64,000 bases of DNA from an archaeon. GTDB lineage: Archaea; Nanobdellota; Nanobdellia; Woesearchaeales; SM23-78. The stretch covers positions 134,155 through 198,154 of the forward strand of contig JAZDMG010000007.1 of NCBI GenBank assembly GCA_043801165.1, in the 5' to 3' direction. The position numbers and the translations under genes are program-made. This document shows positions 1 to 64,000 of this stretch, one piece after another (within the stretch, counting starts at the first letter, position 1; every line of letters begins with the position of its first letter). The notes below the pieces were generated by a model. It searched no databases and was not told the DNA's origin. It was given only the letters and a program-made list of their open reading frames with translations.

Positions 1-1865
1 GCCACCTTAATCAAGAAATCATTCTTGTCAAGCACCATATCTGCGCCGTTGATAAGTATCCTGAACTCATAATCAGACTCAAGCTTCGAAAGGGTCCATT
101 CATGGCTGATAAGCTCATGGTCCAATGAGACCCTGATGTTCTGCGGCTGGCTGCCTGACCTGCGCCTCATGGTTATCACCACCTCACCAGCCTGGCCATA
201 ATTAATTGTCTCAGGATAGGAAAGGTTCGATATATCAATCAGCGGCTTGTCCTGGACATCAATCACTAGGTAATATTCGTTGTCGACAAGGCTATTCTCT
301 GTCTTAAAGGTGAGGGTCTTGACACCCAGGGTCTCGAACTTAGTCACATAGTTGAAATTCGCAGCCTTGAACTCACCTATGCTTGCCAGAGAGCAATTCT
401 GCTCCAAACATACCTTGAGCTGCTCCAGCGGAGTGCTCCCGTTGTTCTTCACCAGGCAATTGACCCGCACAGATTCTGACAGGAACAGCTCCTCCTTGTC
501 AGAGCTGCAGCTTATCAAAAGCTTGTCAGCGTAGGGCTTTGCCGGCTTAAGCTGCTCTATCAATGTCTGCATATACTTCTCAGAGAATACCTTTCCGTCC
601 CGGCTGGCCTTGAAGCTGCCAGAAGCCTCTTCTCCCCGAGAATTTCTCACCTTGAGAGGGAAAGTATAGGTGAATGAAGGGTCAAGCCCTGGGCTGACTC
701 TCACGAGCCAATAAAGCCTCTTCTCTTGGAGAGGTGCCAGCCAGAAATCTATGCTCGGCTCGCTGATAATCTCCATCTCAGTCACCTTCGAGATGAAAAG
801 CTCCCCGGCGACATAATAATCCTCGAGATTCTTCACAGTGGCTATGACAAGATTGTATGATCCGAACCCAACCTCTGCTTTCTTCATCTCCAGCTTTATG
901 TCAACTACAGGCTCAACCCGGTAATCCTTGCCGATGACAGCCACGCTTGATTCAAGAGGGCCAGGGACCATCTCCCCGCCATTGCCCCTCGTGGTGTAGT
1001 CAACGCTGGTCTCCCTTGCATCAGCAGTGGCTCTCAGCTTTATGTGGGTGGCATCGATGTAGCCAAGCTCCTTGTATGTGACATCAAAAGGCACCCAGCC
1101 ATAGCCTGGAAAGTAAACCTCTGCCCAGCCATGGGGGCCCCAGCCGTCGTTCTGCAGGTTGATATTAGAGTAAGATATCCCTGTGACGAACCTAGCAGGT
1201 ATGCCTACGCTCCTGCACATTGAGATAAAAAGGCTTGTGAGCTCATCGCACACTCCTCTCCTGTTGATCATCACCCAGCTGGCCTTCTGCGACGCGTCTG
1301 CTGTCATCGATGTGAGATTGTACTCCACATTGTCCTCGACCCACTCTGCAAGCTTAGAGGTGGCTGAGAAAAGGTCATAGTCGCCTTTCACAAGGCTGGA
1401 GGCCAATGACTTTATGTCATCATTGACATCTATTATCTCCTGAGGCTTCAGATAGCCTGCTATCTCAGGATCAAGATCCTTGATCGGGAAAGGCACTTTC
1501 TTAGTGACCTTCAGGAACTCGTTCTTGGTGGTGAGCTTCGCAGTCTCCTTCAGCTCAAAGCTGTTCTGGCTCGGGCTATCCCACCTAAAGAAAAAGCCAT
1601 CTCCTTCCTTGAAATCAGCCATCGGCTCAGTGGTTATGGATTCAACTATCTGACGGTAATCATCCACAGGATACCATGCCAATGTCGCAGTCACCTGGCT
1701 GAGATAGAAATCACTGCTGACAGGCCTCACCTTAAGGTCGTTTGAGATGTCAAGCCTGAGATTGAGAGCATGATAACTGAACAATGCATCATCCCTCGCA
1801 GCAAGGGCTAAAGACGATAGGAGAAAAAACACCAGAAGATACAAGAATCCTTTATTACCAGCCAT
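1..1865 (-). CDS. Transglutaminase-like domain protein with N-terminal signal/anchor; C-terminus lies beyond the window edge
   Basis: Minus-strand frame opens at ATG (top-strand cat 1863-1865). The parts I translated by hand (about 1050-1865 and 1-119) have no stops. It is absent from the ORF track because it runs off the edge. N-terminus MAGNKGFLYLLVFFLLSSLALA is hydrophobic. Core GVCDELTSLFISMCRSVGIPARFV ... GWGPHGWAEVYFPGYGWVPFD fits the transglutaminase Cys/His/Asp core. Confidence 0.7.
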   Translation of the reverse strand, partial: MAGNKGFLYLLVFFLLSSLALAARDDALFSYHALNLRLDISNDLKVRPVSSDFYLSQVTATLAWYPVDDYRQIVESITTEPMADFKEGDGFFFRWDSPSQNSFELKETAKLTTKNEFLKVTKKVPFPIKDLDPEIAGYLKPQEIIDVNDDIKSLASSLVKGDYDLFSATSKLAEWVEDNVEYNLTSMTADASQKASWVMINRRGVCDELTSLFISMCRSVGIPARFVTGISYSNINLQNDGWGPHGWAEVYFPGYGWVPFDVTYKELGYIDATHIKLRATADARETSVDYTTRGNGGEMVPGPLESSVAVIGKDYRVEPVVDIKLEMKKAEVGFGSYNLVIATVKNLEDYYVAGELFISKVTEMEIISEPSIDFWLAPLQEKRLYWLVRVSPGLDPSFTYTFPLKVRNSRGEEASGSFKASRDGKVFSEKYMQTLIEQLKPAKPYADKLLISCSSDKEELFLSESVRVNCLVKNNGSTPLEQLKVCLEQNCSLASIGEFKAANFNYVTKFETLGVKTLTFKTENSLVDNEYYLVIDVQDKPLIDISNLSYPETINYGQAGEVVITMRRRSGSQPQNIRVSLDHELISHEWTLSKLESDYEFRILINGADMVLDKNDFLIKV

Positions 1866-1979
1866 GCTGCTCAAAGAAGGTCAGGGCTGCTTTTTAATGT
1901 TTTCTATCAAATCAACCAAAACCTTTTAAAACGACAGGATTTTCATCCATATAAGGATTAGCATAAACCAGACTTTGAT

Positions 1980-2094
1980 GCCACGGTCGCTTAGCCTGGT
2001 ATAGCGCAGACAGAAGAAGGAATCCTTCTTTTGGCGTAAGATGGGTAATCCTGTTCTCGTACGAGAATCCTCGGTTCAAATCCGAGCCGTGGCG
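1980..2094 (+). tRNA. Intron-containing tRNA, tentatively Thr(GGU)-like; isotype not secure
   Basis: Acceptor GCCACGG (1980-1986) pairs with CCGTGGC (2087-2093); discriminator G2094. D arm is GCT-TAGCCTGGTAT-AGC. T arm is CTCGG-TTCAAAT-CCGAG (2070-2086). Sixty-three nt lie between position 26 and the T stem where about 22 are expected. Best hand solution: anticodon stem CAG (2007-2009) + GA (2040-2041) pairs with TCCTG (2049-2053), loop TGGGTAA (2042-2048), giving a 30-nt insert at 29/30 (2010-2039) with a 10-bp internal hairpin (2011-2033). TTCTCGTACGAGAATC (2054-2069) is either a long variable arm or a variable loop plus an 11-nt insert. Confidence 0.75.
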
Positions 2095-2161
2095 CTCAGC
2101 GCAGCGAGCGCCAGACGGCTCGGGCCAGAAACGCAGTGTTTCTGAGCCCCGGGCCGTGGCG
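2095..2161 (+). other. Structured tRNA trailer ending in a 9-nt duplicate of the tRNA 3' end
   Basis: GCCGTGGCG occurs at 2086-2094 and again at 2153-2161. Between the copies are two hairpins: GGCGCTC/GAGCGCC (2091-2097 / 2106-2112) and CAGAAAC/GTTTCTG (2126-2132 / 2138-2144). Confidence 0.5.
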
Positions 2162-2182
2162 TAATACTCTTTAGAAGAACCT

Positions 2183-2632
2183 TTGAAGCTGATTGATATG
2201 TGGAGCCTGACCCAAGCCTTGATATTTGTGTCATCAGCTCTTCTGATAACAGTGGTCTGGGTGAAGGTCAGCGGGATCTACAAATACCGAGGGAAAAATT
2301 ATTATGTTTTTGGACTCAATCTTTTTCCATTGGTCTCATGGACCCTCGGCCTGGTGCTGATGAGGATTCTTTACGACGCCATCGACCATCCTTACAAATT
2401 CATCATCATCTGCTTTTGCTATTGGCTTATCCTGCCCTCACTAGAATATGTTGGCTATCATTGCTTCGGCATGCGCTTGACCTGCGATTACCCTGGCCTG
2501 TGGAAATCTGACCTGATGCATGCACCTGCCTATTCCAAGGCTTATTATTTATTAATCGGGCCAGCTTATCTCCTCATGACCAATGGCTTAATTATTGAGC
2601 TTGTGAAGATGGGCCTATTGACAGGAGCTTGA
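2183..2632 (+). CDS. Hypothetical multi-pass membrane protein
   Basis: 149-aa ORF with several hydrophobic segments. It starts at TTG 2183; ATG 2198 (MWSLTQ...) is an alternative start. No motif recognised. Confidence 0.5.
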   Translation: MKLIDMWSLTQALIFVSSALLITVVWVKVSGIYKYRGKNYYVFGLNLFPLVSWTLGLVLMRILYDAIDHPYKFIIICFCYWLILPSLEYVGYHCFGMRLTCDYPGLWKSDLMHAPAYSKAYYLLIGPAYLLMTNGLIIELVKMGLLTGA

Positions 2633-2666
2633 TTATGAGAATTCTGCTAATACGCGGCCTTATCAA

Positions 2667-3143
2667 CTAAGGCGAGTATATCTGAGAATCATGATGATTG
2701 CCGCCTTTTGATGAGGTGACAAGGATATGAGTGCCTATGATCGTTGACAAATCCTGGATAGAAGGCCGCTCCATAAAAACACCCTTCATTTCATTACCTG
2801 TCCTTACACTCTCGAACCTCTCAGCAGTGCTCGGGTCATATCCCTGCTTGAGCAAGAAAGATTTTATGCTCAGAGGAGAAGGAATCATGTGATTAGTGGC
2901 ATACGGGAGGCCCACATGAAACCACAGATCACGTTTCTCCATGTGGATCATCACAAGCGCGCCATAGGTCTCATTCTCCTTGAGCCAACGATAGGTGTTC
3001 ATGAAACGCTCCACACGATCCTTCTCTTGATTGAGAATTTGCAATAGAGGTTCCTGAGACAGAGTGTACTTGCGTGCATCTATCTCCGCCACAATAACTT
3101 TCCATAGCGGGTCTTTCTTCGTGATTTTAGACATTTTATCCAT
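2667..3143 (-). CDS. Hypothetical protein
   Basis: 158-aa ORF with ordinary composition and no competing ORF. No motif recognised. Confidence 0.5.
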   Translation of the reverse strand: MDKMSKITKKDPLWKVIVAEIDARKYTLSQEPLLQILNQEKDRVERFMNTYRWLKENETYGALVMIHMEKRDLWFHVGLPYATNHMIPSPLSIKSFLLKQGYDPSTAERFESVRTGNEMKGVFMERPSIQDLSTIIGTHILVTSSKGGNHHDSQIYSP

Positions 3144-3290
3144 TGAAGTGCTAACTGATATATAAATGTTACTATTTATTAGGGATGACTATTTGATGAT
3201 AACTGGCTGTGATAAGATAACGACCTGACAGGCATTCATAGAATATCATCATTCACTAACTTTAAATAATGATATCGACCAGCAAGAGCT

Positions 3291-3716
3291 ATGATAAGGA
3301 CACATTCTTTCAAAGTCAATGCACAGGGAAGGTGCGAGCTAATCAACATAACAGACAAGGTCGAAGGGTTCTTGAAGCAGAGCGGGCTGAAGGAAGGCTC
3401 TGCATTGGCCTTCTGCCAGCACACCACTGCCTGCATCATAATAATGGAGCACGAGCCTGGCCTGATAAAGGACACAAAGGATTTCTTCAGCAGGATAATA
3501 CCCGATGACGACTACCACCACAACAGGCTGAACAATGACGACAACGGCAAGAGCCATCTCGCAGCCACCCTGCTGAACCAGAGCCTGACAGTGCCTTTCA
3601 TCGACGGGAAACTAGCCCTCGGCAGGTGGCAGAGCATAGTCTTCGCTGACTTCGACACAAAGCCGAGAGAACGGTCTGTCATCGTGCAGCTCAACGGCGA
3701 GCCAGGGAAGAAGTGA
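3291..3716 (+). CDS. YjbQ/UPF0047 family protein (secondary thiamine-phosphate synthase-like)
   Basis: 141 aa. ELINITDKV...LAFCQHTTACIIIMEHEPGL..D...HLAATLLNQSLTVPFIDGKLALGRWQSIVF resembles the UPF0047 family pattern. Confidence 0.8.
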   Translation: MIRTHSFKVNAQGRCELINITDKVEGFLKQSGLKEGSALAFCQHTTACIIIMEHEPGLIKDTKDFFSRIIPDDDYHHNRLNNDDNGKSHLAATLLNQSLTVPFIDGKLALGRWQSIVFADFDTKPRERSVIVQLNGEPGKK

Positions 3717-3804
3717 ATCAGAAAACTATCCGTTCTCGTTCTTCAGAAGAGGATTATTAACGTAACCTTTTTAAACAACCGTGGATAACTCGAGGGATAC
3801 CAAT

Positions 3805-4000
3805 AGCGGGGTAGGGCAGAACGCGTCTATCCCAAAAGATTAGGCGAGTGCCCAACTAGGAGTGCCCGTCGAATGGATAAGAAAAGTCTTATCTGTGCGG
3901 AAGGCTCATAAAAGAGAAACACTCTTAGAGAGACCCGGAGGTCGGTGGTTCAAATACAACATGTTCGGAAGAACTGTTGATGAAAGTCCACCCCCCGCTA
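3805..4000 (+). tRNA. Initiator tRNA-Met (CAU) interrupted by four putative introns
   Basis: AGCGGGG (3805-3811) pairs with CCCCGCT (3993-3999), giving A1:U72; discriminator A4000. Anticodon loop is CTCATA (3905-3910) + A3933, with CAT at 3907-3909. Anticodon stem is TCG (3869-3871) + GG (3903-3904) pairing with CCCGG (3934-3938). Variable loop is AGGTC. T arm is GGTGG-TTCAAAT (3944-3955) with CCACC at 3988-3992. D stem is GGGC (3814-3817) / GCCC (3864-3867). Removing the inserts gives a 77-nt cloverleaf. Confidence 0.8.
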
Positions 4001-4574
4001 TTGTTTTTTTTCTTGAGGGTTTTTTAGTGAAAGCATCCAATCCATTCATCTTTCTAATGTTTAAATACCAGGAGCCATCACAATTTGGGCCTGAAAGCCT
4101 GGAATGTATATCTATTGAGTCTAACATCTCCTTGGCATCTTTTAATCCTTTTTGGTTCATAGACTTAATGCGAATCGTGTTTCTTCCTTTTGGAAGATAA
4201 CCTTCGTCATGAGAAAAGCTTTTAATCCACTCCAGTTTAATCGATTTTTCAGCTGTTTTTATAAGCGAAGGGATTCTCCATTCCCGAGTGCCATATTTAT
4301 TAAAGCTGAGAAGAACTTTTGCAATCCTTATGCTTTTAACAACAACTTTTTGGTGTTGCGGAAAATAACTCGTCTTAACCCCAAAAAGTGCATTCATGTC
4401 TTTTCTAAAAGAATCTATTAGGTCTTTATTTGAATTGAAGTAGCATATCTCAGCCCTATTTTTACGGTCTTTTTCTGAAGTCTTGTATGAATATAGACCA
4501 CCATCTCCACAAAGATGAGCGTGAATCCTAGCGAACAACGCCAGTCTCTCTCCAGAAAACGTAATCAGGTCCAT
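3906..4574 (-). CDS. LAGLIDADG homing endonuclease (two-motif type)
   Basis: 222 aa with LFARIHAHLCGDGGLY and EWIKSFSHDEGYL, the two LAGLIDADG-type motifs. The last 95 nt of the ORF run antisense through the 3' part of the tRNA-iMet gene. Confidence 0.8.
   Translation of the reverse strand: MDLITFSGERLALFARIHAHLCGDGGLYSYKTSEKDRKNRAEICYFNSNKDLIDSFRKDMNALFGVKTSYFPQHQKVVVKSIRIAKVLLSFNKYGTREWRIPSLIKTAEKSIKLEWIKSFSHDEGYLPKGRNTIRIKSMNQKGLKDAKEMLDSIDIHSRLSGPNCDGSWYLNIRKMNGLDAFTKKPSRKKTIAGGGLSSTVLPNMLYLNHRPPGLSKSVSLL
4001..4016 (+). terminator. Oligo-T tract after the tRNA
   Basis: ttgtttttttttcttg follows the discriminator base directly. Archaeal terminators are T-tracts. Confidence 0.5.
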
Positions 4575-4594
4575 GTCATATAGCTTATAACGCC

Positions 4595-4629
4595 GATTAA
4601 TATCCTTTGCGTCGAGATGTCCAGTGCTA
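4595..4629 (+). promoter_or_regulatory. Conserved TATA-linked core module (short copy)
   Basis: gattaatatcctttgcgtcgagatgtccagtgcta. It is nearly identical to 22386-22419 and shares GCGTCGAG.TGTCCAGTG with six other copies. Confidence 0.6.
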
Positions 4630-4666
4630 AGAAAACATTAATAAACAGCAAAATCAAAGCAAATCA

Positions 4667-5017
4667 ATGTCCATCAAGCTCAAACTCAAAGACATCAAGA
4701 AAGACCTGGAGAACCACATCAAGCTCTTCAAGGCGATCTATGGCGACAGGAGGACTCCTCGCATGGCGAAGTTCTGCCTCTGGGGCGCGATGATATACCT
4801 GACAAGCCCGATCGACCTGATCCCTGACTTCATACCGATATTCGGACAGCTCGACGACATCATAATGATACCAGGCCTGATATTCCTGGCGATAAAGCTG
4901 ATACCGAAGGAAGTCTACAAGGAGCACCACGACAGGATAATGCCTCGCACCAAAGGCAAAAGACCTGCTGGCAAGGGAAAAGCATTAAAGACAAGCCGTT
5001 CCACTTCTAGAAAATGA
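4667..5017 (+). CDS. DUF1232 (YkvA-like) membrane protein
   Basis: [23 protein letters not shown] is the DUF1232 signature. An A/T box at 4637-4645 lies 22 nt upstream of the ATG. Confidence 0.75.
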
Positions 5018-5943
5018 TGTATCCGAAGCTCAATGGAAAAGCCATCCTCGCCCCGATGGCAGAGGTGAATGACCCTGCCTTCAGGATGCTCTGTAAGGAA
5101 TATGGCTGCGCACTTGTCTTCTCTGAGATGATCAGCGCCCCTGCGATAGCGAGGAGGAATGCCGCCACCATACACCTGATAGACACTTCTGAGAAAGAGA
5201 GGCCTTTCGGCATACAGCTGTTCGGCCAGGATCCTGAGAGCATCGCAAAGGCAGCTTTGTTCGTCGAGAAGGAGTTCAGGCCTGACGTCATCGATTTCAA
5301 TCTCGGCTGCCCTGCGAGAAAGATAATGAAGCAGGGATCTGGCTGCGCTTTGTTGCTGCGGAAGAACAGGATCAGGGATATCGTGGCTGCCTGTGTCAAG
5401 GAGCTGCACACTCCGTTCACTGTCAAGCTTCGCAGCGGTATGGACAGCAACAGGATAGTCGCTGTCGAGATAGCTAAGATCTGTGAGGAGGCAGGAGCAT
5501 CTGCGATAACTGTGCATCCAAGGACCATGGTGCAGGCCTACAGCGGAAAGGCAGACTGGAGCCTGATAAAGAAAGTCAAGGAAGCTGTCAGTGTGCCTGT
5601 CATAGGCAACGGAGACATATCGTCGCCAGAGGATGCTGAGCGGATGATGAGAGAGACTGGCTGCGACTACGTCATGCTAGGCAGGGCTGCTATGAAGAGC
5701 CCATTGATATTCAGGCAGATAAACGACCATCTGGAAGGCAACTACAGCAAGGTTGATGACTCTGCCCGCATCAAGATGATAAAACGCTATCTTGAGCTTG
5801 CTGAAGCTCATAAGACGAATGTTGTCAGGGTCAAATTGCATTGCCAGCATTTCACTGTCGGCATGAAGGGAAGCGCTGCTATGAGGGACAAAATAAGCAA
5901 GGTAAAGGATGTGGATTCCTTAAGGCAGATAATCGGTGTCTGA
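5014..5943 (+). CDS. dus: tRNA-dihydrouridine synthase
   Basis: 309 aa. [15 protein letters not shown]...GIQLFG...[11 protein letters not shown]...TVHPRT...GNGDI is the Dus/FMN TIM-barrel pattern. Confidence 0.9.
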
Positions 5944-5989
5944 AGCAGCACATCATTCGCTAGGTTCTAGAAAGATTTATATAAGCAAA

Positions 5990-6742
5990 ATGCAGAAGAA
6001 GGCTTATATGATTAAAAAAATACTTTTGATCTTAGCGATATGCAGCATCCTCATGATCCAGGGATGCGCAAGGACAGACCTTATAACTATCAGATTAACA
6101 AATGATAATCTTTCGCAGAATATAGACGCTCTGGTAAAATTAAGCGTGGTGCTGGAACAATATCCTCAATATCCTTTCTTGGTCAATACGGCTGATGACG
6201 CTTATGAAGTGATCGTCCGTTTCAGCCCAAAGGACCGCGATTCAGCGATTACTTTCTTTGAGCAGCTCATAAAGGAGAAGACTATCGAAGGGAAAATAGG
6301 AGAAACTGCGGTCTACTCTGGTGAGGACATAGCCTATATCTGCAGGTCTACCGAATGCTCAAGCCCAATCACAGATGGCTCTGAGGATGAAGTCGGCTGC
6401 CAACAGGCTGACACCAATTGGTCATGTCCATTCCATTTCTCAATACAGATAAGTCCTGAAGCAGCAAAGAGGACAAGCGAAGCCACACAAAATCTTTCTG
6501 TGGTCAATAAGGATGGTAAAGAGTATCTTGAAAAAGATTTAGCGTTGTATATTGATGGGAATCTTATCGAATCATTCTTGCTAGGCGCTGAGCTGAAGGG
6601 AAAAGAGATACAAGAGATAGGAATAACCGGGTCGGCGACAGGAAGGACAGAATCAGAAGCCAAGAAAGCTTCCCTGGATAAGATGATGTTCCTTCAGAAC
6701 TCTTTGACCGTCTTCCCGGCAAAGATAGAGATAAAAAAATAA
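5990..6742 (+). CDS. Putative lipoprotein, function unknown
   Basis: The ORF-track start at 5936 is non-ATG. ATG 5990 (MQKKAY) or ATG 6008 (MIKKILLILAICSILMIQGC, lipobox-like) is more plausible. TATA-like tttatata lies at 5975-5982. Confidence 0.6.
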   Translation: MQKKAYMIKKILLILAICSILMIQGCARTDLITIRLTNDNLSQNIDALVKLSVVLEQYPQYPFLVNTADDAYEVIVRFSPKDRDSAITFFEQLIKEKTIEGKIGETAVYSGEDIAYICRSTECSSPITDGSEDEVGCQQADTNWSCPFHFSIQISPEAAKRTSEATQNLSVVNKDGKEYLEKDLALYIDGNLIESFLLGAELKGKEIQEIGITGSATGRTESEAKKASLDKMMFLQNSLTVFPAKIEIKK

Positions 6743-6827
6743 TGCTGAAGGCGTTTGTGGACCGAAATCCTCTCTCTGTGACTCATAATCCATAATCTTT
6801 AAAAGCAAGCATTTTTTCTTCCTTTGC

Positions 6828-7685
6828 ATGGGATTTTTCACCAATGCTGTCAAGACGACCATATTGCTAGCGCTGCTGACTGCGCTCGTGCTTTGGATAG
6901 GCAATCTGCTGGGCGGCACTTCTGGATTGATTGTCGCCTTCGTCTTTGTCATGGTGATGAACTTCGTGATGTTCTGGTGGAGCCACAGGATAGTGCTTTG
7001 GATGTACAAGGCAAAGGAATTGCCCCAGGGCCACAGGGCTCGTAAGCTTGTGCGTGAGATTGCCAGCAGGGCAGGGCTTCCGATGCCAAAGGTCTACATC
7101 ATCGAGAGCGGAACTCCAAATGCTTTCGCCACAGGACCTACTCCTAAGAGGGCTGCTGTCGCTGTGACCAACAGCATACTTGATCTTCTTGATGACAATG
7201 AACTCAGGGGAGTCTTGGCCCATGAGATGAGCCACGTAAGGAACCGTGATACGTTGATACAGACCATCGCTGCTGTGATGGCAGGAGTTATTTCTTATGT
7301 TGCTACGATGGCCCGCTGGGGAGCGATGTTCGGAGGATTTGGCGGAGATGATGATCGAGGCAATGGATTCCTGGAACTCCTTGTCCTGGGCATACTTGCT
7401 CCTTTGATTGCTCTTCTGCTCCAGCTTGCCCTGTCAAGGACCCGCGAGTATTTTGCTGATGAGAGCGCTGCAAAGCTTTTGCATGACGGAAAAGGCCTTA
7501 GCTCTGCCTTGAAGAAGCTTGAGAAAGCCAATGCAGACCATCCTTTCAGGAAAGGAGAGGGAAGCCCTGCGACTGCTCCATTGTTCATCGTGAATCCTTT
7601 CAGGGGCAGCTTCATATTCCAGCTCTTCAGCACTCATCCTCCAATCATCAAGAGGACTGCTAAGCTTGACAGCATGAGGTTCTAG
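6828..7685 (+). CDS. htpX: HtpX-type M48 zinc metalloprotease
   Basis: 285 aa with an N-terminal TM pair, HEMSHV zinc motif, and NAFATG and FSTHPP motifs. Confidence 0.9.
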   Translation: MGFFTNAVKTTILLALLTALVLWIGNLLGGTSGLIVAFVFVMVMNFVMFWWSHRIVLWMYKAKELPQGHRARKLVREIASRAGLPMPKVYIIESGTPNAFATGPTPKRAAVAVTNSILDLLDDNELRGVLAHEMSHVRNRDTLIQTIAAVMAGVISYVATMARWGAMFGGFGGDDDRGNGFLELLVLGILAPLIALLLQLALSRTREYFADESAAKLLHDGKGLSSALKKLEKANADHPFRKGEGSPATAPLFIVNPFRGSFIFQLFSTHPPIIKRTAKLDSMRF

Positions 7686-7730
7686 TTTTCTCTAACAAGC
7701 TTTTTAAACAGCTAAGCTAAACATACTGCA

Positions 7731-8375
7731 ATGATAATCGGCGGAATTGATGAGGCAGGGAGAGGGCCGGCCATAGGGCCTTTGGTGATGGCGATAGCAT
7801 GCATCGACCCAAAGGACGAGGATAAGCTCAAGAAGCTTGGAGTGAAAGACTCAAAGCTATTGACTCCTGAGCAGAGGGAGAGGATGCTGCCTGAGATCAG
7901 GAAGCTCTGCAAATTAGATATTGTCAAGATACTTCCTGAAGAGGTTGATTCTGCTGTATTGAGCGATGAGACAAACCTCAATTGGCTTGAGGCAGACCAT
8001 GCTGTCATGATGCTTAACAAGATGAGGCCTGACAAGGCATTCATAGACTGCCCCAGCACCAACCAGAAGGCATACAAGGATTATATCGTATCAAGGCTTA
8101 AGTACAAGCCAGAGCTTGTGGTCGAGCACAAGGCAGACTATAAGTACGTCATTGTCGGGGCTGCCAGCATAGCCGCAAAGGTGACAAGGGACCATGAGAT
8201 CTCTGAGCTCAAGAAGAAGTACAATGTTGATTTCGGCAGCGGCTATCCGTCTGATCCAAAGACTGCCCAGTTCATAAAAGATAATAGGGGTAAGTATCCT
8301 TTCTTCAGGAAGAGCTGGGCCTGCTGCAGGGAATCGCCTGAGAGTGGAGTGCAGAAGAAGCTTAGCGGGTTCTGA
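7731..8375 (+). CDS. rnhB: Ribonuclease HII
   Basis: MIIGGIDEAGRGPAIGPLV...DSKLLTP...ADYKYVIVGAASIAAKVTRD. Confidence 0.9.
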   Translation: MIIGGIDEAGRGPAIGPLVMAIACIDPKDEDKLKKLGVKDSKLLTPEQRERMLPEIRKLCKLDIVKILPEEVDSAVLSDETNLNWLEADHAVMMLNKMRPDKAFIDCPSTNQKAYKDYIVSRLKYKPELVVEHKADYKYVIVGAASIAAKVTRDHEISELKKKYNVDFGSGYPSDPKTAQFIKDNRGKYPFFRKSWACCRESPESGVQKKLSGF

Positions 8376-8378
8376 TAT

Positions 8379-9194
8379 ATGAGATTAAGCAAGGCCAAGA
8401 AAGCTCTTATCATCATCTTTGTACTGGCCCTTGTCATTTTCATGAACTCACGGTGCGCAAGCTACAAAATAACCCATACGTACATAGAGCAGATAAGGCC
8501 TGAGCTGATGCCAGGCGACATTGTTGTCGAGAGGACTGAGTGGCGCCTATCGAACTTTCTCTATCCGGGATTCTGGAAGCACTCATTCATATACACAGGG
8601 ACATTATCTGAGATGGATGGATATTTCAATGGCAGCAAAGTGATCAATGGCTCTGTCTCAGCATACCTCCGAGAGAACATGCCTGAGGTGTATGAAAAAT
8701 ATACCAAGAGCTACGGAGATTATGAAGCTAACATGATAGAGTCAAAGCACTTCCATGTCAGGATAGGCCCGATAGAGGACTATGCGCAGTCAGACTATAT
8801 CGGAGTCATGAGACCGAAGCTTTCAAAGGACGCCAAGCTAAGGGCTGTATTGAAGGCCTTGAGCTTCTCAGGAAAATTCTATGATCTCCTGTTCGATTAT
8901 TCTGACAACAGCACAATCGCATGCTCTGAAGTGGTATATTTTCCCTACAGCAAGAACTATTCTGAAGGAGGGCTTGACCTTAAGCTGGCGAAGGTCCTGT
9001 GGACAGAGGCATTATTGCCCAATGACCTTGTCAGGAAGTATGAGCTTGAGATTGGCGAAGAAGGAGAGCTTGATTTCGTCCTTTTCATCGACAGCGACAA
9101 GGAAAACCTGACAAGAGTAGATGATAAGATTGCCTTCATGAAGTCGTGGCAGAGGGAATCAATCACAATGGTATATGCCTCCTGCTATAAATGA
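8379..9194 (+). CDS. Hypothetical membrane-anchored protein (weak resemblance to YiiX-type permuted papain fold)
   Basis: 271 aa with an N-terminal TM. PGDIVV...W.HSFIYTG gives only a weak family hint. Confidence 0.5.
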   Translation: MRLSKAKKALIIIFVLALVIFMNSRCASYKITHTYIEQIRPELMPGDIVVERTEWRLSNFLYPGFWKHSFIYTGTLSEMDGYFNGSKVINGSVSAYLRENMPEVYEKYTKSYGDYEANMIESKHFHVRIGPIEDYAQSDYIGVMRPKLSKDAKLRAVLKALSFSGKFYDLLFDYSDNSTIACSEVVYFPYSKNYSEGGLDLKLAKVLWTEALLPNDLVRKYELEIGEEGELDFVLFIDSDKENLTRVDDKIAFMKSWQRESITMVYASCYK

Positions 9195-9289
9195 TGACTA
9201 TTTCTAGGTTGGACAGGCAGTCGTAAACTATATAAATAACCCATTTGTCTAGTCCGATAGTATAAGTTCATGCTAAGAGGGTGATTTCA

Positions 9290-11920
9290 ATGGCAAAGAA
9301 GAAATTCGTCTATTATTTCTCAGAAGGAGATAAGTCAATGAAAGAATTGCTTGGCGGCAAAGGCGCTAATCTTGCTGAGATGACCAAGCTGGGGATTCCT
9401 GTCCCTCCGGGATTTACCATCACAACTGAAAGCTGCGCCTATTACAGCAAGGAGAAGAAATGGCCTGCTGAGCTCGAGGGAGAGATCAAGAAGAGCATCG
9501 AGAGGCTTGAGAAGGAGATGAAGGCAGCCTTTGATGACAAGAAGAACCCATTGATGGTCTCTGTCAGGAGCGGTGCTGCTTCTTCGATGCCCGGGATGAT
9601 GGACACGATATTGAATCTAGGGATTAATGATTCTACTGTTCTTGTCATGGCTGAGAAGTCAGGCAATGAAAGATTCTCCTGGGATTCCTATAGGCGATTC
9701 ATACAGATGTTCGGAGACGTCGTAATGGGCGTTGAGCATAGGCTCTTCGAGGAAGTCATGGAGAACGCGAAGGAGACCAAGGGAGTCAAGTATGACACTG
9801 ACCTTGATGCCTCTGACATGAAAAAGATAGTTGAGAAGTATAAGGCTGTTGTGAAGAAGCATGCTGGCAAGGACTTCCCGCAAAAGCCATGGGATCAACT
9901 GAAATTGTCGATTAACGCTGTGTTCGACTCATGGAACAACGAACGAGCGATAACCTACAGGAAATTAAACCACATACAGGGATTATTGGGGACTGCTGTT
10001 AATATCCAGGCGATGGTCTTCGGAAACATGGGAGAGACGTCAGGCACAGGAGTATGCTTCTCAAGGAACCCGTCAACAGGAGAGAATGCTTTCTACGGAG
10101 AATACCTGATGAACGCCCAGGGAGAGGATGTTGTCGCAGGCATAAGGACGCCATTGCACATCAATGAGCTGAAGAAGAGCATGCCCAAGCAATACGCTGA
10201 GCTTGTCAAGATAAGGGATGACCTTGAGAAGCACTACAAGGACATGCAGGACATGGAGTTCACGATACAGGAAGGAAAGCTGTACATGCTGCAGACACGT
10301 AACGGAAAAAGGACTGCACAGGCAGCCGTCAAGATAGCAGTCGACATGGTAAAGGAGAAGCTCATCGACGAGAAGACAGCAATCCTTCGCGTCAACCCTG
10401 AACAGCTTGACCAATTATTGCACAAGACCATTGATCCTGTGGCCAGGAAAAAAGCAAAGCTGATAGCCAAAGGCCTGCCTGCATCGCCAGGAGCAGTAGT
10501 CGGAAGCATCGTGTTTAACGCTGAGAGAGCTGTTGAGCTCGCTGAACGCGGAGAGAAACTGGTGTTGGTAAGGACAGAGACAAGCCCAGAAGACATCAAG
10601 GGAATGAACGCAGCACAGGGAATACTGACTGCCCGCGGAGGAATGACTTCCCACGCAGCAGTTGTCGCCCGAGGAATGGGCAAATGCTGCGTAAGCGGAT
10701 GCAGCGAGATAAAGGTGAAAGAGGAAGAGAAGAAACTGCTGATCAGTGGAGTGATATACAATGAAGGAGACTTCCTGACACTTGACGGTTCAACTGGAGA
10801 AGTGTTTGAAGGAAAGATACCATTGGTCGATCCTTCACTTAGCGGAGACTTTGGTGTGCTTATGAAATGGGCTGACAGCTATAGAAAACTGAAAGTCAGG
10901 ACCAACGCAGACACACCGAACGATGCCCGCGTCGCAAGAGGATTCGGAGCAGAAGGAATTGGCCTTTGCAGGACTGAGCACATGTTCTTCGAGGGCGACA
11001 GGATAAAAGCAGTGCGAGAGATGATTGTTGCCTCTGACCTTGGCGGAAGAAGAATTGCCCTTGCTAAGCTATTGCCTATGCAGAGAGGAGACTTCATAGG
11101 GTTATTTACTGAGATGAAAGGATTGCCTGTCACCATCAGATTGCTTGACCCTCCTTTGCATGAATTTTTACCTCATGAAGAGGAAGACATCGTTGAGCTG
11201 GCTGCTGAGATGAAGATATCTGTTGAAAAGATAAAATCCAAGATCGAAGAGCTGCATGAGTTCAACCCAATGCTAGGACATCGAGGATGCAGGTTGGGGA
11301 TAATATTCCCTGAGATATCTGAGATGCAGGCAAGGGCCATCTTTGAAGCTGCTGCTGAAGTGAAGAAGAAAGGCATCGACGCCAAGCCAGAAGTAATGGT
11401 TCCTTTGGTCGGGATTGTCCGCGAGCTTAAATTGCAGAAGGACTTGATCATCAGAGTGGCTGAAGAAGTTATGAAAGAGAAGAAAGTCAAGATAGAATAT
11501 ACTATCGGGACGATGATAGAGGTGCCCAGGGCAGCCATCACTGCTGACGAGATAGCTACTGAAGCTGATTTCTTTTCTTTCGGGACCAATGACCTGACCC
11601 AGATGGGATTAGGGCTTTCTAGGGATGACGCTGGAAAGTTCCTTGGCAAATACGTTGACATGGGAATATATGCGCGTGACCCATTCCAAGCTTTGGACCA
11701 AGCTGGCGTTGGTGAGCTGATGAAGATAGCAGTGGCCAAGGGAAGGAAGGTAAAGCCTAAGCTGAAATGCGGAATATGCGGAGAGCACGGAGGAGAGCCA
11801 TCCTCGGTTGAGTTCTGCCATCGCATCGGACTGGATTATGTAAGCTGTTCACCTTACCGAGTGCCTATCGCACGGCTGGCTGCTGCTCATGCGGTGCTGA
11901 AAGAAGCCAAGAAGAAGTAG
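9290..11920 (+). CDS. ppdK: Pyruvate, phosphate dikinase
   Basis: [25 protein letters not shown] (phospho-His loop), the C-terminal PEP-utilising TIM-barrel motif [11 protein letters not shown] and [12 protein letters not shown] 9290 is preferred over GTG 9281. Confidence 0.95.
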
Positions 11921-11955
11921 AGCATCTTGTTAAAATTATTTATTTTTCTGGTTTT

Positions 11956-11998
11956 ACAGGGAATTTGAGACTGATTACTATGAGACTGAATCAAATTC
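11956..11998 (+). repeat. Hairpin repeat family, copy M
   Basis: acaggGAATTTGA-(22 nt)-TCAAATTC. It lies between the convergent ends of ppdK and the RHH gene, and its 3' arm overlaps the last codons of 11978..12214. Confidence 0.7.
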
Positions 11999-12214
11999 TT
12001 TTCGCATGGATTGCTCTATCCTTGCGCTCATGTTATAGCCTTTCTCCCTGCATAGCTTCTGGAATCTCGAAGCCACAGCCTTGTCAACTGTGAAGTTCAT
12101 CCTGGTCTTGGTCCTGATCTTCTTGGTCTTCTCGAACTCCATCAAAGTCTCGAACATGGTCTTGTCGTTCTTGGCTATATCTTTCGCTATCCTAATGAAC
12201 TTGCTTGATTGCAT
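11978..12214 (-). CDS. RHH-type antitoxin partner of Doc
   Basis: 78 aa. The C-terminal MNFTVDKAVASRFQKLCREKGYNMSARIEQSMRKE fits strand-helix-helix. It overlaps the Doc gene by 23 nt. Confidence 0.6.
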   Translation of the reverse strand: MQSSKFIRIAKDIAKNDKTMFETLMEFEKTKKIRTKTRMNFTVDKAVASRFQKLCREKGYNMSARIEQSMRKEFDSVS

Positions 12215-12542
12215 CCTTGATCAACTCCTCTATCCTGTTTATGCTTGTTATGTTCTTGAGGATTATGCTCTTTATCAGCTTGACTATCCGGTCGTCATAG
12301 GTCTTGCATCCCTCATACTCGGCGTAGGCTTTTATCAGCAACGCGGTGGTCCTCTTGTTGCCTTCCTCAAAGACATGGTCTAATAGTATAGCCCTTGTGA
12401 GCCAGGCCAATGCCTTGGTCCAGTTCTCGGTCTTCTTGGCATAGCCTAGTGCGAACTCAAGGCTTGCCTCGTTGTGAAGCGTTCCTGTGTCGAACTCCTG
12501 GTTCAGGCATACGATATCCTTCTTTGAAAGCACAAATCTCAT
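12192..12542 (-). CDS. Fic/Doc family toxin
   Basis: HVFEEGNKRTTALL matches the Fic/Doc motif H.F.(D/E)GN.R. Confidence 0.8.
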   Translation of the reverse strand: MRFVLSKKDIVCLNQEFDTGTLHNEASLEFALGYAKKTENWTKALAWLTRAILLDHVFEEGNKRTTALLIKAYAEYEGCKTYDDRIVKLIKSIILKNITSINRIEELIKDAIKQVH

Positions 12543-12547
12543 TTTAA

Positions 12548-12575
12548 ATACACATTTGTGTGTATAAATGTGTAT
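12548..12575. promoter_or_regulatory. Operator-like repeats in the Doc operon promoter
   Basis: ATACACA (12548-12554) and TGTGTAT (12559-12565) form an inverted repeat. A direct copy TGTGTAT sits at 12569-12575, interleaved with A/T boxes. Confidence 0.35.
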
Positions 12576-12633
12576 TGATATTTAAATGTTATTGATTTTC
12601 CGAGACGATGTCTCGGAATTGTTGGATTACACC

Positions 12634-12668
12634 TATTTAAATAGGCTGCGCCGAGCTGTCCAGTGAGC
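12634..12668 (+). promoter_or_regulatory. Conserved TATA-linked core module, copy A
   Basis: tatttaaataggctgcgccgagctgtccagtgagc. Confidence 0.6.
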
Positions 12669-12769
12669 ATATGCCTTATCAGGGGATCTTATGGATGGCA
12701 AATACATTTATAAGCAGATACAGGCTCTCAGGATCATAAACAGTGTAATGATGTTTATGCAGGTGCAAC

Positions 12770-13159
12770 ATGCGAGAATTTAATAAAACAGGCAGTTTTG
12801 GAAGAAGAGACTCTGATGGTCCTAAAAGAAGAAGCTACGGCAGGTCAGAGAGCCGCGATTTTGACAGGCCCAGCAGGCCTGAAGGAAGATTTGACGGGCC
12901 CAGAAGCAGGAATACAGGGCTTGAGCTGCATAAAGCAGTCTGTGCTAAATGCGGCGAGAGCTGCGAAGTCCCATTCAGGCCATCAAATAACAAGCCTGTC
13001 TATTGCCGGGAATGCTTCAAAAAGAACGAAGGCAGCAGATTTGAGCCAAGAGAAAAGCCCAATGACCGCCCAGAAGCCAGAGCCAACCCTTCCCCTGATG
13101 AATTTGAGAAGATCAACAGGAAGCTAGACAGGATAATGAAATCATTGAATATCGAATGA
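12770..13159 (+). CDS. CxxC-x17-CxxC zinc-ribbon protein with Arg/Asp/Gly-rich N-terminus
   Basis: CAKC-(17 aa)-CREC counted by hand. The flanks are low-complexity and basic. Confidence 0.7.
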   Translation: MREFNKTGSFGRRDSDGPKRRSYGRSESRDFDRPSRPEGRFDGPRSRNTGLELHKAVCAKCGESCEVPFRPSNNKPVYCRECFKKNEGSRFEPREKPNDRPEARANPSPDEFEKINRKLDRIMKSLNIE

Positions 13160-13185
13160 TCATTCTTTTTAATGTTATTTCTATG

Positions 13186-13227
13186 CCAGGGAATTTGAAT
13201 TGAGTTCTTACGAAGCGCGTCAAATTC
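13186..13227 (+). repeat. Hairpin repeat family, copy L
   Basis: ccaggGAATTTGA-(21 nt)-TCAAATTC, between convergent gene ends. Confidence 0.7.
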
Positions 13228-13230
13228 AGA

Positions 13231-13455
13231 TCAAAACTTCTTTCCAGTCTCGGACTTTATCTTTTTATTGAAGTCCTCGACGTCCTGCTTCGTGAGCTTG
13301 CTCTTCTCCAGAAGCTCTTTTTTATTTCGTCCTAATTCTATGAATAGGAGCTCTGGCGCCAAAGGCTCAATGCTTTCTGAGAACAATAGCTCTGCAGACT
13401 TTCCTCTTGCTAGGAGCGCTGCGAACAATACATTGGCATCGACGACCACTTTCAT
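13231..13455 (-). CDS. Truncated PIN-like toxin (74 aa)
   Basis: MKVVVDANVLFAALL is a PIN N-terminal acidic motif. The ORF stops well short of a full PIN domain. The upstream gene abuts it as TGA-ATG. Confidence 0.5.
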   Translation of the reverse strand: MKVVVDANVLFAALLARGKSAELLFSESIEPLAPELLFIELGRNKKELLEKSKLTKQDVEDFNKKIKSETGKKF

Positions 13456-13695
13456 TCATTTCAGACCTGGAAATTTCTTCTTGTATTGCCTGTGCATAGA
13501 AGAAGAGAGCTTGTCGGCCATCTTTTTTGCGTCTGCTTCAGTCAATTTGCTCTTAGACACTATTGACTTGAACATGGAAAGCGCCGTGATCTTCTCCCGT
13601 ATCGCCTCCCTTGCTACAGCAGACCAATTTATGTATTCCAACTCATCCATCTCCTTCTTCAAATCCTCAGGCACTGACAACGTTATTGTCGGCAT
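13456..13695 (-). CDS. Putative antitoxin
   Basis: 79 aa. MPTITLSVPEDLKKEMDEL...WSAVAREAIREKI is RHH/VapB-like. It lies directly upstream of the PIN-like ORF. Confidence 0.55.
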   Translation of the reverse strand: MPTITLSVPEDLKKEMDELEYINWSAVAREAIREKITALSMFKSIVSKSKLTEADAKKMADKLSSSMHRQYKKKFPGLK

Positions 13696-13786
13696 AGTCT
13701 TACCTCCGCATTCAAATATTTAAAACTGTGTAAACAGCGTAAATATTTAAATGTTTTGGCTCGATAATAATTACTGATAAGCTTAG

Positions 13787-13837
13787 CTTAAATAGGCTGC
13801 GTCAGGCCGTCCAGTGAGACCTGTGGTCATTTAGGGG
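13787..13837 (+). promoter_or_regulatory. Conserved TATA-linked module, copy B (long form, followed by a collapsed hairpin remnant)
   Basis: cttaaataggctgcgtcaggccgtccagtgagacctgtggtcatttagggg, followed by gaattgtcggaag, which matches the hairpin flanks with the hairpin interior missing. Confidence 0.6.
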
Positions 13838-13923
13838 AATTGTCGGAAGAATTTCGGAATCAAGATGGTCTTTGCGAAAATCGTTGGCCTGATTATATGA
13901 AGATGCTCTCTTATCTATGATGC

Positions 13924-14337
13924 ATGACCCGATACTATATCGATGCCTGCGTCTGGAGAGACTACTTCGAGGATAGGCGTGACAATCTCAGGCCATTGGG
14001 AGAATGGGCATTCCAGCTGCTGAGGAAGATAGTCGATGAAGAGGATGTTGTTGTTATCAGCGATAACCTGCTCAACGAGTTCAGGAAATATTATGATGAG
14101 GAAAAGATCATCAGGATGCTCAGCATAATTCCGGAAGAGCTAATCCTCAGGGTGAATGATGAAAGCCGGCAGCTGCTAGAAGCCAGGGAGCTGAGCAAGA
14201 AGTTCAGCATACACCGGTCAGATGCGTTGCATCTGGCCCTGGCATTGCTTAATGATGCGGTGCTAGTGACTAGAGATGCTCATTTCAAGGAGCTGAAGAA
14301 TGAGTATGATATCTGTGCGCCGGAAGAACTAATCTAA
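13924..14337 (+). CDS. PIN-domain toxin (VapC-like)
   Basis: MTRYYIDACVWRDYFED... with late-domain acidic residues (SDALHLALA, TRDAHF). Paralogue of 25976..26401. Confidence 0.75.
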   Translation: MTRYYIDACVWRDYFEDRRDNLRPLGEWAFQLLRKIVDEEDVVVISDNLLNEFRKYYDEEKIIRMLSIIPEELILRVNDESRQLLEARELSKKFSIHRSDALHLALALLNDAVLVTRDAHFKELKNEYDICAPEELI

Positions 14338-14592
14338 TTTGACCCCTAACCTTTTGGCTGTCTCGTTAAAGACCATCTCTCCGACTTCTTCCTCACTGAG
14401 CTTGCATTTGCTCTTCAAAGTGCCCTTTGCCGCGGCAAGCTTTGCGATGATCTCATCCTTTTCCAAACGGGAGAGCCTTGACCTTATGGCGTCCCTTATG
14501 AACTCGGTGCGAGTGCTGAAATTATGCTTCTTTAAGACTGAGTCGATGTTCTTTAGCATCTGCTCATCAAGCTTCAGGGAGATAACTTCCAT
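14329..14592 (-). CDS. CopG/RHH-family protein (antitoxin-like), convergent with the PIN gene
   Basis: MEVISLKLDEQMLKNIDSVLKKHNFSTRTEFIRDAIRSRL. ATG 14592 is preferred over the track start 14613. Paralogue of 25717..25998. Confidence 0.7.
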   Translation of the reverse strand: MEVISLKLDEQMLKNIDSVLKKHNFSTRTEFIRDAIRSRLSRLEKDEIIAKLAAAKGTLKSKCKLSEEEVGEMVFNETAKRLGVKLD

Positions 14593-14593
14593 G

Positions 14594-14620
14594 GTAATAC
14601 TTAGTATATACAAAGTAATA
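14594..14620 (-). promoter_or_regulatory. Operator-like TATTAC repeats
   Basis: gtaata occurs at 14594-14599 and 14615-14620 (21-nt spacing) flanking the palindrome gtatatac, between TATA-like tttaaatat and the ATG. Confidence 0.35.
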
Positions 14621-14667
14621 TTTAAAGGTTGCGGCGGGGAAGACGGAAGGATTGCGTACCGAGAATC

Positions 14668-15426
14668 CTACAATTTCATCCTGTTGAAAGCCCAGGTCCC
14701 TACCGCTATCAGCACTAGGTCAAAGCCGAGGATGATTAATAAGTTTGAGATGAATGACATTGATGATGCGTGGATTATTATGCTTCTAAGGCCATCGACT
14801 GCATAGGTGGCTGGGTTTATGTGTGTGAGGATCTGCATCCAGTGGGGAAGCTTGTCCAATGGATAAAGAGCTCCTGACAACAGGAATAATGGGTATACTG
14901 CGAAGCTTGCCACCAGGCCGAATCCTTCTGGGCTCTCCATGAAAGAGCCGATTATTAATCCAAGGCTGACAAGGCCAATCGCTAATACGAATAGCATTAC
15001 TATTGTCAATAGGAAGCTGGCTACTGTGAACGGTATGCCAAGGAATATGCCTATCACCATGAGGATTCCTGCTTGGACTAAAGAGTCTGTCATGCAGCCG
15101 AGGACTTTTCCGAAAAAGATTGTGGTTCTTGAGAGAGGAGTGACCAGCACTCCTTTGAGGAAGTCGACTTTCTTATCCCAGACAAGATAGGCTCCGTTGA
15201 ACAATGAGCTGAAGATTATGGTCATGGCAAGGAAGCCTGGGAATATGAAATATTCATAGTTGCCTGGCATGGTGGTGATAGATCCTACTCCTTTGCCGAA
15301 GATGAAGTACCAGAACAGCGGGAGGAATAGGGCTGAAATGATCCTGCTTTTCTCTCTTAGGAATACCTTTATCTCCCTGTACCATATGGCGTATATTCCC
15401 TTTGCGATCTTTCTTGCTTTGCTCAT
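14668..15426 (-). CDS. ABC-2 type transporter permease
   Basis: 252 aa with six hydrophobic segments. It overlaps the upstream ATPase gene by 4 nt. Confidence 0.8.
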   Translation of the reverse strand: MSKARKIAKGIYAIWYREIKVFLREKSRIISALFLPLFWYFIFGKGVGSITTMPGNYEYFIFPGFLAMTIIFSSLFNGAYLVWDKKVDFLKGVLVTPLSRTTIFFGKVLGCMTDSLVQAGILMVIGIFLGIPFTVASFLLTIVMLFVLAIGLVSLGLIIGSFMESPEGFGLVASFAVYPLFLLSGALYPLDKLPHWMQILTHINPATYAVDGLRSIIIHASSMSFISNLLIILGFDLVLIAVGTWAFNRMKL

Positions 15427-16388
15427 TTTCCTGCGTTGGTATATGTCCTTAACTGCTCTATCAAGCCGCCTTCCTGCTCCCTTATCTCATGGCCTGTGTA
15501 TTTCAAGAAGACGTCGTTGAGGTCTGGAGAATGGATGTCAACTGAATCCACCTCACCTGCTACTTGTAATAGCTTTTGAAGGTTCTTCGCTGAATTTTCC
15601 ACTGTTAGCTGTAAAGAGTTCTCTGACTTAATGATCTTTTTTACGAATGGTAATGATTTCAATTGGTCTATCCTGAGATTTTTTCCTTTGAGGATGATTA
15701 CGTCTCCCTTCATGGCTTTCTTTAGGTTCTCAGGAGAGTCCAAGGCGATGATTTTTCCATGGTCGATTATGGCTATCCTGTCGCACAAGTTTTCTGCCTC
15801 TTCCATGTAATGGGTTGTCAATATTATCGTCATGTTCATGGTCTTTGCCAATAGCTCAATGTATTTCCAGATGCGATTTCTTGTTTGAGGGTCTAATCCT
15901 AGGGTTGGCTCGTCTAGGAAGAGGATTTCTGGCTGGTGCAATAGTCCTCTTGCTATCTCCATCCTGCGCCTCATACCGCCTGAATACTTCTTGACTATAT
16001 CGTTCTTCCTTGGCTTGAGGTCGACTAGCTCTAAGACTTCGTCTATCTTCTTGTCTATGAGCTTTAACGGGATGTCATACATCAATGCGTGGAGCTTAAG
16101 ATTCTCGTAGCCGGTTAGCAATTCATCTGAACTAGGGTCCTGGAAGACCATACCGACAGACTCACGGACCTTGGCAGGGTCTTTGGTGACGTCGAAGTTG
16201 TTTACTGAGGCTTTGCCTGAAGTTGGCTTCAAGAGAGTTGAGAGCATCATCAAGGTTGTTGTCTTTCCAGCTCCGTTAGGGCCCAGAAGACCGAAGATCT
16301 CGCCCTTCTTGATGCTGAAGCTGATCTTATTCACAGCTGTTAATTTATCGTACTTCTTAGTGAGATTAACGATACGGATAGCGTCCAT
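15423..16388 (-). CDS. ABC transporter ATP-binding protein
   Basis: Walker A GPNGAGKTT, signature SGGMRRR, Walker B ILFLDEP. ATG 16388 (MDAIRIVNL) is preferred, because the track start 16457 runs into repeat copy D. Confidence 0.9.
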   Translation of the reverse strand: MDAIRIVNLTKKYDKLTAVNKISFSIKKGEIFGLLGPNGAGKTTTLMMLSTLLKPTSGKASVNNFDVTKDPAKVRESVGMVFQDPSSDELLTGYENLKLHALMYDIPLKLIDKKIDEVLELVDLKPRKNDIVKKYSGGMRRRMEIARGLLHQPEILFLDEPTLGLDPQTRNRIWKYIELLAKTMNMTIILTTHYMEEAENLCDRIAIIDHGKIIALDSPENLKKAMKGDVIILKGKNLRIDQLKSLPFVKKIIKSENSLQLTVENSAKNLQKLLQVAGEVDSVDIHSPDLNDVFLKYTGHEIREQEGGLIEQLRTYTNAGK

Positions 16389-16443
16389 TGAGCTGAGAAA
16401 GAACGAAGGGGTTTTTAAAGGTATTGAAGCTGAAATCAGTTGA

Positions 16444-16487
16444 CAGGGCTTTCGCACATCAGCTCTTACGAGGAAGAAGGCGAAAGC
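16444..16487 (+). repeat. Hairpin repeat family, copy D
   Basis: caggGCTTTCGC-(24 nt)-GCGAAAGC. Confidence 0.7.
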
Positions 16488-16499
16488 TGTAGGATTAGA

Positions 16500-17507
16500 T
16501 TATTCCAGCAGCCTATTGAGGCTCTGCCTCAGCTCATCCTTATCTGGCAGATAAAGCTTGTATTTTGAGGCGAATATCTGCTTATTATCCTCTGGCAAAG
16601 TGTATCTCACAACAGACTCTTTCTTGTCTGCGCACAGGAGGATTCCCACGGTCGGATTTTCCTCTTTTGATCTCAGTTCCCGGTCATAATAGTTCACATA
16701 CATCTGCATCTGCCCCAGGTCCTTATGGGTGAGCTTTCCGACCTTCAGGTCTATCAGCACAAAACATCTCAAAATCCGGTTATAGAACACCAAATCCACG
16801 AAAAAATGCTCTGAGTCCAAAGTCATCCTCTGCTGCCTTCCGACAAACATGAACCCTCTCCCAAGCTCAAGCAGGAACTTCTGCAGATGATCAATCAGCT
16901 TCTGCTCCAGTTCGCTCTCTGAGTATTTGCTTGATTCCTCAAGACCTAGGAATTCAAGGACATAAGGGTCTTTTATCAGGTCACCGGCCTTTTCTGTGAC
17001 CCGCCCCTTTTTCGAAAGCTCCAAGACCCCTTTCTTGTCCTTGCTCAAAGCGATCCTATGGAATAACATTGAGTTTATCTGCCTATCCAGCTCCCTGACA
17101 GACCACCTATCCCGGATGCATTGCTTTTCATAAAATGACCTCTCTAGGCTATCATCTAACCTTAAAAACAGCATGTAATGGCTCCAGCTCAATTCGTCAG
17201 ACACTGTCTGCCGATTCGGATAATTCAGATAGAACCTGCGCATATCAAGGATGTTTCTTATGCTAAAACCTTTACCATGGCGCAAGCTTAAATCCTTAGA
17301 TAAGTTGGCTAGAAGCTGAGAGCCATACTCTGCCCGCTCTTTGCCACCCTGCTCGTACTCTATGATTATTTTTCCTATTTCCCAATAGGTCCTGACAAGG
17401 ATGGAGTTGACTGCAGTGGCTGCCTGCTTCCTGCCATCCTCCAGCAAGACGCCTATGGAATCGACTAATGAACCATAACCCGTGCTCTTTACCGGAGGCT
17501 GTTTCAT
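16500..17507 (-). CDS. DUF1016/YhcG-like PD-(D/E)xK nuclease family protein
   Basis: FVDLVFYNRILRCFVLIDLKVGKLTHKDLGQMQMYVNYY resembles the YhcG nuclease core. ATG 17507 lies 25 nt from the TATA at 17532-17538. Confidence 0.7.
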   Translation of the reverse strand: MKQPPVKSTGYGSLVDSIGVLLEDGRKQAATAVNSILVRTYWEIGKIIIEYEQGGKERAEYGSQLLANLSKDLSLRHGKGFSIRNILDMRRFYLNYPNRQTVSDELSWSHYMLFLRLDDSLERSFYEKQCIRDRWSVRELDRQINSMLFHRIALSKDKKGVLELSKKGRVTEKAGDLIKDPYVLEFLGLEESSKYSESELEQKLIDHLQKFLLELGRGFMFVGRQQRMTLDSEHFFVDLVFYNRILRCFVLIDLKVGKLTHKDLGQMQMYVNYYDRELRSKEENPTVGILLCADKKESVVRYTLPEDNKQIFASKYKLYLPDKDELRQSLNRLLE

Positions 17508-17530
17508 GATCAATTGACTAGAAGGATGCG

Positions 17531-17581
17531 CTTAAATAGGCTGCGCCAGGCTGACTAGTGAGACCTGTGGTTATTTACGGG
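17531..17581 (+). promoter_or_regulatory. Conserved TATA-linked module, copy C (long form)
   Basis: cttaaataggctgcgccaggctgactagtgagacctgtggttatttacggg. Confidence 0.6.
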
Positions 17582-17643
17582 ACTTAGGGAAGACCGAAGC
17601 CACAGCGAAGATCGCAGTGGCGATGGCTAACTGAACCTTTCGG

Positions 17644-17688
17644 CAGGGCTTTCGCAGTTGATTCTCACGAAGAGGGCGAAAGCGGAAG
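17644..17688 (+). repeat. Hairpin repeat family, copy C
   Basis: caggGCTTTCGC-(20 nt)-GCGAAAGCggaag, 62 nt downstream of module copy C. Confidence 0.7.
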
Positions 17689-17764
17689 GATTCACAGATT
17701 CTTGGATATTATTCCGAAAAATCCTTGGCCGGTTATATTAATGAGCTTCTGCCCGCAGTTCTTT

Positions 17765-18304
17765 ATGCTTGATGAGCGAAGAGTAAAGGAAGCGAAAAGC
17801 AGCATGGCTGCTTATTTGGCTGACGGCCTCATAAAGAAAAATATTTTCAAGCAGATCATCTTTGACACTTACCTGCGGAATCACAGGGAATCTTTGCGGC
17901 TGGCTGCCTATGTCCATGAAAAAAAGCTTTCTTGCCTCTGGACTGTTGTCATAAGCTATTATTCTATGTTCTACATGGCTAACGCAGTGCTTTATGCTTT
18001 CGGCTACAAAGTAGGTGATTCGCGGGCGCACAGGGTGACTGCTGACGCGCTGATATGCTTTGTCCGTGAAAAGCTCAGGGGTTCGCTTTTGGAATGCTAT
18101 GAAGAAGCCATGGAAGAAGCTTTGGAGATGGCTGGCGCAAGGGCTGATGAGATCATATCCTCATTTGACAAGGAGCGGAAGAAGCGCTCTGAGTTCCAGT
18201 ATGAGACCTCTGAAGACCTGAAGGAGAGCAAGGCCTCTACTTCCCTCCATAGGGCTGAGGAGTTCGCAGTTGAGATGAACCGGCTGCTGAAGAGTTCTTT
18301 ATGA
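17765..18304 (+). CDS. HEPN-domain protein
   Basis: A helical protein. YYSMFYMANAVLYAFGYKVGDSRAHRVTADAL is HEPN-like. ATG 17765 follows the A/T box ttatatta (17733-17740). The track start at TTG 17702 overlaps the repeat. Confidence 0.55.
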   Translation: MLDERRVKEAKSSMAAYLADGLIKKNIFKQIIFDTYLRNHRESLRLAAYVHEKKLSCLWTVVISYYSMFYMANAVLYAFGYKVGDSRAHRVTADALICFVREKLRGSLLECYEEAMEEALEMAGARADEIISSFDKERKKRSEFQYETSEDLKESKASTSLHRAEEFAVEMNRLLKSSL

Positions 18305-18358
18305 AAACATTTATATATTATTACTAATATGTAATAGTATTATTATATAAAGGTAATA

Positions 18359-18925
18359 ATGATGGGTCCCCTGCTGAAGATATTAAGGTTCTTTATCGAG
18401 AATAAAGGACAGGCCAGCATCAACGCGTTGGCTGGAAAGCTAGGGATGAACTACAGGATAGCCTATTATGGGGTGAAAGAGCTTGAGAAAGAAGGGTTGA
18501 TCGCTGTCAAAAGGCTTGGGAACTCAAACCAATGCAGCCTAAGCTACGGGTTCAACGACAAGGTCTTGCTGGTTGAGAATATGAGGAAAGAAGAATTATT
18601 GAAGAATACTGACATAAGCATAATCAATGACCAGCTGGAAGATGTCGAAAATCCGCTCTTCATATGCCTGGTGTTCGGATCCTATGCTTCTTCTAAGCAG
18701 AAGAAGAATTCTGACATAGACATCTGCGTGATAGCAGAAGAGAAAACTTCGGAAGAAGTGAAAAGAGCCATAAGAGGCCATCCTGTCAAGACGCACATAC
18801 TGGCTTTCACGCCGCGAGAGTTCAAGGCGATGATGAAAACAACAGAAGAAAACGTAGGAAAAGAGATCAAAAGGATGAATGTGATACTCAACGGAACAGA
18901 AGAATACTACCGGATGAACAGGTGA
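18359..18925 (+). CDS. wHTH-fused minimal nucleotidyltransferase (MNT), partner of HEPN
   Basis: LVFGSYASSKQKKNSDIDICV is the GS-x(n)-DxD nucleotidyltransferase motif. The N-terminal part is winged-helix-like. Confidence 0.7.
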   Translation: MMGPLLKILRFFIENKGQASINALAGKLGMNYRIAYYGVKELEKEGLIAVKRLGNSNQCSLSYGFNDKVLLVENMRKEELLKNTDISIINDQLEDVENPLFICLVFGSYASSKQKKNSDIDICVIAEEKTSEEVKRAIRGHPVKTHILAFTPREFKAMMKTTEENVGKEIKRMNVILNGTEEYYRMNR

Positions 18926-19820
18926 GGAGGAGGAGCGAGCCTTCAATCAATCCCAACAGCGATACAGGCTCGGAGGAAGCCCATAGCGGTCCAAAGGGTG
19001 CGTCCAGAATCTCTTGAAAAAATAAAATTATGTTGTGGGCTATTGCTCTGCAATAGGCCTCTGCGCGCTGCGCAGAGATCTTGTGGCTAGCGATGCTAGC
19101 CCCAAATTTAGTTTTTATCGCTTTGAAAACAGATTCAACCATTTCTCTGCGATAATATCTTCTATGATGAACATATTTTTGGTTTTCTCTACGTAAAGTA
19201 TGATTTTTATTTCTACTTCTGCCTTTATTTCGCATGGGAATGCAAGCAGTTATTCCTTTGCTTGCGCAATATTCATGCAACCAATTAGCGTCATATCCTT
19301 TATCTGCCACAAGCCATTTGGCTTGTGGACTTCGTTTGAGCAAGTATTTTGCATCTCGAATATCGTGAGCTTTCTTTGCTCTTAGACGCAAAGCTAAGAT
19401 TTTCTTGGTTTTGGTATCGACGACAATGCTCAGTTTAAGGGGTATTTCCACCGGATAAGGTCTGTCGATGCGTCGATAATAGTATGGGCTGGGCAAAGAA
19501 CGACTCATGCCAGTGCCATCAATTGCCAAGATGTAGCTTTTTTTGTCTGCAGTAGCAGACAAAACTCTTTGCCAAAGATTTAACGGTATGCGATTCATAG
19601 CATACCACAAACCAGATTTGCTGGCGCACTTAACTCCAAGACCGCGAAGCATTCTAGTTATCCGACGATAACCTTGCTTGCATTCTTGTTTTAGAACAAG
19701 TGCTAAAAGATGATGTTTTAGCTCATATTTCTTTGGTCCAAAATGGTGTAGCCATCTTGGCATGCCTAAGCGTCTCAGGAGACGCTTAAATTTATTAATT
19801 AGTCTTTCTTCTTTAGCCAT
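18888..19820 (-). CDS. DDE transposase
   Basis: AIDGTG, VADKGYD and REMVESVFKAIK fit a DDE triad pattern. The reading frame has no stop inside the IS and runs through the left IR into flanking DNA. Confidence 0.8.
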   Translation of the reverse strand: MAKEERLINKFKRLLRRLGMPRWLHHFGPKKYELKHHLLALVLKQECKQGYRRITRMLRGLGVKCASKSGLWYAMNRIPLNLWQRVLSATADKKSYILAIDGTGMSRSLPSPYYYRRIDRPYPVEIPLKLSIVVDTKTKKILALRLRAKKAHDIRDAKYLLKRSPQAKWLVADKGYDANWLHEYCASKGITACIPMRNKGRSRNKNHTLRRENQKYVHHRRYYRREMVESVFKAIKTKFGASIASHKISAQRAEAYCRAIAHNIILFFQEILDAPFGPLWASSEPVSLLGLIEGSLLLLTCSSGSILLFR

Positions 19821-19902
19821 TGGGCGAACACCTCAGATGTTTGCCCCCCAGCTAGCCTAACGGCTAGCTGGCTTATTAAATTTTTAGATTCTGGACGCAC
19901 CC
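18996..19902 (-). mobile_element. IS element (IS4/IS5-like DDE transposase) with 17-bp terminal inverted repeats and 9-bp target duplication
   Basis: GGGTGCGTCCAGAATCT at 18996-19012 is the reverse complement of 19886-19902. CGGTCCAAA flanks both ends (18987-18995 and 19903-19911). Confidence 0.85.
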
Positions 19903-19947
19903 CGGTCCAAAGGAAAATTTATAAACTCTTTAACTTTAACACAATGC

Positions 19948-20439
19948 GTGGGATTAAATTCAATCATCAAATTTAAGAAAAAAACACCGGATTGGTGGAT
20001 TTTAACTCTATTGCCTCTTCTTCTCATACTTTCTGTTTCTGTGATAAGTTATTTTACTAATGGGATTTACACCGCATTATCCGCGTTTATCGAACAGATC
20101 TTAACGTTTAGTTTTGTCTTAAGTAGCACAGATCTGGCATTACGTTCAAAAATAGTAAAAGAAGATAAGCGTTCGAGATTACCTCCAATAATACCATTGA
20201 TTCTGGCTTTTATAATATTTATTATTTATGTTGCGTTAATTGATACTATTACGGCTCGATTTTCAAAAGACGTTATTTACTGTGTATTCGTATTAATAAC
20301 AATTATTATTGGTTATGCATCAATTATCTTGTATAACAACAATCCTTACAGTGATCCTTTTGAGCCGAATCCTGTAGAAGAGAAAATTGGTCAAGAAGAA
20401 GCAGACATGAAAAGATTTGAATTTGGAGATAAACAATGA
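19948..20439 (+). CDS. Small four-helix membrane protein, unknown function
   Basis: 163 aa, GTG start, four hydrophobic segments. Its stop overlaps the start of the next gene (ATGA at 20436-20439). Confidence 0.55.
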   Translation: MGLNSIIKFKKKTPDWWILTLLPLLLILSVSVISYFTNGIYTALSAFIEQILTFSFVLSSTDLALRSKIVKEDKRSRLPPIIPLILAFIIFIIYVALIDTITARFSKDVIYCVFVLITIIIGYASIILYNNNPYSDPFEPNPVEEKIGQEEADMKRFEFGDKQ

Positions 20440-21548
20440 ATTCGAATGAAGAGAAGTGGTTAGAAATATCTGTAATGGAGATTGAACAGCCTATTGGGAA
20501 ATTCTATATCGGAAAAGCTTTGGCCAACGATGTTACCAGAATCTGTTCTGCTGATAAAAGACAAAAAGTTATAAATGACGAGCTAGATGCTTACATAGGA
20601 ATTCAAAGACAACTAAATGAGGCTAGAAAAAAAGAAATTGAAAAATTTGTTTTAACCGAAGATGCTAGTTTTCCTAGTTCTGTTGTTCTTGCTGTTAAAG
20701 AAGGGGCATACGAATACGACAATGAGAGAAAAATTATTAAGATTAAAGAAGATAGAAAATCATGCAACATACTCGATGGTCAACACAGATTATCCGGATT
20801 TCCTGCAAACACCGAGAATAAATTTGAGCTTATCCTAACTATCTTTCCGGAACTTGATTTAGAATATCAAAGTTATCTTTTCTCAGTTATTAATACTCGC
20901 AGCACTAGAATTAATCCATCTTTAGCTCAAGATTTATATGCTTTCTCAAAAGTCGACACGCCTGAACGATTAGCTCACAGAATCGCTAGAGTTTTTAATA
21001 AAACTGAAGAAAATCCTTGGTTCATGAGATTGAAACTTCTTGGTATGAGCGACGGTAATAAAAATGCTATTTTATCACAAAGTACATTTACTAAATATAT
21101 TGTTGAATTGATATCAAGAAAAGAGGACACATATCAAATCAGAGATGTTCTGAAGAGAAACAACAATAAGAGAAAAGCTCTTAAAGACTTCAAATCTCAT
21201 GGTCCGCTTTGGGATAAATACATTAACGGTGAAGATAAATATATTTATGATTTATTAAAATGTTATTTTATTGCGGCAAAGCAAAAATTCCAAGATAACT
21301 GGGGAGATCATAACAGCATCATTACAAAAACAACAGGTTACGCTGCATTAATGAATGTATTGAAATATTTATTGAAAAGGGAATTGCCAAACGAACCCGA
21401 TGTTGGTTATTTCAAAAAGTATTTTGATAATATCCCCGACCCGATTATTGAGAGATTAGACAGTGAGCATTATACGCCGGGTCAAGTAGGAGAAAGTGAT
21501 CTTCAAAAAGATATTTTAAAAGGAATGGGATTTGAGAAAGGTAATTGA
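20436..21548 (+). CDS. DGQHR-domain (DndB-like, ParB/Srx-fold) protein
   Basis: NILDGQHRLSGF, with D of DGQHR at codon 114 (nt 20775), and the upstream GIQRQLNEARKKEI motif. Confidence 0.8.
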   Translation: MNSNEEKWLEISVMEIEQPIGKFYIGKALANDVTRICSADKRQKVINDELDAYIGIQRQLNEARKKEIEKFVLTEDASFPSSVVLAVKEGAYEYDNERKIIKIKEDRKSCNILDGQHRLSGFPANTENKFELILTIFPELDLEYQSYLFSVINTRSTRINPSLAQDLYAFSKVDTPERLAHRIARVFNKTEENPWFMRLKLLGMSDGNKNAILSQSTFTKYIVELISRKEDTYQIRDVLKRNNNKRKALKDFKSHGPLWDKYINGEDKYIYDLLKCYFIAAKQKFQDNWGDHNSIITKTTGYAALMNVLKYLLKRELPNEPDVGYFKKYFDNIPDPIIERLDSEHYTPGQVGESDLQKDILKGMGFEKGN

Positions 21549-21581
21549 TTTTAATCTCTTTTCTGATTAGTTGAAAGGAGC

Positions 21582-22364
21582 TTATTTTATATGCGCGTTC
21601 ATCTCTTCAAATCTTTGTTTAGTTAAGTTTAGGAATTCTTTTTCTTTCTCGATTCCAATATATTTTCTTCCTAGCGAGCACGCAACAACGCCAGTCGTTC
21701 CCGAGCCATTAAAGGGGTCTAGAATATAGTCTCCTTCATTAGAGCTGGATGCGATTATTCTTTTCAACAATTCAATCGGCTTCTGAGTTGGATGTGCTCC
21801 GCATTTCTTCTCGCTCATAGGAGTTAAAGGAATATGCCAAATGCTTCGCATTTGCTTTCCTTTCGGGCTTATCTTATCATCCCATTCTTTCATTTCTTTG
21901 TAGTGGAAGATGTGCTTCGCGTCCTTTTCTTTCCTGGCCCAGATTATCGTTTCGTGAGTATGAGCAAAGCAACGACAAGCGAGATTTGGAGGAGCATTGG
22001 GTTTATACCAAGTAATATCATTCAGAATGTGAAAACCCAACGATTGTAAAGCATAGCCCACCTGATAAATGTTATGCGGCGTTCCAGAAATCCAGATCGT
22101 TCCGTTCGGTTTCAAAACACGTCGACACTCCTTTATCCAGCTATAGGTAAATTCAAAATCCTTCTCGAATCCTTTTGATTTATCCCAATCTCCTTTATCT
22201 ACGCAAACCACTTTGCCAGCTTTGCAAGAAATGCCACCGTTTGAGAGGTTATAAGGAGGGTCGGCGAATATTGTGGTTATTGATTCACTTTTTATTTTTG
22301 GAAGCAGCTCTAAACAATCGCCATGCAAGAGAGTAATGTCTTCATCCTTATGATAAACAGTCAT
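21582..22364 (-). CDS. Beta-class DNA methyltransferase, probably N6-adenine
   Basis: N-terminal IFADPPYNL catalytic motif and C-terminal ILDPFNGSGTTGV SAM motif, in beta-class order. Confidence 0.85.
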   Translation of the reverse strand: MTVYHKDEDITLLHGDCLELLPKIKSESITTIFADPPYNLSNGGISCKAGKVVCVDKGDWDKSKGFEKDFEFTYSWIKECRRVLKPNGTIWISGTPHNIYQVGYALQSLGFHILNDITWYKPNAPPNLACRCFAHTHETIIWARKEKDAKHIFHYKEMKEWDDKISPKGKQMRSIWHIPLTPMSEKKCGAHPTQKPIELLKRIIASSSNEGDYILDPFNGSGTTGVVACSLGRKYIGIEKEKEFLNLTKQRFEEMNAHIK

Positions 22365-22385
22365 TCTCTATCAATTCATGACCTT

Positions 22386-22419
22386 GTTTATATTCTTTGC
22401 GTCGAAATGTCCAGTGCTA
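22386..22419 (+). promoter_or_regulatory. Conserved TATA-linked core module (short copy)
   Basis: gtttatattctttgcgtcgaaatgtccagtgcta. Confidence 0.6.
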
Positions 22420-22489
22420 TTATACAAAAAACGGAATATTCTCGTAAAAAGCGAAAATATTATTAACTTTGAGGCATAACATTTTATTA

Positions 22490-23125
22490 ATGACTGAAAA
22501 CTACACAGAAGGCATGAACTATCAAAAGATGCTGGATGTAATAAAGAAGTTAGAATTCGATAAAAAGAAAACCATCTATAAAGAGGTAAATGTTGAAGTG
22601 TATCTAATCAGACCTTCAGAATTGCCCAAACGATTAAAAAACAAATATGATGCTAGTAAAAATTTCCAAATCTGGTTAAAAGAAGATGAAAGAGAGTTCA
22701 AACCGAACCATTTAAGATTAATGATTGATTTGAATCTTAGAGCAAGATCAAGACCTGACTTGAAAAAAGACCTTCTGAAAGCATTCGATAACATATTCTA
22801 CGGAAATGACCCTCTTAAAGAAGTTCAGAAATTATCCTTGGAGAAATTCGAGCATTATCTGAATTCGATCAAAGTAATCGCTGTACTGATGCAGCTCTTT
22901 TTGATTGAACAGGATTTCAATTACATAAAAGACAGTAAATTTGAACCCAAAACGCTATTTTTTCAAGGATGGATTAGAGAATTCATAGACAGTCCAAAAG
23001 AAATCGATAATATGTGCATGAGCGTTTGCAATGGACAACCGCCAAAGATACAATATACTGATAAAGAAAATGGAAAACATAAGAAATACGAAAAAGATCT
23101 AAAACCATTGTGGTATTTGAATTAA
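22490..23125 (+). CDS. Hypothetical protein between two methyltransferase genes (candidate restriction endonuclease; unproven)
   Basis: 211 aa from ATG 22490. An A/T box at 22456-22466 lies 24 nt upstream. No nuclease motif could be assigned with confidence; the call is positional only. Confidence 0.5.
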   Translation: MTENYTEGMNYQKMLDVIKKLEFDKKKTIYKEVNVEVYLIRPSELPKRLKNKYDASKNFQIWLKEDEREFKPNHLRLMIDLNLRARSRPDLKKDLLKAFDNIFYGNDPLKEVQKLSLEKFEHYLNSIKVIAVLMQLFLIEQDFNYIKDSKFEPKTLFFQGWIREFIDSPKEIDNMCMSVCNGQPPKIQYTDKENGKHKKYEKDLKPLWYLN

Positions 23126-23955
23126 TAATTAGTTACTACAACCTCGTTGATTTCTCCACGACCTTCTGCTTTAGAATTAATCATTCTTCTTGCTTTGACA
23201 GTGTGAATTTTAAAATCAGCGTAAATTTCTTTTATTAGTTTTGTATCGCTGTTGCTTTCCATACAGAAGCATCCTTTTTCTGATAGTTTTCTGAAGATTT
23301 CAGCCAGTTTTTTCTGGTCTTTTTCTACAAAATTGTCTTTTGTATATGTCGTGAAGCTCGGTTTCGCATCCAAAGGATGATAAGGCGGGTCAAAATATAC
23401 AAAATCCCCTTCTTTAGCCAAATCAGCAATCTTTTCAAAAGACATTACCTTGATCGTTACGTTTTTTAGAAGTTCAGCGATTCTTCTTAGTTTATCTTCT
23501 TGGACGACATCCGGATTCTTGTAGTCACCCATAGGAACGTTAAATTGATTCTTAGAATTTACTCTATACAATCCATTAAAACAGGTTCGATTTAGATAAA
23601 TAAATCTGGCGGCTCTTTCCAATAAAGGCAAATCGTTTGGGCTGACACTTCTTATTTCATAATAATATTCTTTTCCGTCAGCCAAATGATATTCTTTGTG
23701 TTGCTTTAGCTCTACGATAAGCCGTTCTACATCGGTTTTGATAACATTGAACGCATTAATAAGCTCCTCGTTAGTATCTGAGAGAAAAACCTCTTTTGGT
23801 TTTAAATTTTGAATAACGAAGAAGGCCACAGCTCCGCTTCCTACAAACGGCTCAAAGTATCTATTAAATTTCTTTGGAAAGAGAGGCTTAAACTGCTCGA
23901 TAAGCTGCTGCTTCCCACCAGCCCACTTTACAAAACGCGGAATATCCTCACCCAT
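23122..23955 (-). CDS. Dam-type (alpha-class, D12) N6-adenine DNA methyltransferase
   Basis: The N-terminal WAGGK...EPFVGSGAV SAM motif precedes YFDPPY. Confidence 0.85.
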   Translation of the reverse strand: MGEDIPRFVKWAGGKQQLIEQFKPLFPKKFNRYFEPFVGSGAVAFFVIQNLKPKEVFLSDTNEELINAFNVIKTDVERLIVELKQHKEYHLADGKEYYYEIRSVSPNDLPLLERAARFIYLNRTCFNGLYRVNSKNQFNVPMGDYKNPDVVQEDKLRRIAELLKNVTIKVMSFEKIADLAKEGDFVYFDPPYHPLDAKPSFTTYTKDNFVEKDQKKLAEIFRKLSEKGCFCMESNSDTKLIKEIYADFKIHTVKARRMINSKAEGRGEINEVVVTNY

Positions 23956-24017
23956 ATTCGAAGAATAAGCGGGTTTTATTTAAATATCTTACACTATTGC
24001 AGAGTCAGATAGTATCT

Positions 24018-24066
24018 CCCGAATTCGCCCTTCTGTCTCGTAAGATTCTTTTTGGCGAATTCCCTG
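24018..24066 (-). repeat. Hairpin repeat family, copy E
   Basis: Top strand cccGAATTCGCC-(24 nt)-GGCGAATTCcctg. Confidence 0.7.
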
Positions 24067-24080
24067 CTTTTCCGTCAAAC

Positions 24081-24132
24081 GCCGTAAATTCTCACAGGTC
24101 GCACTGGACATCTATGCGTAGCCTATTTAAAT
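24081..24132 (-). promoter_or_regulatory. Conserved TATA-linked module, copy E (long form)
   Basis: The reverse complement reads atttaaataggctacgcatagatgtccagtgcgacctgtgagaatttacggc. Confidence 0.6.
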
Positions 24133-24153
24133 CAGTGATTCTAATCCTATTTT

Positions 24154-24357
24154 ATGATAATAAGACAAACAAATCCGGAAAGAAAAACTCCAAGGGCGAT
24201 GTGGCATCATGGCACTTGTATGAGATGTAATGAAAGGACTGTTTTGGTTTTGCATTTTGGTTACGACACTTCGCCTGAGTTTTGCTATCAAATTTGCGAG
24301 AAATGCTTGAAAGAGCATCTTCCATTGATTAATCAAAAAATAGGTGTGTTGTATTAA
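24154..24357 (+). CDS. Small CxxC...CxxC zinc-ribbon-like protein
   Basis: 67 aa with CMRC and CEKC. The ATG lies 22 nt downstream of the palindromic TATA at 24124-24132. Confidence 0.4.
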   Translation: MIIRQTNPERKTPRAMWHHGTCMRCNERTVLVLHFGYDTSPEFCYQICEKCLKEHLPLINQKIGVLY

Positions 24358-24433
24358 ATTTCACGGAGAATTTTTATACGATAAACAAAAGATTTATATT
24401 CATTGTTTCAATTTAATTAAAAGAGGGAGAGGC

Positions 24434-25252
24434 ATGATTCGTAAGTCTTTACTTTATAAGAGCAGCGTGGAGTACGCTGACTTCTGCATCAATCATGTTG
24501 AAGGCTGTTCTCACGGGTGCACTTTTCCTTGTTATGCTATGATGATGGCCAAGCGCTTTGGCAAGATCAAGTCTTATTCTGACTGGATTAAGCCGAAAGT
24601 GGTCGAGAATGCTCTTGAGCTTCTTGATAAGGAGATCCCTAAGTACAAGGACCAGATAAAGTTTGTCCATCTCTGCTTCTCAACCGATCCTTTCATGTAT
24701 GGCCATGATGAGGTCAAGGATATGACTTTGAAGATCATTGAGCGCCTGAACAAGGACAATATAAGATGCACTGTGCTCACTAAGGGGGTCTATCCGAAAG
24801 AATTGGCAGATACAAAGAAGTATGGTCTGAATAATGAGTACGGCATCACCTTGGTCTCTCTTAATCAGGATTTTAAGCGCAGCTTTGAGCCTTTCGCAGC
24901 TTCTTACGAGCAAAGGATAAAATCGTTGAAGCGTTTGAGCGATGTCGGTCTTAAGACTTGGGTCAGCATGGAGCCTTATCCTACTCCGAACCTTGTCAAT
25001 CAAAATCTGAAGAAGATTCTTGAAAAAATCTCATTTGTCGACAAGATAGTCTTTGGAAAGCTCAATTATAACGTCAAGACTAGCTTGTTCAAGGACAACG
25101 CTACTTTCTATGAAGGCTGCGCGCAGACAGTGATTGATTTCTGCAAGAAAAAAGGAATAGATTATCATATCAAGTTCGGAACTCAAACCAGATTCGATAA
25201 GGCAACAGCTTCTTTGTTCAAGAAGAAGTGCGAAATAATAGTTCAAGTGTAA
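24434..25252 (+). CDS. Radical-SAM-like protein (SplB/COG1533-like) with an atypical Cys spacing
   Basis: EGCSHGCTFPCYA gives C-x3-C-x3-C, read directly from the DNA at 24503-24529. ATG 24434 is preceded by gagggagagg. Confidence 0.6.
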   Translation: MIRKSLLYKSSVEYADFCINHVEGCSHGCTFPCYAMMMAKRFGKIKSYSDWIKPKVVENALELLDKEIPKYKDQIKFVHLCFSTDPFMYGHDEVKDMTLKIIERLNKDNIRCTVLTKGVYPKELADTKKYGLNNEYGITLVSLNQDFKRSFEPFAASYEQRIKSLKRLSDVGLKTWVSMEPYPTPNLVNQNLKKILEKISFVDKIVFGKLNYNVKTSLFKDNATFYEGCAQTVIDFCKKKGIDYHIKFGTQTRFDKATASLFKKKCEIIVQV

Positions 25253-25277
25253 GCGTCAGCTTCTTATTAAGTCATCG

Positions 25278-25322
25278 CCCGAATCCGCCCTTCGGGTTTG
25301 ATTGCGCCTGGCGGATTCCCTG
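25278..25322 (-). repeat. Hairpin repeat family, copy F
   Basis: cccGAATCCGCC-(20 nt)-GGCGGATTCcctg. Confidence 0.7.
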
Positions 25323-25438
25323 TCGTATGAGTCGTCTTCCCCGTCGTCGTCTTCTTTTACCAACATTTAAAAGCTCGCCCGCTTTCCTTTTTGTCTGGCC
25401 AGGATTCTGTTTTTTCCTGTTCGGGAGTCGTGTTTTTT

Positions 25439-25630
25439 ATGAAAGGATCTGTGAAGTTTTTCAGCGAGAGTAAGCATTTTGGCTTTATTTTGGGCGAGGA
25501 TGGCCAGGAGTATTTTGTCCACGGTTCAGGCATCCTTCCGGGCAATAGTATCACCAAGGAAGACCAGGTGGAGTTCGAGACCGAAGCCGGTGACAAGGGA
25601 GTCAGGGCTATCAAGGTCAGGAAGCTTTAA
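25439..25630 (+). CDS. Cold-shock domain protein (CspA family)
   Basis: MKGSVKFFSESKHFGFILGEDGQEYFVHGS carries RNP1/RNP2-like motifs. ATG 25439 is preferred over the track start. Confidence 0.8.
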   Translation: MKGSVKFFSESKHFGFILGEDGQEYFVHGSGILPGNSITKEDQVEFETEAGDKGVRAIKVRKL

Positions 25631-25690
25631 ACTTTTTTTCTGGAATTTATTTTCGCAAATATTCCGCCTTCCTGACAGCAAACTATTTAA

Positions 25691-25716
25691 ATTACATTGT
25701 ATTACATAAGATTACA
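25691..25716 (+). promoter_or_regulatory. Three ATTACA repeats in 10-bp phase between TATA and ATG
   Basis: attaca occurs at 25691-25696, 25701-25706 and 25711-25716. Confidence 0.45.
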
Positions 25717-25998
25717 ATGGATATCATCACCATCAGGTTCCAGGAAGACATATTGAAGAAGATAGACCAAAGCATCGTAAACCATAACTTCAACTCCAGG
25801 ACTGAATTCATAAGGGAGGCTGTCAGGGACAAATTAGCAGGCCTCAGCAAGGAAGAGGCGATAGACGCTTTCCTGAGCCTGAGAGGAAAGCTCAAGGGCA
25901 GGACCAAGCCTGAAGATGATGAAAAGCTCAAATGGGCGGCAAGCAGGGAGCTGATGGCAGAATTGGATAAGCGTTTCAAGAGACCTTCTCAGGCCTAG
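25717..25998 (+). CDS. CopG/RHH-family protein (antitoxin-like)
   Basis: MDIITIRFQEDILKKIDQSIVNHNFNSRTEFIREAVRDKL. Paralogue of 14329..14592. Confidence 0.7.
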   Translation: MDIITIRFQEDILKKIDQSIVNHNFNSRTEFIREAVRDKLAGLSKEEAIDAFLSLRGKLKGRTKPEDDEKLKWAASRELMAELDKRFKRPSQA

Positions 25999-26401
25999 AG
26001 CTCTCGCAGATGTCAGAAAGAGCGTGGATGACGTGCTTATCCTGGGAGATCAGCACCGCTCCATGGTTTCTTGCATGGATCGCGTTGAGGCAGTCGTTGT
26101 AAGGGATTTTTCTCTTCAGGGCAAGCTCTCTTGCTTCAACATCCTCTTCCTCAGTTATCTCTATCCTGCTGAGTTTTCCCATGTGCCCGAGAAGATTGAG
26201 AAGCTCATCTATCTCTTCATGAGAATACCTTAATCTTAGCTCAATTATCAATACCTTTGAAAAGAGGATGACGTTTTTCTTTTTCAGTATCTTCACAAAG
26301 AATTCATACGCATAGCTCCCCAAAGGCCTTCCAACTAAGCTTATCCTATCCTCGTAGAAGTCTCTCCAGATGCAGGCATCGACAATATATTTCTGGCTCA
26401 T
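25976..26401 (-). CDS. PIN-domain toxin (VapC-like)
   Basis: MSQKYIVDACIWRDFYEDR... from ATG 26401. Paralogue of 13924..14337. Confidence 0.75.
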   Translation of the reverse strand: MSQKYIVDACIWRDFYEDRISLVGRPLGSYAYEFFVKILKKKNVILFSKVLIIELRLRYSHEEIDELLNLLGHMGKLSRIEITEEEDVEARELALKRKIPYNDCLNAIHARNHGAVLISQDKHVIHALSDICESSRPEKVS

Positions 26402-26488
26402 GGATTGATTTAATGATAACCTAATAATAAACTGCACTCAAAAAAAATCACAATAATTGCGAAGAGAACACAATCCTTTCGTCTTTCA

Positions 26489-26538
26489 CGTAAATAATCA
26501 CAGGTCTCACTGGACAGCTCGACGTGAGGTATTTAAAC
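26489..26538 (-). promoter_or_regulatory. Conserved TATA-linked module, copy G (long form, no hairpin)
   Basis: The reverse complement reads gtttaaatacctcacgtcgagctgtccagtgagacctgtgattatttacg. Confidence 0.6.
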
Positions 26539-26559
26539 AATTCTTGCTGATATGTTTTC

Positions 26560-27393
26560 ATGAAAAAAGACAGAGCTCTGGTGGTTTTCCAGGACAAGAA
26601 AATCAGAAGAGTCTGGCACAACGACGAGTGGTTTTTCTCAGTCATAGATGTTGTTTACGCACTAGAAGCCAGTACAATACCAAAAAGGTATTGGTCAGAC
26701 CTAAAAGTCAAGCTTTCTGAGGAAGGATTTGAAGCGTACGATAAAATCGTACAGTTGAAATTGGTGGCTGAGGACGGAAAACTCAGGGAGACCGATTGCG
26801 CCAGCACAAGGAACATGTTCCGTATAATCCAATCAATCCCCTCTCCAAAGGCCGAGCCTTTCAAACTCTGGCTGGCGAAAGTCGGTTATGAGCGCGTCCA
26901 GGAGATACAGGACCCGGAACTGGCCCACAAAAGGATTGGTGAGATCTACCGGCAGAAAGGCTATTCTGAGGAATGGGTAAGGCATCGTCTAAGCATCATG
27001 GACTTAAGGCAGGAGATGACTGAGGAATGGAAGAACCGAGATGTGAATGAAGAGCGAGAATTCGCCATACTTACAAACGAGATAAGCAAAGCAGCCTTCG
27101 GAAAGACCGTGGACGAGTACAAAGGGCTCAAAGGGCTAAAAAAGCACAACCTGAGAGACCACATGAACAGGCTTGAGCTCATATTCACATCGCTTGCAGA
27201 GGCATCGACAACAGCCATCGCAAGAGGAAAGGACGTCAAAGGTTTCAAGGAGAACGAGAAAGCCGCAAAGGAAGGTGGAACTGTCGCAGGAAACGCAAGA
27301 AAAGAGCTGGAGAAAAAATCAGGCAAACCTGTCGTCTCGAATGACAATTACCTTGATGAGCCGGAGAAGGCCAAGAGAAAGAGTCTTAGATAA
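26560..27393 (+). CDS. DinD-like protein (Bro-N-like N-terminal domain)
   Basis: FQDKKIRRVWHNDEWFFSVIDVV, plus C-terminal KGLKKHNLRDHMNRLELIFTSLAE recalled as resembling E. coli DinD. Confidence 0.6.
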   Translation: MKKDRALVVFQDKKIRRVWHNDEWFFSVIDVVYALEASTIPKRYWSDLKVKLSEEGFEAYDKIVQLKLVAEDGKLRETDCASTRNMFRIIQSIPSPKAEPFKLWLAKVGYERVQEIQDPELAHKRIGEIYRQKGYSEEWVRHRLSIMDLRQEMTEEWKNRDVNEEREFAILTNEISKAAFGKTVDEYKGLKGLKKHNLRDHMNRLELIFTSLAEASTTAIARGKDVKGFKENEKAAKEGGTVAGNARKELEKKSGKPVVSNDNYLDEPEKAKRKSLR

Positions 27394-27476
27394 AAAATTA
27401 GATATGACCAGACTATTTTGTTGGTGTCAACAAAACGATACCGACCGGTTACAAATTGTAACCAAATCAAGTTATC

Positions 27477-27520
27477 TTCCGAATCCGCCCCTCGCGCTGC
27501 TGCAGCCGGCGGATTCCCTG
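27477..27520 (-). repeat. Hairpin repeat family, copy H
   Basis: ttccGAATCCGCC-(18 nt)-GGCGGATTCcctg. Confidence 0.7.
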
Positions 27521-27548
27521 TTGTCGTCTTAGCCAAGAACAGCTCATC

Positions 27549-27608
27549 CTAGTTCAAAACAACTATCGCTACGTTAAGTATAGTGGCGAACGTCACCCGG
27601 AGAAGGTA
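27549..27608 (-). pseudogene. Relic 3' end of a second, diverged tspO allele
   Basis: Translated by hand it reads YLLRVTFATILNVAIVVLN-stop, against YLLWVSFATILNVAIVVLN-stop in the intact tspO. It is preceded by an in-frame stop, so it is a fragment only. Confidence 0.7.
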
Positions 27609-27630
27609 TCAATAAAACCACCTCTCTTCT

Positions 27631-28068
27631 CTACCGCTTAGAACCAGTCCTTTTCTCCTTGAGGATGATCAAGAGCTCTTCTGGCTTGATTATCCTTATC
27701 CCGGAGTATTCTTTCACCTTCAATAGGTGCTTGTCATTGCTTATCACGTAATCGACTTTGCCTGCCAGTGCGCATTCCAGGATCTTATTGTCATCAGGGT
27801 CTTCCTTCACGACGTCCAGCCTTGTTTCCGGCCTGACGATTGTAGATATGGACTCTATCTTCTCAACAGTCCTGTTCATTTCCAGACCTTTGCCTCTTAT
27901 CTTGTCCTTTATCTCTGGGTAATCCAGCACTTTCCTGAAATCATCAAGTATTTCCGCAGACAATACCAGCTCTGCCTCGTCGTTTTCTATCATCCTGAGT
28001 ACCTTATCAGAGTCTCCCGACCAGAATGTTGAAGAGACCAGTATGTTGACGTCAGCCGTTATTCGCAT
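27631..28068 (-). CDS. PIN-domain toxin
   Basis: 145 aa. ITADVNILVSS... and DDNKILECA...VISNDKHLL are PIN acidic motifs. Confidence 0.75.
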   Translation of the reverse strand: MRITADVNILVSSTFWSGDSDKVLRMIENDEAELVLSAEILDDFRKVLDYPEIKDKIRGKGLEMNRTVEKIESISTIVRPETRLDVVKEDPDDNKILECALAGKVDYVISNDKHLLKVKEYSGIRIIKPEELLIILKEKRTGSKR

Positions 28069-28324
28069 CCTTCTTCCTCATCCTGTGGATCATCGCCACC
28101 ACATCCGATTCTTTCAGCCCGGCTTTCCTAGCAGCTTCCTTCAGCGGTCTCGTTATATCCTCAAATGTCTCAGGGATCACTTTTTTCATCATCACAGCAT
28201 TGTCTTTTACCATGAAGAGTATCTTAGTGCCTTCCTCCAGCCCAAGTTCCTCTCTTATGCTGCTGGGTATCGCTATCTGCCCTCTTGAGCTTACGGTTCC
28301 AAGTTCTATTATCTCAGTTGCCAT
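28052..28324 (-). CDS. AbrB/SpoVT-family antitoxin
   Basis: VSSRGQIAIPSSIREELGL is the swapped-hairpin motif. ATG 28324 is preferred. A TATA-like sequence on the minus strand, about 40 nt upstream of the ATG, reads ctttaaatac. Confidence 0.75.
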   Translation of the reverse strand: MATEIIELGTVSSRGQIAIPSSIREELGLEEGTKILFMVKDNAVMMKKVIPETFEDITRPLKEAARKAGLKESDVVAMIHRMRKKDANNG

Positions 28325-28455
28325 TTCTAAACACCTCAATCTTGTTTACAAGATATATCTTGTATTTAAAGATTTCGGCAAAAAGCATGCAAGAAGAACT
28401 GATTAATAAGATGCCCTCATAAAAAAGCGTGATTTCAAAGCAAGAATCTTAAAAT

Positions 28456-28504
28456 CTTCAGAATTTGCCTTCTTCCTCGTCAGAACTGATGTGCAAATTC
28501 CCCG
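28456..28504 (-). repeat. Hairpin repeat family, copy I
   Basis: cttcaGAATTTGC-(24 nt)-GCAAATTCcccg. Confidence 0.7.
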
Positions 28505-28505
28505 T

Positions 28506-28970
28506 CTAATTCAAAACAACAATCGCCACGTTAAGAATAGTCGCAAAGCTCACCCAAAGAAGATACGGCACCAATAAATACCCAGCTTTCCTATCGACCT
28601 TGAAGAACTTCATCATGGTGACCAGTATCATCACCCATAATACGATTATCTCTACCAAGGCCCATGACGGGTTGCGGAATCCAAAGAAAATCACTGACCA
28701 TATCACGTTCAGCACCAGTTGCGCCATGAACGCCTTCATCGCCCCTCCTTCTTCCTTCCGCCATACGAGATAGAAGGCGATTCCCATCATGATAAAAAGC
28801 AAAGTCCATACTGGCCCGAACAGCCACGAAGGAGGATTAAAAACCGGCTTCGCCAAAGAAGCATACCATACAGGGATGGCTGGTGTGGTGAACAACGACC
28901 CTACTGCTCCAGCAAGTAAACAAACAACGACAGAAATGATCAGCTTAACCTCTTTTCTCACAGATACCAA
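28506..28970 (-). CDS. tspO: TspO/MBR tryptophan-rich sensory protein
   Basis: 154 aa with five TM segments. WYASLAKPVFNPPSWLFGPVWTLLF is the family signature. Confidence 0.85.
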   Translation of the reverse strand: MVSVRKEVKLIISVVVCLLAGAVGSLFTTPAIPVWYASLAKPVFNPPSWLFGPVWTLLFIMMGIAFYLVWRKEEGGAMKAFMAQLVLNVIWSVIFFGFRNPSWALVEIIVLWVMILVTMMKFFKVDRKAGYLLVPYLLWVSFATILNVAIVVLN

Positions 28971-29008
28971 TAATAAGCCTGACTATTAATACTTTGCTGA
29001 AAAGAGCG

Positions 29009-29260
29009 TCATCTCCTCTTGTAGATGCTCTTCCTGTGGCCTATGCAGGTCACGATTATCCGTGAATCAGCTATGTCAGCTATGGCCCTATAATCCCCGA
29101 CCCTCAGCTTATAGTCCGCTCTCCCTTCAAGCCTTTCAAAGAAGTGAAAAGGATCGTTCTTGGCTCGCTGAAGCTTTAAGAATATCCTCTCTCTGATCCT
29201 CTTCTCGAGCTTTTCCAGGAATCTTATGGCTTCTTCGTCTATTACCAGCTCATAGCTCAT
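29009..29260 (-). CDS. RelE/ParE-family toxin
   Basis: 83 aa. ADYKLRVGDYRAIADI...IVTCIGHRKSIY. Confidence 0.75.
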   Translation of the reverse strand: MSYELVIDEEAIRFLEKLEKRIRERIFLKLQRAKNDPFHFFERLEGRADYKLRVGDYRAIADIADSRIIVTCIGHRKSIYKRR

Positions 29261-29496
29261 AAACCTAGCCTCTTCTTGGCTTCGGCTTCTGTGAGGAATC
29301 TTCCCTTTCTTATCCTTTCCCTGGCTTTTTCTATGGCTTCGACAGTCTCTTTGCTGAGCTCAGGCTTGCTCTTCGTGTTCTTGGCTATGAACAGCAGCTT
29401 CTTCAGCACCTCATCATAGCTCTCGTTCTTGTATTCCCTGAAGGTGTCAAGCTCTGACTTTGTCCCGTCATGTATCTTTATTGTCGTCTCGCTCAT
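29257..29496 (-). CDS. Antitoxin
   Basis: Small ORF overlapping the toxin start by 4 nt. ATG 29496 is preferred. GGTATAC direct repeats lie in its promoter. Confidence 0.6.
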   Translation of the reverse strand: MSETTIKIHDGTKSELDTFREYKNESYDEVLKKLLFIAKNTKSKPELSKETVEAIEKARERIRKGRFLTEAEAKKRLGL

Positions 29497-29622
29497 AAAA
29501 AGCTCACCGTATACCACAGTATACCGAAGTATATTTAATGCTTTCTATTCTGATGGCAGCGAGGGTGATTAATATAGCCTAGCAAAAGGTTTTCGGACAG
29601 ATTCTGGAAGAAGCGATGTCTT

Positions 29623-29668
29623 CTTCCGAATCCGCCCTTCGCGTTTCTTCGTCCGGCGGATTCCCTGT
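29623..29668 (-). repeat. Hairpin repeat family, copy J
   Basis: cttccGAATCCGCC-(19 nt)-GGCGGATTCcctg. Confidence 0.7.
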
Positions 29669-29685
29669 TGTCCCTCCGCTTTCTC

Positions 29686-29737
29686 CGTAAATAACCACAG
29701 GACGCATAGGACAGCTCGACGCAGCGCTTATATAGCC
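29686..29737 (-). promoter_or_regulatory. Conserved TATA-linked module, copy J (long form)
   Basis: The reverse complement reads ggctatataagcgctgcgtcgagctgtcctatgcgtcctgtggttatttacgg. Confidence 0.55.
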
Positions 29738-29764
29738 AGCTCACCTTTTTCTCCTCGAAGCTTC

Positions 29765-30055
29765 ATGAAGTCCGAAACATTTAAATACCAGATGGTATCT
29801 AATGGTATCATGGGAGAGCAGATCAATGTCAGGCTGTCAGGGCAGATGCTCCTGAGCGCAAAGGATTATGCCAAGGCCAACGGCTTTGACAACGTGCAAG
29901 AGCTCATAAAGGAGACCCTGAGGGAAAAGCTCTTTGAGACCAGCCAGGTCTCAAGCAGGGAGCTTACGCTGATAAAAAAGCTCGTCCAGGCCAGTGAAAA
30001 AAGCGATCTCTACGGCACTGAGAAAGAACTATTCCGGAAGCTTCGGAGAAAATGA
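29765..30055 (+). CDS. RHH-type antitoxin
   Basis: INVRLSGQMLLSAKDYAKANGFDNVQELIKETLREKL. It abuts the next ORF. Confidence 0.6.
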   Translation: MKSETFKYQMVSNGIMGEQINVRLSGQMLLSAKDYAKANGFDNVQELIKETLREKLFETSQVSSRELTLIKKLVQASEKSDLYGTEKELFRKLRRK

Positions 30056-30349
30056 ATGTTCGAGCTCAAGCCAACAGACTTCTTCTTGGAGCAGACCAAT
30101 GGATTAAGCGACGAAGCAGCCAAGCTGATAGCTGAGAAGCTAAAGCTCGCAAAAATAAACCCTTTCCGCTACAAGAGGATACTAGGCCATGGGCTATTCC
30201 TGTTCAGGATTAGGTTCGAAGATAGAAACAAAGAGAAACGGGTCATCTATCTCGTGGATAAGCCATTCGTGAAGGTACTATGCATCCTTGACCGAGACAA
30301 GGAATACAAGGACCTTGAAAAATACTTGAGAAGATTAGGTTACTCATGA
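30056..30349 (+). CDS. RelE/ParE-like toxin
   Basis: 97 aa. FRIRFEDRNKEKRVIYLVDKPFVKVLCILDRDKEY fits the toxin fold pattern. Confidence 0.55.
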   Translation: MFELKPTDFFLEQTNGLSDEAAKLIAEKLKLAKINPFRYKRILGHGLFLFRIRFEDRNKEKRVIYLVDKPFVKVLCILDRDKEYKDLEKYLRRLGYS

Positions 30350-31438
30350 TATATTATAGAAATTAGTCACTACGTTGCAGCATCCGTGCAGCGCGATGTC
30401 TGTGTTCTTTATCACGAACACAGGTATCTTCCTGAGCACAGCCTCTTCCTTTGCGTGCCTGTGGAACTCTTCTACGAACTTGCTGAACGCCTTCAGCTTC
30501 TTCAGCACTATCTTGCCGTTCAAAAATAATCCTCCGTAGCATTCTGACACCAGCGCAAGGTTCTTCGCTGCCCGGGCATAGTATCTGACAAAGAGATCCG
30601 CTGTCTTTGTGCAGAGCTCATCCTTCCCGTATCCTTCATCTATCAAGTCCAGCTTCTCATCTCCTTTCGATGAATCTATCCTTTTGACCAGTCCAGTCTT
30701 CTTGACGCTTTTCCTGCTTCTCAGGAAATCATAGATGTTCGCAAATCCCCTGCCAGACAGCAATAGCTCGTATTCTGGCTGATAGCCAGCAGAGCATTTC
30801 TTCTTAAGGTATTTCAGGAGCTCCCAATCATCCTTATCATAGGGCGCGAAGTCCATGTGCCCTCCTTCTGACGGCAGAGGAACGTATAGGTGCTTTTCGC
30901 GGTTATAGTATGCTATGCTCATGCCGAGGCCTGTGCCTGCTCCTATCACAGCGAAAGTATTCCCCAGGACCCTTTCTCCGACAGTCCCGAATTCTGATTT
31001 CAATGGTATGATATCTTTCTCAAAGTCAAGATTATCCAGCCCATAGCCTATGGCCTCAAAGTCATTGATCAGTATCACATGGCCAAGAAGGGTTTTCGCA
31101 AGTATATCTGACTTCTTTATCTCAAGAGGGGCGTTGGTGAGCTTTATGTATCCTCTTTTCCTTGAGACAGGGCCTGCTGCGCTGATGCAGCACCTGCTCG
31201 CCTCGATGCCGAAGCTTTCATACGCCTGCCTGAGGATGTCATTCAATAAAAGATGGATCTCAGTTATCTCCTTGGTGGGAATCTGGTGCTTGAATATTAT
31301 GTCGTAATGCAGGTTGTCTTTCACTCCCATGATGGCAAGATAAGCTGTAGTGCCTCCCACGTCTGCGACAATGGAGAAGAACCTGTACTTTGACTTATCA
31401 AACTCAGGCCTAGGCAGGGCATACACCTCTTTTAGCAT
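30344..31438 (-). CDS. glk: Glucokinase (Glk family)
   Basis: VADVGGTTAY (ATP-binding N-terminus) and AVIGAGTGLGMS. Confidence 0.75.
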   Translation of the reverse strand: MLKEVYALPRPEFDKSKYRFFSIVADVGGTTAYLAIMGVKDNLHYDIIFKHQIPTKEITEIHLLLNDILRQAYESFGIEASRCCISAAGPVSRKRGYIKLTNAPLEIKKSDILAKTLLGHVILINDFEAIGYGLDNLDFEKDIIPLKSEFGTVGERVLGNTFAVIGAGTGLGMSIAYYNREKHLYVPLPSEGGHMDFAPYDKDDWELLKYLKKKCSAGYQPEYELLLSGRGFANIYDFLRSRKSVKKTGLVKRIDSSKGDEKLDLIDEGYGKDELCTKTADLFVRYYARAAKNLALVSECYGGLFLNGKIVLKKLKAFSKFVEEFHRHAKEEAVLRKIPVFVIKNTDIALHGCCNVVTNFYNIS

Positions 31439-31559
31439 AAATCTTTTCCTATGGAATTAAGTTTATAAATTTTCTTGTTTAGAGCTGGATAGCTTCACTT
31501 TTTTCCGCAACCCTTATTAACTCAAGCACCTATTATCCTGTTATTTCGGAGGTGTTCGT

Positions 31560-31769
31560 ATGGCAAAGGATGATAAGTGCTGCTGCGGCGGAGGCAATCC
31601 GTTCGTGGCGATACCGTCTGCATTGACAGCGATGTTCCTAGGGCTAGCAGTCCTATTGATGATATTCGCCAAGGACAGCCTGGACCTATTGGTGCCTATC
31701 ATCTGGGCGTTCGTGGTTGTCATGGTAGTGGCCATGGCTTTCGCATTCAAGGCTTCTAAGAAGAAGTAG
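31560..31769 (+). CDS. Small two-helix membrane protein with a Cys cluster
   Basis: 69 aa. ggaggtg precedes the ATG. MAKDDKCCCGGG is followed by hydrophobic helices. Confidence 0.5.
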   Translation: MAKDDKCCCGGGNPFVAIPSALTAMFLGLAVLLMIFAKDSLDLLVPIIWAFVVVMVVAMAFAFKASKKK

Positions 31770-32889
31770 CTGGCATCGCCTTTTGCATGTAGTGTCCTAT
31801 GTAGCTTGCGTATAGTTTCGCCAGGCTCTGCTGCGTGCCCTGCAGGCCTCTTCCCTCGATCAGTGCCTGCATCACGGTCCTGCGCTCATAATCTTTCACG
31901 AGCTCTTCGCCTCTTCCCTTGCGGAAGATCTCCTCGGGGCTAGATTGCGGAGTGAATCTCCTAAACTTCTCAGGATATTGCCATCCCAGCTCATTCCTTA
32001 CCTGAGTTATATAGAATAACACGCGGTCGCAGTTGATCTTCCCTCCATCATAGCACTCGACAGTCTCCCTCATCAATGCCTCTCCAACCACGTTGACAGG
32101 CAGTATCTTCACAAGCTCAAGGCATCTCTGCCTCGTCATGCCCGCAAGCTCTTTCCTGTTGGTATCAAGATAGTCCATCACCCTTATCGGTTCGCCGAAG
32201 CTTATGTAGACATGGCCTACTGGTTTCAGTATAACTTTTAATACGTCGCGCGGCTTCAGGGTCTTGGCCTTTGCCACAGACTCAAGCATGTCCTTGGCAT
32301 CCTTGACCTTTGAGTAGCTTACGGTGACAGGCACTATGTAAAGCTCAGGATCCCCTACTATAGAGCCCCTGCTTGCCTCTGTGAGATGGCTTCTCTGGAA
32401 TGCCTGCACCTGTTCAAAGCATGCCGGGTGGAACACTCCGCGCTCTCCTTTCCTGATTATGCAAGTCCTTGACCCTTCTGGGAATATCAGCATATCCTTG
32501 CCTGCCTCGAGATGCGCCTCAAGCCCCTGCACCAAAGAATCCCTAGAAGCCCTCATGCCGGCTGTTTCAGGCCTCTTCATTATGAAAGCCCCTAGCTTGC
32601 GGACCCGTCTCTGCCAAGGCTCTCCTTTCACAAGGTTGTCTCCCATGCATGCATAGGGAACAGGAAGTTTTTCACGGTAGAGGGTAGCAGGCACGGCTGT
32701 CGTCTCAAAAAGGCTGGTGTGCGTGCTTGCGTATAAAAACAAGGCCCTGCCATCGCTCTCCCTCTTCAATTCCTTGAGCTTGCCTGTCCCTTCGACATGG
32801 ATATTGGATAGCAATTTATCTCCTATGAGGACCAGGTATTTTATGACCTGGTATGTCAATCCTCGCTCAATCACCGCTTGCGCTTCCAT
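31756..32889 (-). CDS. PlsC-like glycerolipid acyltransferase family protein
   Basis: STHTSLFE (H-x4-acidic) and IFPEGSR blocks. Confidence 0.6.
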   Translation of the reverse strand: MEAQAVIERGLTYQVIKYLVLIGDKLLSNIHVEGTGKLKELKRESDGRALFLYASTHTSLFETTAVPATLYREKLPVPYACMGDNLVKGEPWQRRVRKLGAFIMKRPETAGMRASRDSLVQGLEAHLEAGKDMLIFPEGSRTCIIRKGERGVFHPACFEQVQAFQRSHLTEASRGSIVGDPELYIVPVTVSYSKVKDAKDMLESVAKAKTLKPRDVLKVILKPVGHVYISFGEPIRVMDYLDTNRKELAGMTRQRCLELVKILPVNVVGEALMRETVECYDGGKINCDRVLFYITQVRNELGWQYPEKFRRFTPQSSPEEIFRKGRGEELVKDYERRTVMQALIEGRGLQGTQQSLAKLYASYIGHYMQKAMPATSS

Positions 32890-32921
32890 ACCACTGAAGA
32901 ATGGTCATCTGCTTAAAAAGA

Positions 32922-34040
32922 TTATGGAGATTCTTCGTCCAACACCAGCTCCACAACCGCCTCCATATGAGGTGTCTGTGGGAAGAGGTCAAATAGCGCA
33001 GCGCTCTTTATCCTGTAGCTCTTGAACTTAGGCAGGTCCTTGCCTAGCTGGACAACATTGCATGAGACATAGACAATCACCTGAGGCTTCAGTTTCTTGA
33101 GCTGCTCGATGGTCTTCTCATGCATGCCGCTGCGTGGAGGATCTGTAATGACAAATAGCTCTGCTGGAAAATCAAGCTTCTTCAGCTGCATGGCATCAAG
33201 AAGGATTGCTTTTGCGTTCCTGACATCATTGTCAGCGATGTTCTTGTTGGCAGAGTCGATGCACTCCTTCACCCCTTCTAATATAGTCACTCCTTTGAAC
33301 AATGAAGCATTCACTATCCCGAAAGTGCCGACTCCAGCATACAAGTCAAGCAGATGATAGTCCTGGGTCCTGTACTGGCGAAGAAGGTTGTGGACATACG
33401 CCTGCATCTTCTCAGCCATGGCATGGTTGTTCTGGAAGAATCCCTGCGAAGAATAGCTGAAGCTCTTGCCAAGATAGTTCTGCACAAGATAATCCTCTCC
33501 CTTGACAGTGAAATGGTTGGCTGATATGCTCTGGTCAGTGTTCGCAGGCACATGGCATCCGAGCACATTCTCTGCCTTGCTCTTGCCAGCGTACTCCTTT
33601 ATGCGGGCCACTGCCTCTGACAATCTTGAAGAATCCTCATTCAGGATGATTGACACCGTGGCTCCTTCTGTGGCTGTCCTGACAACAGCATACCTGAAAG
33701 TTCCTGTGTGCTTCTTGACATCGAACCATTCAGCATCCTTGAAAAAATCCCTCAGCTCCAAAAGCAATCCATTGACTTTCTCATCAGAGATCACACAATT
33801 GTCGACATCTACTATCTTCCACCACTTGTCCTTCTCTCGGAAGCCTAGGCCTCCTTCATGGAATATGAAATCCATCCTGTTCCTATAGCCATACTCACTG
33901 CCGGAGAACACCTTTATCTCGGGGAACTTTATATGGGATATCAATAGCTTCTTCTTGTTCTCGAGCTGGAGCTCATATGGCACATGCTGGGTGGTGCATC
34001 CTCCGCACTTGCCGAAAAAAGGGCATCTTGGCTCTGTCAT
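32922..34040 (-). CDS. RumA/TrmA-family RNA (uracil-C5)-methyltransferase
   Basis: N-terminal CPFFGKCGGC, SAM motif LDLYAGVGTFG, and TDPPRSG. Confidence 0.85.
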   Translation of the reverse strand: MTEPRCPFFGKCGGCTTQHVPYELQLENKKKLLISHIKFPEIKVFSGSEYGYRNRMDFIFHEGGLGFREKDKWWKIVDVDNCVISDEKVNGLLLELRDFFKDAEWFDVKKHTGTFRYAVVRTATEGATVSIILNEDSSRLSEAVARIKEYAGKSKAENVLGCHVPANTDQSISANHFTVKGEDYLVQNYLGKSFSYSSQGFFQNNHAMAEKMQAYVHNLLRQYRTQDYHLLDLYAGVGTFGIVNASLFKGVTILEGVKECIDSANKNIADNDVRNAKAILLDAMQLKKLDFPAELFVITDPPRSGMHEKTIEQLKKLKPQVIVYVSCNVVQLGKDLPKFKSYRIKSAALFDLFPQTPHMEAVVELVLDEESP

Positions 34041-34081
34041 GAAAACAAAGAAAACGGAATTGATTTAAGAATATTACTGAA

Positions 34082-34342
34082 TCACTTATATGCATCATCA
34101 TGGTGCCTGAAGCGGAGGAACTCAACAGCTCCCTCTGCTTCGTTGATCTGGAACACTAGCACATAGCTGCCTATGTGAACCCTTCTGTTATTCTGCATAG
34201 GCCATCGCAGTGGCTTGTAGCGATGAGGGTCAAGGAGTATCTCTCTTATTTTCTTGTCTAATGCGCGGATCAGCCCAGGATCTCTCTTTTCAAGCTTCTC
34301 TAGATGCTTATCTAGCTTTTCTTTTATCTTTTTTTGGTACAT
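34082..34342 (-). CDS. RelE/StbE-family toxin
   Basis: 86 aa. RVHIGSYVLVFQINEAEGAVEFLRFRHHDDAY. Confidence 0.7.
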   Translation of the reverse strand: MYQKKIKEKLDKHLEKLEKRDPGLIRALDKKIREILLDPHRYKPLRWPMQNNRRVHIGSYVLVFQINEAEGAVEFLRFRHHDDAYK

Positions 34343-34577
34343 TCTTCAGCCCGTATCTTTCAGCCAAGCTTGTCGTCACTAAGATTGACTTCTCCTTCTC
34401 CGCCTTCCTCAGCTCTTCTATAAATTCAGGCCTCAGCTCAGGATCCTCTGAGTCTTCGATGTACTTGCTGACCAGGCATTCCACTGCCTGGCTCTTGTCC
34501 TTCAGCTGGTATTTCACTTTTATGGTGTTCAGTACCCTGTTCGTGTTCTCGCTTATGTTCAATAATGCAGTCACCAA
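34308..34577 (-). CDS. Antitoxin
   Basis: 89-aa ORF overlapping the toxin gene, with a non-ATG start near 34577. The TATA-like sequence on the minus strand upstream of the start reads tatataaataag. Confidence 0.55.
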   Translation of the reverse strand: MVTALLNISENTNRVLNTIKVKYQLKDKSQAVECLVSKYIEDSEDPELRPEFIEELRKAEKEKSILVTTSLAERYGLKNVPKKDKRKAR

Positions 34578-35084
34578 ATTAGTTCACCTAAGCCCGAATA
34601 AGTCAAGCTTATTTATATAGCTTTCCATCAGGAAGGCATGACATATTAATAAGCTGTTCCCAAGAAAAAACGTAGATTATTCAGATAAGGCCTGGCGCAT
34701 TCACCATCTTCTCTTTGGCTTCAGCCTGGCCTTTAGCTTCTCTTCCTTCTCTTCATTGAAGAGCCTGTAGGAATAATAGACCAGGAACAAAGAGAAGGCG
34801 AGGACAGGCGCCAGCACAAACCAGAAGGCATAGTCACCGAAAAGCATCCCGGCCAAAGCCAATATCCCTGAAAGCTTGAAAAGCTTCCCCCCAAGCTCAT
34901 GGGTCTTATCCCAGACGGCGTCGCTGCTCAGAGTCCAGGGAGTCCTTATGCCGATGAACCAATTCCTCTTGGCCTTGCTGATGAGCACTCCAGCGCAAAA
35001 GAACAAGGCTGCAAGGGCAGGCACCAGCAGGAGCGTCATCGAGAACATGTAGCCAAGGTTCCAGGCGATGGTCAATATATAGAC

Positions 35085-36160
35085 GGCACTGTCTTAGAAT
35101 AGATACTTTTATATATTAGTTCTTTCATGTTTGTTTGTGTGAGGTGGTTATTTATGGCTCGTCCGCGTGGAAAAATCAATGTTGTTTGCCAGAACGAAAA
35201 TTGTAATTTTTATCGAAGAGAAAAAGGAAAAGATATTGTAAAGCGCGGTAAAAACACCGCGGGGCATCAACGATATTATTGCAATCATTGCAATAAATAT
35301 CTCGTCGAGACTAAAGGCACTCCTTTGTATCAGAAAAAGCTTAGTGAGCGAAAAATTAAGGAAATATGCAAGGAACTTGTCGAGAAAAAAGGTGTTCGAG
35401 CTATTTCTCGAACACATAATATCAATAAGAATACTGTTTGCAGTTTACTTTCTGATTTGGCAAATCATGCGTTAAGCATGACAAAATATCTCGTGCATGA
35501 TTTGGGATTAGAGGCCTATGAAGTGGATGAAATATTGACTTTTGTTAAAAAAAACAAAAAAAGCTTAAGTCAGAAGCAGATACATTCCCTAAACCAAGCC
35601 AGACAGCTATTGCAACGTGCATAAAAAGAGAATCACTATTCTTTGTCGCATTTAGCATCGGTAACTGGGACCAAAACTTATTGAGATTATTGTTCAACAA
35701 GTTCGAAGATCTAGTGCAGCAGCCCGATTATAAACACAAAATCAGAATATGTTCTGACGGTAATGACGATTATACGACGGTTCTCCAGGAATATTATAAC
35801 GCTGATTGCTTGTGCTATGGTCAGAAAATCAAGACTAAAGATGGAGTGAAAATATTTCCTGCAATCAAAAGAAAGATATTCGGAAATCCGAATATCGACG
35901 ACATAAACACCAATGCTGTTGAGTGTGTGAACAGTATTTTCAGAAGTAGAATTTCAAGAATGGTGCGAAGAAGTCAATGCCATGCAAAAGACAAATACGC
36001 CATAAACGATGCGTTCGCGTTATTTCAATTTTACTGGAATTTCATGCACAAAAATGAAGAAAAACTGACGCCAGCAATTCTCGAGCATCAGGCAATGAAA
36101 GTCTGGACGTGGGGAAACTTTCTTCACGCAAAATTAAAGTATCTGAATTAAGACAGTGCC
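35085..36160 (+). mobile_element. IS1-family-like insertion sequence
   Basis: The terminal inverted repeats begin GGCACTGTCTTA (35085-35096) and end TAAGACAGTGCC (36149-36160), with about 17 of 22 positions matching. The 8-bp target duplication ATATAGAC lies at 35077-35084 and 36161-36168. Confidence 0.85.
35154..36151 (+). CDS. IS1-like transposase made by -1 frameshift (InsA-like Zn-finger/HTH part fused to a DDE part)
   Basis: The frame-0 ORF 35154..35624 has CQNENC...CNHC. A-runs lie at 35547-35563 (A8-C-A7-G). The -1 frame continues as KKKLKSEADTFPKPSQTAIATC... into the ORF ending at 36151, with SDGNDDY and NAVECVNSIFRSRI. Confidence 0.75.
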
Positions 36161-36624
36161 ATATAGACATAGAGCAGGAACACGAATATCAGGATGATGA
36201 AGCTGTCAAAATATTTCCTGAACCTATCGACATTCTCCTTCATAGGGTCAAGCATCGGCAGGTAGTGGAACAGCAGGAACATCACTATCGAGATCATGGG
36301 CATGAAGAACAAGGCCCAGAACTTGCTCATGTAGCCGTTCACCTCTCCCTGGGCGCCCCAGTGCGAAGCCATGCGGTCAGGCATCTGGTTGTAGAGCAGC
36401 ACCCCTATTATTATGGATGCAAGAATCAGGGCAAGGGCTGCTAATTCACTTTTCCTCATGAAAGATGCTTATGGGGCCTTGCCTATTAATGTTTTGCGCT
36501 TCCAAGGCCGCAGCTTCCTTTCCAACCAGGAAAGACGGATACTGACGACTGTTTTGTAACTACTGATAGGTGGCTACAAAAGCGAAAGATTTATAAATAA
36601 CATCCAACCAATAAGGGCCGAGGC

Positions 36625-37614
36625 ATGAACATGAACAAAGAAAAAACAAACCCTGATTATAGGACCCGAGGAAAGATAGGCCAGGACAGCACAGGCACAC
36701 CTATCGATGTTCCTACCGAGGATGATATCCAGCTGTTGAAGACAGTCATAGACAACAAGAACATAGCAGCGACCTATCCTGTGCAGTTCAACCTCTTCTC
36801 AAGGATTGTCACCTATGACATGCTGCTGAATGAGCATGGCCTAGTCATAGGATTCATCCCTATGAAAAAGTCAGATACGCCTGTGCTCTTCAACACAGAC
36901 CGTTTTGATTTCTTCGCAATACCAAACGCAAGCCCTGATGGCTGGAGCTCGGCCAAGCCGCTGATAAAGCAGGGAATAATGGGAACCGGCGCAGATGGTG
37001 AAAATATAGCCGGTACCAGTCTCGAGGGCTATCTCAATATTTATGGATCAAGCACAGTCAATTTCCTGATGGGCGATGAGATATTGAATAGATCATATAA
37101 CCATGGCATATCAGGCATCCTTTACAGCTCAAAATCATTCAATGACCTGCTGAAAGCAAGGGCTGAAGCCGGCTTGACTGCACAAGGATCGAGCCAGGCA
37201 ATAGACAGCCAGCTGGAGGAGAGGCTGAAGATAATATCCCATGCGAAGGGAGACAGGAAACCATATGCGAACCATACACTGACACTGAAGCTGCTCTCAA
37301 GAGAGATGGAGCTTGGTGTGACAGTCAACAGGTACGGGTCTGTGCTGGAACAGATACCGCTGAAAGACAGTCCATTCACATTCAATAAAGCCATGGGCTT
37401 CTTTGTGATACCTGAAGGCGTCCGTAACTGGAAACCGTTTTATGACCAAGTTTTCATGAGGGATAGCATAGCATACGACTCAAAGGATGTCCGTCTGATT
37501 ACCATGCAAGAAGCCGCCAAGGACAGCTATGAGCGGGCAGGTATCAGGGCATCAACCGAGACTCATGCACAGGCGAATAGATCACTTTCTGAGACCAGGG
37601 TCCTTTATAGGTAG
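36625..37614 (+). CDS. Hypothetical protein
   Basis: 329-aa ORF with ordinary composition. No motif recognised. Confidence 0.55.
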   Translation: MNMNKEKTNPDYRTRGKIGQDSTGTPIDVPTEDDIQLLKTVIDNKNIAATYPVQFNLFSRIVTYDMLLNEHGLVIGFIPMKKSDTPVLFNTDRFDFFAIPNASPDGWSSAKPLIKQGIMGTGADGENIAGTSLEGYLNIYGSSTVNFLMGDEILNRSYNHGISGILYSSKSFNDLLKARAEAGLTAQGSSQAIDSQLEERLKIISHAKGDRKPYANHTLTLKLLSREMELGVTVNRYGSVLEQIPLKDSPFTFNKAMGFFVIPEGVRNWKPFYDQVFMRDSIAYDSKDVRLITMQEAAKDSYERAGIRASTETHAQANRSLSETRVLYR

Positions 37615-37701
37615 AAAACCACAACCTTTTTATATTCTCATCTCACTAAATCGAGGGATAGAGTGAGTGCTCTAGTCATATTCATAGGGTGAGTAATAGT
37701 A

Positions 37702-40700
37702 ATGACCAGGATCAACCGGCTGATAATGAGGGGCTTCAAGTCCTTCGCCAACAAGACAGAGCTTATCTTCGGAGAGAAGTTCAACTGCATCCTAGGTCCG
37801 AACGGTTCTGGCAAGAGCAATGTTCTCGACGCGCTGTGCTTTGTCCTGGGCAAGAGCAGTGTCAAGGGCATGAGGGCAGAGAAATCAGCCAACCTCATCT
37901 ACAACGGAGGCAAGAAGAAAAACCCTCTCAAGGAGGGATCAGTCTCAATTTTCTTCGATAACAAGTCAAAGATCTTCGGGGAGGATATGCCTGAGGAGAT
38001 AGAAATCGAGAGGATAATAAAGCAGAGCGGCCAGTCCACCTACAAGATCAACGGCAAGACAAGGACAAGGCAGCAGATACTCGACCTTATGAACAGGGCG
38101 AGGATAAACCCTGACGGCTACAACATAATCCTGCAGGGAGACATCACTCACCTGATAGAGATGACTCCGCTAGAGAGGAGAGGCATCATCGAGGAGATCG
38201 CTGGCATCAACATCTACGAGGAGAAGAAGGAGAAGGCAATCAGGGAGATAACCCGTGTAGAGGAGAGGCTCAACGAGGCAGGCATCATATTGACAGAACG
38301 AGAGAGCTATCTCAAGGATCTCAAGAAAGAGCGGAACCAGGCCATGAAGTTCAAGGAGCTAAATGAGAAGATAAAGCAGAACAAGGCCACAAGCCTCCAC
38401 CGAAGGATGGAACAGAGGAAGCTTGCCAGCGGCGAGCTCGACAAGAAGATAAAAGAAAACTCTGCGAAGACCGACACCGTAAGGAAAGAGATAGAGAAGA
38501 TAAGGGAAGACATCTCAAAGAAGAAGGCAGAGATAGAGCAGATAAACAGGGAGATAGAGGAGAAAGGAGAGAAGGAGCAGGTCGCCTTGCAAAAGGAGAT
38601 AGAGAAGACAAAGGTAGATGTAGCCCTCAACAGGCAGAGGATAGGGACGATTGATTCTGAGATAAAGAAGCTCGAGGACAGGAAGACAGAGCTCGGCGAC
38701 AGCTTCAAGGAGCTCAGCGAGAAGATGGCCATGCTGGACAAGAACAAGAAAGAGTTCCAGGGCCAGATAGAAGGAAAGAACAAGGACCTCACCCTCATAG
38801 AGAAAAAAGTGCTTGAGTTCAGGAAGAAGAACAAGCTCGAAGATACACAGGACCTCGAGAACAAGTCATCTGATTTCGACAAGAAAGCAGATGAGCTCCA
38901 GGAGGAGACCCATAAGCTCAGGGAGAAGCAGCAGGAGTTCCTCAGGGAGAAGGACCGCCTTGAGCTCAAGAGCCAGAGCGTCGACGACAAGATAATGAAA
39001 GTCCTGTCGATAGAGAAGGAGAACAAGGCAGCGCTTGAGAAGCTCAAGAGCATAAAGAAGGACCTTGAGAAGAAATCATCAGAGCTCAACAGCGCATTGG
39101 ATTATGATTCTAGCCTGGCCAATCAGCTGGGCACCGCCAGGGATAGCATGCACGCGAAGAAAGAGGAAGAGTCTGGCCTGAGAGCCAGGTCTGCGAGCAT
39201 CCACGAGTCATTGGCAGGAGGCATGGCCCTCAGCAAGGTGATGGAGCTCAAGGCAAAAGGCACCATCAAGGGAATAATAGGCACGGTCTCAGAGCTGGGC
39301 CGGGTCAAGGAAGAATACGCATTGGCTCTTGAAGTATCTGCAGGCCCGAGGCTCAACAGCGTTGTCGTCGAGAGCGACGAGATAGCTGCCAAGTGCATCA
39401 AATACCTGAAAGAGAACAAGCTCGGCATCGCGACATTCCTTCCGCTCAACAAATTAAAGCCCAAGGATATCAACAACGACCTCAGGAAGGTCGACAAGAA
39501 AGGAGTGATAGGCCTCGCATTGGATCTCGTCACATTCTCAGAGAAATACCGCAAGGTGTTCGAGTATGTCTTCGGAAGCACCCTTGTTGTCGACAGCGTA
39601 GAGGTGGCAAGGAGCCTCGGCATAGGCACAGAAAGGATGGTCACACTGACAGGAGACCTCATAGAGACCAGCGGAGCGATGCAGGGAGGATTCAGGCAGA
39701 GAAGAAGAGGAGTCGGATTCCAGGACAAGGAGCTTGACGACAAGATAAAGACCCTTGAGGCAGAGATCCACGACCTTGCGAGCGTAGCCGCCAATCTCGA
39801 GGTGAAGAAGAAGAACAACGAGACAAGGATCGAGGAGCTGAGGAAGGAGAAGGCAGAGCAGGAAGGAGAGATGATAAAGCTTGAGAGGACACTGCACCTC
39901 GACTCAGCAGACCTTGACGCCAACAAGAAAGAGAAAGAAAATATAGCTTCAGAGATCAAGGTCTCAGACACAGAGCTCGAGAAGATAAGGCAGCAGCTCA
40001 TAGAGAAGAACAAGGCGCTGACAGAGCTTAAGACAGAGAAGCAGAAGATAAGGGATGAGCTCACAAGGCTCAGGAGCCCCACTCTCCTCGCAGAGCTGAA
40101 CTCATTCGAGCAGAAGAAGGCAGAGCTGAAGGAAGAGATCAGCAAGATACAGAACGAGCTCAGGACGAATGAGAGCGAGGCAAGCAAGATCCTCGGCCCG
40201 GAAGGAGAGAAGATACAGAAGATCCTCAAGCAGAACGAAAAGGAGAAAGAGGCATTCTTCAAGGAAAGGAAAGACCTCGAGTCATTGATAAAGATACAGG
40301 AAGCAGAGCTCAAGGAGAAGGAGAAGAAGCAGACAGACTTTTATTCGCAGTTCAAGTCATTGTTCAACAAGAGGACCAAGCTAAGCGACGAGGTGAGCAA
40401 GCTAGAGAGCATCATCACGCTCAAGGACAATAACATAAGAGAGAATGAGCAGAAGAGCAATGCCGTAGCATTGGAGAACGCAGGATTCAGGGCAGAGCTC
40501 TCAAGGCTCAACGAAGAGTTCAGGCAGTATGAAGGAGTCCCATTGTTCAAGGACAAGAGCGAGGAAGACATAGAGAAAGAGATCAGGCAGTTCGAGAAGC
40601 TGGTCTCTGACATAGGCGCAGTCAACATGAAAGCATTAGATATCTATGACAAGGCAGAGAAAGAATACAACGCACTCATAAAGAAGAAGGAGAAGCTAGG

Positions 40701-41202
40701 CGTAGAAAGAGAAGACGTCCTGATGATGATCAATGAGATCGAGACCAAGAAGAAAGAATTATTCCTAAGGACCTATAACGTCCTCAATGATAACTTCAAG
40801 AAGATATTCAGCAACCTCACCACCAAGGGAGATGCCTCATTTGAGCTCGAGAATGAGCAGGACCCATTCTTAGGGGGAATGACATTAAAAGTAAAGATAA
40901 CAGGCACCAAGTTCCTTGACATCAGGAGCCTCAGCGGGGGAGAGAAGACCTTGACAGCGCTGGCATTCCTATTCGCAGTGCAGGAATACGCACCAGCAAG
41001 CTTCTATGTGATGGACGAGGTAGATGCTGCTCTTGACAAGAACAATTCACAGAAACTGGCGAAGATCATCAGGAGCTACTGCACCAACGCCCAGTACGTC
41101 GTGATAAGCCACAACGACTCAATCATCAGCGAGGCAGACAACCTCTACGGAGTCAGCATGGTTGAGAACAGCGTCAGCAAGGTGACAAGCCTGAAGATCT
41201 GA
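37702..41202 (+). CDS. smc: Chromosome segregation ATPase SMC
   Basis: 1166 aa with Walker A GPNGSGKSN, long K/E-rich coiled coils, a central hinge, and C-terminal LSGGEKTLTALAF and FYVMDEVDAALD. Confidence 0.95.
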   Translation: MTRINRLIMRGFKSFANKTELIFGEKFNCILGPNGSGKSNVLDALCFVLGKSSVKGMRAEKSANLIYNGGKKKNPLKEGSVSIFFDNKSKIFGEDMPEEIEIERIIKQSGQSTYKINGKTRTRQQILDLMNRARINPDGYNIILQGDITHLIEMTPLERRGIIEEIAGINIYEEKKEKAIREITRVEERLNEAGIILTERESYLKDLKKERNQAMKFKELNEKIKQNKATSLHRRMEQRKLASGELDKKIKENSAKTDTVRKEIEKIREDISKKKAEIEQINREIEEKGEKEQVALQKEIEKTKVDVALNRQRIGTIDSEIKKLEDRKTELGDSFKELSEKMAMLDKNKKEFQGQIEGKNKDLTLIEKKVLEFRKKNKLEDTQDLENKSSDFDKKADELQEETHKLREKQQEFLREKDRLELKSQSVDDKIMKVLSIEKENKAALEKLKSIKKDLEKKSSELNSALDYDSSLANQLGTARDSMHAKKEEESGLRARSASIHESLAGGMALSKVMELKAKGTIKGIIGTVSELGRVKEEYALALEVSAGPRLNSVVVESDEIAAKCIKYLKENKLGIATFLPLNKLKPKDINNDLRKVDKKGVIGLALDLVTFSEKYRKVFEYVFGSTLVVDSVEVARSLGIGTERMVTLTGDLIETSGAMQGGFRQRRRGVGFQDKELDDKIKTLEAEIHDLASVAANLEVKKKNNETRIEELRKEKAEQEGEMIKLERTLHLDSADLDANKKEKENIASEIKVSDTELEKIRQQLIEKNKALTELKTEKQKIRDELTRLRSPTLLAELNSFEQKKAELKEEISKIQNELRTNESEASKILGPEGEKIQKILKQNEKEKEAFFKERKDLESLIKIQEAELKEKEKKQTDFYSQFKSLFNKRTKLSDEVSKLESIITLKDNNIRENEQKSNAVALENAGFRAELSRLNEEFRQYEGVPLFKDKSEEDIEKEIRQFEKLVSDIGAVNMKALDIYDKAEKEYNALIKKKEKLGVEREDVLMMINEIETKKKELFLRTYNVLNDNFKKIFSNLTTKGDASFELENEQDPFLGGMTLKVKITGTKFLDIRSLSGGEKTLTALAFLFAVQEYAPASFYVMDEVDAALDKNNSQKLAKIIRSYCTNAQYVVISHNDSIISEADNLYGVSMVENSVSKVTSLKI

Positions 41203-41244
41203 GCCGCATAATAAAATATAAATAGCTGAATAACAATCACTGGC

Positions 41245-41652
41245 ATGATGGATCTCTTGACGCAGATAAGGCCGTTCATCGTGTGCCTCATCATCATCGC
41301 AGCGCTCGACTATTTCTTCATAAAGAAGATCGCCGGGAAGATATACCTCCGCGAGCTCAATGAGTTCTCAAGGAAGAAGGATATTGCCTTCTCTCCGAGA
41401 TCAGGGCCTGCTTTTGTGATCTATCTTGTGCTCGCAGGAGGAGCCCTCAGCCTCGCCTACATGAACCTAGGCAGTACATATCTCCAGAGCCTTGGCTCAG
41501 GGGCATTGTTCGGCTTCCTCATCTACGGGTTCTATGACATGACCAACTATGCAATCCTCGCGAAATGGTCTTTCAAGCTTAGCATGATAGACATCGTCTG
41601 GGGGACCTTGCTCAATGCGTTCATGGCGGTGTTCCTGCATTGGGTCATGTGA
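41245..41652 (+). CDS. Small membrane protein (DUF2177-like)
   Basis: 135 aa with four hydrophobic segments. The family name is recalled from the YGFYDMTNYA pattern only. Confidence 0.5.
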   Translation: MMDLLTQIRPFIVCLIIIAALDYFFIKKIAGKIYLRELNEFSRKKDIAFSPRSGPAFVIYLVLAGGALSLAYMNLGSTYLQSLGSGALFGFLIYGFYDMTNYAILAKWSFKLSMIDIVWGTLLNAFMAVFLHWVM

Positions 41653-41759
41653 GACTTGACCGCAGGATAAAAAAAACAGAATCTCAACCAATGCCTCAAT
41701 GGCAATATTAATTCAATGACAATATTAATAAACCAGATTTGTTCTCAGGTAATAAAAAG

Positions 41760-42557
41760 ATGGGTGAGGATAACAAGAAAAAGAGGAAGAGGATTAATAT
41801 CCGCTTCAGCAAGACCCAATTCCACGTCGGAGATGAGGTCCTGAGGAGCGCCATCTATGAGTGTTCTGAATGCGAGAATGTTACTGCCTTCAAGAAAGGA
41901 GAGACATTCATAATATGCGATAACTGCGATGACAAGAATCCCGACCAGCACTGGTACCACACCAACGAGTTCATAAGGTTCGTGAGCAAGAACCTCAACA
42001 CCGAGTTCGAGAGGATAGAAGGCCTAGGGCTCAAAATATCTGACATCATCGCGACACTGGCAGGAAGCCTGTGGTTCGTATTCCTGCACGTCTTCTGGTT
42101 CGGCTGGTGGATCTACGTCAACTCAGGCCACGAATCATTCGGGCTGATGAACTTCGATGTCTATCCATTCGGCCTCCTCACCATGATTGTCAGCCTAGAG
42201 GCGATATTCCTATCGACCTTCATACTCATAAGCCAGAACCGGCAGTCTAACAAGAGCGAGCTCCGCGCAGAGCTTGATTATCAGACCAACCTCAACACAG
42301 AAAAGGATGTCGCAGAAGTACTCTCGATACTGAGGGATGTGCGTGAGGAAGGAAGGACTGTTGAGAACAACACATTCGAGCTCCTGCAGAAGATAGCCTC
42401 TGACCTTGACACAAAGAAAAAGAAGAGAGGAAAGAAGGTCCTGAAGCCGAAGAAAGGCAGGGAAGCCAAAATAGAGAAGAAGGTTGATGAGATCATGGAG
42501 AGCGCAGGAATAGAAGACGTATCCCCTGAAGAAGGTGAAGAGGAAGAAGAGCACTGA
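41760..42557 (+). CDS. DUF1003 membrane protein with N-terminal zinc ribbon
   Basis: CSEC...CDNC, then YPFGLLTMIVSLEAIFLSTFILISQNRQ. ATG 41760 is preferred. Confidence 0.7.
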   Translation: MGEDNKKKRKRINIRFSKTQFHVGDEVLRSAIYECSECENVTAFKKGETFIICDNCDDKNPDQHWYHTNEFIRFVSKNLNTEFERIEGLGLKISDIIATLAGSLWFVFLHVFWFGWWIYVNSGHESFGLMNFDVYPFGLLTMIVSLEAIFLSTFILISQNRQSNKSELRAELDYQTNLNTEKDVAEVLSILRDVREEGRTVENNTFELLQKIASDLDTKKKKRGKKVLKPKKGREAKIEKKVDEIMESAGIEDVSPEEGEEEEEH

Positions 42558-42586
42558 TTAGGCTGTCTGATAACCAGTCAACATCA

Positions 42587-43807
42587 TCATTTCTTATCAG
42601 CCAGAACCATCATCCCGTCAAGTATATCCTTTATGCGCTCTGCGGTCTTGTCCCAGTCAAACTCTTTCTCGACGAATTTCCTGGCGACAACAGATATCCT
42701 GCCTCTAAGCTCTTCATCGCGGGCGAGGAGCAGTATCTGCTTGGCAAGGTCATATGAATCCTTGCCTGTGAAGAACAGGCCGTTCTTCCGAGGCTTGAGA
42801 TAATCCTTGACAAACCCTACCTTGTTTGCTATGACAGGCACTCCGCAGGCCATCGCCTCCAATGTGGCGAGGCTGGTAGTCTCAGTCAGGCTGGTCAGGC
42901 AGTAGATGTCCATCGCCTGGAGATAAGGCACTACGTTGTTGGTGCTGCCCGGCAATATAACGCCTGGGACGCTGGCAAGCTTCTTCTTGATGCTGTCGAC
43001 CCCGTCGCCCACCACCAGCAGGCTCGCATGGGGATAGCTCTTGCGCACGACGATGAAAGCCCTCAGCAGGGTCATCAGGTCCTTCTCTCTCCCTAGGCGG
43101 CCATGATAGCCAATGACCAGGGCATCCTTCTCCAGGCCAAGCTTCTTCTTTGCCTCTTCCTTTTTCTCAGGAGGGGCGAATCGCTTTGTGTCGACACCGA
43201 GATGGACTACTTTCTTCGCTGTCCTGATCCTGTGCCAGGTCAGCATCTCTGCGATCCCCTGGGCAGGGACTATCAGCAGGTTGACCTTGTTATACACCCG
43301 CCTGACAAAGCTCTTGGTGATCGCGTAGGAATATGCTTTCAGGAGGTCTATTCCAACAGCCCTGGTGGCGAGCTCCCAATCGATTGAATGTATGAAAGAG
43401 ACGACCTTCTTCTTTTCACGGCGGGCAGCCCGTATCCCCATCAAACCTATTGGCCCGATGGTCTGCGAGAAGACAAGGTCTGATCTCATGACCTCGCTCT
43501 TCATGACCTTATAGGACGGTTTTGCGAATGTGAAGTCGCCCACCCTCATCTTTGACATGGGCGTCTTGACAAGCCTGAAGCTTGTTGATTTATCGACGGG
43601 CGAGGGACCCATGTCAGGAGCGATGACTGTGATGTCATAGCTGTCTTTCATCCTGGGTATGAGCTCTGCCAGGAATCGCGCGATGCCATCCCATCTGGGA
43701 AGAAAATTATCAGTCACTATCAGCAGCCTCTTCCTGCGGGCATCCTTTGCCTTTTCCCTAGGCTCAGATACCGCATTATCCTTCGGGACCATCATGCTTG
43801 TCATCAT
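42587..43807 (-). CDS. GT4-family glycosyltransferase
   Basis: 406 aa. C-terminal E...LEAMACGVPVIA is the GT-B motif. Confidence 0.8.
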   Translation of the reverse strand: MMTSMMVPKDNAVSEPREKAKDARRKRLLIVTDNFLPRWDGIARFLAELIPRMKDSYDITVIAPDMGPSPVDKSTSFRLVKTPMSKMRVGDFTFAKPSYKVMKSEVMRSDLVFSQTIGPIGLMGIRAARREKKKVVSFIHSIDWELATRAVGIDLLKAYSYAITKSFVRRVYNKVNLLIVPAQGIAEMLTWHRIRTAKKVVHLGVDTKRFAPPEKKEEAKKKLGLEKDALVIGYHGRLGREKDLMTLLRAFIVVRKSYPHASLLVVGDGVDSIKKKLASVPGVILPGSTNNVVPYLQAMDIYCLTSLTETTSLATLEAMACGVPVIANKVGFVKDYLKPRKNGLFFTGKDSYDLAKQILLLARDEELRGRISVVARKFVEKEFDWDKTAERIKDILDGMMVLADKK

Positions 43808-43823
43808 CTTCTCTCCATGCTGT

Positions 43824-44507
43824 TCATCTTACCTTGAAAAAAACTTCTGCATATCTCACATTGTTCCTTACGCCGTTGAGGGCATCCTTGATGTGCACAA
43901 GGAAAAAAAGGAAATTATTGAAGATAAGATAATTGTAGAGCGTGGCCAGGTTTATCTGGCTCTTGAAAGCCTTGAGAGCCTTCACCTTTGTATCAAAAGT
44001 CTCAGAGGTGTCGACCACGAGCTTAGGCCTGTTCCTCTTCCTGAGATTGACAAGGTGCCAAACCTCAAAGCTGTAGAGGTCTGACTTCAGGTGCATCTTC
44101 CTGTAGAGTTTCATGACGATCCTGAAGGCCGCCCTGTGGTCTGGGTGGGCATCATCAGATGAATGGGTGAAGATCCTGACAGGGTTGATCTCTGTGATTA
44201 TCTTCTCAAGGCGCCCAAAGATGCCCCTGCTCTCGAAATCCTCCTCGAGATGGGAATCCCTCAGGCCAAGGAAAGTCACTCCCTTGCCGCCGATGATCTT
44301 ATCAGCCTTCTGTGATTCCTTGACACGCTCCTTGGTTATCACCTCACGCTTGACATGAGGCCTGACTGCTTCGCCGAATGACAATATTATGGTATGGATG
44401 TCGAACCCCTCTGAGGCGTACTTGGCCATGGCGCCGCCTGCACCGATGATCTGGTCATCTGAATGGGAGCATATTACAAGAATCGCGCCCTTGCTTCTCC
44501 TGGCCAT
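43824..44507 (-). CDS. PIG-L/LmbE-family deacetylase
   Basis: VICSHSDDQIIGAGG and HPDH motifs. Confidence 0.8.
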   Translation of the reverse strand: MARRSKGAILVICSHSDDQIIGAGGAMAKYASEGFDIHTIILSFGEAVRPHVKREVITKERVKESQKADKIIGGKGVTFLGLRDSHLEEDFESRGIFGRLEKIITEINPVRIFTHSSDDAHPDHRAAFRIVMKLYRKMHLKSDLYSFEVWHLVNLRKRNRPKLVVDTSETFDTKVKALKAFKSQINLATLYNYLIFNNFLFFLVHIKDALNGVRNNVRYAEVFFKVR

Positions 44508-44564
44508 GGTGGATGATAAGCTGGCTGCTTTTAATTAGTTTTTGGTTTTGAGAAAAGAGCCGGC

Positions 44565-45353
44565 TCATACCTGCAGTTTTGAGAAGAGAAAGCTGCCGAT
44601 CAAAAGGAATACCAATGTCACAGCAGACAATACTATCAGGTTGAAAGCAGTTCCTGTGTTCACAGAGAAAACAAGGGTGTCTCTCAGGCCATCGACTCCA
44701 TAGGTCAACGGGTTGAGCTTCGCAACTATATCAATCGCCTTGGGCACTCCGCTGTTCAGAGGAAAAATTGCCCCTGAAAGAAAGAAAAGAGGCATTATCA
44801 GGAAGTTGATTATCAATTGGAACCCGTGCATGTCCTCCATGCGGGAGGCAAGGGCAGTCCCGAAGGCGGTGAACATCAATGCTATCAAGGCCATGAACAC
44901 CAATGCCAAAGGCAGCATCCATATATCAACAGGCCTGAAGCCAGCGAGCAAAGAAAGCAGGAGGACAACAACTCCCTGGAGCACAGCGACAGTGGCTCCG
45001 CCCAATGTCCTGCCGATCATTATCTTGAACCTGGAGACAGGAGCAACAAGAGTCTCCTTGAGGAAGCCGAACTGCCTGTCCCAGATTATCTCAATGCCCA
45101 TGAATGTGGCAGTGAATATGATACTCATGGCGATAATGCCCGGAGCAAGGAACTGGATGTAATCCCCGCCGCCGGCTTTCGCATATATCGGGCCAAAGCC
45201 GAATCCCAATGCGATCAGGAAAAGCAAAGGCTGGCCAAGAGAGCCTATTATCCTGGTCTTTGACCTGAGATAACGCTTCAGTTGCCTTATCCACAAAACA
45301 TAAATCACTCCCATATTGATATCTCCGAAATATGAAATCCTTCTAATGAACAT
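44565..45353 (-). CDS. ABC-2 type transporter permease
   Basis: Six hydrophobic segments. Paralogue of 14668..15426. The alternative start is ATG 45314. Confidence 0.8.
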   Translation of the reverse strand: MFIRRISYFGDINMGVIYVLWIRQLKRYLRSKTRIIGSLGQPLLFLIALGFGFGPIYAKAGGGDYIQFLAPGIIAMSIIFTATFMGIEIIWDRQFGFLKETLVAPVSRFKIMIGRTLGGATVAVLQGVVVLLLSLLAGFRPVDIWMLPLALVFMALIALMFTAFGTALASRMEDMHGFQLIINFLIMPLFFLSGAIFPLNSGVPKAIDIVAKLNPLTYGVDGLRDTLVFSVNTGTAFNLIVLSAVTLVFLLIGSFLFSKLQV

Positions 45354-45368
45354 TTATCTTCTGAACAT

Positions 45369-46205
45369 CTATCTCCTGAAAACCTTTCTCCTGAGGCGCA
45401 TGTTGTCGAGCACATTGGCCTTTTCTGACCTAATATCCCTGCCTGTCAATGATATGAAAGCATCCTCCAATGAGTTTTTCCTTGCTTTCTTCTTCAGCTC
45501 ATCAGGAGTTCCCTGGACAATAATCTTCCCGTGGTCGATTATCGCAACCCTGTCAGCGACCCTCTCAGCCTCCTCCATGTAATGCGTCGTGAAGAAGACA
45601 GTGACTCCCTCTGACTTATTGAGGCCCCTGACATATTCCCATATGTGGTTCCTTGTCTGCGGGTCAAGGCCGATGGTAGGCTCATCAAGGAAAAGTATCA
45701 CAGGATGATGGAGCAATCCCCTGGCTATCTCAAGCCTTCGCTTCATGCCGCCTGAGAAATGCTTGACAAAATCATCCTTCCTATCCCAAAGCTCGACAAT
45801 CTCCAGCAGCTGCTTTATCCTGACCTTCCTGATGTCCTTGCGCACATTGTAAAGCACACCGTGGAACTCCATGTTCTCATAGGCGGTGAGCTCATCATCA
45901 AGACTGGGATCCTGGAAGACTATGCCAAGGCTCTGCCTCACATGGGACGGATCCTTGGAAGGGTCAAAGCCATTCATAACAATAATCCCGCTGTTGGGCT
46001 GAAGCAATGTTGTGAGCATCTTTATCGTAGTTGATTTGCCTGCGCCGTTGGGGCCAAGGAAGCCGAAGATCTCTCCTCGCCTGACAGAGAATGATATGTT
46101 ATCGACTGCTACCAGAGACTTGAATCTCTTGGTGAGGCCGTTGACCTCGATGATGTTCTTGCCATTGCCATTGGCCTTGCTGGCTTTGCCATTGACGACC
46201 ATCAT
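45369..46205 (-). CDS. ABC transporter ATP-binding protein
   Basis: GPNGAGKST, SGGMKRR and ILFLDEP. Confidence 0.9.
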   Translation of the reverse strand: MMVVNGKASKANGNGKNIIEVNGLTKRFKSLVAVDNISFSVRRGEIFGFLGPNGAGKSTTIKMLTTLLQPNSGIIVMNGFDPSKDPSHVRQSLGIVFQDPSLDDELTAYENMEFHGVLYNVRKDIRKVRIKQLLEIVELWDRKDDFVKHFSGGMKRRLEIARGLLHHPVILFLDEPTIGLDPQTRNHIWEYVRGLNKSEGVTVFFTTHYMEEAERVADRVAIIDHGKIIVQGTPDELKKKARKNSLEDAFISLTGRDIRSEKANVLDNMRLRRKVFRR

Positions 46206-46299
46206 CGCATGGTGCAGGGACTAGCTTTAAAAATATTCCTATGCATCATTTTATCATTTTAGGGAAACCTTTTAAAAGCAGCCGGCTGTACTCAGGAGC

Positions 46300-46701
46300 A
46301 TGGATGAGAAAAACAAGAAGAAGCTCATACTCGACACCAACTTCCTGCTGATACCTGGGCAGTTCATGGTGGACATATTCACAGAGCTCGAGAAGGTGAT
46401 GCAGGAGCCCTATGAGCTCTGCATGGTGGAGAAGAGCCTTGACGAGCTCAAAAAATTGACTTTGACAGGCAAGGAAAAGGACCGTTTCGCGGCAAAACTG
46501 GCTGTCGTCCTGATAGGACAGAAAGACTTAAAAAGGCTTCCTTGTTCCAAGGGGGATAATAGCGTAGATGACATTATAGTCAGCTATGCAGGCAAAGATA
46601 CTTTCGTGGCCACAGAGGACAGGATCCTGAGGAGACGTCTCAAGGAGAAGGGCTCAGGGGTCATCGGGCTGCGCCAGGGAAAGTATCTGGTGGTGATATG
46701 A
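46300..46701 (+). CDS. Fcf1-like PIN-domain protein
   Basis: LILDTNFLL...VATEDRILRRRL. It sits directly upstream of rpoE', as in many archaea. Confidence 0.7.
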   Translation: MDEKNKKKLILDTNFLLIPGQFMVDIFTELEKVMQEPYELCMVEKSLDELKKLTLTGKEKDRFAAKLAVVLIGQKDLKRLPCSKGDNSVDDIIVSYAGKDTFVATEDRILRRRLKEKGSGVIGLRQGKYLVVI

Positions 46702-47309
46702 TGTTTTACAAGGTGAAGCTTAAGGACCATGTTCGTGTGAGCCCTGACAAGTTCGGGCTAGAGGTGAGACAGGCCATAATCAGCGAGGTGAAGAGCAAGT
46801 TCTCAGGATTCATATCCAAGGACTTCGGTCTGGTCATAGACGTATCAGGAGTCAGCGCAATCGGCGAGGGCATAATAATCCCCGGCGACGGAGCATCCTA
46901 CTACGATACATCGTTCGAGCTGCTGACATTTGAGCCAGAGATCCAGGAAGTGGTCAAGGGCAAGATCAAGGAGATCGCTGAGTTCGGAGTGTTCTTCTCC
47001 ATGGGGCCGATCGACGGCATGATACACATAAGCCAGACCATGAACGACTTTGTCAGCTTCAGCAAGGACAAGGTGCTCCAGGGCAAGGACGGCAAGAGAA
47101 GCCTGAAGATCAATGACCAGTGCAGGGCAAGGATAATCGCAGTATCATACAAGGACGTGGCCAACCCGAAGCTGGGGCTGACCATGAGGCAGGTGGGCCT
47201 TGGAAAAGAGGAATGGATAGAGCAGGACTTCCTGAAGGAAGGGAAGGAGCCTGAAGCCAAGGAAGAGAAGAAGGACAAAGGAGATAAGAAGAGACAAGAT
47301 AAGCAATGA
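46698..47309 (+). CDS. rpoE1: DNA-directed RNA polymerase subunit E' (Rpo7)
   Basis: N-terminal Rpo7 fold, then an S1 domain (VKGKIKEIAEFGVFFSMGPIDGMIHISQ). Confidence 0.9.
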   Translation: MMFYKVKLKDHVRVSPDKFGLEVRQAIISEVKSKFSGFISKDFGLVIDVSGVSAIGEGIIIPGDGASYYDTSFELLTFEPEIQEVVKGKIKEIAEFGVFFSMGPIDGMIHISQTMNDFVSFSKDKVLQGKDGKRSLKINDQCRARIIAVSYKDVANPKLGLTMRQVGLGKEEWIEQDFLKEGKEPEAKEEKKDKGDKKRQDKQ

Positions 47310-47327
47310 TTTTCACGAGGTGTTGAT

Positions 47328-47516
47328 ATGAGCAAGATGGTCTGCAGGACATGCAAGATATTCGTCGAGGAAGGACAGGCGTGCCCCATATGCAAGAGGA
47401 ACTCTCTCAGCAGCAGCTGGCAGGGAAGGATACATTTCATCAACGTGGAGAAATCCACCATCGCAAAGAAGATGAACGTCGAGAAGGACGGCGAATACGC
47501 CATCAAGGTAAGATAG
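47328..47516 (+). CDS. spt4: Transcription elongation factor Spt4 (RpoE'')
   Basis: 62 aa with CRTC...CPIC zinc ribbon, then SWQGRI. Confidence 0.85.
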   Translation: MSKMVCRTCKIFVEEGQACPICKRNSLSSSWQGRIHFINVEKSTIAKKMNVEKDGEYAIKVR

Positions 47517-47525
47517 GAAAGGTGA

Positions 47526-47867
47526 ATGATCATGGAATTACAGGTAATGAAGGAAGAGCATAGGCCATTGCTGAGCAGGAAAGAGATAACCGCGAGAGTA
47601 GCCTATGAGGCAGTGACTCCTAAGCGAGAAGAGATAAGGAAAGACCTGGCGCACAAGCTCAAGGTAAAGGAAGAGCTCGTGATAATCAACAGGATCAAGC
47701 CTGACTACGGCAGGCAGAGCGCCATGGTCGAAGCAAGAGTCTACGATGATGAAGCGACCCTGAGAAAATTAGAGCCCAGGTTCACACTCAAGAAGCACGG
47801 CTTCACAGTGGAAGAGAAAAAGAAGAAGGTAGCTGTGCCGGAAGAAGCAAAGAAGAAGAAAAAATAA
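47526..47867 (+). CDS. rps24e: Ribosomal protein S24e
   Basis: PLLSRKEITARVAY...TPKREEIRKDLA... and YGRQSAMVEARVYDD. Confidence 0.9.
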   Translation: MIMELQVMKEEHRPLLSRKEITARVAYEAVTPKREEIRKDLAHKLKVKEELVIINRIKPDYGRQSAMVEARVYDDEATLRKLEPRFTLKKHGFTVEEKKKKVAVPEEAKKKKK

Positions 47868-47889
47868 ATGTTACGAGGGATGATTATCA

Positions 47890-48102
47890 ATGGCAGGAAA
47901 AGATGACAAGGGAAAGAAACCAGCAGCAGGCGGAAAGCCGAAGAAGAAGGCAGCCAGCAAAGTAGGCAAGATATATGAAGTCTCAGGCAATTCTCTCAAG
48001 AGGAAGAACAAGAGCTGCCCAAAGTGCGGGACAGGGACATTCATGGCCAACCACAAGGACCGAGTGACCTGCGGCAAGTGCGGGTATACTGAGAAAAAGT
48101 AA
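47890..48102 (+). CDS. rps27ae: Ribosomal protein S27ae
   Basis: [24 protein letters not shown] zinc ribbon with a basic N-terminus. Confidence 0.9.
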
Positions 48103-48147
48103 ACTTTTTAATTTTTCTAATCATAACGGACAAATTTAATCAATGTT

Positions 48148-48981
48148 CTATCGCCAATTGGATAAAATTTCGTGTTCATGGAGATAAACTCTTTTTGCTT
48201 GATTTGGCACAAGATAATCATCCAAGATATTTCTAATTGTTGGGATTTTACAAATTAGAGCTAACTCAAGCGGAAGCCTTGGCTTGGGGCTGCTAAACAG
48301 TAAATGAATATTTTTAGCTGTGATTTTCTCATTTAACAAAGGAAGAGTCAGCCGCTCCTCTTTTGGAAGCGAATCGATTTGAATACCGCTTCTATAAAAC
48401 GCACGTTCTGCTAAGACTCCAACACCAACTGTAGCTTCCGTAATAACTTCCGTAATAAAATCGCACAATAAAGCTATTGAAGCCGCCCCAATTTTTCCCA
48501 ATAATGTTGTAAACTCGTACCTTTTAAAACTTTCAAAGCTATATTTTTTTCTTTTATATTTGTTGCAATCTGAAATATTCTTTCTTATATTATTTTTATG
48601 AGTATATGTTGCTTCTTCGCAGAAATCTTTTCCGAGATATTTTTGCATAGCATAGCTCTCTTTGAACAGTGCTTTTGCAACCAAAGGATGGCTTTCCTTT
48701 AAGATAAAAGCAGCCCTAGGCCAACCATTATTAAAATAATAAGGGAAATCTTTTTTATTATTTCTTCCAGAATCGAATTCATCTCCAGCACAAGATGACG
48801 AGATAGTATTTCTTTTGTAGGGATGAAATTCATCTCCAGCACAAGCTGACAAGACCGCGGCAGTATAATGATCGCCTTCTTCATAGAATTTATCAGATAA
48901 GGAAATAATTGCACGAATCTGCTTATCAAAGCTTTTTTCATTAATTATTATCCTCTCTTCTAATTTTAATTCCGGTTCCAT
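48148..48981 (-). CDS. Hypothetical protein (second gene of an AT-rich two-gene cassette)
   Basis: 277 aa with no motif recognised. The internal near-repeat CAGDEF is encoded by a duplicated DNA segment around 48776 and 48824. Confidence 0.5.
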   Translation of the reverse strand: MEPELKLEERIIINEKSFDKQIRAIISLSDKFYEEGDHYTAAVLSACAGDEFHPYKRNTISSSCAGDEFDSGRNNKKDFPYYFNNGWPRAAFILKESHPLVAKALFKESYAMQKYLGKDFCEEATYTHKNNIRKNISDCNKYKRKKYSFESFKRYEFTTLLGKIGAASIALLCDFITEVITEATVGVGVLAERAFYRSGIQIDSLPKEERLTLPLLNEKITAKNIHLLFSSPKPRLPLELALICKIPTIRNILDDYLVPNQAKRVYLHEHEILSNWR

Positions 48982-48997
48982 TTTTATTCCCTCATTA

Positions 48998-49570
48998 TTA
49001 ATTTAACTCCTTTGCAATCCTTTCAAGTATACTTTTCTCTTCTCTTTGAATACATTCAAGCCTTTCTATTAAACCACTTGTCTTTGTTCGCAAATCTGTA
49101 TATTTCATAATCGCATCGTAAATATTATTGGAAACATCTCTCGGGTTTATTGAATTTAGGCTATTCAAGCGATATAATGCGTTATAAGAACCTTTATCTT
49201 TACAAGGACTGCCGCTCATCCAACGATAATCAAAAGATCTCTCCCAAGATCTCTCCCTGCTATTAAAAACAGAATCTACTACCGCTTTCTGTAAGATTCT
49301 TTCAATCTCAGTGTTTCCGTAAAAATGAATAGTATACGCAAAAAAATAATCACCATCTGTAATTTCGAAGGCACTGGCATTTAGTTCCACATATGCTGAA
49401 AATTTGGAAACACTCTCAGGACTCCTCACAAGATATCTTTCCGTACCATCATTAATAGCCTGCATAGGAATTCCTTTTTCAGATAATCCATTTTTCACAG
49501 CATCCACCATATCGTCACATGGTTTTCTTGATTTTATGATTGCTCCTCTTTTGAATAATTTCATTTTCAT
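48998..49570 (-). CDS. Hypothetical protein (first gene of an AT-rich two-gene cassette)
   Basis: 190 aa with no motif recognised. It lies 16 nt upstream of the next ORF. Confidence 0.5.
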   Translation of the reverse strand: MKMKLFKRGAIIKSRKPCDDMVDAVKNGLSEKGIPMQAINDGTERYLVRSPESVSKFSAYVELNASAFEITDGDYFFAYTIHFYGNTEIERILQKAVVDSVFNSRERSWERSFDYRWMSGSPCKDKGSYNALYRLNSLNSINPRDVSNNIYDAIMKYTDLRTKTSGLIERLECIQREEKSILERIAKELN

Positions 49571-49705
49571 CCCTCCCGAAAACTCATCTAATCATAATCA
49601 CACAATCACTAATAAGTAGCACTAAGTCATCATATATCAATATTCTTACCATATTATTGTTCAAAACGCAATATTTATAAGTATTAATGTATTATTAGAC
49701 TAAAA

Positions 49706-50668
49706 ATGAGCACTCTCGACTTAAAAGACAAGAAAATACTGTATGAACTAGATTTGAATGCTCGGCAGAGCAATTCCCAGATAGCAAAGAAGGTGAGGCT
49801 TAACAAGAACACAGTCAACTACAAGATAAAACGGCTTGAGGAAAATAAGGTAATCCTCAGCTATTACGCAGTCATAGACAGCACCAAGCTAGGCTATTTC
49901 AGCTTCAGGGTCTACTTAAATTTCTTCAACACAGTCCCCATCCAAGAGAAAGAAATGATTGACTGGCTGAAAGCAAAAGGAGAAATCAGTGTCATTGGGG
50001 TGATAGAAACAATCTATGACCTTGTATTCATGTTCATGGCAAAAAACGTCTACGAATTCGACGATTTCTGGCTGGAGTTCAAAAAGAGATTCAGAAAATA
50101 CTTCTGGAATGAAAAAGTGGATGTATTCACTAAAGTCAGCCATTTCAAGAGAAAATACCTGCTTGGAAGCGAGAAGTACGAAAAATACGAGGCCATTGGC
50201 GATAACATTCCTGCAAAATACGACGAGCTAGACATAAAAATCCTCATGATGCTGACAGAAAACGCTAGAATGCCCTTAATAAACATATCCAAAAAACTAA
50301 AAGCATCACCGAGAACAATAGCCTTCAGGATGAAGCAGCTTGAAAAGAAAAGAATAATCTTGGGTTACCGAGTAAACATCAACCTGCAATCAATAGGCTA
50401 CGAGTATTATAAGATAAACATGACCCTGAATGATTTTGAAAAATACGACTCATTAATGAACTTCTCAAAAAACCACCCGAACATAATATATATAGACCGG
50501 ACTCTATCAGATCTGGATTTTGAGATTGATGTAGGAATCAAAGGAAAACCAGAACTACTAGAACTAATCAACGAAATAAAATTAAAATTCAACATCAGAA
50601 AAGTCGAAATGTACTCCTACAAAGAATACATAAAATTAGACTCGATGCCTAACTTAGTGCATAAATGA
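49706..50668 (+). CDS. Tandem-duplicated Lrp/AsnC-family transcription regulator
   Basis: Two HTH_AsnC units (LDLKDKKILYEL...SNSQIAKKV and LDIKILMMLTEN...INISKKL), each followed by an effector-domain-like segment. Confidence 0.75.
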   Translation: MSTLDLKDKKILYELDLNARQSNSQIAKKVRLNKNTVNYKIKRLEENKVILSYYAVIDSTKLGYFSFRVYLNFFNTVPIQEKEMIDWLKAKGEISVIGVIETIYDLVFMFMAKNVYEFDDFWLEFKKRFRKYFWNEKVDVFTKVSHFKRKYLLGSEKYEKYEAIGDNIPAKYDELDIKILMMLTENARMPLINISKKLKASPRTIAFRMKQLEKKRIILGYRVNINLQSIGYEYYKINMTLNDFEKYDSLMNFSKNHPNIIYIDRTLSDLDFEIDVGIKGKPELLELINEIKLKFNIRKVEMYSYKEYIKLDSMPNLVHK

Positions 50669-50719
50669 TTTAACTTTTTTCAGGCGACGCTCTGACGAGC
50701 GCCGGAAGAAACATTGTTC

Positions 50720-50761
50720 GATTTTGCCTTCGGCTCGGAAGATTCTGACGCAAAATCCCTG
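50720..50761 (-). repeat. Hairpin repeat family, copy K (the only copy outside the 12-30 kb region)
   Basis: GATTTTGCC-(21 nt)-GCAAAATCcctg, between the convergent gene ends of the Lrp gene and pncB. Confidence 0.65.
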
Positions 50762-50788
50762 GCAAGAAAAATCTGAAGAAAAAACAAT

Positions 50789-52237
50789 TCAAGAACTATA
50801 TTTTTTTAATCTCTCTTCTTTCACTTTATTGAACAGTTCCTGCAATCCTTTGCTGTAGGATACCGGTGAAGGGTGCTGTTTTCGCAGTTCTTTCATCTTC
50901 ATGGTGAGGATGCCTAATTGCTTCTCTGCATAAGGCCTTACCTCATCAACGGCAGGAATCTTTGCAGTTACCCTGCCTCTCTTAACTACTTGCTTGAGCA
51001 GGGGTGTGCCTTCAACGGGCTCATCATGTAGGCCTATGATATCTCCCAATATATTCCCATTTCTGTCAAAAGTCCTGAAAACCTGCTTCTTGGCAGGATA
51101 ATGTTCCTTGCCCCTGGAAAGTTTTATTCCATAAATTTTCTCCCCATCCTCAAAGTCAAGTTCGGATATCTTAAAGACAGCTTCTATCTCCGGCGAATCC
51201 CTGAGCTGCACAAACTGAGTGGCAGATACCAACAGGATAGGTTCACATGTCGCGATCGAGGGCTTTCTCTTCATGATATCATCTATGTAATACTCATCCA
51301 TGTTCGAGCAGACCTTGATGACCGCATCCTTAAAGCCTTCCTCATTCAGCCTTTTCCTGGCCTTGAGCGTATTCTCGTATAATGGCTGCGAGTCTATGTA
51401 TATGCCCGCAAGCTTGATCCCTTTCTTGGCAGCCTCTTTCCCTACAGTAATGGTATTTTCCAGTCCTTGGTCAAAATCATAAGTATCGACCATGAAGCTT
51501 ATGCCGATCTTTTTTGCAAAATTGGTCTTTGTCATGGCACGCATCGCTGTAAGCTCATCCTTGTATGATGATATGAAAAAGTGCTGGGCGTTAACTACAG
51601 GCTTTATGCTGTCCATGAACTTCTTATCATGGACCTTAGCCCCTATTGACAGGTATACGAGAGCATTGCCATCCCCATAAAATGACCCTGCCCTATCAAT
51701 CCTCAGGTCACTGAAAGAGAAGCTTCTCAGCCCGCCACCGACTGCAGTGATAAGATCGCCTGCTGCAAGCTTTATCCTGGCGGCCTTCGAGGTGTAGGGG
51801 ATATAAGCAGCCGCCAGATTCATCATATATACTTCCAGCAGGGAAACCTCCAGAAGAGGACCTTCAACTATTATGATAGGCTCTTTCGGGAAAAAGATAT
51901 CACCTTCAGCCATCGAGTATATATTGCCTGAAAACTTGAAGTCAAGCAGGAACCTCTCAGCGTCCTTGTCTATTATGCCGTATCTCTTTAGAAGCGCGAT
52001 GTCCTTCTTTGTGAACCTGAGATTCTTGATGTGCACTACAAGCTCTTCAAGGCCTGCAAACACAAGGAAATTCCTATTTTTAGGCATCTCCCGTACATAC
52101 AGATCAAAAGTGGCCCATGCGCTCCTGTAACGCTCATCTTTCATCCAGGCACAGATCTGGCCGAATGAATGCGTGAATTGGTTTAAAGGGAGATCACTTG
52201 GTTCAAAGAAGAACTTGCTGTAAGGATTTTTCTGCAT
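50789..52237 (-). CDS. pncB: Nicotinate phosphoribosyltransferase
   Basis: 482 aa. The N-terminal MQKNPYSKFFFEPSDLPLNQFTH...WATFDLYVRE and the central TIM-barrel-like part are recalled as the NAPRTase family pattern. Confidence 0.7.
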   Translation of the reverse strand: MQKNPYSKFFFEPSDLPLNQFTHSFGQICAWMKDERYRSAWATFDLYVREMPKNRNFLVFAGLEELVVHIKNLRFTKKDIALLKRYGIIDKDAERFLLDFKFSGNIYSMAEGDIFFPKEPIIIVEGPLLEVSLLEVYMMNLAAAYIPYTSKAARIKLAAGDLITAVGGGLRSFSFSDLRIDRAGSFYGDGNALVYLSIGAKVHDKKFMDSIKPVVNAQHFFISSYKDELTAMRAMTKTNFAKKIGISFMVDTYDFDQGLENTITVGKEAAKKGIKLAGIYIDSQPLYENTLKARKRLNEEGFKDAVIKVCSNMDEYYIDDIMKRKPSIATCEPILLVSATQFVQLRDSPEIEAVFKISELDFEDGEKIYGIKLSRGKEHYPAKKQVFRTFDRNGNILGDIIGLHDEPVEGTPLLKQVVKRGRVTAKIPAVDEVRPYAEKQLGILTMKMKELRKQHPSPVSYSKGLQELFNKVKEERLKKYSS

Positions 52238-52320
52238 AAATACACTCCATCATATCGATATAAATGTTTTTTGGTTCTATCCTTTTGGAAACCTGAGAGA
52301 AACATAGCTTCTGATTTTTT

Positions 52321-53022
52321 TCAGAGCCGGTTCCACAGCACATCAAAGTCTTTCCTGTAGCCGTCGTAGATTGACTTTTCCTCTATCTTCACCATGAAGG
52401 GCTTGTCCTTCAGCGTCAGGATGATGACTTTCCCTTCGAAGATGAATGTGGTAGCATAGTTCTCTGCCTCGGCAGGTAGGTATTTTATCTTTGCCCTGCT
52501 CATCTCTGACAATTTGGTCTTCTTCATCGACTGTGTGGCGATGATCCTGACCTTCCTGCTCCTCTCGATGTCTTTTACGACATGCATTGCGCTGAATGGC
52601 AGGCTCTGGAATATAAGTCCGGTGGCATTGATGACCGAGAGTTCCCTGCAGTCCCTTATCTCATTGAAGACCTGCCTCAGGCCGTCTTTTCCCTCAAAGA
52701 CTTCCACGCTCCTCTCGGTGGCCTGATCTCGTCTTATCTTCTTCAGCTGGCCTATGAGCTCACTGGCGATATCTTCCTTCTCCCTGATGCCTGCGAGGAG
52801 GCTGTCCGGGTTAGCCGCTGCAAATATCCTTGTGCCGTTCTTCTTTGCGTAGGTGACTATGCCTTTCTCGACGAGCTGCTGCAGGACATTATAGCAGACT
52901 GTCCTGTTGGATGATGTCTCCTTTGACAGTTGGTTGGCAGTGGCTCCGACCCTCTTGGCGAGCGCCAGGTATATCTCTGATTCCTTCTTCGAAAGCCCTA
53001 TGCGCTGGAGTTTCTCGAGCAT
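52321..53022 (-). CDS. TrmB-family transcription regulator
   Basis: MLEKLQRIGLSKKESEIYLALAKRVGATANQLSKETSSNRTVCYNVLQQLVEKGIV is a wHTH of TrmB type. Confidence 0.75.
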   Translation of the reverse strand: MLEKLQRIGLSKKESEIYLALAKRVGATANQLSKETSSNRTVCYNVLQQLVEKGIVTYAKKNGTRIFAAANPDSLLAGIREKEDIASELIGQLKKIRRDQATERSVEVFEGKDGLRQVFNEIRDCRELSVINATGLIFQSLPFSAMHVVKDIERSRKVRIIATQSMKKTKLSEMSRAKIKYLPAEAENYATTFIFEGKVIILTLKDKPFMVKIEEKSIYDGYRKDFDVLWNRL

Positions 53023-53111
53023 GAGTAGAAGAAAAGAGTTCTTGTTTAAATAGTTGTCGCAAAAGATGACAACTTAAATTAATATAGTGCTGATGATAAC
53101 ACTCCGGAGTG

Positions 53112-54023
53112 ATGAAACTAACCGCTGATAAAGATTTAAATGAAAAAAATGTACTATTTATCACTCTTGACTCATGCAGATACGACACCGCCCAAAAGGC
53201 GAATACACCGACAATAGAAGGCATTGATCAGATGCGCCAGGCATACACGCACGGAAGCTACACAATCCCTGCTCACATCGCTTTCTTTTCAGGTCATTTG
53301 CCAGCAGCTTTTGAAGAGCCAAAACAAGCATATTATTCTGAATGCATAAAACAGCTATGGCGCATAAGAACAGGCAGAGCAACAGAATCAAAACCAGCAG
53401 GAATCGAGTTGGAAGGCAACAACATTCTGGGAGGATATGAAAAACTTGGGTTTTATATTCTTGGAGCCGGAGGCGTGACCCAATTTGCAGAGAGAAGCCT
53501 ACTTAGGCAGTATTTCAAAGAGTTTCTATACTGCAGCAAAAACCTTGACGAAGAACCCCTTAATCCGAGAAAAAAACAGGAGTTCCCGTTAACTCACATT
53601 GACGAAATAGTTTCAAGGCTCAAAGGCCACGACAGATGGTTCTTGTTCATCAACTGCAATGAAACCCATTATCCCTACGACACTGGAGAAGGAGTTCCTC
53701 TAGAAATAGAAAAAACATATCTTGACCTTAAAAAAAGACTTAACCTAAGAGAGCCGGCAAACTATTCTAAATTAAACAAAGAGATTTGCGATGGACTCAA
53801 AGAGATGCAAATAAGAGCGCTGGAAAAAATTGACAAGAGGATTGAGCACCTCATTGCTGAGATTCCTAAGCAAAGAAACATATTGACTGTCATCTGCGCA
53901 GATCATGGAGAAAACTTCGGAGAAGCTTTTTGTGGCAGACAAAGATTCGGCCATCTAATCCCCACGCCTGAAGTGATGCGGGTTCCTTTAGTAATTGGTG
54001 AAATAAATGCAAAGCATAATTGA
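53112..54023 (+). CDS. Alkaline-phosphatase-superfamily protein (NPP/phosphodiesterase-like)
   Basis: ITLDSCRYD, SYTIPAHIAFFSGHLP (Thr nucleophile context) and ICADHGENFGE. Confidence 0.6.
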   Translation: MKLTADKDLNEKNVLFITLDSCRYDTAQKANTPTIEGIDQMRQAYTHGSYTIPAHIAFFSGHLPAAFEEPKQAYYSECIKQLWRIRTGRATESKPAGIELEGNNILGGYEKLGFYILGAGGVTQFAERSLLRQYFKEFLYCSKNLDEEPLNPRKKQEFPLTHIDEIVSRLKGHDRWFLFINCNETHYPYDTGEGVPLEIEKTYLDLKKRLNLREPANYSKLNKEICDGLKEMQIRALEKIDKRIEHLIAEIPKQRNILTVICADHGENFGEAFCGRQRFGHLIPTPEVMRVPLVIGEINAKHN

Positions 54024-55101
54024 TAAACACAAAATAATGAATGAAATCAAAGCAGGAAAAGAACATTTCTCACTGGATGAATTGCTCGACAAAGCTAAAG
54101 AATGCGGAGGACTCTCTGCCATTGAAACGAACGCACTATTCCAAAGAATCAATGAGGAAAACGTCGATGATGCTCTTAAAACAGCCCGGGAAGTGAAGGG
54201 AAAAACCAAAGGAAACCGAGCCGCGCTTTATACTTGCCTGTACATTTCTAATTATTGTGCCAACGCCTGCCCCTATTGCGGATATAACCGTGACAACAAG
54301 CGAATAAGCAGGATTATGCTCACACCCGCACAAATAAGGGAAGAAGCAAAAGCAATACTGCAAAGCGGAGTGACCGATGCCATAATCATCGGCGGCAGCC
54401 TTCCTGAGCATAAATACAAAAAACTGATTCTGGAAGCAACGCATATATCAAGGGAAGAAGGACTTAATCCTTGGATTGAATTTGAAAATCTCACAGTGAA
54501 TACGCTTAGAGAACTCCATGTGCAAGGAGCGAATAGTTTTGTGCTATTCCAGGAAACTTATGACCGAGAGCTTTATAGAACATTACATGCAAACAGCCCT
54601 TACAAAAAAGATTATGATATAAGATTAGAAGAAACAGAGAAAGCAGTTTATGCGGGGTTTGAAAATATTGGGATTGGTTCGCTCCTGGGTTTGAACCTAA
54701 ATTATTCATTCGAACTGCTAGGGCTCTATCATCATGCCCAACATCTGCTGAACAAAGGACTGGATGTTTGCATATCCCTGTCATCACTAAAACAAGCGCC
54801 CGGCATTAAAATAGAGAATTATGCTTTTAGTTCTATAGAGCTGGAAAAAATGTATCTCGCTTTGCGCTTGGCAATCCCAGGGGTTTCACTGTCCCTAAGC
54901 GGAAGGGAGCCCGCGCCCATTAGAAACAAACTTTTTCCAATCATAGATCATATAGGAACAGGCGGAGTACCGAATCCTGGCGGAAGAACGGCATACAGAG
55001 AAGAATATGAAAAAGGCGAGACCCAGTTCGTACTGCAAGATAAAAGAACTCCTGCTCAAATCAAAACTTATCTTAGCAAAATCGGAATTGAGGCATTATA
55101 A
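54007..55101 (+). CDS. ThiH/HydG-like radical SAM enzyme
   Basis: LYISNYCANACPYCGYN (C-x3-C-x2-C in the ThiH-type context). It overlaps the upstream gene by 17 nt. Confidence 0.7.
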   Translation: MQSIIDKHKIMNEIKAGKEHFSLDELLDKAKECGGLSAIETNALFQRINEENVDDALKTAREVKGKTKGNRAALYTCLYISNYCANACPYCGYNRDNKRISRIMLTPAQIREEAKAILQSGVTDAIIIGGSLPEHKYKKLILEATHISREEGLNPWIEFENLTVNTLRELHVQGANSFVLFQETYDRELYRTLHANSPYKKDYDIRLEETEKAVYAGFENIGIGSLLGLNLNYSFELLGLYHHAQHLLNKGLDVCISLSSLKQAPGIKIENYAFSSIELEKMYLALRLAIPGVSLSLSGREPAPIRNKLFPIIDHIGTGGVPNPGGRTAYREEYEKGETQFVLQDKRTPAQIKTYLSKIGIEAL

Positions 55102-55376
55102 CCTAAACGCAGAATATATCCTATGGTGCAACATACCGATTTCGCTCGTTGCCATAGCTGCGCACATTGGCTGGCGACAGGAGTGCTGGAGCAGAAGGTA
55201 ATGAACCAATAACAACGGGCCAATAAGCCCCAATTCTCAGCAATAGCTTCAACTCAACTGGAATCCTTAGCAAAGCATATTAATAAGGGCGCCCTATCCT
55301 AACCTAATCAGGCCTTATTCATGGCCTTTTCAGAGTGAAAATAAACCAAGAGGAAAAAAACAAGAAGGTGATTCGT

Positions 55377-57587
55377 ATGGATTTTAACAACAAGGCATTT
55401 TTCGGGACATTCATAGTAGTGCTAGCAGCCTTTGCGCTACTGATAGTCGCCTGCGAGAAGGTACCTGTCTACACAGGACCGGTAAACACAGGGACTGACC
55501 AGCCAGGTATCATTGTGACCCTGCAGCAGGGAAGCTTCCAGGAGCCGGTAATATTCGACCCTGTCAAGGATGTCAATACCAAAAGCTTCAAGACAGAGGC
55601 AGAGTTCTCTGACTTCATCAAGAGCAACGCAGCCGGAAGCAGCAACTATTATTATGGCGGCGGAAGGGGCGGAGTGATGATGGAGAAAGCATTATCATCG
55701 GTGGCAATGGACAGTGCAGGATCAGCCCCATCAGCAGCGCCTACGATGGTCAATGCAGAGGAAGGAAGCTACTCGACCACCAACAACCAGGTGAATGGAG
55801 TTGATGAGGCAGACATCATAAAGACAGACGGCAGCTACATCTACACAGTCTCAGGCAGCACAGTATATATTGTGAAGGCCTATCCTGGAGCAGATGCAGA
55901 GATCGTCTCAAGCATAAAGTTCAAGGAGCAGCCCCAGGGAATATTCATCAGCAAGGACTACATGGCTGTGTTCGGAAGCTTCTATGACCTTGACTTCTTC
56001 AAGGAGATCAACTTCAAGCCAAGGCAGGGGATGACTTTCTTCAACATCTACAGCATCAAGGACAAGGAGAAGCCAGAGCTTGTCAAGGAGTACAAGTTCG
56101 AGGGCAACTATTTCGAGTCAAGGATGACAGGAGACTACGTCTACTTTGTCACCACGACAGCGCCTGAGTTCAGGAAAGAGTACCCGACCCCATTGATGCT
56201 TGACGGGACAACCATCAAGCCGATGCCTGTCAGGGATATATACTACTTTGACATACCCTACAGCTCAGTGCAGTTCGCAAATGTGCACTCAATCAACCTA
56301 GAGAACATCGGAAGCGAGGTAAAATCAAAGTCAGTCGCTGTCGAGAACAGCCAGAACATGTACATGAACGACAAGAGCATCTTCATAACATACACAGAGT
56401 ACATCAATGAGTGGGAGCTGAGGAACAAGATAATAATCGACATGATGCAGAGCGACCTCACCGATGCTGACAAGGAGACAGTGGCAAAGATAAAGGCGAC
56501 TGACAACGAAGTCCTCTCCCAGCAGGAGAAGGAGTCGAAGATCCTCAACATAGTATACAGCTACATCAACTTCCTGACCTCAGATGAGCAGCAGGTATTC
56601 CAGGACCAGGTGGATGAGGCGCTCCAGGCAAAGCTTGATGAGTACGAGTACATGGAATACACCATCATCAACAAGATAGCGGTCGACAATGGCAACATAG
56701 ATGTCAAGGCCAATGGAAAGGTGCCTGGCCATGTGCTCAACCAATTCTCGATGGACGAGAAGGATGATGTGCTCAGGATAGCCACCACCATCAACCAGAG
56801 ATGGTCATACATCAAGGGAGAGAGCCAGAACACAGAGTCAACCAACAATGTCTTCACCCTGAACAAGGACCTGGAGATATTGGACTCGCTGAAGGGATTG
56901 GCGAAGGGAGAGAGCATACAGTCAACAAGGTTCATGGGCAACAGGTTGTACATGGTGACCTTCAGGCAGGTAGACCCATTCTTTGTCTTTGACCTGAGCA
57001 ACCCATCTGACATAAAGGAGCTTGGGAAGCTAAAGGTTCCTGGCTTCAGCAGATACCTGCACCCATACGACGAGAACACAATCATCGGCATAGGAAGGGA
57101 TGCATCTGCAGTGACAGGGCAGACAAGAGGGCTGAAGATAAGCCTCTTCGACGTCACAGATGTGGCCAATCCCAAGGAGATAGCCAAGTTCGTGACAGCT
57201 GAGAAGTATGCGCAGAGCGCAGCAGAGTACGAGCACAAGGCATTCCTGTTCAGCAAGGTAAATAACCTCTTGGTGATACCTGCCTACAGCATGGCCTACA
57301 GGGATTGCTGGGGAATAAACTGCCCGACATACCAGGAAAACGAGGACTACAACGGAGCCATGGTGTTCAACATCACGAAGACCAAGATAGAGATGAGAGG
57401 GATAATAGACCACTCGCTCGGCAGCAAGAACCAGTACTATGGTCAGTTGGTCGAGAGAAGCCTCTACATCCAGGACCTGCTCTACACCAAGTCACAGGGC
57501 CTGTTGAGAATCAACAGGATAGATGACCTGAGCAAGGTGAAGAACATAGAGTTCTCAGGGCAGAACACAGTATATCCTGTGTATTGA
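55377..57587 (+). CDS. Secreted/anchored beta-propeller-domain protein
   Basis: N-terminal TM FFGTFIVVLAAFALLIVAC. NGVDEADIIKTDGSYIYTV and the late FMGNRLYMVTFRQVDPFFVFDLSNP pattern are recalled from the Beta_propel family. Confidence 0.65.
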   Translation: MDFNNKAFFGTFIVVLAAFALLIVACEKVPVYTGPVNTGTDQPGIIVTLQQGSFQEPVIFDPVKDVNTKSFKTEAEFSDFIKSNAAGSSNYYYGGGRGGVMMEKALSSVAMDSAGSAPSAAPTMVNAEEGSYSTTNNQVNGVDEADIIKTDGSYIYTVSGSTVYIVKAYPGADAEIVSSIKFKEQPQGIFISKDYMAVFGSFYDLDFFKEINFKPRQGMTFFNIYSIKDKEKPELVKEYKFEGNYFESRMTGDYVYFVTTTAPEFRKEYPTPLMLDGTTIKPMPVRDIYYFDIPYSSVQFANVHSINLENIGSEVKSKSVAVENSQNMYMNDKSIFITYTEYINEWELRNKIIIDMMQSDLTDADKETVAKIKATDNEVLSQQEKESKILNIVYSYINFLTSDEQQVFQDQVDEALQAKLDEYEYMEYTIINKIAVDNGNIDVKANGKVPGHVLNQFSMDEKDDVLRIATTINQRWSYIKGESQNTESTNNVFTLNKDLEILDSLKGLAKGESIQSTRFMGNRLYMVTFRQVDPFFVFDLSNPSDIKELGKLKVPGFSRYLHPYDENTIIGIGRDASAVTGQTRGLKISLFDVTDVANPKEIAKFVTAEKYAQSAAEYEHKAFLFSKVNNLLVIPAYSMAYRDCWGINCPTYQENEDYNGAMVFNITKTKIEMRGIIDHSLGSKNQYYGQLVERSLYIQDLLYTKSQGLLRINRIDDLSKVKNIEFSGQNTVYPVY

Positions 57588-57617
57588 GCTTAGAAAACTA
57601 AATTTTTTATTTTTTCT

Positions 57618-58394
57618 TTATTTCTCCCTTATGAATCTCAGGACATAATGAGCCAGCTGAGCCCTGTGCCTCGGCTTTGAGAAGCTGTGGTCAGAGCCTT
57701 TTATTATCACCAATCTCTTCGGCTTATTCGCAGCATTGTACAGCTCATAGGGATCCTTGTCTGGCCTGACAGCCTCATCATTTCCGCCGTGGACAATCAA
57801 GACAGGCTTCCTGAACTTGTGCAATGACCCAAGGACATCGAGCCTGAAGAACTCATCGTAGAAAGCCTTCTTCAGCTTCTTTCCGTAGGTCCACTTACCA
57901 ATCCTATGATAGGTCATGTAACCTTTTGACCAGAAATCGCGCACCTGCTCATCTGTAAAATCATAGCGCACAGCCTCTTTCAGGTTTCCAGAGCCGCCTG
58001 TGAGTATGAGCCTGTCAATCCTCTTGTCTCTATGGGCGTAGAGCGCAGCATCTATGGCGCCGGTCGAATGGCCGAATAGCACCAGCCTCTTGAAGAGATA
58101 ATTCTTTTCCAGGAAATCAATGGCGTATTTGATGTCATCGGCCTCTTTGCTCATGAGCTTGTCCTCGAACCTGCCGTCAGAAGGCGGGCTGCCGCTGAAG
58201 CTAAATCTCAGCGCCAGGAAACCAGCTCTCTCAAGCATCCTTGCTGCTGGCGGGGCAGAATGGCCATTGCAAGATCCAGGAAAGCCATGGAGCACTATGA
58301 CTGCTGTGTCGTATCTCTTTGGCTTGTGCACAAAGCCCCTGAGCACCAATCCTTCTCTGTTCTTGAACTTGACAGGAATCTGCATGTCATCCAT
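57618..58394 (-). CDS. Alpha/beta hydrolase
   Basis: VLHGFPG and the nucleophile elbow GHSTGA. Confidence 0.8.
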   Translation of the reverse strand: MDDMQIPVKFKNREGLVLRGFVHKPKRYDTAVIVLHGFPGSCNGHSAPPAARMLERAGFLALRFSFSGSPPSDGRFEDKLMSKEADDIKYAIDFLEKNYLFKRLVLFGHSTGAIDAALYAHRDKRIDRLILTGGSGNLKEAVRYDFTDEQVRDFWSKGYMTYHRIGKWTYGKKLKKAFYDEFFRLDVLGSLHKFRKPVLIVHGGNDEAVRPDKDPYELYNAANKPKRLVIIKGSDHSFSKPRHRAQLAHYVLRFIREK

Positions 58395-58508
58395 CTGATA
58401 TGAACGATTGTTTAAATTATTTATGATTATATCATGCTTTCTATTATGCTATCCTGGCTATCTCGCCCAGCCGCAAGCTTTATAAAAATAATCCCCTTCT
58501 TCTGTCCC

Positions 58509-58895
58509 ATGACAGACTTGGTAGCATGCCTTGGAGCAGGGAAGGGCACCTGGAGCGGAGTATTGAGGCTGATGAACAGCGGAAAGTTCCAGAAGATATT
58601 TCTTGTTGTCAATGAATGGACAAGGGACAACCTGAAGATGCAGAATGAGAACCTTCACCTGGTGATAATCAATTCTGACGACAAGACAGTCAACATCAGG
58701 GACTCCATCGTCAAGCAGCTCCAGGGAAAGATAAATGACTTCGAGGTGGCTGTGAACCTTGACTCAGGCACCGGCAAGGAGCACGCGGCACTGGCCACTG
58801 CGCTCATGAGGCTCGGACTGTCACTGCGATTTGTCGTCGCAGAGAATGACGATGTAGAGGAAGTCAGCTATTCTGAGCACATAGAATTGGAGTGA
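58509..58895 (+). CDS. Hypothetical protein
   Basis: ATG 58509 (MTDLVACLGAGKG) is preferred over the track start. No motif recognised. Confidence 0.45.
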   Translation: MTDLVACLGAGKGTWSGVLRLMNSGKFQKIFLVVNEWTRDNLKMQNENLHLVIINSDDKTVNIRDSIVKQLQGKINDFEVAVNLDSGTGKEHAALATALMRLGLSLRFVVAENDDVEEVSYSEHIELE

Positions 58896-58899
58896 GTTC

Positions 58900-59652
58900 T
58901 CAATCAAGCATCACGCCAAGAAGATTATACATCGCCCTGTCAGCGACACGCACAGTGTCGTTATATGTCTTTGCCTCGAGGATGATGCAGTTGCCTCTTG
59001 AATAGACTATGTTCTTGTCGCTCAGGGTGAGCCATATCACCATCGTCTTGCTGCCAGATTGGCTGCAGGTCACAATGGGAGTCTCTGAGTTGACGCTGGC
59101 GTTCTTAGGAGGATTGATGAAGGCAGAGTGCGTGGGAACATTGAGAAGCTTATACGCCTGCCCTGTTATCTTGGCTATCTCTACGCCTGCGATCACTATC
59201 TTGTTGTCCTTGCCATCAGGATCTATGGTGATGTAGATGCTCCCGTTGTTGTCTTTCAGCGCAAAGAATTTTGCTCTGAGACCGATCTCGACAGGTATGT
59301 CCTCAAGACCCTTTGGATGATAATAAAATGGGACCCAATAGGGTTGGTTTCCTATCTGGAGCATGGTATACCAGAGGTTGTCCTGGAATACGAACTCAAA
59401 GTTATTGTATTTGTCATTCTCAAATTTTGTCTTCTTGAGATACTGCGGCACTGCCACAAGAGCCACCATGATTATTATCAGGACAGCAGTCAGGATTATG
59501 AAGCGGACCGTGTTCCTCTTCTTGGCAGCAGGCCCGCTTGCATCATCATCAGTTTCAGTCTTCACTGCTGCAAGCTTCTCTTTCTTGTCAGGCTTAGCCT
59601 TGGCTTGCCCAGCCGCTCTCTCGGCCTCTTTGGATTCACTGTTGGCTGGCAT
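58900..59652 (-). CDS. Hypothetical membrane-anchored protein
   Basis: A charged N-terminus, one TM (FIILTAVLIIIMVALVAV), then a beta-rich domain. It has the same architecture as the upstream gene. Confidence 0.55.
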   Translation of the reverse strand: MPANSESKEAERAAGQAKAKPDKKEKLAAVKTETDDDASGPAAKKRNTVRFIILTAVLIIIMVALVAVPQYLKKTKFENDKYNNFEFVFQDNLWYTMLQIGNQPYWVPFYYHPKGLEDIPVEIGLRAKFFALKDNNGSIYITIDPDGKDNKIVIAGVEIAKITGQAYKLLNVPTHSAFINPPKNASVNSETPIVTCSQSGSKTMVIWLTLSDKNIVYSRGNCIILEAKTYNDTVRVADRAMYNLLGVMLD

Positions 59653-60247
59653 TAGAAATCACTCCAGGGATAACTCCGTGGTAAGCATACAATATCCTGT
59701 CCCTCAGCCTTATGAACTCAGTGCCGCGGGCATTGAGGAATATGCAATTGTCTACCTCGACAACGCTGGTCTTGTCAGAGATGTTGAACACAACCACCGG
59801 AGTCTTGAGGGTTGCGTTGCTGCAATCAATCAAAGGAAGGTTGGCGTAGGTCTCTGAGCTCTCAAGCACTCCGCTGACAATGACCTTGCCGCCCATGTAC
59901 TGGGCAAAATCAAACCTTGCCAGCTCTATGAGCGGAAGATTATCCACGTCCTTATTTGGGTTGAATGTCAATGAGATGAAATAGGCCTCCTTGAGCCTGT
60001 TGACGGTGATGTCTGAGACATTGATATATTCGCTTTCATAGGGTAGGGTGTAGAAAGGCATCTCCTTGCCATCGACGGTGAGAAGATATTGGTTGTTATC
60101 CTGCTTGAACTTGAACTTGCCGTAGCGCAGCTCATTGCTCTGGGTGCCTATGATCACTCCAAAGACCGAGAATACCATCAGCCCTGCGATGATCAGGCTC
60201 ATCCATATCTGCTTGTTCTTCTCCTTCTTCCTTTCCCATCTGCTCAT
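59636..60247 (-). CDS. Hypothetical membrane-anchored protein
   Basis: ATG 60247 (MSRWERKKEKNKQIWMSLIIAGLMVF) is preferred over 60421, which would overlap alaS. Confidence 0.5.
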   Translation of the reverse strand: MSRWERKKEKNKQIWMSLIIAGLMVFSVFGVIIGTQSNELRYGKFKFKQDNNQYLLTVDGKEMPFYTLPYESEYINVSDITVNRLKEAYFISLTFNPNKDVDNLPLIELARFDFAQYMGGKVIVSGVLESSETYANLPLIDCSNATLKTPVVVFNISDKTSVVEVDNCIFLNARGTEFIRLRDRILYAYHGVIPGVISNASQQ

Positions 60248-60359
60248 GGCAATGAGTAGATGTGGACGGTTTAAAAAGCTTATTGAAAGTTCAGCAGCAG
60301 TGCTGATAAACCTGCCCTTATAGAAAACTTTAATAAACCAGGAAAGAATCTCAGCCATC

Positions 60360-62912
60360 ATGCTGACAGACAAGGAGCTGAAGAAGAAGTTCAAGGCAGT
60401 GGCTGGCGCAGAGCCTGACAAGTACTATGCCACCTCTGTGCTGAAGGCAGAGGGCTTCATGAGAAAGCACTGCCCGCACTGCGAGAAGCATTACTGGACA
60501 GTCCACAGGGACCAGAAGACCTGCGGGGATGCTGTCTGCAGAGGAGGGATAGACATCTTTGACAGGCCGCCTGTCAAGAAGAAGCTTGACTTCATCGATG
60601 TCTGGCTCAACTTCAGGAGATTCTTCGAGGAACGTGGTTACAAGGCAATCAAAAGGTATCCTGTCATAGCACGATGGAATCCCACTACTTATTTCACCAA
60701 CGCGTCCATTGCGGCATTCCAGCCCTATGTAATAAGCGGGGAATCAGATCCGCCTGCAAAGAAGCTTGTCATCCCTCAGTTCTGCCTGAGATTCGGGGAT
60801 GTCGACAATGTCGGAATCACAGGAAGCCATTGCACAGGATTTGTCATGATCGGCCAGCATGTCTTTGTCGAGCCAAAGGAATGGGACCAGGCAGAGTTCT
60901 TCAAGGACATATTCGATTACATCACAAAGGAAGTGGGCATACCAAAGGAAGAGCTCACGCTTCACGAGGATTCCTGGGCTGGCGGAGGCAACTACGGCCC
61001 CTGCATGGAGTTCTTCAGCAGAGGAGTGGAGCTGTTCAACCAAGTCTATATGATGTATGAGCACTCTGACCACGGAGACAAGGAGCTCCAGCTCAAGGTG
61101 CTTGACATGGGTCTTGGCATGGAAAGGGTCGCCTGGTTCAGCCAGGGAGCGATGACCATCTATGACGCAGCATTCCCAAAGATCATTGAGAAGTTGAAGA
61201 AGAGGCTGAATGTCGAGTTCGACGAAAAGCTCTACAAAAAGTTTGCTCCGCTGGCAGCCAAGCTGAACTTTGATGAGACAGATGATGTTGAGAAGCAATG
61301 GTATGATATCTCGAAGAAGATAGGCGTGCCTGTTAACGAGCTGAAGAGCAAGATCCTGCCCATGACAGCCCTCTACTCTGTGGCAGAGCACAGCAGGGCA
61401 TTATTGTTCGCGATAACCGACGGAGGATTGCCGTCAAATGTCGGAGGATACTACAATCTCAGGGTGATATTCAGGCGGGCCATGGAGTTCATAGACCAGT
61501 TCAGGTGGGAAGTCCAGCTCACTGAGATCTGCGAGTGGCATGCAGAATACCTCAAGCCGATCTATCCTGAGCTGGAGAAGAACCTTGGAGATGTCAAGAA
61601 AGTCCTGGATATAGAAAGAGAGAAATATTATCAGACCAAGAAGAAAGGAGCCCAGATGGTGGAGCAGCTTCTCAATGGTAAGAAAGATATCAATGCCCAG
61701 GTGCTTGTCGACCTCTACGACAGCCAAGGAATAAGCCCTGATCAGATAAAGGCCGAGGCTGCTAAGCAAGGCACAAAGGTCGAGGTGCCTGAGAACTTCT
61801 ATGCCCTTGTATCAGCGAAGCACGAGGGCAGCGAGCAAAAAACCCAGACAAAGAAGGAGAAGGAGCTAGACCTCAAAGGAATCCCGGCCACTGAGCCGCT
61901 TTACTTTGATTCATATGATTATGTTGATTTCGAGGCAAAAGTGCTGAAGATAATCGACCACAAGTTCGTGGTGCTTAACAGGACTGCCTTCTATCCGACC
62001 AGCGGAGGGCAGCTCCATGATAGGGGATTCATAGGAAAGGATGAGGTTGTCGAGGTATTCAAGCAAGGCAGCGTCATCGTGCATGTCATGAAAGAGCCGC
62101 CGAAGTTCAAGGAGCACGACAAGGTGCAGGGAAAGATTGACTTTGACATAAGACTGCAGCTGACCCAGCACCACTCAGCAGCGCACATCATCAACGGAGT
62201 GGCGAGAAGGATATTGGGGAACCATGTCTGGCAGGCAGGAGCATCAAAATCACTTGACAAGGCAAGGCTTGACATCACCCATTACGATTCTCTAACAAAT
62301 GAGGAGACTGCAAGGATAGAGGCTGCTGCCAATGATATAATCCAGAAGAACATCCCAATTTACAAGAGCTTCATGCCCAGGAGCATCGCAGAGGCGAAAT
62401 ACGGATTCGTCCTCTACCAAGGAGGGGCAGTGCCTGGCAGGAGCCTAAGAGTTGTATCCATCGAGGGGCTTGATGTGGAGGCCTGCGGAGGCACGCATCT
62501 CAACCTGACAGGAGAAGTAAAGATCATCAAGATACTCAAGACCAGCAAGCTGCAGGATGGCATAGTGAGGATTGAGTTCACTGCCGGAGAGGCAGCTGTC
62601 AAGACAGTGTGCGGAGAGAAGTGCATCCTGGAGGAAGCAGCCAAGCTCCTGAAAGTCAGCGAGAAGCAGCTGCCTGCAAGGGTAGAAGAGCTATTCGATA
62701 AATGGAAGAAGTCATGCAAGCTGGCGAAGGGCGGAGCAAAGCCAGGAGCAGAAGAACTGAGGGCATTGGAGCTCACGAGCAAAGCAGAATGCCATGACAG
62801 CGACGTGATAGGAAAGCTTGCTGAGATACTGAAGACCCAGCCAGAGCACGTCAACAAGACCATAGCAAGGTTCCTGAAGGAGCTGGATGAGAACAGAAAA
62901 AAACTGAGATGA
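60360..62912 (+). CDS. alaS: Alanyl-tRNA synthetase (archaeal type)
   Basis: 850 aa. The N-terminal Zn-binding CPHCEKHYW...C, a class II core, and the editing-domain HHSAAH...CGGTH motifs. TATA-like tttaataa (60334-60341) lies 19 nt upstream of the ATG. Confidence 0.95.
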   Translation: MLTDKELKKKFKAVAGAEPDKYYATSVLKAEGFMRKHCPHCEKHYWTVHRDQKTCGDAVCRGGIDIFDRPPVKKKLDFIDVWLNFRRFFEERGYKAIKRYPVIARWNPTTYFTNASIAAFQPYVISGESDPPAKKLVIPQFCLRFGDVDNVGITGSHCTGFVMIGQHVFVEPKEWDQAEFFKDIFDYITKEVGIPKEELTLHEDSWAGGGNYGPCMEFFSRGVELFNQVYMMYEHSDHGDKELQLKVLDMGLGMERVAWFSQGAMTIYDAAFPKIIEKLKKRLNVEFDEKLYKKFAPLAAKLNFDETDDVEKQWYDISKKIGVPVNELKSKILPMTALYSVAEHSRALLFAITDGGLPSNVGGYYNLRVIFRRAMEFIDQFRWEVQLTEICEWHAEYLKPIYPELEKNLGDVKKVLDIEREKYYQTKKKGAQMVEQLLNGKKDINAQVLVDLYDSQGISPDQIKAEAAKQGTKVEVPENFYALVSAKHEGSEQKTQTKKEKELDLKGIPATEPLYFDSYDYVDFEAKVLKIIDHKFVVLNRTAFYPTSGGQLHDRGFIGKDEVVEVFKQGSVIVHVMKEPPKFKEHDKVQGKIDFDIRLQLTQHHSAAHIINGVARRILGNHVWQAGASKSLDKARLDITHYDSLTNEETARIEAAANDIIQKNIPIYKSFMPRSIAEAKYGFVLYQGGAVPGRSLRVVSIEGLDVEACGGTHLNLTGEVKIIKILKTSKLQDGIVRIEFTAGEAAVKTVCGEKCILEEAAKLLKVSEKQLPARVEELFDKWKKSCKLAKGGAKPGAEELRALELTSKAECHDSDVIGKLAEILKTQPEHVNKTIARFLKELDENRKKLR

Positions 62913-62960
62913 ATTCTATAAACGATCAAGCGCGCCCACTTTGAAGATGAAGCGAGAGAA

Positions 62961-64000
62961 TTATTTTTTAAGACCAAAAAATCTCTTTCTTGAAGATGGA
63001 TTCAAATCATTTATTTCTCGTGCCTTTTCCTCAATATATTCGTAAGGCGCTTTGCAATAGTTATCGATCCAAAACCTTTTTGTAAGTTCAGTATCCCAAA
63101 TGTCATTAGTTGCATATGTCGGATTTGCGTCTAGGAAAGCTTTATTCATAGGTGCGCCAGGAAATGGAGTCAACATAGCACAATGAAGTTGCGCAATATT
63201 TTGGTAGGACAGAATGCTTTTTGCAAATGATTCTGTGTTTGCGATTGTCTCTTTTGATTCTCCTGCGGCACCAAGAATAAGACTACCTGTAATGCATATC
63301 TCTTTTTTGGTAAGCCTCTCGATAGCCTCAAAACTTGAGTCTATCGTATATCCTTCTCGCATACTTTTAAGCATGCTATTATCTCCCGAGTCAAATCCTA
63401 TGTATACGTATTTGACATTTAGCTCTCTCAAAACGTCGGCCATCTCTTCAGTAATCTCGCTACTTCTCCCATAACAGGAGAACTCTATGTCCATCAAATC
63501 TCTCGGCCTTGCATTCAATAATGCCTTAACCCGCTCAATATTTCCGGTTAGACAATCCCCATAATCCTTAAATGATTTTATTCCAATACTATCCTTTGCT
63601 TCTTTAAGATCTCTCCAGAATCTTCCCGGTGCTTGATAGGTATTAGAGGGGTAAGGTATATCGCAAAAACTGCATCCTAATTTTTCTCTCCATGCACAAC
63701 CGACGTGAGTGAATCCTTCTATAAATTTTTCAGACATTGCTGGAAATTCAGGTTTATGCTCTTCCCAGTATGATTCAAATTGCATCAAAGAAAAATTCAT
63801 ATCTGTCAATCTTGGTGGTTTTGAAGATAAGGAAACATTGTTATGCGTGATGCTCCCATCTTTTAATCGATAAAAAAGATTTTCTATATGATCCAGGCCC
63901 CGGCTCTGTTTGTGAGCCTCAACATATCTCAAGAAAGATTCTTCCCCACTATTCACTATGACTGCATCTATCGATGGTTGATTCTTTAATATCAGTTCCG
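62961..64000 (-). CDS. Radical SAM enzyme (B12-binding-domain class likely); N-terminus lies outside the window
   Basis: CSFCDIP cluster motif. The frame stays open upstream of the track start to the window edge (hand-translated ELILKNQPSIDAVIVNSGEE). Confidence 0.65.
   Translation of the reverse strand, partial: ELILKNQPSIDAVIVNSGEESFLRYVEAHKQSRGLDHIENLFYRLKDGSITHNNVSLSSKPPRLTDMNFSLMQFESYWEEHKPEFPAMSEKFIEGFTHVGCAWREKLGCSFCDIPYPSNTYQAPGRFWRDLKEAKDSIGIKSFKDYGDCLTGNIERVKALLNARPRDLMDIEFSCYGRSSEITEEMADVLRELNVKYVYIGFDSGDNSMLKSMREGYTIDSSFEAIERLTKKEICITGSLILGAAGESKETIANTESFAKSILSYQNIAQLHCAMLTPFPGAPMNKAFLDANPTYATNDIWDTELTKRFWIDNYCKAPYEYIEEKAREINDLNPSSRKRFFGLKK

Follow-up and report, generated by a model that had tools for sequence, protein, structure and literature searches.

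The window, a 64-kb stretch of archaeal DNA with a G+C content of 45%, hosts at positions 3805-4000 of the forward strand an initiator tRNA-Met gene. Analysis of the spliced register resolves the gene into five exons and four introns, the latter framed by bulge-helix-bulge (BHB) motifs (Table 1). At the ends of the gene, AGCGGGG (3805-3811) pairs with CCCCGCT (3993-3999), A4000 is the discriminator, and the anticodon CAT is found at 3907-3909. Joining of the exons, which measure 15, 16, 8, 22 and 14 nt, yields the 75-mer AGCGGGGTAGGGCAGCTAGGAGTGCCCGTCGGGCTCATAACCCGGAGGTCGGTGGTTCAAATCCACCCCCCGCTA. This is called tRNA-Met(CAT) by ARAGORN, and its minimum-free-energy fold (-35.9 kcal/mol) is a canonical cloverleaf. 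The features proposed in a preliminary description of the locus as typical of archaeal initiators (CAU anticodon, A1:U72, G29-G31:C39-C41) are all present in the spliced sequence, and the identity as initiator is assigned because of A1:U72 and G29-G31:C39-C41. At 64-75 of 75 positions the spliced product agrees with genes of the AGCGGGG...CCCCGCUA type from more than 100 archaeal loci, and is nearly identical to them. The five exons are colinear on one strand within 196 nt, and the gene is thus neither split nor permuted. Homologues of the neighbouring dihydrouridine synthase (Dus) gene carry the NCBI labels Woesearchaeota, Nanoarchaeota or Pacearchaeota.

Table 1. Features at the initiator tRNA-Met locus, in window coordinates (H, central helix; h, outer helix; h', inner helix; arrows mark the predicted cut within each bulge; L076 is the nearest relative found with a contig).
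Feature	Coordinates	Strand	Description
Putative promoter	3759-3775	+	BRE-like AACGTAACC (3759-3767) and TATA-like TTTTTAAA (3768-3775), 30-46 nt upstream of the mature 5' end
Exon 1	3805-3819	+	Positions 1-15: 5' acceptor strand, U8, A9, 5' D-stem strand GGGC, A14, G15; same as L076 positions 1-15
Intron 1	3820-3855	+	36 nt, D loop, 15/16; H GGGC (3814-3817)/GCCC (3850-3853), 4/4; bulges AG↓A and AA↓C; inner hairpin 3821-3849
Exon 2	3856-3871	+	Positions 16-29: remaining D loop, 3' D-stem strand, G26, U27-G29
Intron 2	3872-3902	+	31 nt, 5' anticodon-stem strand, 29/30; H CCGT (3866-3869)/GCGG (3897-3900), 4/4; bulges CG↓A and AA↓G; inner hairpin 3873-3896, h' 10/10 (10 bp)
Exon 3	3903-3910	+	Positions 30-37: G30, G31, C32, U33, C34, A35, U36, A37; anticodon CAU 3907-3909
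Intron 3	3911-3932	+	22 nt, canonical 37/38; relaxed BHB, H 3/4 (CTC/GAG, A35-A mismatch); bulges UA↓A and AG↓A; inner hairpin AAGAG/CTCTT
Exon 4	3933-3954	+	Positions 38-59: 3' anticodon-stem strand, variable loop AGGUC, 5' T-stem strand GGUGG, T loop UUCAAA
Intron 4	3955-3986	+	32 nt, T loop, 59/60; H TTCA (3949-3952)/TGAA (3981-3984), 4/4; outer helix is the T stem, h 5/5; bulges AA↓T and AG↓T; inner hairpin CAACA.GTTC/GAAC.TGTTG
Exon 5	3987-4000	+	Positions 60-73: U60, 3' T-stem strand CCACC, 3' acceptor strand CCCCGCU, discriminator A73; CCA not encoded
Oligo-T tracts	4001-4025	+	T8 (4004-4011) and T6 (4020-4025); a T-rich tract lies 3' of the gene in most relatives shown
LAGLIDADG gene	3906-4574	-	I-DmoI-like, double motif, convergent with the tRNA gene; Pfam LAGLIDADG_3, E = 1.3e-5

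Junctions were set by a register in which a 4-bp central helix is enclosed by two 3-nt bulges, outer and inner helices lie on the two sides, and cuts fall after the second nucleotide of each bulge. When folded, the junctions form strict motifs at three sites and a relaxed one at 37/38. Inner helices are 5-10 bp long; outer helices measure 2, 2, 2 and 5 bp, and the third extends to 5 bp once intron 2 is gone. The four introns surmised in the preliminary description are supported by the BHB register at four junctions, by the ARAGORN call of the product and by orthologues, and the hairpins seen in each insert correspond to the inner helices of the BHB motifs. The boundaries given there for the inserts at 29/30 and 37/38 are the same as those drawn by the register, and GGGC (3814-3817) and GCCC (3864-3867) are, as reported, 46 nt apart. 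The D-loop insert, estimated at about 34 nt, is exactly 36 nt long, because its ends are fixed both by the BHB register and by L076, an orthologue in which the D arm GGGCAGCTAGGAGTGCCC is uninterrupted. Removal of a fourth insert had been proposed at 3956-3987 (60/61), which leaves the same spliced product, but the intron is at 59/60, one nucleotide upstream, because only that register gives a 4-bp TTCA/TGAA helix between two 3-nt bulges. The deduced mature RNA is 75 nt long, and not 77. Strict BHB motifs form at about 2.4e-4 of the (p,q) junction pairs (940 candidates in about 3.8 million pairs, + strand of the window), and therefore the coincidence of three strict and one relaxed motif at junctions yielding a cloverleaf is not due to chance. 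Two features count against the four-intron reading, the central helix of intron 3, in which 3/4 pairs form, and the outer helices of BHB 1 and BHB 2, which are only 2 bp long.

Contigs hosting orthologous genes were reached via the Dus gene. In L076 Dus, HtpX and RNase HII are 84%, 90% and 87% identical to the window proteins, respectively. The L076 initiator exons are identical at 75/75 positions to the window product and are interrupted by two introns only, at 37/38 and 59/60. Since L076 has an unbroken D arm, whose loop is a normal 10 nt long, and an unbroken 5' anticodon-stem strand, both with exactly the predicted sequence, the junctions of introns 1 and 2 are independently confirmed. The repeat GAGTGCCC, noticed earlier, is indeed present twice, but the ambiguity of the D-loop junction attributed to it is removed by the BHB register and L076. 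The repeat is explained by the intronic GCCC, which copies the D-stem 3' strand and takes its place opposite the 5' strand GGGC, giving the central helix of BHB 1. Relatives of the L085 type host introns 1-3 and an uninterrupted T arm, and locus L105 hosts introns 1 and 2 only; because different subsets are carried, each insert is an independent presence/absence unit.

These data bear on the notion that introns are fewer or differently bounded, as would be the case if the mature RNA retained the D-loop insert in an enlarged D arm, or if a single excision took out introns 2 and 3 together. Inserts coming and going independently, and a relative in which the D loop and the anticodon stem are continuous and read exactly as predicted, are at odds with it, and removal of the whole 3872-3932 tract would delete the anticodon. 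Its favourable points are a formal ambiguity of 1 nt at the 37/38 junctions and the sharing of nucleotides 3904-3905 by BHB 2 and BHB 3, and we regard it as most improbable.

Distinct homologous introns were aligned by their junctions and pairs were counted, using register shifts as controls. In 35 distinct introns located at 15/16, central and inner helices are paired at 99% and 86%, respectively, and the outer helix, mostly unpaired, at 34%; 3-6 pair types are found per position, and pairing falls to 27-54% when the register is shifted. The 9 distinct introns at 29/30 share a conserved 3' end TGCGGAA, with H at 100%, h' at 97% and h at 75%. Corresponding values for the 74 distinct introns at 59/60, which come from many archaeal phyla, are 92%, 83% and 98%. 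The 16 distinct introns found at 37/38 are more relaxed (H 69%, h' 67%), and the first pair of the central helix is usually unpaired. Up to 6 pair types per position are observed overall, and shifting the 3' partner by 1-3 nt lowers pairing to 19-69%. The BHB motifs are hence conserved with compensatory changes, the support being weaker for 37/38.

Folding of the unspliced 196-mer gives z = -5.9 relative to shuffled sequences; acceptor stem, T stem and inner hairpins are all formed in this fold. The minimum for the whole precursor (-78.2 kcal/mol) has a partly different structure, as against -53 to -56 kcal/mol for explicit structures with all BHBs formed, and this counts against the proposed folding. 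Nucleotides 3904-3905 are claimed both by the outer helix of BHB 2 and by BHB 3. In a precursor lacking introns 1 and 2, the structure of minimum free energy shows the anticodon stem and the BHB of intron 3. Ordered removal of the introns is plausible.

Enzymes, order of cuts and expression can be sketched from what is established on archaeal tRNA splicing. Transcription would proceed from the BRE/TATA promoter, about 30-46 nt upstream, to the oligo-T tract, giving a precursor of roughly 200 nt in which each junction would fold as a 4-bp helix between two 3-nt bulges. The tRNA splicing endonuclease EndA would cut after the second nucleotide of each bulge, and an RtcB-type ligase would join the five exons, freeing four introns, probably circular. 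RNase P and RNase Z would trim the ends, and CCA would be added by the CCA-adding enzyme. BHB 1, 2 and 4 could coexist in the primary transcript, BHB 1 using the intronic copy of the 3' D-stem strand, and BHB 2 the real one. BHB 3 would be completed only after intron 2 has left, unless cut as a relaxed motif, because nucleotides 3904-3905 are shared with the outer helix of BHB 2. Five exons, the shortest of which is 8 nt, and overlapping motifs would make the precursor a demanding substrate for a DPANN splicing endonuclease. An EndA gene was not found among the 28 window ORFs scanned with Pfam, which counts against this scheme.

The string aacgtaaCCTTTTTAAA is found at the same upstream distance in relatives L085, L096, L100, L119 and L120, and the 3759-3775 tract fits the known layout of archaeal promoters, hence its designation as putative promoter. 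The oligo-T tracts at the other end likely function as an archaeal transcription terminator. Downstream, the order initiator gene - variable slot - Dus - HtpX - RNase HII ... SMC is common to the window, L076, L080 and L085. The slot between the initiator and Dus genes is occupied by a LAGLIDADG gene of one family (A) in the window, by a gene of a second LAGLIDADG family (B) in L080 and L085, and by other genes in L076. Synteny is lost on the side of the upstream UPF0047 gene, because downstream genes differ in relatives. This route to orthologues was abandoned, as relatives 92% identical (L072, L073) have a permease gene and no tRNA downstream; in relatives 51% identical (L074, L075) the genes called downstream are unrelated. 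A second tRNA-like gene, featuring an aberrant anticodon loop, was spotted at 1980-2094 by a seeded local search. A 66-nt 3' intron, suggested in the latter by the repeated CCGTGGCG, was discarded, since a BHB forms in no register.

The locus could alternatively be a decaying or silent pseudogene disrupted by insertions, the working initiator being encoded elsewhere. The window covers 64 kb of a contig about 237 kb long, intron 3 has a flawed central helix, and the odd gene at 1980-2094 is found in the same DNA, all of which would suit a pseudogene. Yet removal of random insertions would not leave an exact cloverleaf, the exons are 75/75 identical to those of an orthologue, and all four inserts are in BHB register and covary across relatives. 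The promoter is also conserved in relatives, an oligo-T tract lies 3' of the gene, and the locus is syntenic with the sole initiator gene found in relatives. A second initiator copy was not found within the 64 kb. A pseudogene is thus very unlikely. Sequence, motifs, cloverleaf product, comparative conservation and covariation concur in indicating, with a probability of about 0.9, that 3805-4000 is a genuine, functional initiator tRNA-Met gene of a Woesearchaeota-like DPANN host, in which four BHB introns, at 15/16, 29/30, 37/38 and 59/60, are predicted to be spliced by proteins.

The gene escapes common searches. No tRNA was found in the raw 64-kb DNA by ARAGORN, in default and intron modes, or by Rfam (gathering threshold, E <= 10), and relaxed ARAGORN runs on the same DNA returned only absurd 'introns' of kilobase size. 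Enumeration of strict BHB motifs throughout the window, followed by ARAGORN analysis of the spliced combinations, gave zero hits, and this procedure misses the initiator gene as well, because intron 3 is relaxed. As a control, the uninterrupted initiators of L124 and L128 were found by ARAGORN as expected, and all the interrupted ones were missed. An essential gene is thus wholly overlooked by ARAGORN and Rfam, and genomes of this lineage will appear initiator-less, because standard tools miss the interrupted gene.

Other initiator genes interrupted several times have been identified. L080 (NCBI GCA_018819305.1; Dus 62% identical) hosts four introns, at 29/30, 37/38, about 45/46 and 59/60. The T-loop intron pattern was matched in 71 GTDB species genomes (loci L001-L071) of many phyla, with matches in Nitrososphaerota, Desulfurococcales, Sulfolobales, Micrarchaeota, Bathyarchaeia and an Asgard Njordarchaeum; many of these loci carry three introns, at about 29-32, 37-39 and 59-61. 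The D-loop intron pattern was matched by 42 metagenome contigs, and neighbouring genes, where comparable, resemble the DPANN-type genes of the window. One metagenome contig (L108) has introns at the same four sites as the window, all central helices being 4/4 and the product being called tRNA-Met by ARAGORN. L120 and L019 have four introns each, at partly different sites. Five introns, with five 4/4 central helices, are found in L099, the 74-nt product of which is tRNA-Met according to ARAGORN. L126, at first sight a further five-intron gene, is not counted as established, strict BHBs being formed at some junctions only. In 103 well-aligned loci, all preselected for a D-loop or a T-loop intron, 38 genes have one intron, 26 two, 32 three, 6 four and 1 five.

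The statement that archaeal tRNA genes carry at most three introns, made in the preliminary description, agrees with a 2014 review by Fujishima and Kanai (PMC4033280) and with the 2021 article on tRNAscan-SE 2.0 (PMC8450103), which set the maximum at three. It is nonetheless outdated, because four-intron Asgard genes are listed in PMC11291895, and public DPANN sequences contain other initiators with four introns and one, well supported, with five. In the Asgard genomes described by Valentin-Alvarado et al. 2024 (PMC11291895) 92-95% of the tRNA genes are interrupted (Atabeyarchaeia, Freyarchaeia), and over half have multiple introns. In Supplementary Data 4 of that work Freya Arg-TCT and Ile2-CAT have four introns (4/4), and Freya Leu-GAG and Atabeya-2 Trp-CCA have three according to tRNAscan-SE and four according to R2DT. 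The Atabeya-2 initiator gene is listed there as 191 nt long, with three introns totalling 75 nt, and no row is given for a Freyarchaeia initiator. Because 191 nt minus 75 nt leaves 116 nt, the Atabeya-2 gene probably hosts an unrecognised fourth intron in its 5' part. The Asgard genes thus resemble the window gene in having up to four introns, and the Atabeya-2 initiator is almost as long; they belong to a different phylum, however, and four introns are not listed for an initiator.

Four introns exceed the textbook three, but not what is already contained in public data, mostly unannotated. A partial literature search found no paper describing DPANN initiator tRNA genes with four or five introns. 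The window gene and its four- and five-intron relatives indicate that the three-intron limit fails outside the classic Thermoproteales set. The multi-intron genes of Thermoproteales (Pyrobaculum, Caldivirga, Thermofilum; Sugahara 2008), as far as they are portrayed in PMC4033280 and PMC8450103, are similar to the window gene in that short BHB introns are found at both non-canonical sites and 37/38, several in a gene; ordered removal may be needed, and standard tRNA finders miss the genes, as is the case here. According to the same accounts they differ in the stated maximum, three versus four, and in the host, hyperthermophilic crenarchaea versus a DPANN archaeon with 45% G+C. Judging from the literature, the splicing endonuclease would differ as well, being of the alpha4 type with an L3 loop in the lineage of the window, and (alpha-beta)2 with a CSL loop in Thermoproteales. 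Kaneta et al. 2018 (PMC5829648) report that DPANN EndA variants (alpha4, L3 loop) go with increased disruption of tRNA genes, and that incomplete tRNA sets imply hidden disrupted genes, predicted for DPANN and Asgard. The three-intron initiators of Desulfurococcales and Sulfolobales (in the L001-L071 set) share three of the four window sites, and their exons are nearly identical, but they lack the D-loop intron at 15/16.

Intron content is not predicted by host relatedness. Introns 2 and 3 of the window are near-identical to those of the L085 group, and intron 1 is homologous, though in this group Dus and SMC are only 65% and 71% identical, and the T-loop intron is missing. L076 is much closer and lacks introns 1 and 2, yet shares with the window the T arm and the 59/60 intron. 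The window gene looks like the union of two intron sets. Since intron sets and host relatedness do not go together, introns must often be precisely lost or gained, or alleles exchanged, and differences between close relatives imply that gain and loss are fast. Sites 29/30, 37/38 and 59/60 recur in initiators of Sulfolobales and Desulfurococcales MAGs, 59/60 being found across many archaeal phyla; to these the D-loop intron at 15/16 adds a further one, associated with DPANN. Identical exons combined with two, three or four introns in close relatives provide a clean natural system for the study of BHB intron gain and loss.

The LAGLIDADG gene adjoining the tRNA gene (Table 1) is free-standing, outside all four introns, and is not part of an intein. 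Its conserved part ends near 4000, at the 3' end of the tRNA gene; the last 32 codons or so, which lie antisense to exon 5, intron 4 and the T arm, are not conserved. The family includes 78 homologues, mostly of 182-200 aa and nearly all unannotated. Two motifs, ELARIHAHLCGDG, in which D24 is invariant, and LEWIKAFxxDEGY, carry the conserved acidic residues. The AlphaFold model (pLDDT 93.7) predicts the alpha-beta-beta-alpha-beta-beta-alpha double-domain fold, and matches I-DmoI with TM 0.67-0.74. The likeness to I-DmoI came from this fold search, a PDB search with the protein sequence having given nothing significant.

A LAGLIDADG gene, of this or the second family, is found within 300 nt downstream of the initiator gene at 15 of 96 loci with enough flank, and upstream at none of 87. 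Five homologues were picked solely for long contigs, with no preselection for introns, and all five (5/5) adjoin an initiator gene convergently. The five initiator genes carry 0, 0, 1, 2 and about 5 inserts, those without inserts being L124 and L128. Because linked genes carry 0 to about 5 inserts, the linkage is to the initiator gene and not to its introns. For the same reason the idea that introns, especially the 59/60 one, shield the gene from the endonuclease is rejected in its strong form, as 2/5 of the endonuclease-linked initiators are intron-less.

A hairpin in each insert and a LAGLIDADG gene next door could also suggest that the inserts are MITE-like mobile hairpins, or footprints of the neighbouring homing endonuclease, unrelated to splicing. 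This is hardly credible. Copies of the four inserts, which would be a sign of transposition, are not found elsewhere in the window, and the inserts are dissimilar from each other; the insert parts that are conserved are exactly the BHB strands pairing with the exons, and initiators linked to LAGLIDADG genes and free of inserts exist (L124, L128).

Two unrelated LAGLIDADG families are found 3' of initiator genes, in either orientation. The slot pattern fits selfish endonuclease genes replacing one another at a homing site; that the initiator-linked LAGLIDADG gene has been domesticated is just as plausible. Initiator-linked LAGLIDADG genes may encode free-standing homing endonucleases having the initiator locus as homing site, repair of the cleaved locus leading to co-conversion of the adjacent tRNA gene and hence to the movement of intron-bearing alleles between lineages. 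We consider this doubtful as it stands. If true, homing at the initiator locus would account for mosaic intron sets that do not track host relatedness, and would offer an answer, at the level of DNA, to the long-standing question of how archaeal tRNA introns spread. The recurrent LAGLIDADG neighbour offers a way of testing how introns spread, and the endonuclease linkage, along with the mosaic intron sets, is the part of most interest for follow-up. The protein is similar to I-DmoI and other LAGLIDADG enzymes encoded in archaeal rRNA BHB introns for the monomeric two-motif fold, the archaeal host, and the physical link to a gene with BHB introns. Unlike the I-DmoI type, this candidate endonuclease is encoded by a free-standing gene 3' of the tRNA gene, is convergent with the latter throughout its family, and is found also beside intron-less initiators.

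[quoted passage not shown] Hosts include Nitrososphaerota, Desulfurococcales, Sulfolobales, Micrarchaeota, Bathyarchaeia, Altiarchaeales and Njordarchaeum, as well as Woese-, Nano- and Aenigmarchaeota. Its occurrence across many archaeal phyla suggests that the intron is either very old or horizontally spread. Introns 1-3 of the window gene are shared by locus L120 (JGI Ga0209705_10197936). The fourth intron of L120 is located at about 53/54, between T stem and T loop, and not at 59/60; ACAACATG is present both in this intron and in window intron 4. The comparison of the two T arms hints at sliding or relocation of the intron.

Five introns appear to be present in the initiator tRNA genes of loci L099 and L126. 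In L099 the central helices are complete (4/4) in all five introns, and the 74-nt product is identified by ARAGORN as tRNA-Met. L126 hosts about five inserts, only some of which feature strict BHBs. The published iMet gene of the Asgard archaeon Atabeyarchaeota_2 (470904-470714) is 191 nt long, and its three listed introns total 75 nt (PMC11291895, Supplementary Data 4). The remaining 116 nt probably include an unrecognised fourth intron of about 40 nt, located in the 5' (D-arm) part. Initiator tRNA is absent from the list given for the Freyarchaeia genome in the same source (PMC11291895, Supplementary Data 4).

In the precursor of the window initiator tRNA, residues 3856-3864 of exon 2 (CUAGGAGUG, plus strand) are complementary to residues 3920-3928 of intron 3 (CACUCUUAG). 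The resulting 9-bp helix is present in the minimum-free-energy fold, and is in competition with the BHB 3 inner hairpin. The pairing could be due to chance, or could set the order of splicing.

I-DmoI-like LAGLIDADG genes of two families, A and B, are found immediately 3' of initiator tRNA genes. They are either convergent or co-directional with the tRNA gene, and at times overlap its 3' end; no member of the two families was found at the 5' side. Five out of five independently chosen family-A homologues adjoin an initiator gene, two of these tRNA genes being intron-less.

Coordinates and members of the features described in the text
Feature	Location	Strand	Remarks
Intron of tRNA-like gene 1980-2094	window 2010-2039	+	30 nt, at 29/30, one strict BHB
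LAGLIDADG family A	window 3906-4574; L036, L008, L039, L050, L124-L133	- (window)	
LAGLIDADG family B	L080, L085, L023, L108, L089, L007, L094, L082, L123, L095, L107, L099, L054		
L099 initiator gene	JGI Ga0209610_1016758, about 2111-2326	-	216 nt
L126 initiator gene	NCBI GCA_053532875.1, JAIYOD010000012.1, 3069-3263	-	195 nt
PIN-domain gene	window 13924-14337	+	Pfam
PIN-domain gene	window 25976-26437	-	Pfam
PIN-domain gene	window 27631-28068	-	Pfam
PIN-domain gene	window 46300-46701	+	Pfam
ORF	window 3862-4200	+	112 aa, through initiator tRNA gene, same strand

Besides the initiator, the window hides another tRNA-like gene (1980-2094, plus strand). In the BHB of its intron, the central helix is 4/4 and the inner helix measures 10 bp. 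Removal of the intron leaves an 85-mer whose body is of class II, with G73 and a long variable arm, and resembles the tRNA-Ser(GCU) genes located near the initiator gene in relatives. The anticodon loop, however, is UGGGUAA (G33, 'GGU'); ARAGORN denotes the product as Thr(ggt), and no match was obtained in Rfam. The locus is possibly a pseudogene, or else something out of the ordinary. Immediately 3' (2095-2160, plus strand), GCGCAG and CCGTGGCG, which correspond to the exon 1 end and the 3' acceptor strand of the tRNA-like gene, respectively, are repeated around a GC-rich hairpin. A 66-nt intron is not supported by any BHB, and the segment may be the remnant of a duplication.

Four PIN-domain genes (Pfam PIN, PIN_3 and PIN_9) are found within the 64 kb, and probably encode toxins of toxin-antitoxin pairs. 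For a small DPANN genome this density is high. The ORF running through the initiator tRNA gene is judged to be not a gene but a by-product of the underlying sequence.

Follow-up and report, generated by a model that had tools for sequence, protein, structure and literature searches.

What is the short sequence that recurs between the accessory genes of a woesearchaeal island, and which of its neighbours does it serve? In the window, the whole 64,000-nt stretch of DNA analyzed here, an earlier note had described eight copies of a core linked to a TATA-like box and offered three readings: an operator shared by one regulator of the mobilome, the promoter and 5' end of a short non-coding RNA family, or the conserved end of a decaying mobile element. 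The first of these fits best. On balance, the module is probably a transcription-factor site located just upstream of the BRE/TATA of leaderless mobilome genes, which would then belong to one regulon; the direction and function proposed for it rest on geometry and conservation.

Form and number of copies

All eight copies were recovered at the coordinates and on the strands first given, the five on the plus strand lying to the left of the three on the minus strand. With up to three mismatches, the core pattern has eight matches in the window, which are exactly the known copies (0.16 expected from shuffles), and none of 100 shuffled sequences reaches eight. As originally oriented, each copy opens with an A/T 8-mer (TTTAAATA, CTTAAATA, TTAATATC, TTTATATT or TATATAAG) and carries TGTCCAGTG exactly 13 nt after it; the extension MGWCCTGTGRTTATTTACGG is present, as claimed, in five copies (13787, 17531, 24132-, 26538-, and 29737-). 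The five exact TGTCCAGTG 9-mers of the window are all TATA-linked, and about 0.5 exact 9-mers would be expected by chance on both strands. The HMM check proposed in the note, when run on the window, recovered the eight copies (E = 3e-10 to 6e-7) and a ninth at E = 0.05, bringing the total to eight clear copies and one diverged copy (9207-9236); in the 30-64 kb region, the HMM search found no module beyond the known copies.

Read in the orientation of the gene on the opposite strand, the module has the form CCGTAAATAAYCACAGGWCK-CACTGGACA-N6-CGYAR-N2-TATWTAAA-~22 nt-ATG, in which CCGTAAATAAYCACAGGWCK is optional, or more fully (CCGTAAATAA-CACAGGWC-K)-CACTGGACA-N6-CGYAR-N2-TATWTAAA-21 to 23 nt-ATG. 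The 9-mer, CG.A, and the TATA are highly conserved, and conservation drops to near zero in the N6 and TATA-to-ATG spacers. The 9-mer CACTGGACA is often doubled as a direct repeat, by CACAGGWC 10 nt upstream in this lineage and by an overlapping CACTGGACACTGGACA in distant genomes. In this lineage only, conservation runs 20-100 nt past the 9-mer, through CCGTAAATAA and a hairpin. This tract is longer than a single factor site requires.

Repeats of this kind, found between the genes of an island in which an IS also resides, could be MITE-like or IS-end relics with an outward-facing promoter and no shared regulator. The high identity of copies 3 and 4 (88% over 51 nt) and of copies 1 and 5 (90% over 30 nt) is consistent with this, as is the resemblance of the TATA-proximal GGCTGCGYCGAG to the terminal repeat of the IS, GGGTGCGTCCAG, with agreement at 9-10 of 12 positions. 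However, most of the pairwise identities are 40-75% overall, with conservation confined to blocks, and the copies have neither terminal inverted repeats nor target duplications; their conserved stretch begins exactly at the TATA. The end of the resident IS is different, the IS-like portion of the module is the one not conserved in distant genomes, and four scans of viral contigs gave no match. Moreover, orthologous copies remain beside the same genes in the window and its two relatives, L002 and L003, so the copies are old and maintained rather than recent insertions. A relic origin, including the decaying element end of the earlier note, is thus very improbable.

Direction of the promoter

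The module is best read on the other strand from that originally chosen. Its TATA 8-mer starts 30-31 nt before the ATG of the opposite-strand gene in five of the eight copies and 38 nt before it in a sixth (copy 8). When same-strand ORFs of 45 aa or more are considered, 16 of 25 copies from eight genomes have an ATG 43-48 nt beyond the end of CACTGGACA, and two more have it at 51 nt. Every motif-bearing orthologue of the Bro-N gene discussed below shares this TATA placement. The same TATA-ATG geometry holds for leaderless housekeeping genes elsewhere in this Woesearchaeota (DPANN) genome: across 60 further window genes, the position of the strongest A/T 8-mer has its mode at -30, and 22 of 44 cases fall within -36 to -30. 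Since the TATA stands at -30/-31 (once at -38) for the opposite-strand gene in six of eight copies, the conserved block would lie upstream of the BRE/TATA, at about -44 to -75, which does not support the proposal that the roughly 25 conserved nt cover the TATA-to-start interval. The fixed distance between the TATA and this start codon had been overlooked. An A/T 8-mer was indeed found at the start of all eight copies, and the genes co-directional with the module, as first drawn, do possess an A/T box of their own, roughly 30 nt ahead of the ATG; the view that the module is promoter-linked without being the promoter of those genes is supported.

In ordinary promoters here, the TATA is preceded by an A-rich stretch (e.g., AAAC followed by TTTAAA), whereas module promoters have GCAGCC, GTGAGG, or GCAAAGG. 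Three of the nine window copies (copies 2, 3, and the ninth) lie 58-101 nt from a start codon, and copies 2 and 3 are followed by an intervening promoter; these exceptions count against the preferred reading.

The original direction, in which the TATA fires toward the conserved block, the 22 nt span TATA to start, and AGACCTGTGGTTATTTACGG plus the hairpin form the 5' end of a short non-coding RNA family or shared 5' leaders, has points in its favour but is unlikely. TTTAAATA is nearly palindromic and fits the genome's TATA consensus better in that orientation, in which the TATA and 22 nt would set a start site directly after TGTCCAGTG; the promoter might even be bidirectional by way of this near-palindrome. 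In this lineage, the 20-100 nt of further conservation lie on that side; a single compensatory change (C-G to U-A) is seen in the hairpin, and two copies retain, on this strand only, U.G wobbles in a 5-bp CCUGU/ACAGG pairing. Nevertheless, Rfam gave no match, even at E up to 1; folding energy is unremarkable in four of the five long copies (z = -1.4 to +1.2); and the sole good fold comes from a palindrome and forms just as well on the other strand, so that no fold is shared. Nothing past the 9-mer is conserved in the short-form copies or in any distant copy, a T-tract terminator is not consistently present, and in L002 this direction often runs into the 3' ends of convergent genes. It also leaves the fixed -30 spacing to the divergent ATG unexplained.

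Genes downstream of the module

Strands are given hereafter in gene orientation, opposite to that of the earlier note. Copy 1 (short, 4597-4626, minus strand; TTAATATC-N13-TGTCCAGTG on the plus strand) would serve the minus-strand LAGLIDADG gene at 3906-4574 (Pfam LAGLIDADG_3), with the first base of its TATA 30 nt from the ATG at 4574. The possible ninth copy (9207-9236, plus strand) was found by nhmmer and matches TGGACA-N6-CGYA exactly; it reads GGTTGGACA-GGCAGT-CGTAA-AC-TATATAAA in gene orientation and TTTATATA-N13-TGTCCAACC on the minus strand. The PPDK gene downstream of it (9290-11920; Pfam) has a Shine-Dalgarno leader.

Copies 2 and 3 are the two with an intervening promoter. The TATA of copy 2 (short, 12636-12665, minus) is 101 nt from the ATG of a Doc/Fic toxin gene (12192-12542), and a second canonical promoter (12579-12589) and palindromes (12550-12573 and 12598-12618) lie in between. 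Copy 3 (long, 13787-13837, minus) is 99 nt upstream of a VapB-like/PIN_2 operon (13231-13695), from which it is separated by a second promoter (13744-13754) and a palindromic operator-like stretch (13714-13748); this arrangement has an orthologue in L002 (8541-9084, 87% identity).

Copy 4 (long, 17531-17581, minus) would serve a DUF1016/YhcG nuclease gene (16500-17507; Pfam), with the TATA at -31, and the DUF1016 gene of L002 (start near 6640, stop 7488) likewise bears the motif. Copy 5 (short, 22387-22416, minus) stands before an N6/N4 DNA methyltransferase gene (21582-22364; Pfam), with the TATA at -30; this gene sits within a segment of 34% GC. On the plus strand, the TATA is at -30 in both copy 6 (long, 24081-24131), before a 67-aa ORF (24154-24357) followed by a radical SAM gene (24434-25252), and copy 7 (long, 26487-26537), before the Bro-N/DinD-like gene (26560-27393). 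Copy 8 (long, 29684-29734, plus) would serve a pair of genes of 96 and 97 aa (29765-30349), with the TATA at -38. Copies 6 and 8 have orthologues in L002 (952-987, with the ORF 1007-1210) and L003 (11782-11815), respectively.

Of the accessory genes said to flank the copies, Pfam and NCBIfam confirmed the PIN, VapB-like antitoxin, two methyltransferase, LAGLIDADG, DUF1016, and Bro-N/DinD-like genes, and also the Doc/Fic gene. No HEPN gene was confirmed, and the genes co-directional with copy 1 are housekeeping ones (DUF1232, Dus, M48 peptidase, RNase HII, and PPDK). In the window and its two relatives taken together, the module stands before about 13 accessory transcription units that are unrelated to each other; they include toxin-antitoxin pairs, nucleases, methyltransferases, and small ORFs.

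Conservation in distant genomes

The motif precedes Bro-N orthologues in L001, L002, L003, L005/L006, L007, L008, and L010. In five distant genomes (L001, L005/L006, L007, L008, and L010), labeled Woese-, Nano-, or Aenigmarchaeota, the Bro-N proteins are 71-76% identical to that of the window, and CACTGGACA (or CACTGGTCA) stands 13-15 nt upstream of the Bro-N TATA, whereas the spacers and flanks cannot be aligned. On this comparison, a motif kept amid diverged surroundings in five distant DPANN genomes is a phylogenetic footprint. In the stretches of these genomes that were analyzed, the motif occurs only beside the Bro-N gene, at a fixed distance from its TATA; L005 and L007 have a second exact TGTCCAGTG about 60-110 nt further upstream. 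The motif was absent from the two Bro-N loci of L011 and L012 and from the distant DUF1016 island of L016. Because a single gene family is known with the motif elsewhere, the term "regulon" applies to this lineage only.

Hairpins and cassette order

Four hairpins were located, all on the plus strand. One, CGAATTCGCC-loop-GGCGAATTC (24020-24063), is 18 nt upstream, in gene orientation, of the long form of copy 6, and another (29627-29664) is 20 nt upstream of that of copy 8. The other two begin 28 nt past the stop codon of the radical SAM gene (25280-25319) and 87 nt past that of the Bro-N gene, between convergent genes (27480-27517).

Module and hairpin might together form a recombination site or homology patch for accessory-gene cassettes, integron-like but with no classical attC, and the promoter role would then be secondary. 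L002 contains eight co-oriented units of module, gene(s), and hairpin, ending at the core gene ArgRS, and modules and hairpins have a single polarity within each region (window, L002, and L003). The window and L003 differ in cassette order, an additional cassette is present in L002, the ends of homology blocks fall near the module, the hairpin, or start or stop codons, and the island is missing from the same locus of L004. In addition, a gene in foreign DNA (34% GC) bears the native module. Against this, the analyzed stretches of the five distant genomes have the motif only beside Bro-N, some breakpoints are blurred by small deletions rather than sharp, and no integrase or tyrosine recombinase was found among the ORFs scanned at 3-31 kb or the genes called in L003. 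A cassette junction therefore seems improbable. Integron cassette arrays with attC have been reported in Nanoarchaeota/DPANN (Ghaly et al., 2022, PMC9668308). They resemble the present arrangement in their co-oriented small accessory-gene units, the repeated hairpin-forming site between them, the adjoining core genes, and a content that varies among close relatives. Here, in contrast, every unit comes with a promoter of its own, the flanks of the hairpin depart from the attC R''/R' consensus (RYYYAAC / GTTRRRY), IntI was not found, and in distant genomes the module is limited to the upstream region of a single gene.

Comparison with known systems

Regulator sites that abut the BRE/TATA are known in archaea: the GvpE UAS of Halobacterium gvp promoters, the Ptr2 sites of Methanocaldococcus jannaschii, and the TFB-RF1 site of Pyrococcus furiosus. 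Like these, the module places a short conserved element, in many cases directly repeated, a small and constant distance ahead of a BRE/TATA whose BRE is weak or atypical, and it fronts several transcription units. It differs in its unrelated sequence, its uncultured DPANN host, its leaderless mobilome targets, and the putative status of its factor; in this lineage, the element is also embedded in a longer repeated module with a hairpin.

The bacterial genes dinD and ddrC both stand behind conserved stress operators, the LexA SOS box in E. coli and the RDRM in Deinococcus. The Bro-N gene, the one most deeply tied to the motif, is DinD-like by a weak match to the NCBIfam model and DdrC-like by fold (the sole PDB match of its AlphaFold model, pLDDT 83, is Deinococcus DdrC, E = 1e-5), and here too a short conserved element adjoins the core promoter, although the host is archaeal and the promoter is of the TATA/BRE type. 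LexA, DdrO, and PafBC are not known from this host. In actinobacteria, the RecA-NDp/PafBC motif is tTGTCRgtg-8 nt-TAnnnT (PMC5656591). TGTCCAGTG resembles TGTCRGTG except for one extra base, but the 9-mer faces the opposite way relative to the gene; this resemblance, and a link to damage induction, may be taken as a lead only.

Putative mobile promoters, or promoter reuse, in prokaryotes are marked by highly similar upstream sequences before non-homologous genes of one genome, as is the case here. A survey of them (Nijveen, Matus-Garcia and van Passel, 2012, PMC3575422) required 80% identity or more across a minimum of 50 nt within -150 to -50. Only copies 3 and 4 reach this level, and the module lies at -30 to -80; its conservation, block-wise and phylogenetically deep, points to a binding site rather than a recent copy. 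REP/BIME, Correia, ERIC, and BOX are modular intergenic repeats of bacteria; to our knowledge, no such repeats are described from this archaeal group. A role as promoter carriers is listed for them (PMC3575422). The module shares with them a mosaic of short intergenic parts with hairpins, some promoter-bearing, but it has no inverted ends and its position is fixed to the start codon of one neighbour.

A proposed regulon

In the reading we favour, that of a factor site upstream of the BRE/TATA, each copy would supply the upstream half of an archaeal promoter, with transcription heading away from the conserved block and into the opposite-strand gene. As the geometry indicates, the TATA and the BRE-like CGYAR would set the start site at or next to the ATG, giving the leaderless mRNA that is the normal gene architecture of this genome. 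The invariant 9-mer CACTGGACA, at about -52 to -44, would be bound by one sequence-specific factor, which may contact or recruit TFB/TBP; one candidate for this factor is the Bro-N protein itself. Because the site lies upstream of a non-canonical, GC-rich BRE, activation is somewhat favoured over repression. The GC-rich hairpin, often found upstream of the module, would close the preceding unit, probably as an insulator or terminator. Comparison suggests that the module is ancient before the DinD/Bro-N-like gene of DPANN archaea and that, in this lineage, it was copied before many unrelated accessory genes, which would thereby form one regulon. If this is true, many genes for toxins, nucleases, and methylases, unrelated to each other, are probably controlled by one putative regulator.

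Architecture of the Module

The repeated module has a definite sequence, a fixed geometry and a conserved build (9-mer, N6, CGYAR, N2, TATA), and, judged on sequence, is most likely a regulatory promoter element that the genes of a DPANN mobilome regulon have in common. All eight copies reported in the earlier note, numbered here from left to right, are present where they had been placed. The degenerate core proposed there, with up to three mismatches, matches exactly those eight places, for an expectation of 0.16 in dinucleotide-preserving shuffles. A profile built from the aligned copies recovers all of them at E = 3e-10 to 6e-7 and finds nothing comparable in the 30–64 kb part of the window. 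A ninth, diverged copy lies at 9207–9236.

In each copy, a spacer of 13 nt links an A/T 8-mer to TGTCCAGTG or a near variant. Every one of the eight window copies has these 13 nt between its TATA 8-mer and the 9-mer; distant genomes have 13–15 nt. The extension MGWCCTGTGRTTATTTACGG beyond the 9-mer is present, as had been noted, in five copies (3, 4, 6, 7, and 8, the long form; copies 1, 2, and 5 are the short form). Compared over 51 nt, the copies are 37–88% identical to one another: copies 3 and 4 share 88%, and all other pairs 75% or less. In the information profile, conservation is confined to discrete blocks (the 9-mer, CG.A, and TATA), while the N6 spacer and the 22-nt spacer between TATA and ATG are without constraint, as would be expected if a protein-binding site stood beside a core promoter. 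Further properties that the module shares with an operator or UAS are its constant distance from the core promoter and, in this lineage, its use by several unrelated transcription units. In the literature on the 9-mer and on DPANN promoter motifs, no paper mentioning this motif was found.

Probable Orientation Relative to the Gene Served

The TATA box had been read as firing toward the conserved block; the spacing to start codons favors the reverse orientation. Among 60 window genes that lack the module, the strongest upstream A/T 8-mer has its mode at -30, with 22 of 44 falling between -36 and -30, and mRNAs of this genome are for the most part leaderless. The module TATA lies at -30/-31 from the ATG of the opposite-strand gene in copies 1, 4, 5, 6, and 7, and at -38 in copy 8; it is for this gene that the 8-mer has the geometry of a leaderless core promoter, about 30 nt before the start codon. 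Similarly, of 25 copies from eight genomes, 16 have the 9-mer 43–48 nt from the ATG of a real ORF, and two have it at 51 nt. In the direction first proposed, the nearest start codon is 72–220 nt away, and the genes on that side do have an A/T box of their own, as the earlier note had observed. The fixed spacing on the opposite strand would place the conserved block upstream of the TATA of the gene served.

On the gene side, CGYAR-N2 precedes the TATA and is conserved but GC-rich, whereas ordinary promoters here carry an AAAC-type flank. The opposite flank of the module TATA shows no conservation at all; a bidirectional promoter, in which this TATA fires both ways, is a possible alternative.

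Most copies with other spacings precede toxin–antitoxin operons, where a second canonical promoter, AAACATTTAAATA, and palindromes intervene between module and start codon. For copies 2 and 3, these elements are located at 12550–12618 and 13714–13754, and the former region includes a perfect palindrome, TTCCGAGAC-ATC-GTCTCGGAA, at 12598–12618. The palindromes behind these two copies are probably the antitoxin's own operators, which, together with the second promoter, suggests that module and operon promoter work here as tandem promoters.

Distribution in the Window and Its Close Relatives

The window has a GC content of 45%. The best named matches of its glucokinase are in 'Candidatus Woesearchaeota' and Nanobdellota MAGs, and these homologs assign it to a woesearchaeal (DPANN) archaeon. 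The 30–64 kb part is core genome (glucokinase, SMC, AlaRS, NAPRTase), and the 4–30 kb part combines housekeeping operons with Dus, RNase HII, PPDK, and an ABC transporter with accessory genes, namely LAGLIDADG, Doc, VapB/PIN, DUF1016, two methyltransferases, DndB-like, Bro-N/DinD-like, MazE/PIN, ParE, TspO, and an IS. About 300 kb of related DNA was compared, and genome collections were scanned with exact patterns. The strict 29-nt pattern had one match among 185,579 species genomes, a genuine one in another Woesearchaeota MAG (L001), 25 nt ahead of a Bro-N gene. A metagenome scan also gave one match, the contig Ga0268280_1000564 (L002), a close relative of the window with eight copies on a single strand. 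In L003, a second close relative whose glucokinase is 87% identical, the island occupies the same locus and holds four copies. At that locus in L004 (glucokinase 73%), neither the island nor the motif is found: in this genome (GCA_016932315.1, 10001–12300) the glucokinase gene is directly followed by eRF1-like, PIN, Nop, and fibrillarin genes, which indicates that the accessory island is an insertion specific to the sublineage of the window.

Across the window, L002 and L003, the lineage for which sharing among several genes holds, the module stands in front of about 13 unrelated units: LAGLIDADG, Doc, VapB-PIN_2, DUF1016, an N6/N4 methyltransferase, a 67-aa ORF with a radical SAM gene, a radical SAM gene directly (L003), Bro-N, a 96/97-aa gene pair, a 302-aa ORF, MazE-PIN_3, MazEF, and a group of 61-aa to 219-aa ORFs. 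Orthologous copies are closer to each other than to copies of the same genome and stay beside their genes; the copies were thus in place before these genomes diverged and have been kept since. The window and L003 have their cassettes in different order, and L002 has one unit more than the window.

The conserved end of a mobile element had been another proposal, under which the copies would be IS or MITE relics. Against it, the homology begins at the TATA and has no inverted partner, the copies are old and conserved in blocks, and the resident IS has a different end; terminal inverted repeats, target duplications and near-identical copies, as would mark such an element, were not found for the module. 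The resident IS (18996–19902), with a DDE_Tnp_1 transposase at 18888–19820 on the minus strand, is bounded by perfect 17-bp terminal inverted repeats, GGGTGCGTCCAGAATCT, at 18996–19012 and 19886–19902. As a source of the module, its end was rejected: the partial likeness is limited to the TATA-proximal part of the module, which is not deeply conserved.

A segment of 34% GC (20000–24000), with a DndB-like gene, the N6/N4 methyltransferase, a 211-aa ORF of unknown function, and a Dam-type methyltransferase, sits precisely where the modules of one orientation give way to those of the other and is probably a recently acquired restriction–modification or DNA-modification block. Downstream of the PIN_3 gene, a stretch of 60 nt (27549–27608) matches the 3′ end of the TspO gene (28506–28565) at 82% identity and is a gene remnant from a rearrangement of cassettes. 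Similar remnants occur in L002 at 3320–3420 and 5830–5958.

A Hairpin Family and the Array in L002

A second repeat family accompanies the modules. Its members are GC-rich hairpins, tcttcCGAATCCGCC-loop-GGCGGATTCcctgt or, in another form, CGAATCCGCC-loop-GGCGGATTC, of which the window has four, L002 seven and L003 six; many lie shortly past a stop codon. The window members are located at 24020–24063, 25280–25319, 27480–27517, and 29627–29664. Their polarity is always that of the nearby modules, and several long-form modules have a hairpin 15–25 nt upstream. The loops are cUUCGg-like. In L002, five of the seven hairpins lie 8–36 nt past the preceding stop codon, and the placement of modules and hairpins gives an orderly array of eight units in one orientation (1–11200), each composed of module, TATA, gene(s) and hairpin, ending at the ArgRS gene. 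The units carry a 67-aa ORF; a 302-aa ORF with radical SAM; Bro-N; MazE-PIN_3; DUF1016; MazEF; VapB-PIN_2; and the 61–219-aa ORF group. Two family members there have small extra hairpins, TAGTCTGCTGCAGCAGACTA and CAGTGACTGGCGAAAGCAGTCACTG, inserted in the region of the 3′ arm (7560–7620 and 9498–9510); these look like miniature insertions.

The module could alternatively be part of a non-coding RNA, or a shared 5′ leader, running in the direction first proposed. The sole RNA hint on that strand comes from the long-form extension, whose CCTGT complements an ACAGG just before the hairpin (window 24066–24095 and 29667–29700; L002 8500–8556); the variants GCAGG and ACGGG would keep this pairing as U.G wobbles, on that strand only. 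The idea of an RNA family found no further footing. Rfam, searched over the whole window at gathering score and over 12–30.5 kb at E up to 1, yielded nothing beyond one lncRNA match due to chance, and no tRNA or tmRNA was found. Folding z-scores of the motif strand are unremarkable in four of the five long copies, which have no common fold, and the short and distant copies lack conservation past the 9-mer. As for the hairpin, its stem is paired in 97% of cells; the single compensatory change, C-G to U-A in three sequences, is weak evidence, and 31 of 500 shuffles reach the observed score.

Conservation Upstream of Bro-N Genes

The Bro-N/DinD-like protein encoded at 26560–27393, behind copy 7, is very common and unusually well conserved in DPANN: more than 8000 homologs were found, the best 120 of which are 64–92% identical. 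Upstream of the Bro-N genes of distant loci (L001, L005/L006, L007, L008, and L010), CACTGGACA, once CACTGGTCA, lies 13–15 nt before the TATA, often as an overlapping tandem, CACTGGACACTGGACA, and the remainder of these regions cannot be aligned. Compared with the window, the Bro-N upstream regions of L001, L005, L007, L008, and L010 thereby show a phylogenetic footprint. The motif is absent upstream of Bro-N in L011 and L012, where one L012 copy of the gene is inside an operon. Nor is it found at a distant DUF1016 homolog, which lies inside an operon of a low-GC island (L016). This locus, from a distant low-GC member of the Nanoarchaeota (GCA_043822325.1), has many co-oriented HEPN/nucleotidyltransferase pairs around the DUF1016 gene, and neither module nor hairpin.

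This footprint bears on whether the module and hairpin form a cassette recombination site. Arrays, single polarity and shuffled order speak for such a site, and the layout of the L002 type recalls integrons, which do exist in DPANN (PMC9668308). However, in the distant genomes compared the motif is tied to one promoter, and the attC and IntI that define integrons were not found with the arrays: no IntI tyrosine recombinase was found among the ORFs scanned over 3–31 kb of the window or the genes called in L003. The hairpin was also considered as an attC and rejected, since the R″ (RYYYAAC) and R′ (GTTRRRY) ends are absent and its flanks are tcttcCGAATCCGCC…GGCGGATTCcctgt; GTTGTCC follows it in some copies only, with no complementary R″. 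Four scans of viral contigs (long form, hairpin, tandem form) gave 0 matches, and there is no sign of a viral origin.

Proposed Mechanism and Candidate Factor

For the module as a shared regulatory promoter, the following mechanism is proposed. TATA and CGYAR would direct a leaderless transcript of the opposite-strand gene, and one regulator would bind the 9-mer, which is single or a direct repeat one helical turn apart, and act on TFB/TBP. The hairpin is probably a terminator or insulator for the unit before it. We lean toward an activator, because the site is upstream of an atypical, GC-rich BRE, in contrast to the A-rich BRE of ordinary promoters here; repression by occlusion of the BRE would fit the sequence equally well.

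The Bro-N protein is a candidate for this factor, as its gene is the only one tied to the motif in all lineages. The protein weakly matches the DinD model. A sequence search of the PDB gave no match, and the sole PDB fold match of its AlphaFold model (pLDDT 83) is, over the full length and at E = 1e-5, DdrC of Deinococcus, a DNA-binding protein of the damage response. In bacteria, DinD and DdrC are not known to act as transcription factors, and the Bro-N protein may therefore be a member of the regulon rather than its regulator. Bacterial dinD and ddrC both sit behind stress operators, which raises the idea that the module may, by analogy, mark a stress regulon.

A broader reading would join these elements, although we consider it rather unlikely as a whole. 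DPANN accessory genes would be organized as standard units (a shared regulated promoter module, one or more genes, and a shared hairpin) in one-polarity arrays without an integrase. Through the module as cis-element, these units would answer to a stress response of the host, possibly one to DNA damage, whose oldest member is a DinD/DdrC-like DNA-binding protein, and toxin–antitoxin, restriction–modification and nuclease genes would all belong to a single SOS-like regulon of archaea. Cells would also exchange cassettes, with the repeated ends as patches of homology.

Relation to Known Systems and Significance

Functionally, the module is nearest to the archaeal activator and operator sites that abut the BRE/TATA. 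In evolutionary terms, it is nearest to promoter reuse, for which putative mobile promoters were defined as sequences in front of non-paralogous genes that share 80% identity or more across 50 nt or more (PMC3575422); among module pairs, only copies 3 and 4, with their 88% over 51 nt, reach this threshold. TGTCCAGTG is also similar to the actinobacterial damage-response element tTGTCRgtg (PMC5656591), a likeness that is a lead only, as the archaeal sequence has one extra base and faces the opposite way.

For annotation, the lesson is that in leaderless archaea a "TATA + conserved downstream sequence" may in fact lie upstream of, and belong to, the opposite-strand gene. Few DPANN archaea have been cultured, and nothing appears to be known of how Woesearchaeota and most other members of the group regulate their genes. 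A 9-mer at a fixed distance from the TATA, conserved before one gene across lineages of DPANN and multiplied before some 13 accessory units in one lineage, constitutes a concrete candidate regulon. If confirmed, it would reveal how a reduced, host-dependent archaeon brings newly acquired genes for toxins, nucleases and methylases under one shared control, and how a promoter module passes from gene to gene.

Follow-up and report, generated by a model that had tools for sequence, protein, structure and literature searches.

What does a short hairpin do that recurs among unrelated genes of a Woesearchaeota-like (DPANN) archaeon? The hairpins lie in a 64-kb stretch of DNA, analysed over its full length and here called the window. 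An earlier note had described in it a dispersed family of at least ten copies, whose stems differ but stay complementary. Its coordinates hold within about 2 nt, and the six stem pairs, the copy orientations and the loop likeness of copies D and I are all correct as claimed. The copies are, however, clustered instead of dispersed.

Hairpin architecture and stem pairing

The consensus element is ~47 nt long (44–51 nt) and consists of C-A/G-G-G, an 8–9 bp stem, a 17–24 nt loop mostly ending in GAAG, the complementary stem and C-GGAAGAT. The head C(A/G)GG is asymmetric, purine-rich and unpaired, an invariant G:C pair lengthens the helix to its 8–9 bp, and the homology among the copies ends at the head and the tail. 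The loop common to D and I reads ACATCAG(C/T)TCT(T/G)ACGAGGAAGAAG.

A covariance model of the ten copies gives each of them 44–60 bits and finds exactly 10 in the window (Table 1). The next-best matches, at ≤13.5 bits, are reverse strands of the same ten copies or noise. A chance scan for GGG plus a perfect 7-bp stem with an 8–40 nt loop gives 13 matches in the window against a mean of 3.1 (maximum 8) in shuffled sequence, and 10 of the 13 belong to the family.

Table 1. Coordinates of the island, the hairpins and the m2 repeats in the window
Feature	Position	Strand	Stem	Score or basis	Site and remarks
Variable island	11921..30343	.		Pfam and PADLOC annotation, comparison with relatives
Hairpin M	11954..12005	+	AATTTGA/TCAAATT	44.0 bits	35 nt past pyruvate phosphate dikinase stop codon; left island edge
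Hairpin L	13184..13234	+	AATTTGA	50.7 bits	after zinc-finger gene 12770-13159
Hairpin D	16441..16494	+	CTTTCGC	57.8 bits	between ABC-transporter operon 5′ end and YhcG nuclease gene 3′ end; antisense to both
Hairpin C	17641..17690	+	CTTTCGC	53.9 bits	~60 nt downstream of m2 copy; upstream of ORF 17702-18304
Hairpin E	24014..24069	-	AATTCGCC	59.9 bits	directly downstream of m2 copy; upstream of Dam methylase gene (23122-23955, -)
Hairpin F	25274..25325	-	AATCCGCC	47.0 bits	head duplicated; between radical-SAM gene 3′ end and cold-shock-domain gene 5′ end (both +); antisense to both
Hairpin H	27474..27523	-	AATCCGCC	44.4 bits	between convergent 3′ ends of PIN_3 toxin and Bro-N genes
Hairpin I	28454..28507	-	AATTTGC	57.5 bits	D-type loop; between TspO 3′ end and MazE/PIN_3 pair 5′ end
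Hairpin J	29621..29670	-	AATCCGCC	48.1 bits	directly downstream of m2 copy; upstream of ParD/ParE-like pair
Hairpin K	50713..50764	-	ATTTTGC	50.7 bits	outside island; between convergent 3′ ends of helix-turn-helix regulator and nicotinate phosphoribosyltransferase genes
m2 copy a	12627..12700	+		nhmmer E = 8e-17	right end of inserted unit starting with hairpin M
m2 copy b	13777..13851	+		nhmmer E = 1e-20
m2 copy c	17522..17595	+		nhmmer E = 8e-20	upstream of hairpin C
m2 copy e	24062..24140	-		nhmmer E = 9e-19	abuts hairpin E
m2 copy g	26468..26547	-		nhmmer E = 6e-19	between Bro-N gene 5′ end and PIN gene
m2 copy j	29665..29741	-		nhmmer E = 2e-17	abuts hairpin J

The window copies have six stem types, yet all 80 of the 80 cells in the eight core pairs are Watson–Crick, and five pairs carry changes on both sides (14 cells). 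Of 500 shuffles, not one attains the pairing or the covariation score of the real copies, and slid controls reach only 21–58% pairing. When nine copies from the closest relative are added, 93% of the cells in the 19 copies are paired, the optional ninth pair included, with double changes in 24 cells, two T.G wobbles, no A.C pairs and again six stem types.

The double changes thus keep pairing beyond both controls, and the claim of selection on the folded form, either RNA or single-stranded DNA, is supported at the sequence level. Because the 19 copies represent only six stem types and show clear mosaicism, part of this covariation is recombination among a few variants rather than many independent substitutions. 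The distance between the stem arms varies by 7 nt, which argues for a folded single strand and against a fixed double-stranded site for a protein dimer.

No Rfam family matches the hairpins. They lack the R′′/R′ boxes (RYYYAAC / GTTRRRY), so the canonical attC identity is rejected, as is membership of a known REP or MITE family. The view that they are not a described archaeal repeat therefore stands.

A variable island with mirrored polarity

Nine window copies lie in an 18.4-kb island of toxin-antitoxin, restriction-modification and other defence genes, in agreement with the earlier placement, and K is the sole copy outside. The island modules hold 1–3 genes each. The borders are the convergent core genes of pyruvate phosphate dikinase (9281-11920, +) and glucokinase (30344-31438, -). 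Two more distant relatives have no island, and their dikinase is followed within ~0.5 kb by tRNA U5-methyltransferase, SdpI and SMC genes, while a third has a different island of ~9 kb at the dikinase site.

The region around K is probably variable too, since the database searched contains no close ortholog of the phosphoribosyltransferase beside it except the window's own copy and the window is low in GC at 48–50 kb. Upstream of hairpin H there is a second copy of 60 nt from the TspO 3′ end.

A second repeat, m2, is ~75 nt long, contains a TATA-like TTTAAATA plus GGCTGCGYCRRGCYGTCCAGTGAG... and alternates with the hairpins. A decayed hairpin may follow m2 copy b at about 13833-13863. The tail of hairpin J forms a second small hairpin, GGAAGAAG...CTTCTTCC.

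In the window and the closest relative alike, the left arm has hairpins on the + strand only and the right arm on the - strand only, however the genes nearby are oriented. In both arms of both genomes, they read towards the island interior, away from the 3′ end of the core gene on that flank. The earlier note's view that orientation is independent of the neighbouring genes is thereby borne out. The mirror polarity could be a relic of an old inverted duplication; a diverged PIN/RHH module with m2 is present in both arms.

Breakpoints and mosaic hairpins in the closest relative

The closest relative, with a dikinase 94% identical, carries its nine copies in the same architecture. Of all 19 copies, 18 are in the two islands (~38 kb), leaving 1 for the ~70 kb that flank them. 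The hairpins are seen only in these two archaea, with none in three public sequence collections or in relatives further removed.

The two differ by gains, losses and a changed order of gene modules. The earlier note had preset a refutation test on whether the copies mark cassette boundaries, and its outcome is positive in the one comparable genome, where the breakpoints of these changes fall at hairpins. In this single comparison, 10 of the 18 synteny block ends lie ≤15 nt from a hairpin or m2, with about 2 expected, and the other 8 lie away from either repeat.

The whole unit of M, a Fic/DOC toxin-antitoxin pair and m2 (11922-12694) is missing from the relative, and a synteny block begins at 12695 in m2 copy a. 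Blocks also end exactly at 13227 in hairpin L and at 17593 in m2 copy c, and one begins at 26489 in m2 copy g. A PIN_2 pair with m2 is likewise present or absent as a unit, the ABC operon (14651-16425) is an insertion that abuts the CAGGG of hairpin D on its 5′ side, and the Bro-N and MazE/PIN_3 modules are swapped in order. In the relative, a unit of a 179-aa ORF, Bro-N and m2 is flanked by two hairpins with identical 41-nt bodies.

The orthologous hairpins diverge far more than their 90–95% identical flanks, and whole loops or stem-loops are swapped. The relative's L′ joins the 5′ half of L to the 3′ half of M, D′ takes its head and 5′ loop from C and its 3′ loop from D, and F′ keeps the stems and tail of F around a different, E-like loop. 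The J ortholog has a different loop, and the I site has a stem-loop of a different type (AATCCGCC) between conserved flanks. The mosaic breakpoints are scattered 5′ of the head, inside loops and after the tail, so they lend no support to a single fixed crossover point.

The relative also has a solo hairpin element, ~88 nt, after the glucokinase stop codon with no gene attached, absent from the window. This insertion or deletion shows neither target-site duplication nor terminal inverted repeats. Neither the 64-kb window nor the 44 kb taken from the relative encodes a recombinase, integrase or Y1 transposase, and the only enzyme candidates there are one IS4/IS5-type DDE transposase and one InsA-like ORF.

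Discussion

We give about even credence to the reading that the hairpins act in DNA, as recombination sites that depend on folded structure and lie where small gene modules meet, with attC or REP as analogues. For this we infer a dedicated enzyme acting on the fold, single-stranded DNA as the folding molecule and the place of the crossover. One DNA strand would fold into the hairpin, a putative recombinase or nuclease encoded outside the window would recognise the fold, head and tail, and modules would be inserted, excised or exchanged at or beside the hairpin in a fixed orientation. Such sites would account for the direct hairpin repeats in each arm, the module-by-module differences between the relatives and the mosaic hairpins. 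Homologous recombination or gene conversion between the 45-nt repeats could produce the same patterns.

Integron attC sites are sequence-variable but structure-conserved hairpins of ~50–130 nt, their clusters without integrase (CALINs) are reported also in Archaea, and integrons are known from DPANN archaea (Nanoarchaeota in GTDB terms) (PMC9668308). Our hairpins resemble them in variable sequence with conserved structure, in direct repeats between short toxin-antitoxin-rich cassettes in a chromosomal array, in cassette content that differs between close relatives and in the frequent lack of a nearby integrase. Besides the missing boxes, they differ in that the stem forms one unbroken, perfectly paired helix with neither extrahelical bases nor an unpaired central spacer, and the conserved parts are the unpaired CAGG head and the GGAAGAT tail. 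Moreover, the genes here lie in both orientations with their own promoters, m2 alternates with hairpins in two inward-facing arrays and the mosaic breakpoints fall at several positions.

The subterminal hairpins of IS200/IS605 elements are strand-specific with a short conserved 5′-foot sequence beside the cleavage or insertion point, and these elements insert in a fixed orientation without target duplication. Our hairpins would be like those of IS200/IS605 and their gene-less derivatives in all these respects (PMC6006769). They differ in having no TnpA or TnpB gene here, in units with a hairpin at one end and m2 at the other instead of two similar hairpins, and in a cargo of ordinary defence and toxin-antitoxin genes. 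In Neisseria, with its intergenic mosaic elements (dRS3 repeats) and 'minimal mobile elements', small repeats mark alternative cassette sites between conserved genes from strain to strain, and several kinds of short repeat make up mosaic intergenic regions. The cassette exchange is thought to be homologous recombination of the flanks after transformation. The likeness is in repeats marking variable cassette sites and in mosaic intergenic regions, and the difference is in the organisms, the sequences and this route of exchange.

It is doubtful that the hairpins are instead selfish, non-autonomous 'tagged palindromes' of REP or MITE kind, copied by a single-strand-specific HUH (Y1, RAYT-like) transposase encoded elsewhere, with the island gathering tolerated insertions and the cassette rearrangements being by-products of homologous recombination between copies. 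REP/BIME palindromes with RAYT transposases bear GTAG or CGTC tags (PMC3733652, PMC2817692). As in REPs, the palindromes here have a short conserved tag (CAGG) at one end and a short conserved tail at the other, lie mostly downstream of ORFs and show T.G pairs on one strand (PMC3733652). Rearrangement hot spots, joining with other small motifs in intergenic mosaics, mosaic copies, a lineage-specific distribution and the solo element fit as well. However, the host is a DPANN archaeon, the tag is neither of these two, the element and its loop are larger, and the copies cluster in one island, whereas REPs have hundreds of genome-wide copies. Nor are there head-to-head or tail-to-tail dimers in REPIN/BIME style or a Y1 or RAYT gene in the ~108 kb examined, and the solo element has no target-site duplication or terminal inverted repeats.

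It is also unlikely that the hairpin acts as RNA, either a 3′-end stabiliser or processing signal or a 5′ leader or small RNA after an m2 promoter, travelling with the modules as regulatory sequence and causing rearrangements merely by repeat homology. About 8 of the 10 window copies could be transcribed in the sense orientation, closely following either the 3′ end of a gene on their own strand (M, L, H, I, K) or a TATA-containing m2 copy (C, E, J). T.G wobbles, read on the sense strand, are the only standard non-Watson–Crick pairs in the stems, and the J tail adds its second hairpin. Yet D and F are antisense to both neighbours, the polarity tracks the island arm rather than genes, Rfam gives no match and the m2-hairpin composites have no covariation outside the main stem. 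The swapping of loops and stem-loops between well-conserved flanks is also atypical of conserved RNA evolution. The usual archaeal termination signal is a run of five or more T. No window copy is followed by such a run, M and I having only TTTT, so the canonical terminator reading is rejected.

It is very improbable that the hairpins are functionless junction leftovers copied with duplicated modules, their pairing kept passively by arm-against-arm palindrome correction, since, for all the duplication of the PIN/RHH module with m2 and of the TspO fragment, they flank unrelated genes (dikinase, zinc-finger, YhcG, TspO, radical-SAM, Bro-N, phosphoribosyltransferase), share homology only from head to tail and stay perfectly paired in all six stem types.

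In summary, we favour recombination sites at cassette joints. The hairpins are probably where modules are inserted, lost and shuffled in a fast-changing island of this archaeon, and functionally they would be like integron attC sites or the hairpin ends of HUH-type enzymes.

A conserved fold with free sequence

All ten hairpins described in the earlier note are confirmed at their positions in the sequence of the window. A mechanical scan of the window for GGG followed by a 7-bp stem without mismatches and a loop of 8-40 nt found 13 sites, 10 of which are the hairpin family, and the same scan on shuffled sequence gave a mean of 3.1 and a maximum of 8. The covariance model trained on the ten copies scores them at 44-60 bits and everything else in the window at 13.5 bits or less. 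Therefore, ten is the full count in the window.

Aligned in a common orientation, the ten copies read C-A/G-G-G, stem, loop, complementary stem, C and a tail close to GGAAGAT. The element is 44-51 nt long with loops of 17-24 nt. The stem is a single unbroken helix without bulges in all intact copies, and reaches 8-9 bp because the helix takes in an invariant G:C closing pair.

The stems had been claimed to vary yet stay complementary, and this holds in the ten window copies. Watson-Crick pairs fill 80 of the 80 cells of the eight core pairs, and five stem pairs carry changes on both sides. Neither the observed pairing nor the covariation score was reached by any of 500 shuffles, and the pairing falls to 21-58% when the 3′ partner is slid by 1-3 columns. 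Among 19 copies, ten in the window and nine in its close relative, six stem types differ at five positions and are always paired except for two T.G wobbles (on one strand) and one degenerate copy; these six types do not equal 19 independent covariation tests because of recombination or gene conversion among the copies.

The head of hairpin F is duplicated, reading GACGGGG aagacgactcatacga CAGGG, and the relative's site has a single head. The duplication may have arisen by slippage, or may be the trace left by an insertion that was later excised.

Polarity and joints in a variable island

The window belongs to a 236,897-bp contig. Homologs of the adjacent pyruvate phosphate dikinase are labelled Woesearchaeota, Pacearchaeota or Nanoarchaeota by their sources, so the host is a DPANN archaeon. 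Nine hairpins lie within an 18.4-kb segment (11.9-30.3 kb), an island by Pfam and PADLOC annotation, with two convergent core genes at its edges, the dikinase (+) and glucokinase (-). Two more distant relatives have tRNA U5-methyltransferase, SdpI and SMC genes within ~0.5 kb after the dikinase, and two further ones have different islands there. Hence, the dikinase site is an accessory-gene hot spot in this clade.

Each arm of the island has a single hairpin orientation and reads inward from the 3′ end of the flanking core gene, M, L, D and C on the + strand and E, F, H, I and J on the - strand, at a spacing of 1-3.3 kb within the arm. This polarity is independent of local gene orientation, and D and F are antisense to both neighbours. 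For F, this follows from the + strand of the adjacent cold-shock-domain gene, and a longer - strand ORF there is probably not a gene.

A second repeat of ~75 nt, m2, has a TATA-like TTTAAATA and then GGCTGCGYCRRGCYGTCCAGTGAGACCTGTGGTYATTTACGG. Its six copies keep the arm polarity of the hairpins and mostly alternate with them, and m2 is directly upstream of C, E and J in composites. Five units run from a hairpin through one or more opposite-strand genes to m2. Also found at the joints are a GATTCTTGCTTTGAAATC motif, a second TATA region and purine-rich sequence like GGAGAAGCGGAAGG, and the intercassette regions are mosaics.

The GGAGAAGCGGAAGG-like motif, often followed by ATTKGCG, occurs between m2 and hairpins and also at several synteny breakpoints. 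Some of its occurrences resemble decayed hairpins, such as one after m2 copy b. Weak partial matches to the m2 5′ half (TATA to GTCCAGTG) occur at two other places, so this half may be a promoter layout that the organism commonly uses.

The island centre has a gene for an IS4/IS5-type DDE transposase. GC content there is 34-35%, compared with ~45% in the genome, over a stretch that carries the DndB/DpdB-like gene and two DNA methylase genes. The relative has a type I restriction-modification system in place of this IS and methylase stretch. Each arm also contains a PIN toxin gene and an RHH antitoxin gene, which are convergent and overlap. The two modules are diverged mirror-image paralogs (38 nt at 92% identity and 169 nt at 67%), and m2 precedes each.

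Upstream of hairpin H lie 60 nt that share 82% identity with the TspO 3′ end upstream of I, so this TspO fragment was apparently duplicated along with the hairpin junction. Hairpin K lies outside the island in low-GC surroundings (35.5% at 48-50 kb) that are probably a second variable region. For a nicotinate phosphoribosyltransferase near K, the protein database contains, apart from the window's own copy, no homolog that is more than 45% identical. Right of the island, a ParE toxin gene and an InsA-like zinc-ribbon ORF stand among core genes with no hairpins nearby.

Features of the island, its surroundings and the compared loci (window positions unless a locus is named)
Feature	Position	Strand or arm	Remark
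m2 copy a	12627-12700	+	
m2 copy b	13777-13851	+	
m2 copy c	17522-17595	+	
m2 copy e	24062-24140	-	
m2 copy g	26468-26547	-	
m2 copy j	29665-29741	-	
Weak partial matches to m2 5′ half	4594-4627, 22383-22417		
GGAGAAGCGGAAGG-like motif	14640-14670, 25654-25700, 29671-29690		
GGAGAAGCGGAAGG-like motif, locus L054	13955-13975		
GGAGAAGCGGAAGG-like occurrence resembling decayed hairpin	13833-13863		after m2 copy b
Duplicated head of hairpin F	25326-25360		
Cold-shock-domain gene	25391-25630	+	
Longer ORF	25357-25614	-	probably not a gene
PIN/RHH module	13924-14613	+ arm	
PIN/RHH module	25717-26437	- arm	
IS transposase gene	18888-19820		only IS in window
Low-GC stretch	20000-24000		island centre
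Upstream of hairpin H	27549-27608		60 nt
Upstream of hairpin I	28506-28565		TspO 3′ end
ParE gene and InsA-like ORF	34082-34342, 35127-35624		
Surroundings of hairpin K	48000-52300		
Toxin-antitoxin pairs			Fic/DOC-like, PIN_2, PIN/RHH (twice), MazE/PIN_3, ParDE-like; Pfam/PADLOC, island
Methylases and DndB/DpdB-like protein			two DNA methylases, DndB/DpdB-like protein; Pfam/PADLOC, island
YhcG, Bro-N and nucleotidyltransferases			YhcG nuclease (PDC-S02), Bro-N protein (PDC-S13), nucleotidyltransferase pair (PDC-M05); Pfam/PADLOC, island
Other content			radical-SAM enzyme, TspO, ABC transporter, one IS; Pfam/PADLOC, island
Viral-contig hairpin	L061 1522-1576, L062 1873-1927, L067 10448-10502		once per contig
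AAGCAATTTGAATCAATTTCTTACGAG after dikinase gene	L081 4990-5030		

Comparison with the close relative

The sole close comparison genome is contig ERZ27248074 k141_1225695, which we read as two overlapping pieces. Its dikinase and glucokinase are 94% and 87% identical to the window's proteins. A 20-kb island at the same location has nine hairpins, three + in the left arm and six - in the right arm, and four m2 copies.

The relative is without the unit of M, the Fic/DOC pair and m2, without the PIN_2 pair with its m2 and without the ABC operon, which in the window is inserted immediately 5′ of hairpin D's CAGGG. Its additional modules include RadC, a 179-aa ORF and a type I restriction system, and the order of its Bro-N and MazE/PIN_3 modules is reversed relative to the window. 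The relative's unit of the 179-aa ORF, Bro-N and m2 sits between two hairpins with identical 41-nt bodies.

Inside the islands, 10 of the 18 synteny-block ends are, in one genome or both, 15 nt or less from a hairpin or m2. Only about two are expected at the repeats, since hairpins and m2 with the 15-nt margin cover ~6-7% of each island, and our own binomial estimate for this excess is of the order of 1e-5. With units gained, lost and reordered, the prediction that hairpins mark cassette boundaries is borne out in the one relative compared.

After the glucokinase stop codon, the relative has a solo hairpin element of ~88 nt that the window lacks. This indel has neither a target duplication nor terminal inverted repeats, so a MITE or IS terminal repeat is rejected. 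The hairpins also have no sequence similarity to the only IS of the window.

Segment-by-segment comparison of the relative's hairpins (primed) with those of the window revealed mosaics. D′ joins the head and 5′ loop of C to the 3′ loop of D, and L′ joins the 5′ half of L to the 3′ half of M. In the F ortholog, stems and tail are as in F and the loop is E-like, and the TspO-MazE hairpin has changed its stem-loop type between conserved flanks. Between orthologous hairpins the divergence, via swapped blocks, is far greater than between their flanks (79-95% identity). These block-wise differences point to frequent recombination or gene conversion among the copies. Our first reading that the head stays with the upstream flank is withdrawn as ambiguous, with CGGGG heads in several copies.

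Known families and further copies

The canonical attC is rejected, since its boxes are absent near all copies and there are no extrahelical bases. In attC sites the R′′ (RYYYAAC) and R′ (GTTRRRY) boxes stand at the two ends and are mutually complementary. Such pairs 45-150 nt apart number 0 in the window and ~6 in shuffles, and the 40 nt on each side of every hairpin contain neither box on either strand. The attC stem is imperfect: it carries extrahelical bases, and the central spacer that separates its R and L boxes is unpaired, whereas the hairpins here show none of this. In attC arrays, tandem sites keep one orientation and are separated by short, mostly co-oriented promoterless ORFs. The likeness is partial here: the sites keep one orientation within each arm, but the arms face each other and the genes lie on both strands with TATA boxes ahead of them. 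An attC-like feature found here is that the sites coincide with cassette boundaries between strains (10 of 18 block ends). Neither the 64-kb window nor the 44 kb covered in the relative encodes an IntI-type tyrosine recombinase. The archaeal integrons reported to date were identified using the standard models for attC, and their sites fold as in bacteria (PMC9668308).

Rfam 15 gave no match at gathering thresholds in the whole window, and nothing relevant at E <= 1 in 11.5-30.5 kb. A tRNA-fragment attachment site, suggested by the T-arm resemblance of GAATCCGCC, is rejected because tRNA and tmRNA searches found nothing and the stem and loop sizes are unsuitable.

The GTDB scan (one genome per species) with the pattern CAGGGAATYYGC..GCRRATTCKG gave 53 single matches in unrelated bacteria, all at the chance level of 20-32 bits and one per locus, and did not find the family. 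Two pattern scans of viral contigs gave chance-level matches only, their total fitting chance for the pattern used. A D-type loop scan of JGI metagenomes returned only a second assembly of the same relative. The covariance model detected no hairpins in relatives with dikinase or glucokinase 73-86% identical (L055-L057, L080-L083), and a scan of three of them (L055, L057 and L080) found no alternative perfect-hairpin family. As these scans gave no other copies, the family is young and lineage-specific.

Three viral contigs carry an identical hairpin, CAGGGAATTTGCG...GGCAAATTCGGA, at 25.6 bits. In L081, a locus with an 85% identical dikinase, AAGCAATTTGAATCAATTTCTTACGAG occurs just after the dikinase gene and is like the 5′ arm and loop of L and L′ without the 3′ arm. 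This may be what is left of an ancestral copy, or a chance resemblance.

Discussion

The earlier interpretation, selection on the folded form with copies at cassette boundaries, is supported overall. Our preferred reading is that the hairpins are recombination sites at cassette junctions, acting like attC or the hairpin ends of HUH enzymes. It fits best the conserved fold with free sequence, the asymmetric conserved flanks and the restriction to the variable island. It also fits the gene-independent arm polarity, the breakpoints at the elements, the identical direct repeats round a unit and the mosaic copies. The case rests on two genomes. We put its chance at about one half, since no enzyme is in view, no single crossover position emerges and homologous recombination among the repeats could mimic much of the pattern.

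A REP-like selfish element would account for the solo insertion or deletion and the tagged-palindrome anatomy, and we consider it unlikely. REP is a 20-40 bp palindrome with a GTAG or CGTC tag (PMC3733652), whereas the hairpins here have their greater length, long loops and a C(A/G)GG tag. REPs and REPINs are spread genome-wide in high copy number, often as inverted dimers; here 18 of the 19 copies are in the two islands, with one in ~70 kb of flanks and no dimers, in the parts of two genomes covered. No gene for a Y1 (HUH) transposase or RAYT is present in the 64-kb window and 44 kb of the relative. REP in the usual sense is thus rejected, as tag, size and genomic spread differ and no RAYT gene is seen in the stretches covered (PMC3733652).

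An RNA element travelling with the modules is improbable to the same degree. It is supported by the position of most copies, which follow either the 3′ end of a gene on their own strand or a promoter. A terminator role is rejected because no copy is followed by a run of five or more T, M and I having TTTT only. A small RNA across m2 and the hairpin is also rejected, as covariation is absent outside the main stem.

The mirror polarity could come from an old inverted duplication, and a diverged PIN/RHH-m2 module is present in both arms. A recent inverted duplication of a whole arm is rejected, because the arms share only the repeats and that one diverged module.

By analogy, the hairpins resemble attC or REP and belong to neither. 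They are a structured repeat at cassette junctions, and the system looks new. More tentatively, and at a fairly low probability in our estimate, the island may be a new type of integron-like gene-capture platform in DPANN archaea, with putative non-attC hairpin sites and m2 as promoter. Such a platform would insert and excise defence and toxin-antitoxin cassettes at the hairpins with their CAGG head, variable stem and GGAAGAT tail. The agent would be a putative recombinase or HUH nuclease, so far not linked to cassette arrays, and the m2 promoter module would supply cassette expression.

The genomes of DPANN archaea are tiny and these organisms rely on hosts; how defence genes are gained and replaced in them is poorly understood. 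If the hairpins are only hot spots of homologous recombination, they are still a clear example of small structured repeats organising a defence island. If they do mark the exact joints of exchangeable defence and toxin-antitoxin modules while having none of the signatures of attC sites, REPs and IS ends, they would point to a second, independent solution to the cassette-array problem. The covariance model would then be a sequence handle for finding the enzyme and for recognising metagenomic arrays of this kind, which standard integron finders would overlook.
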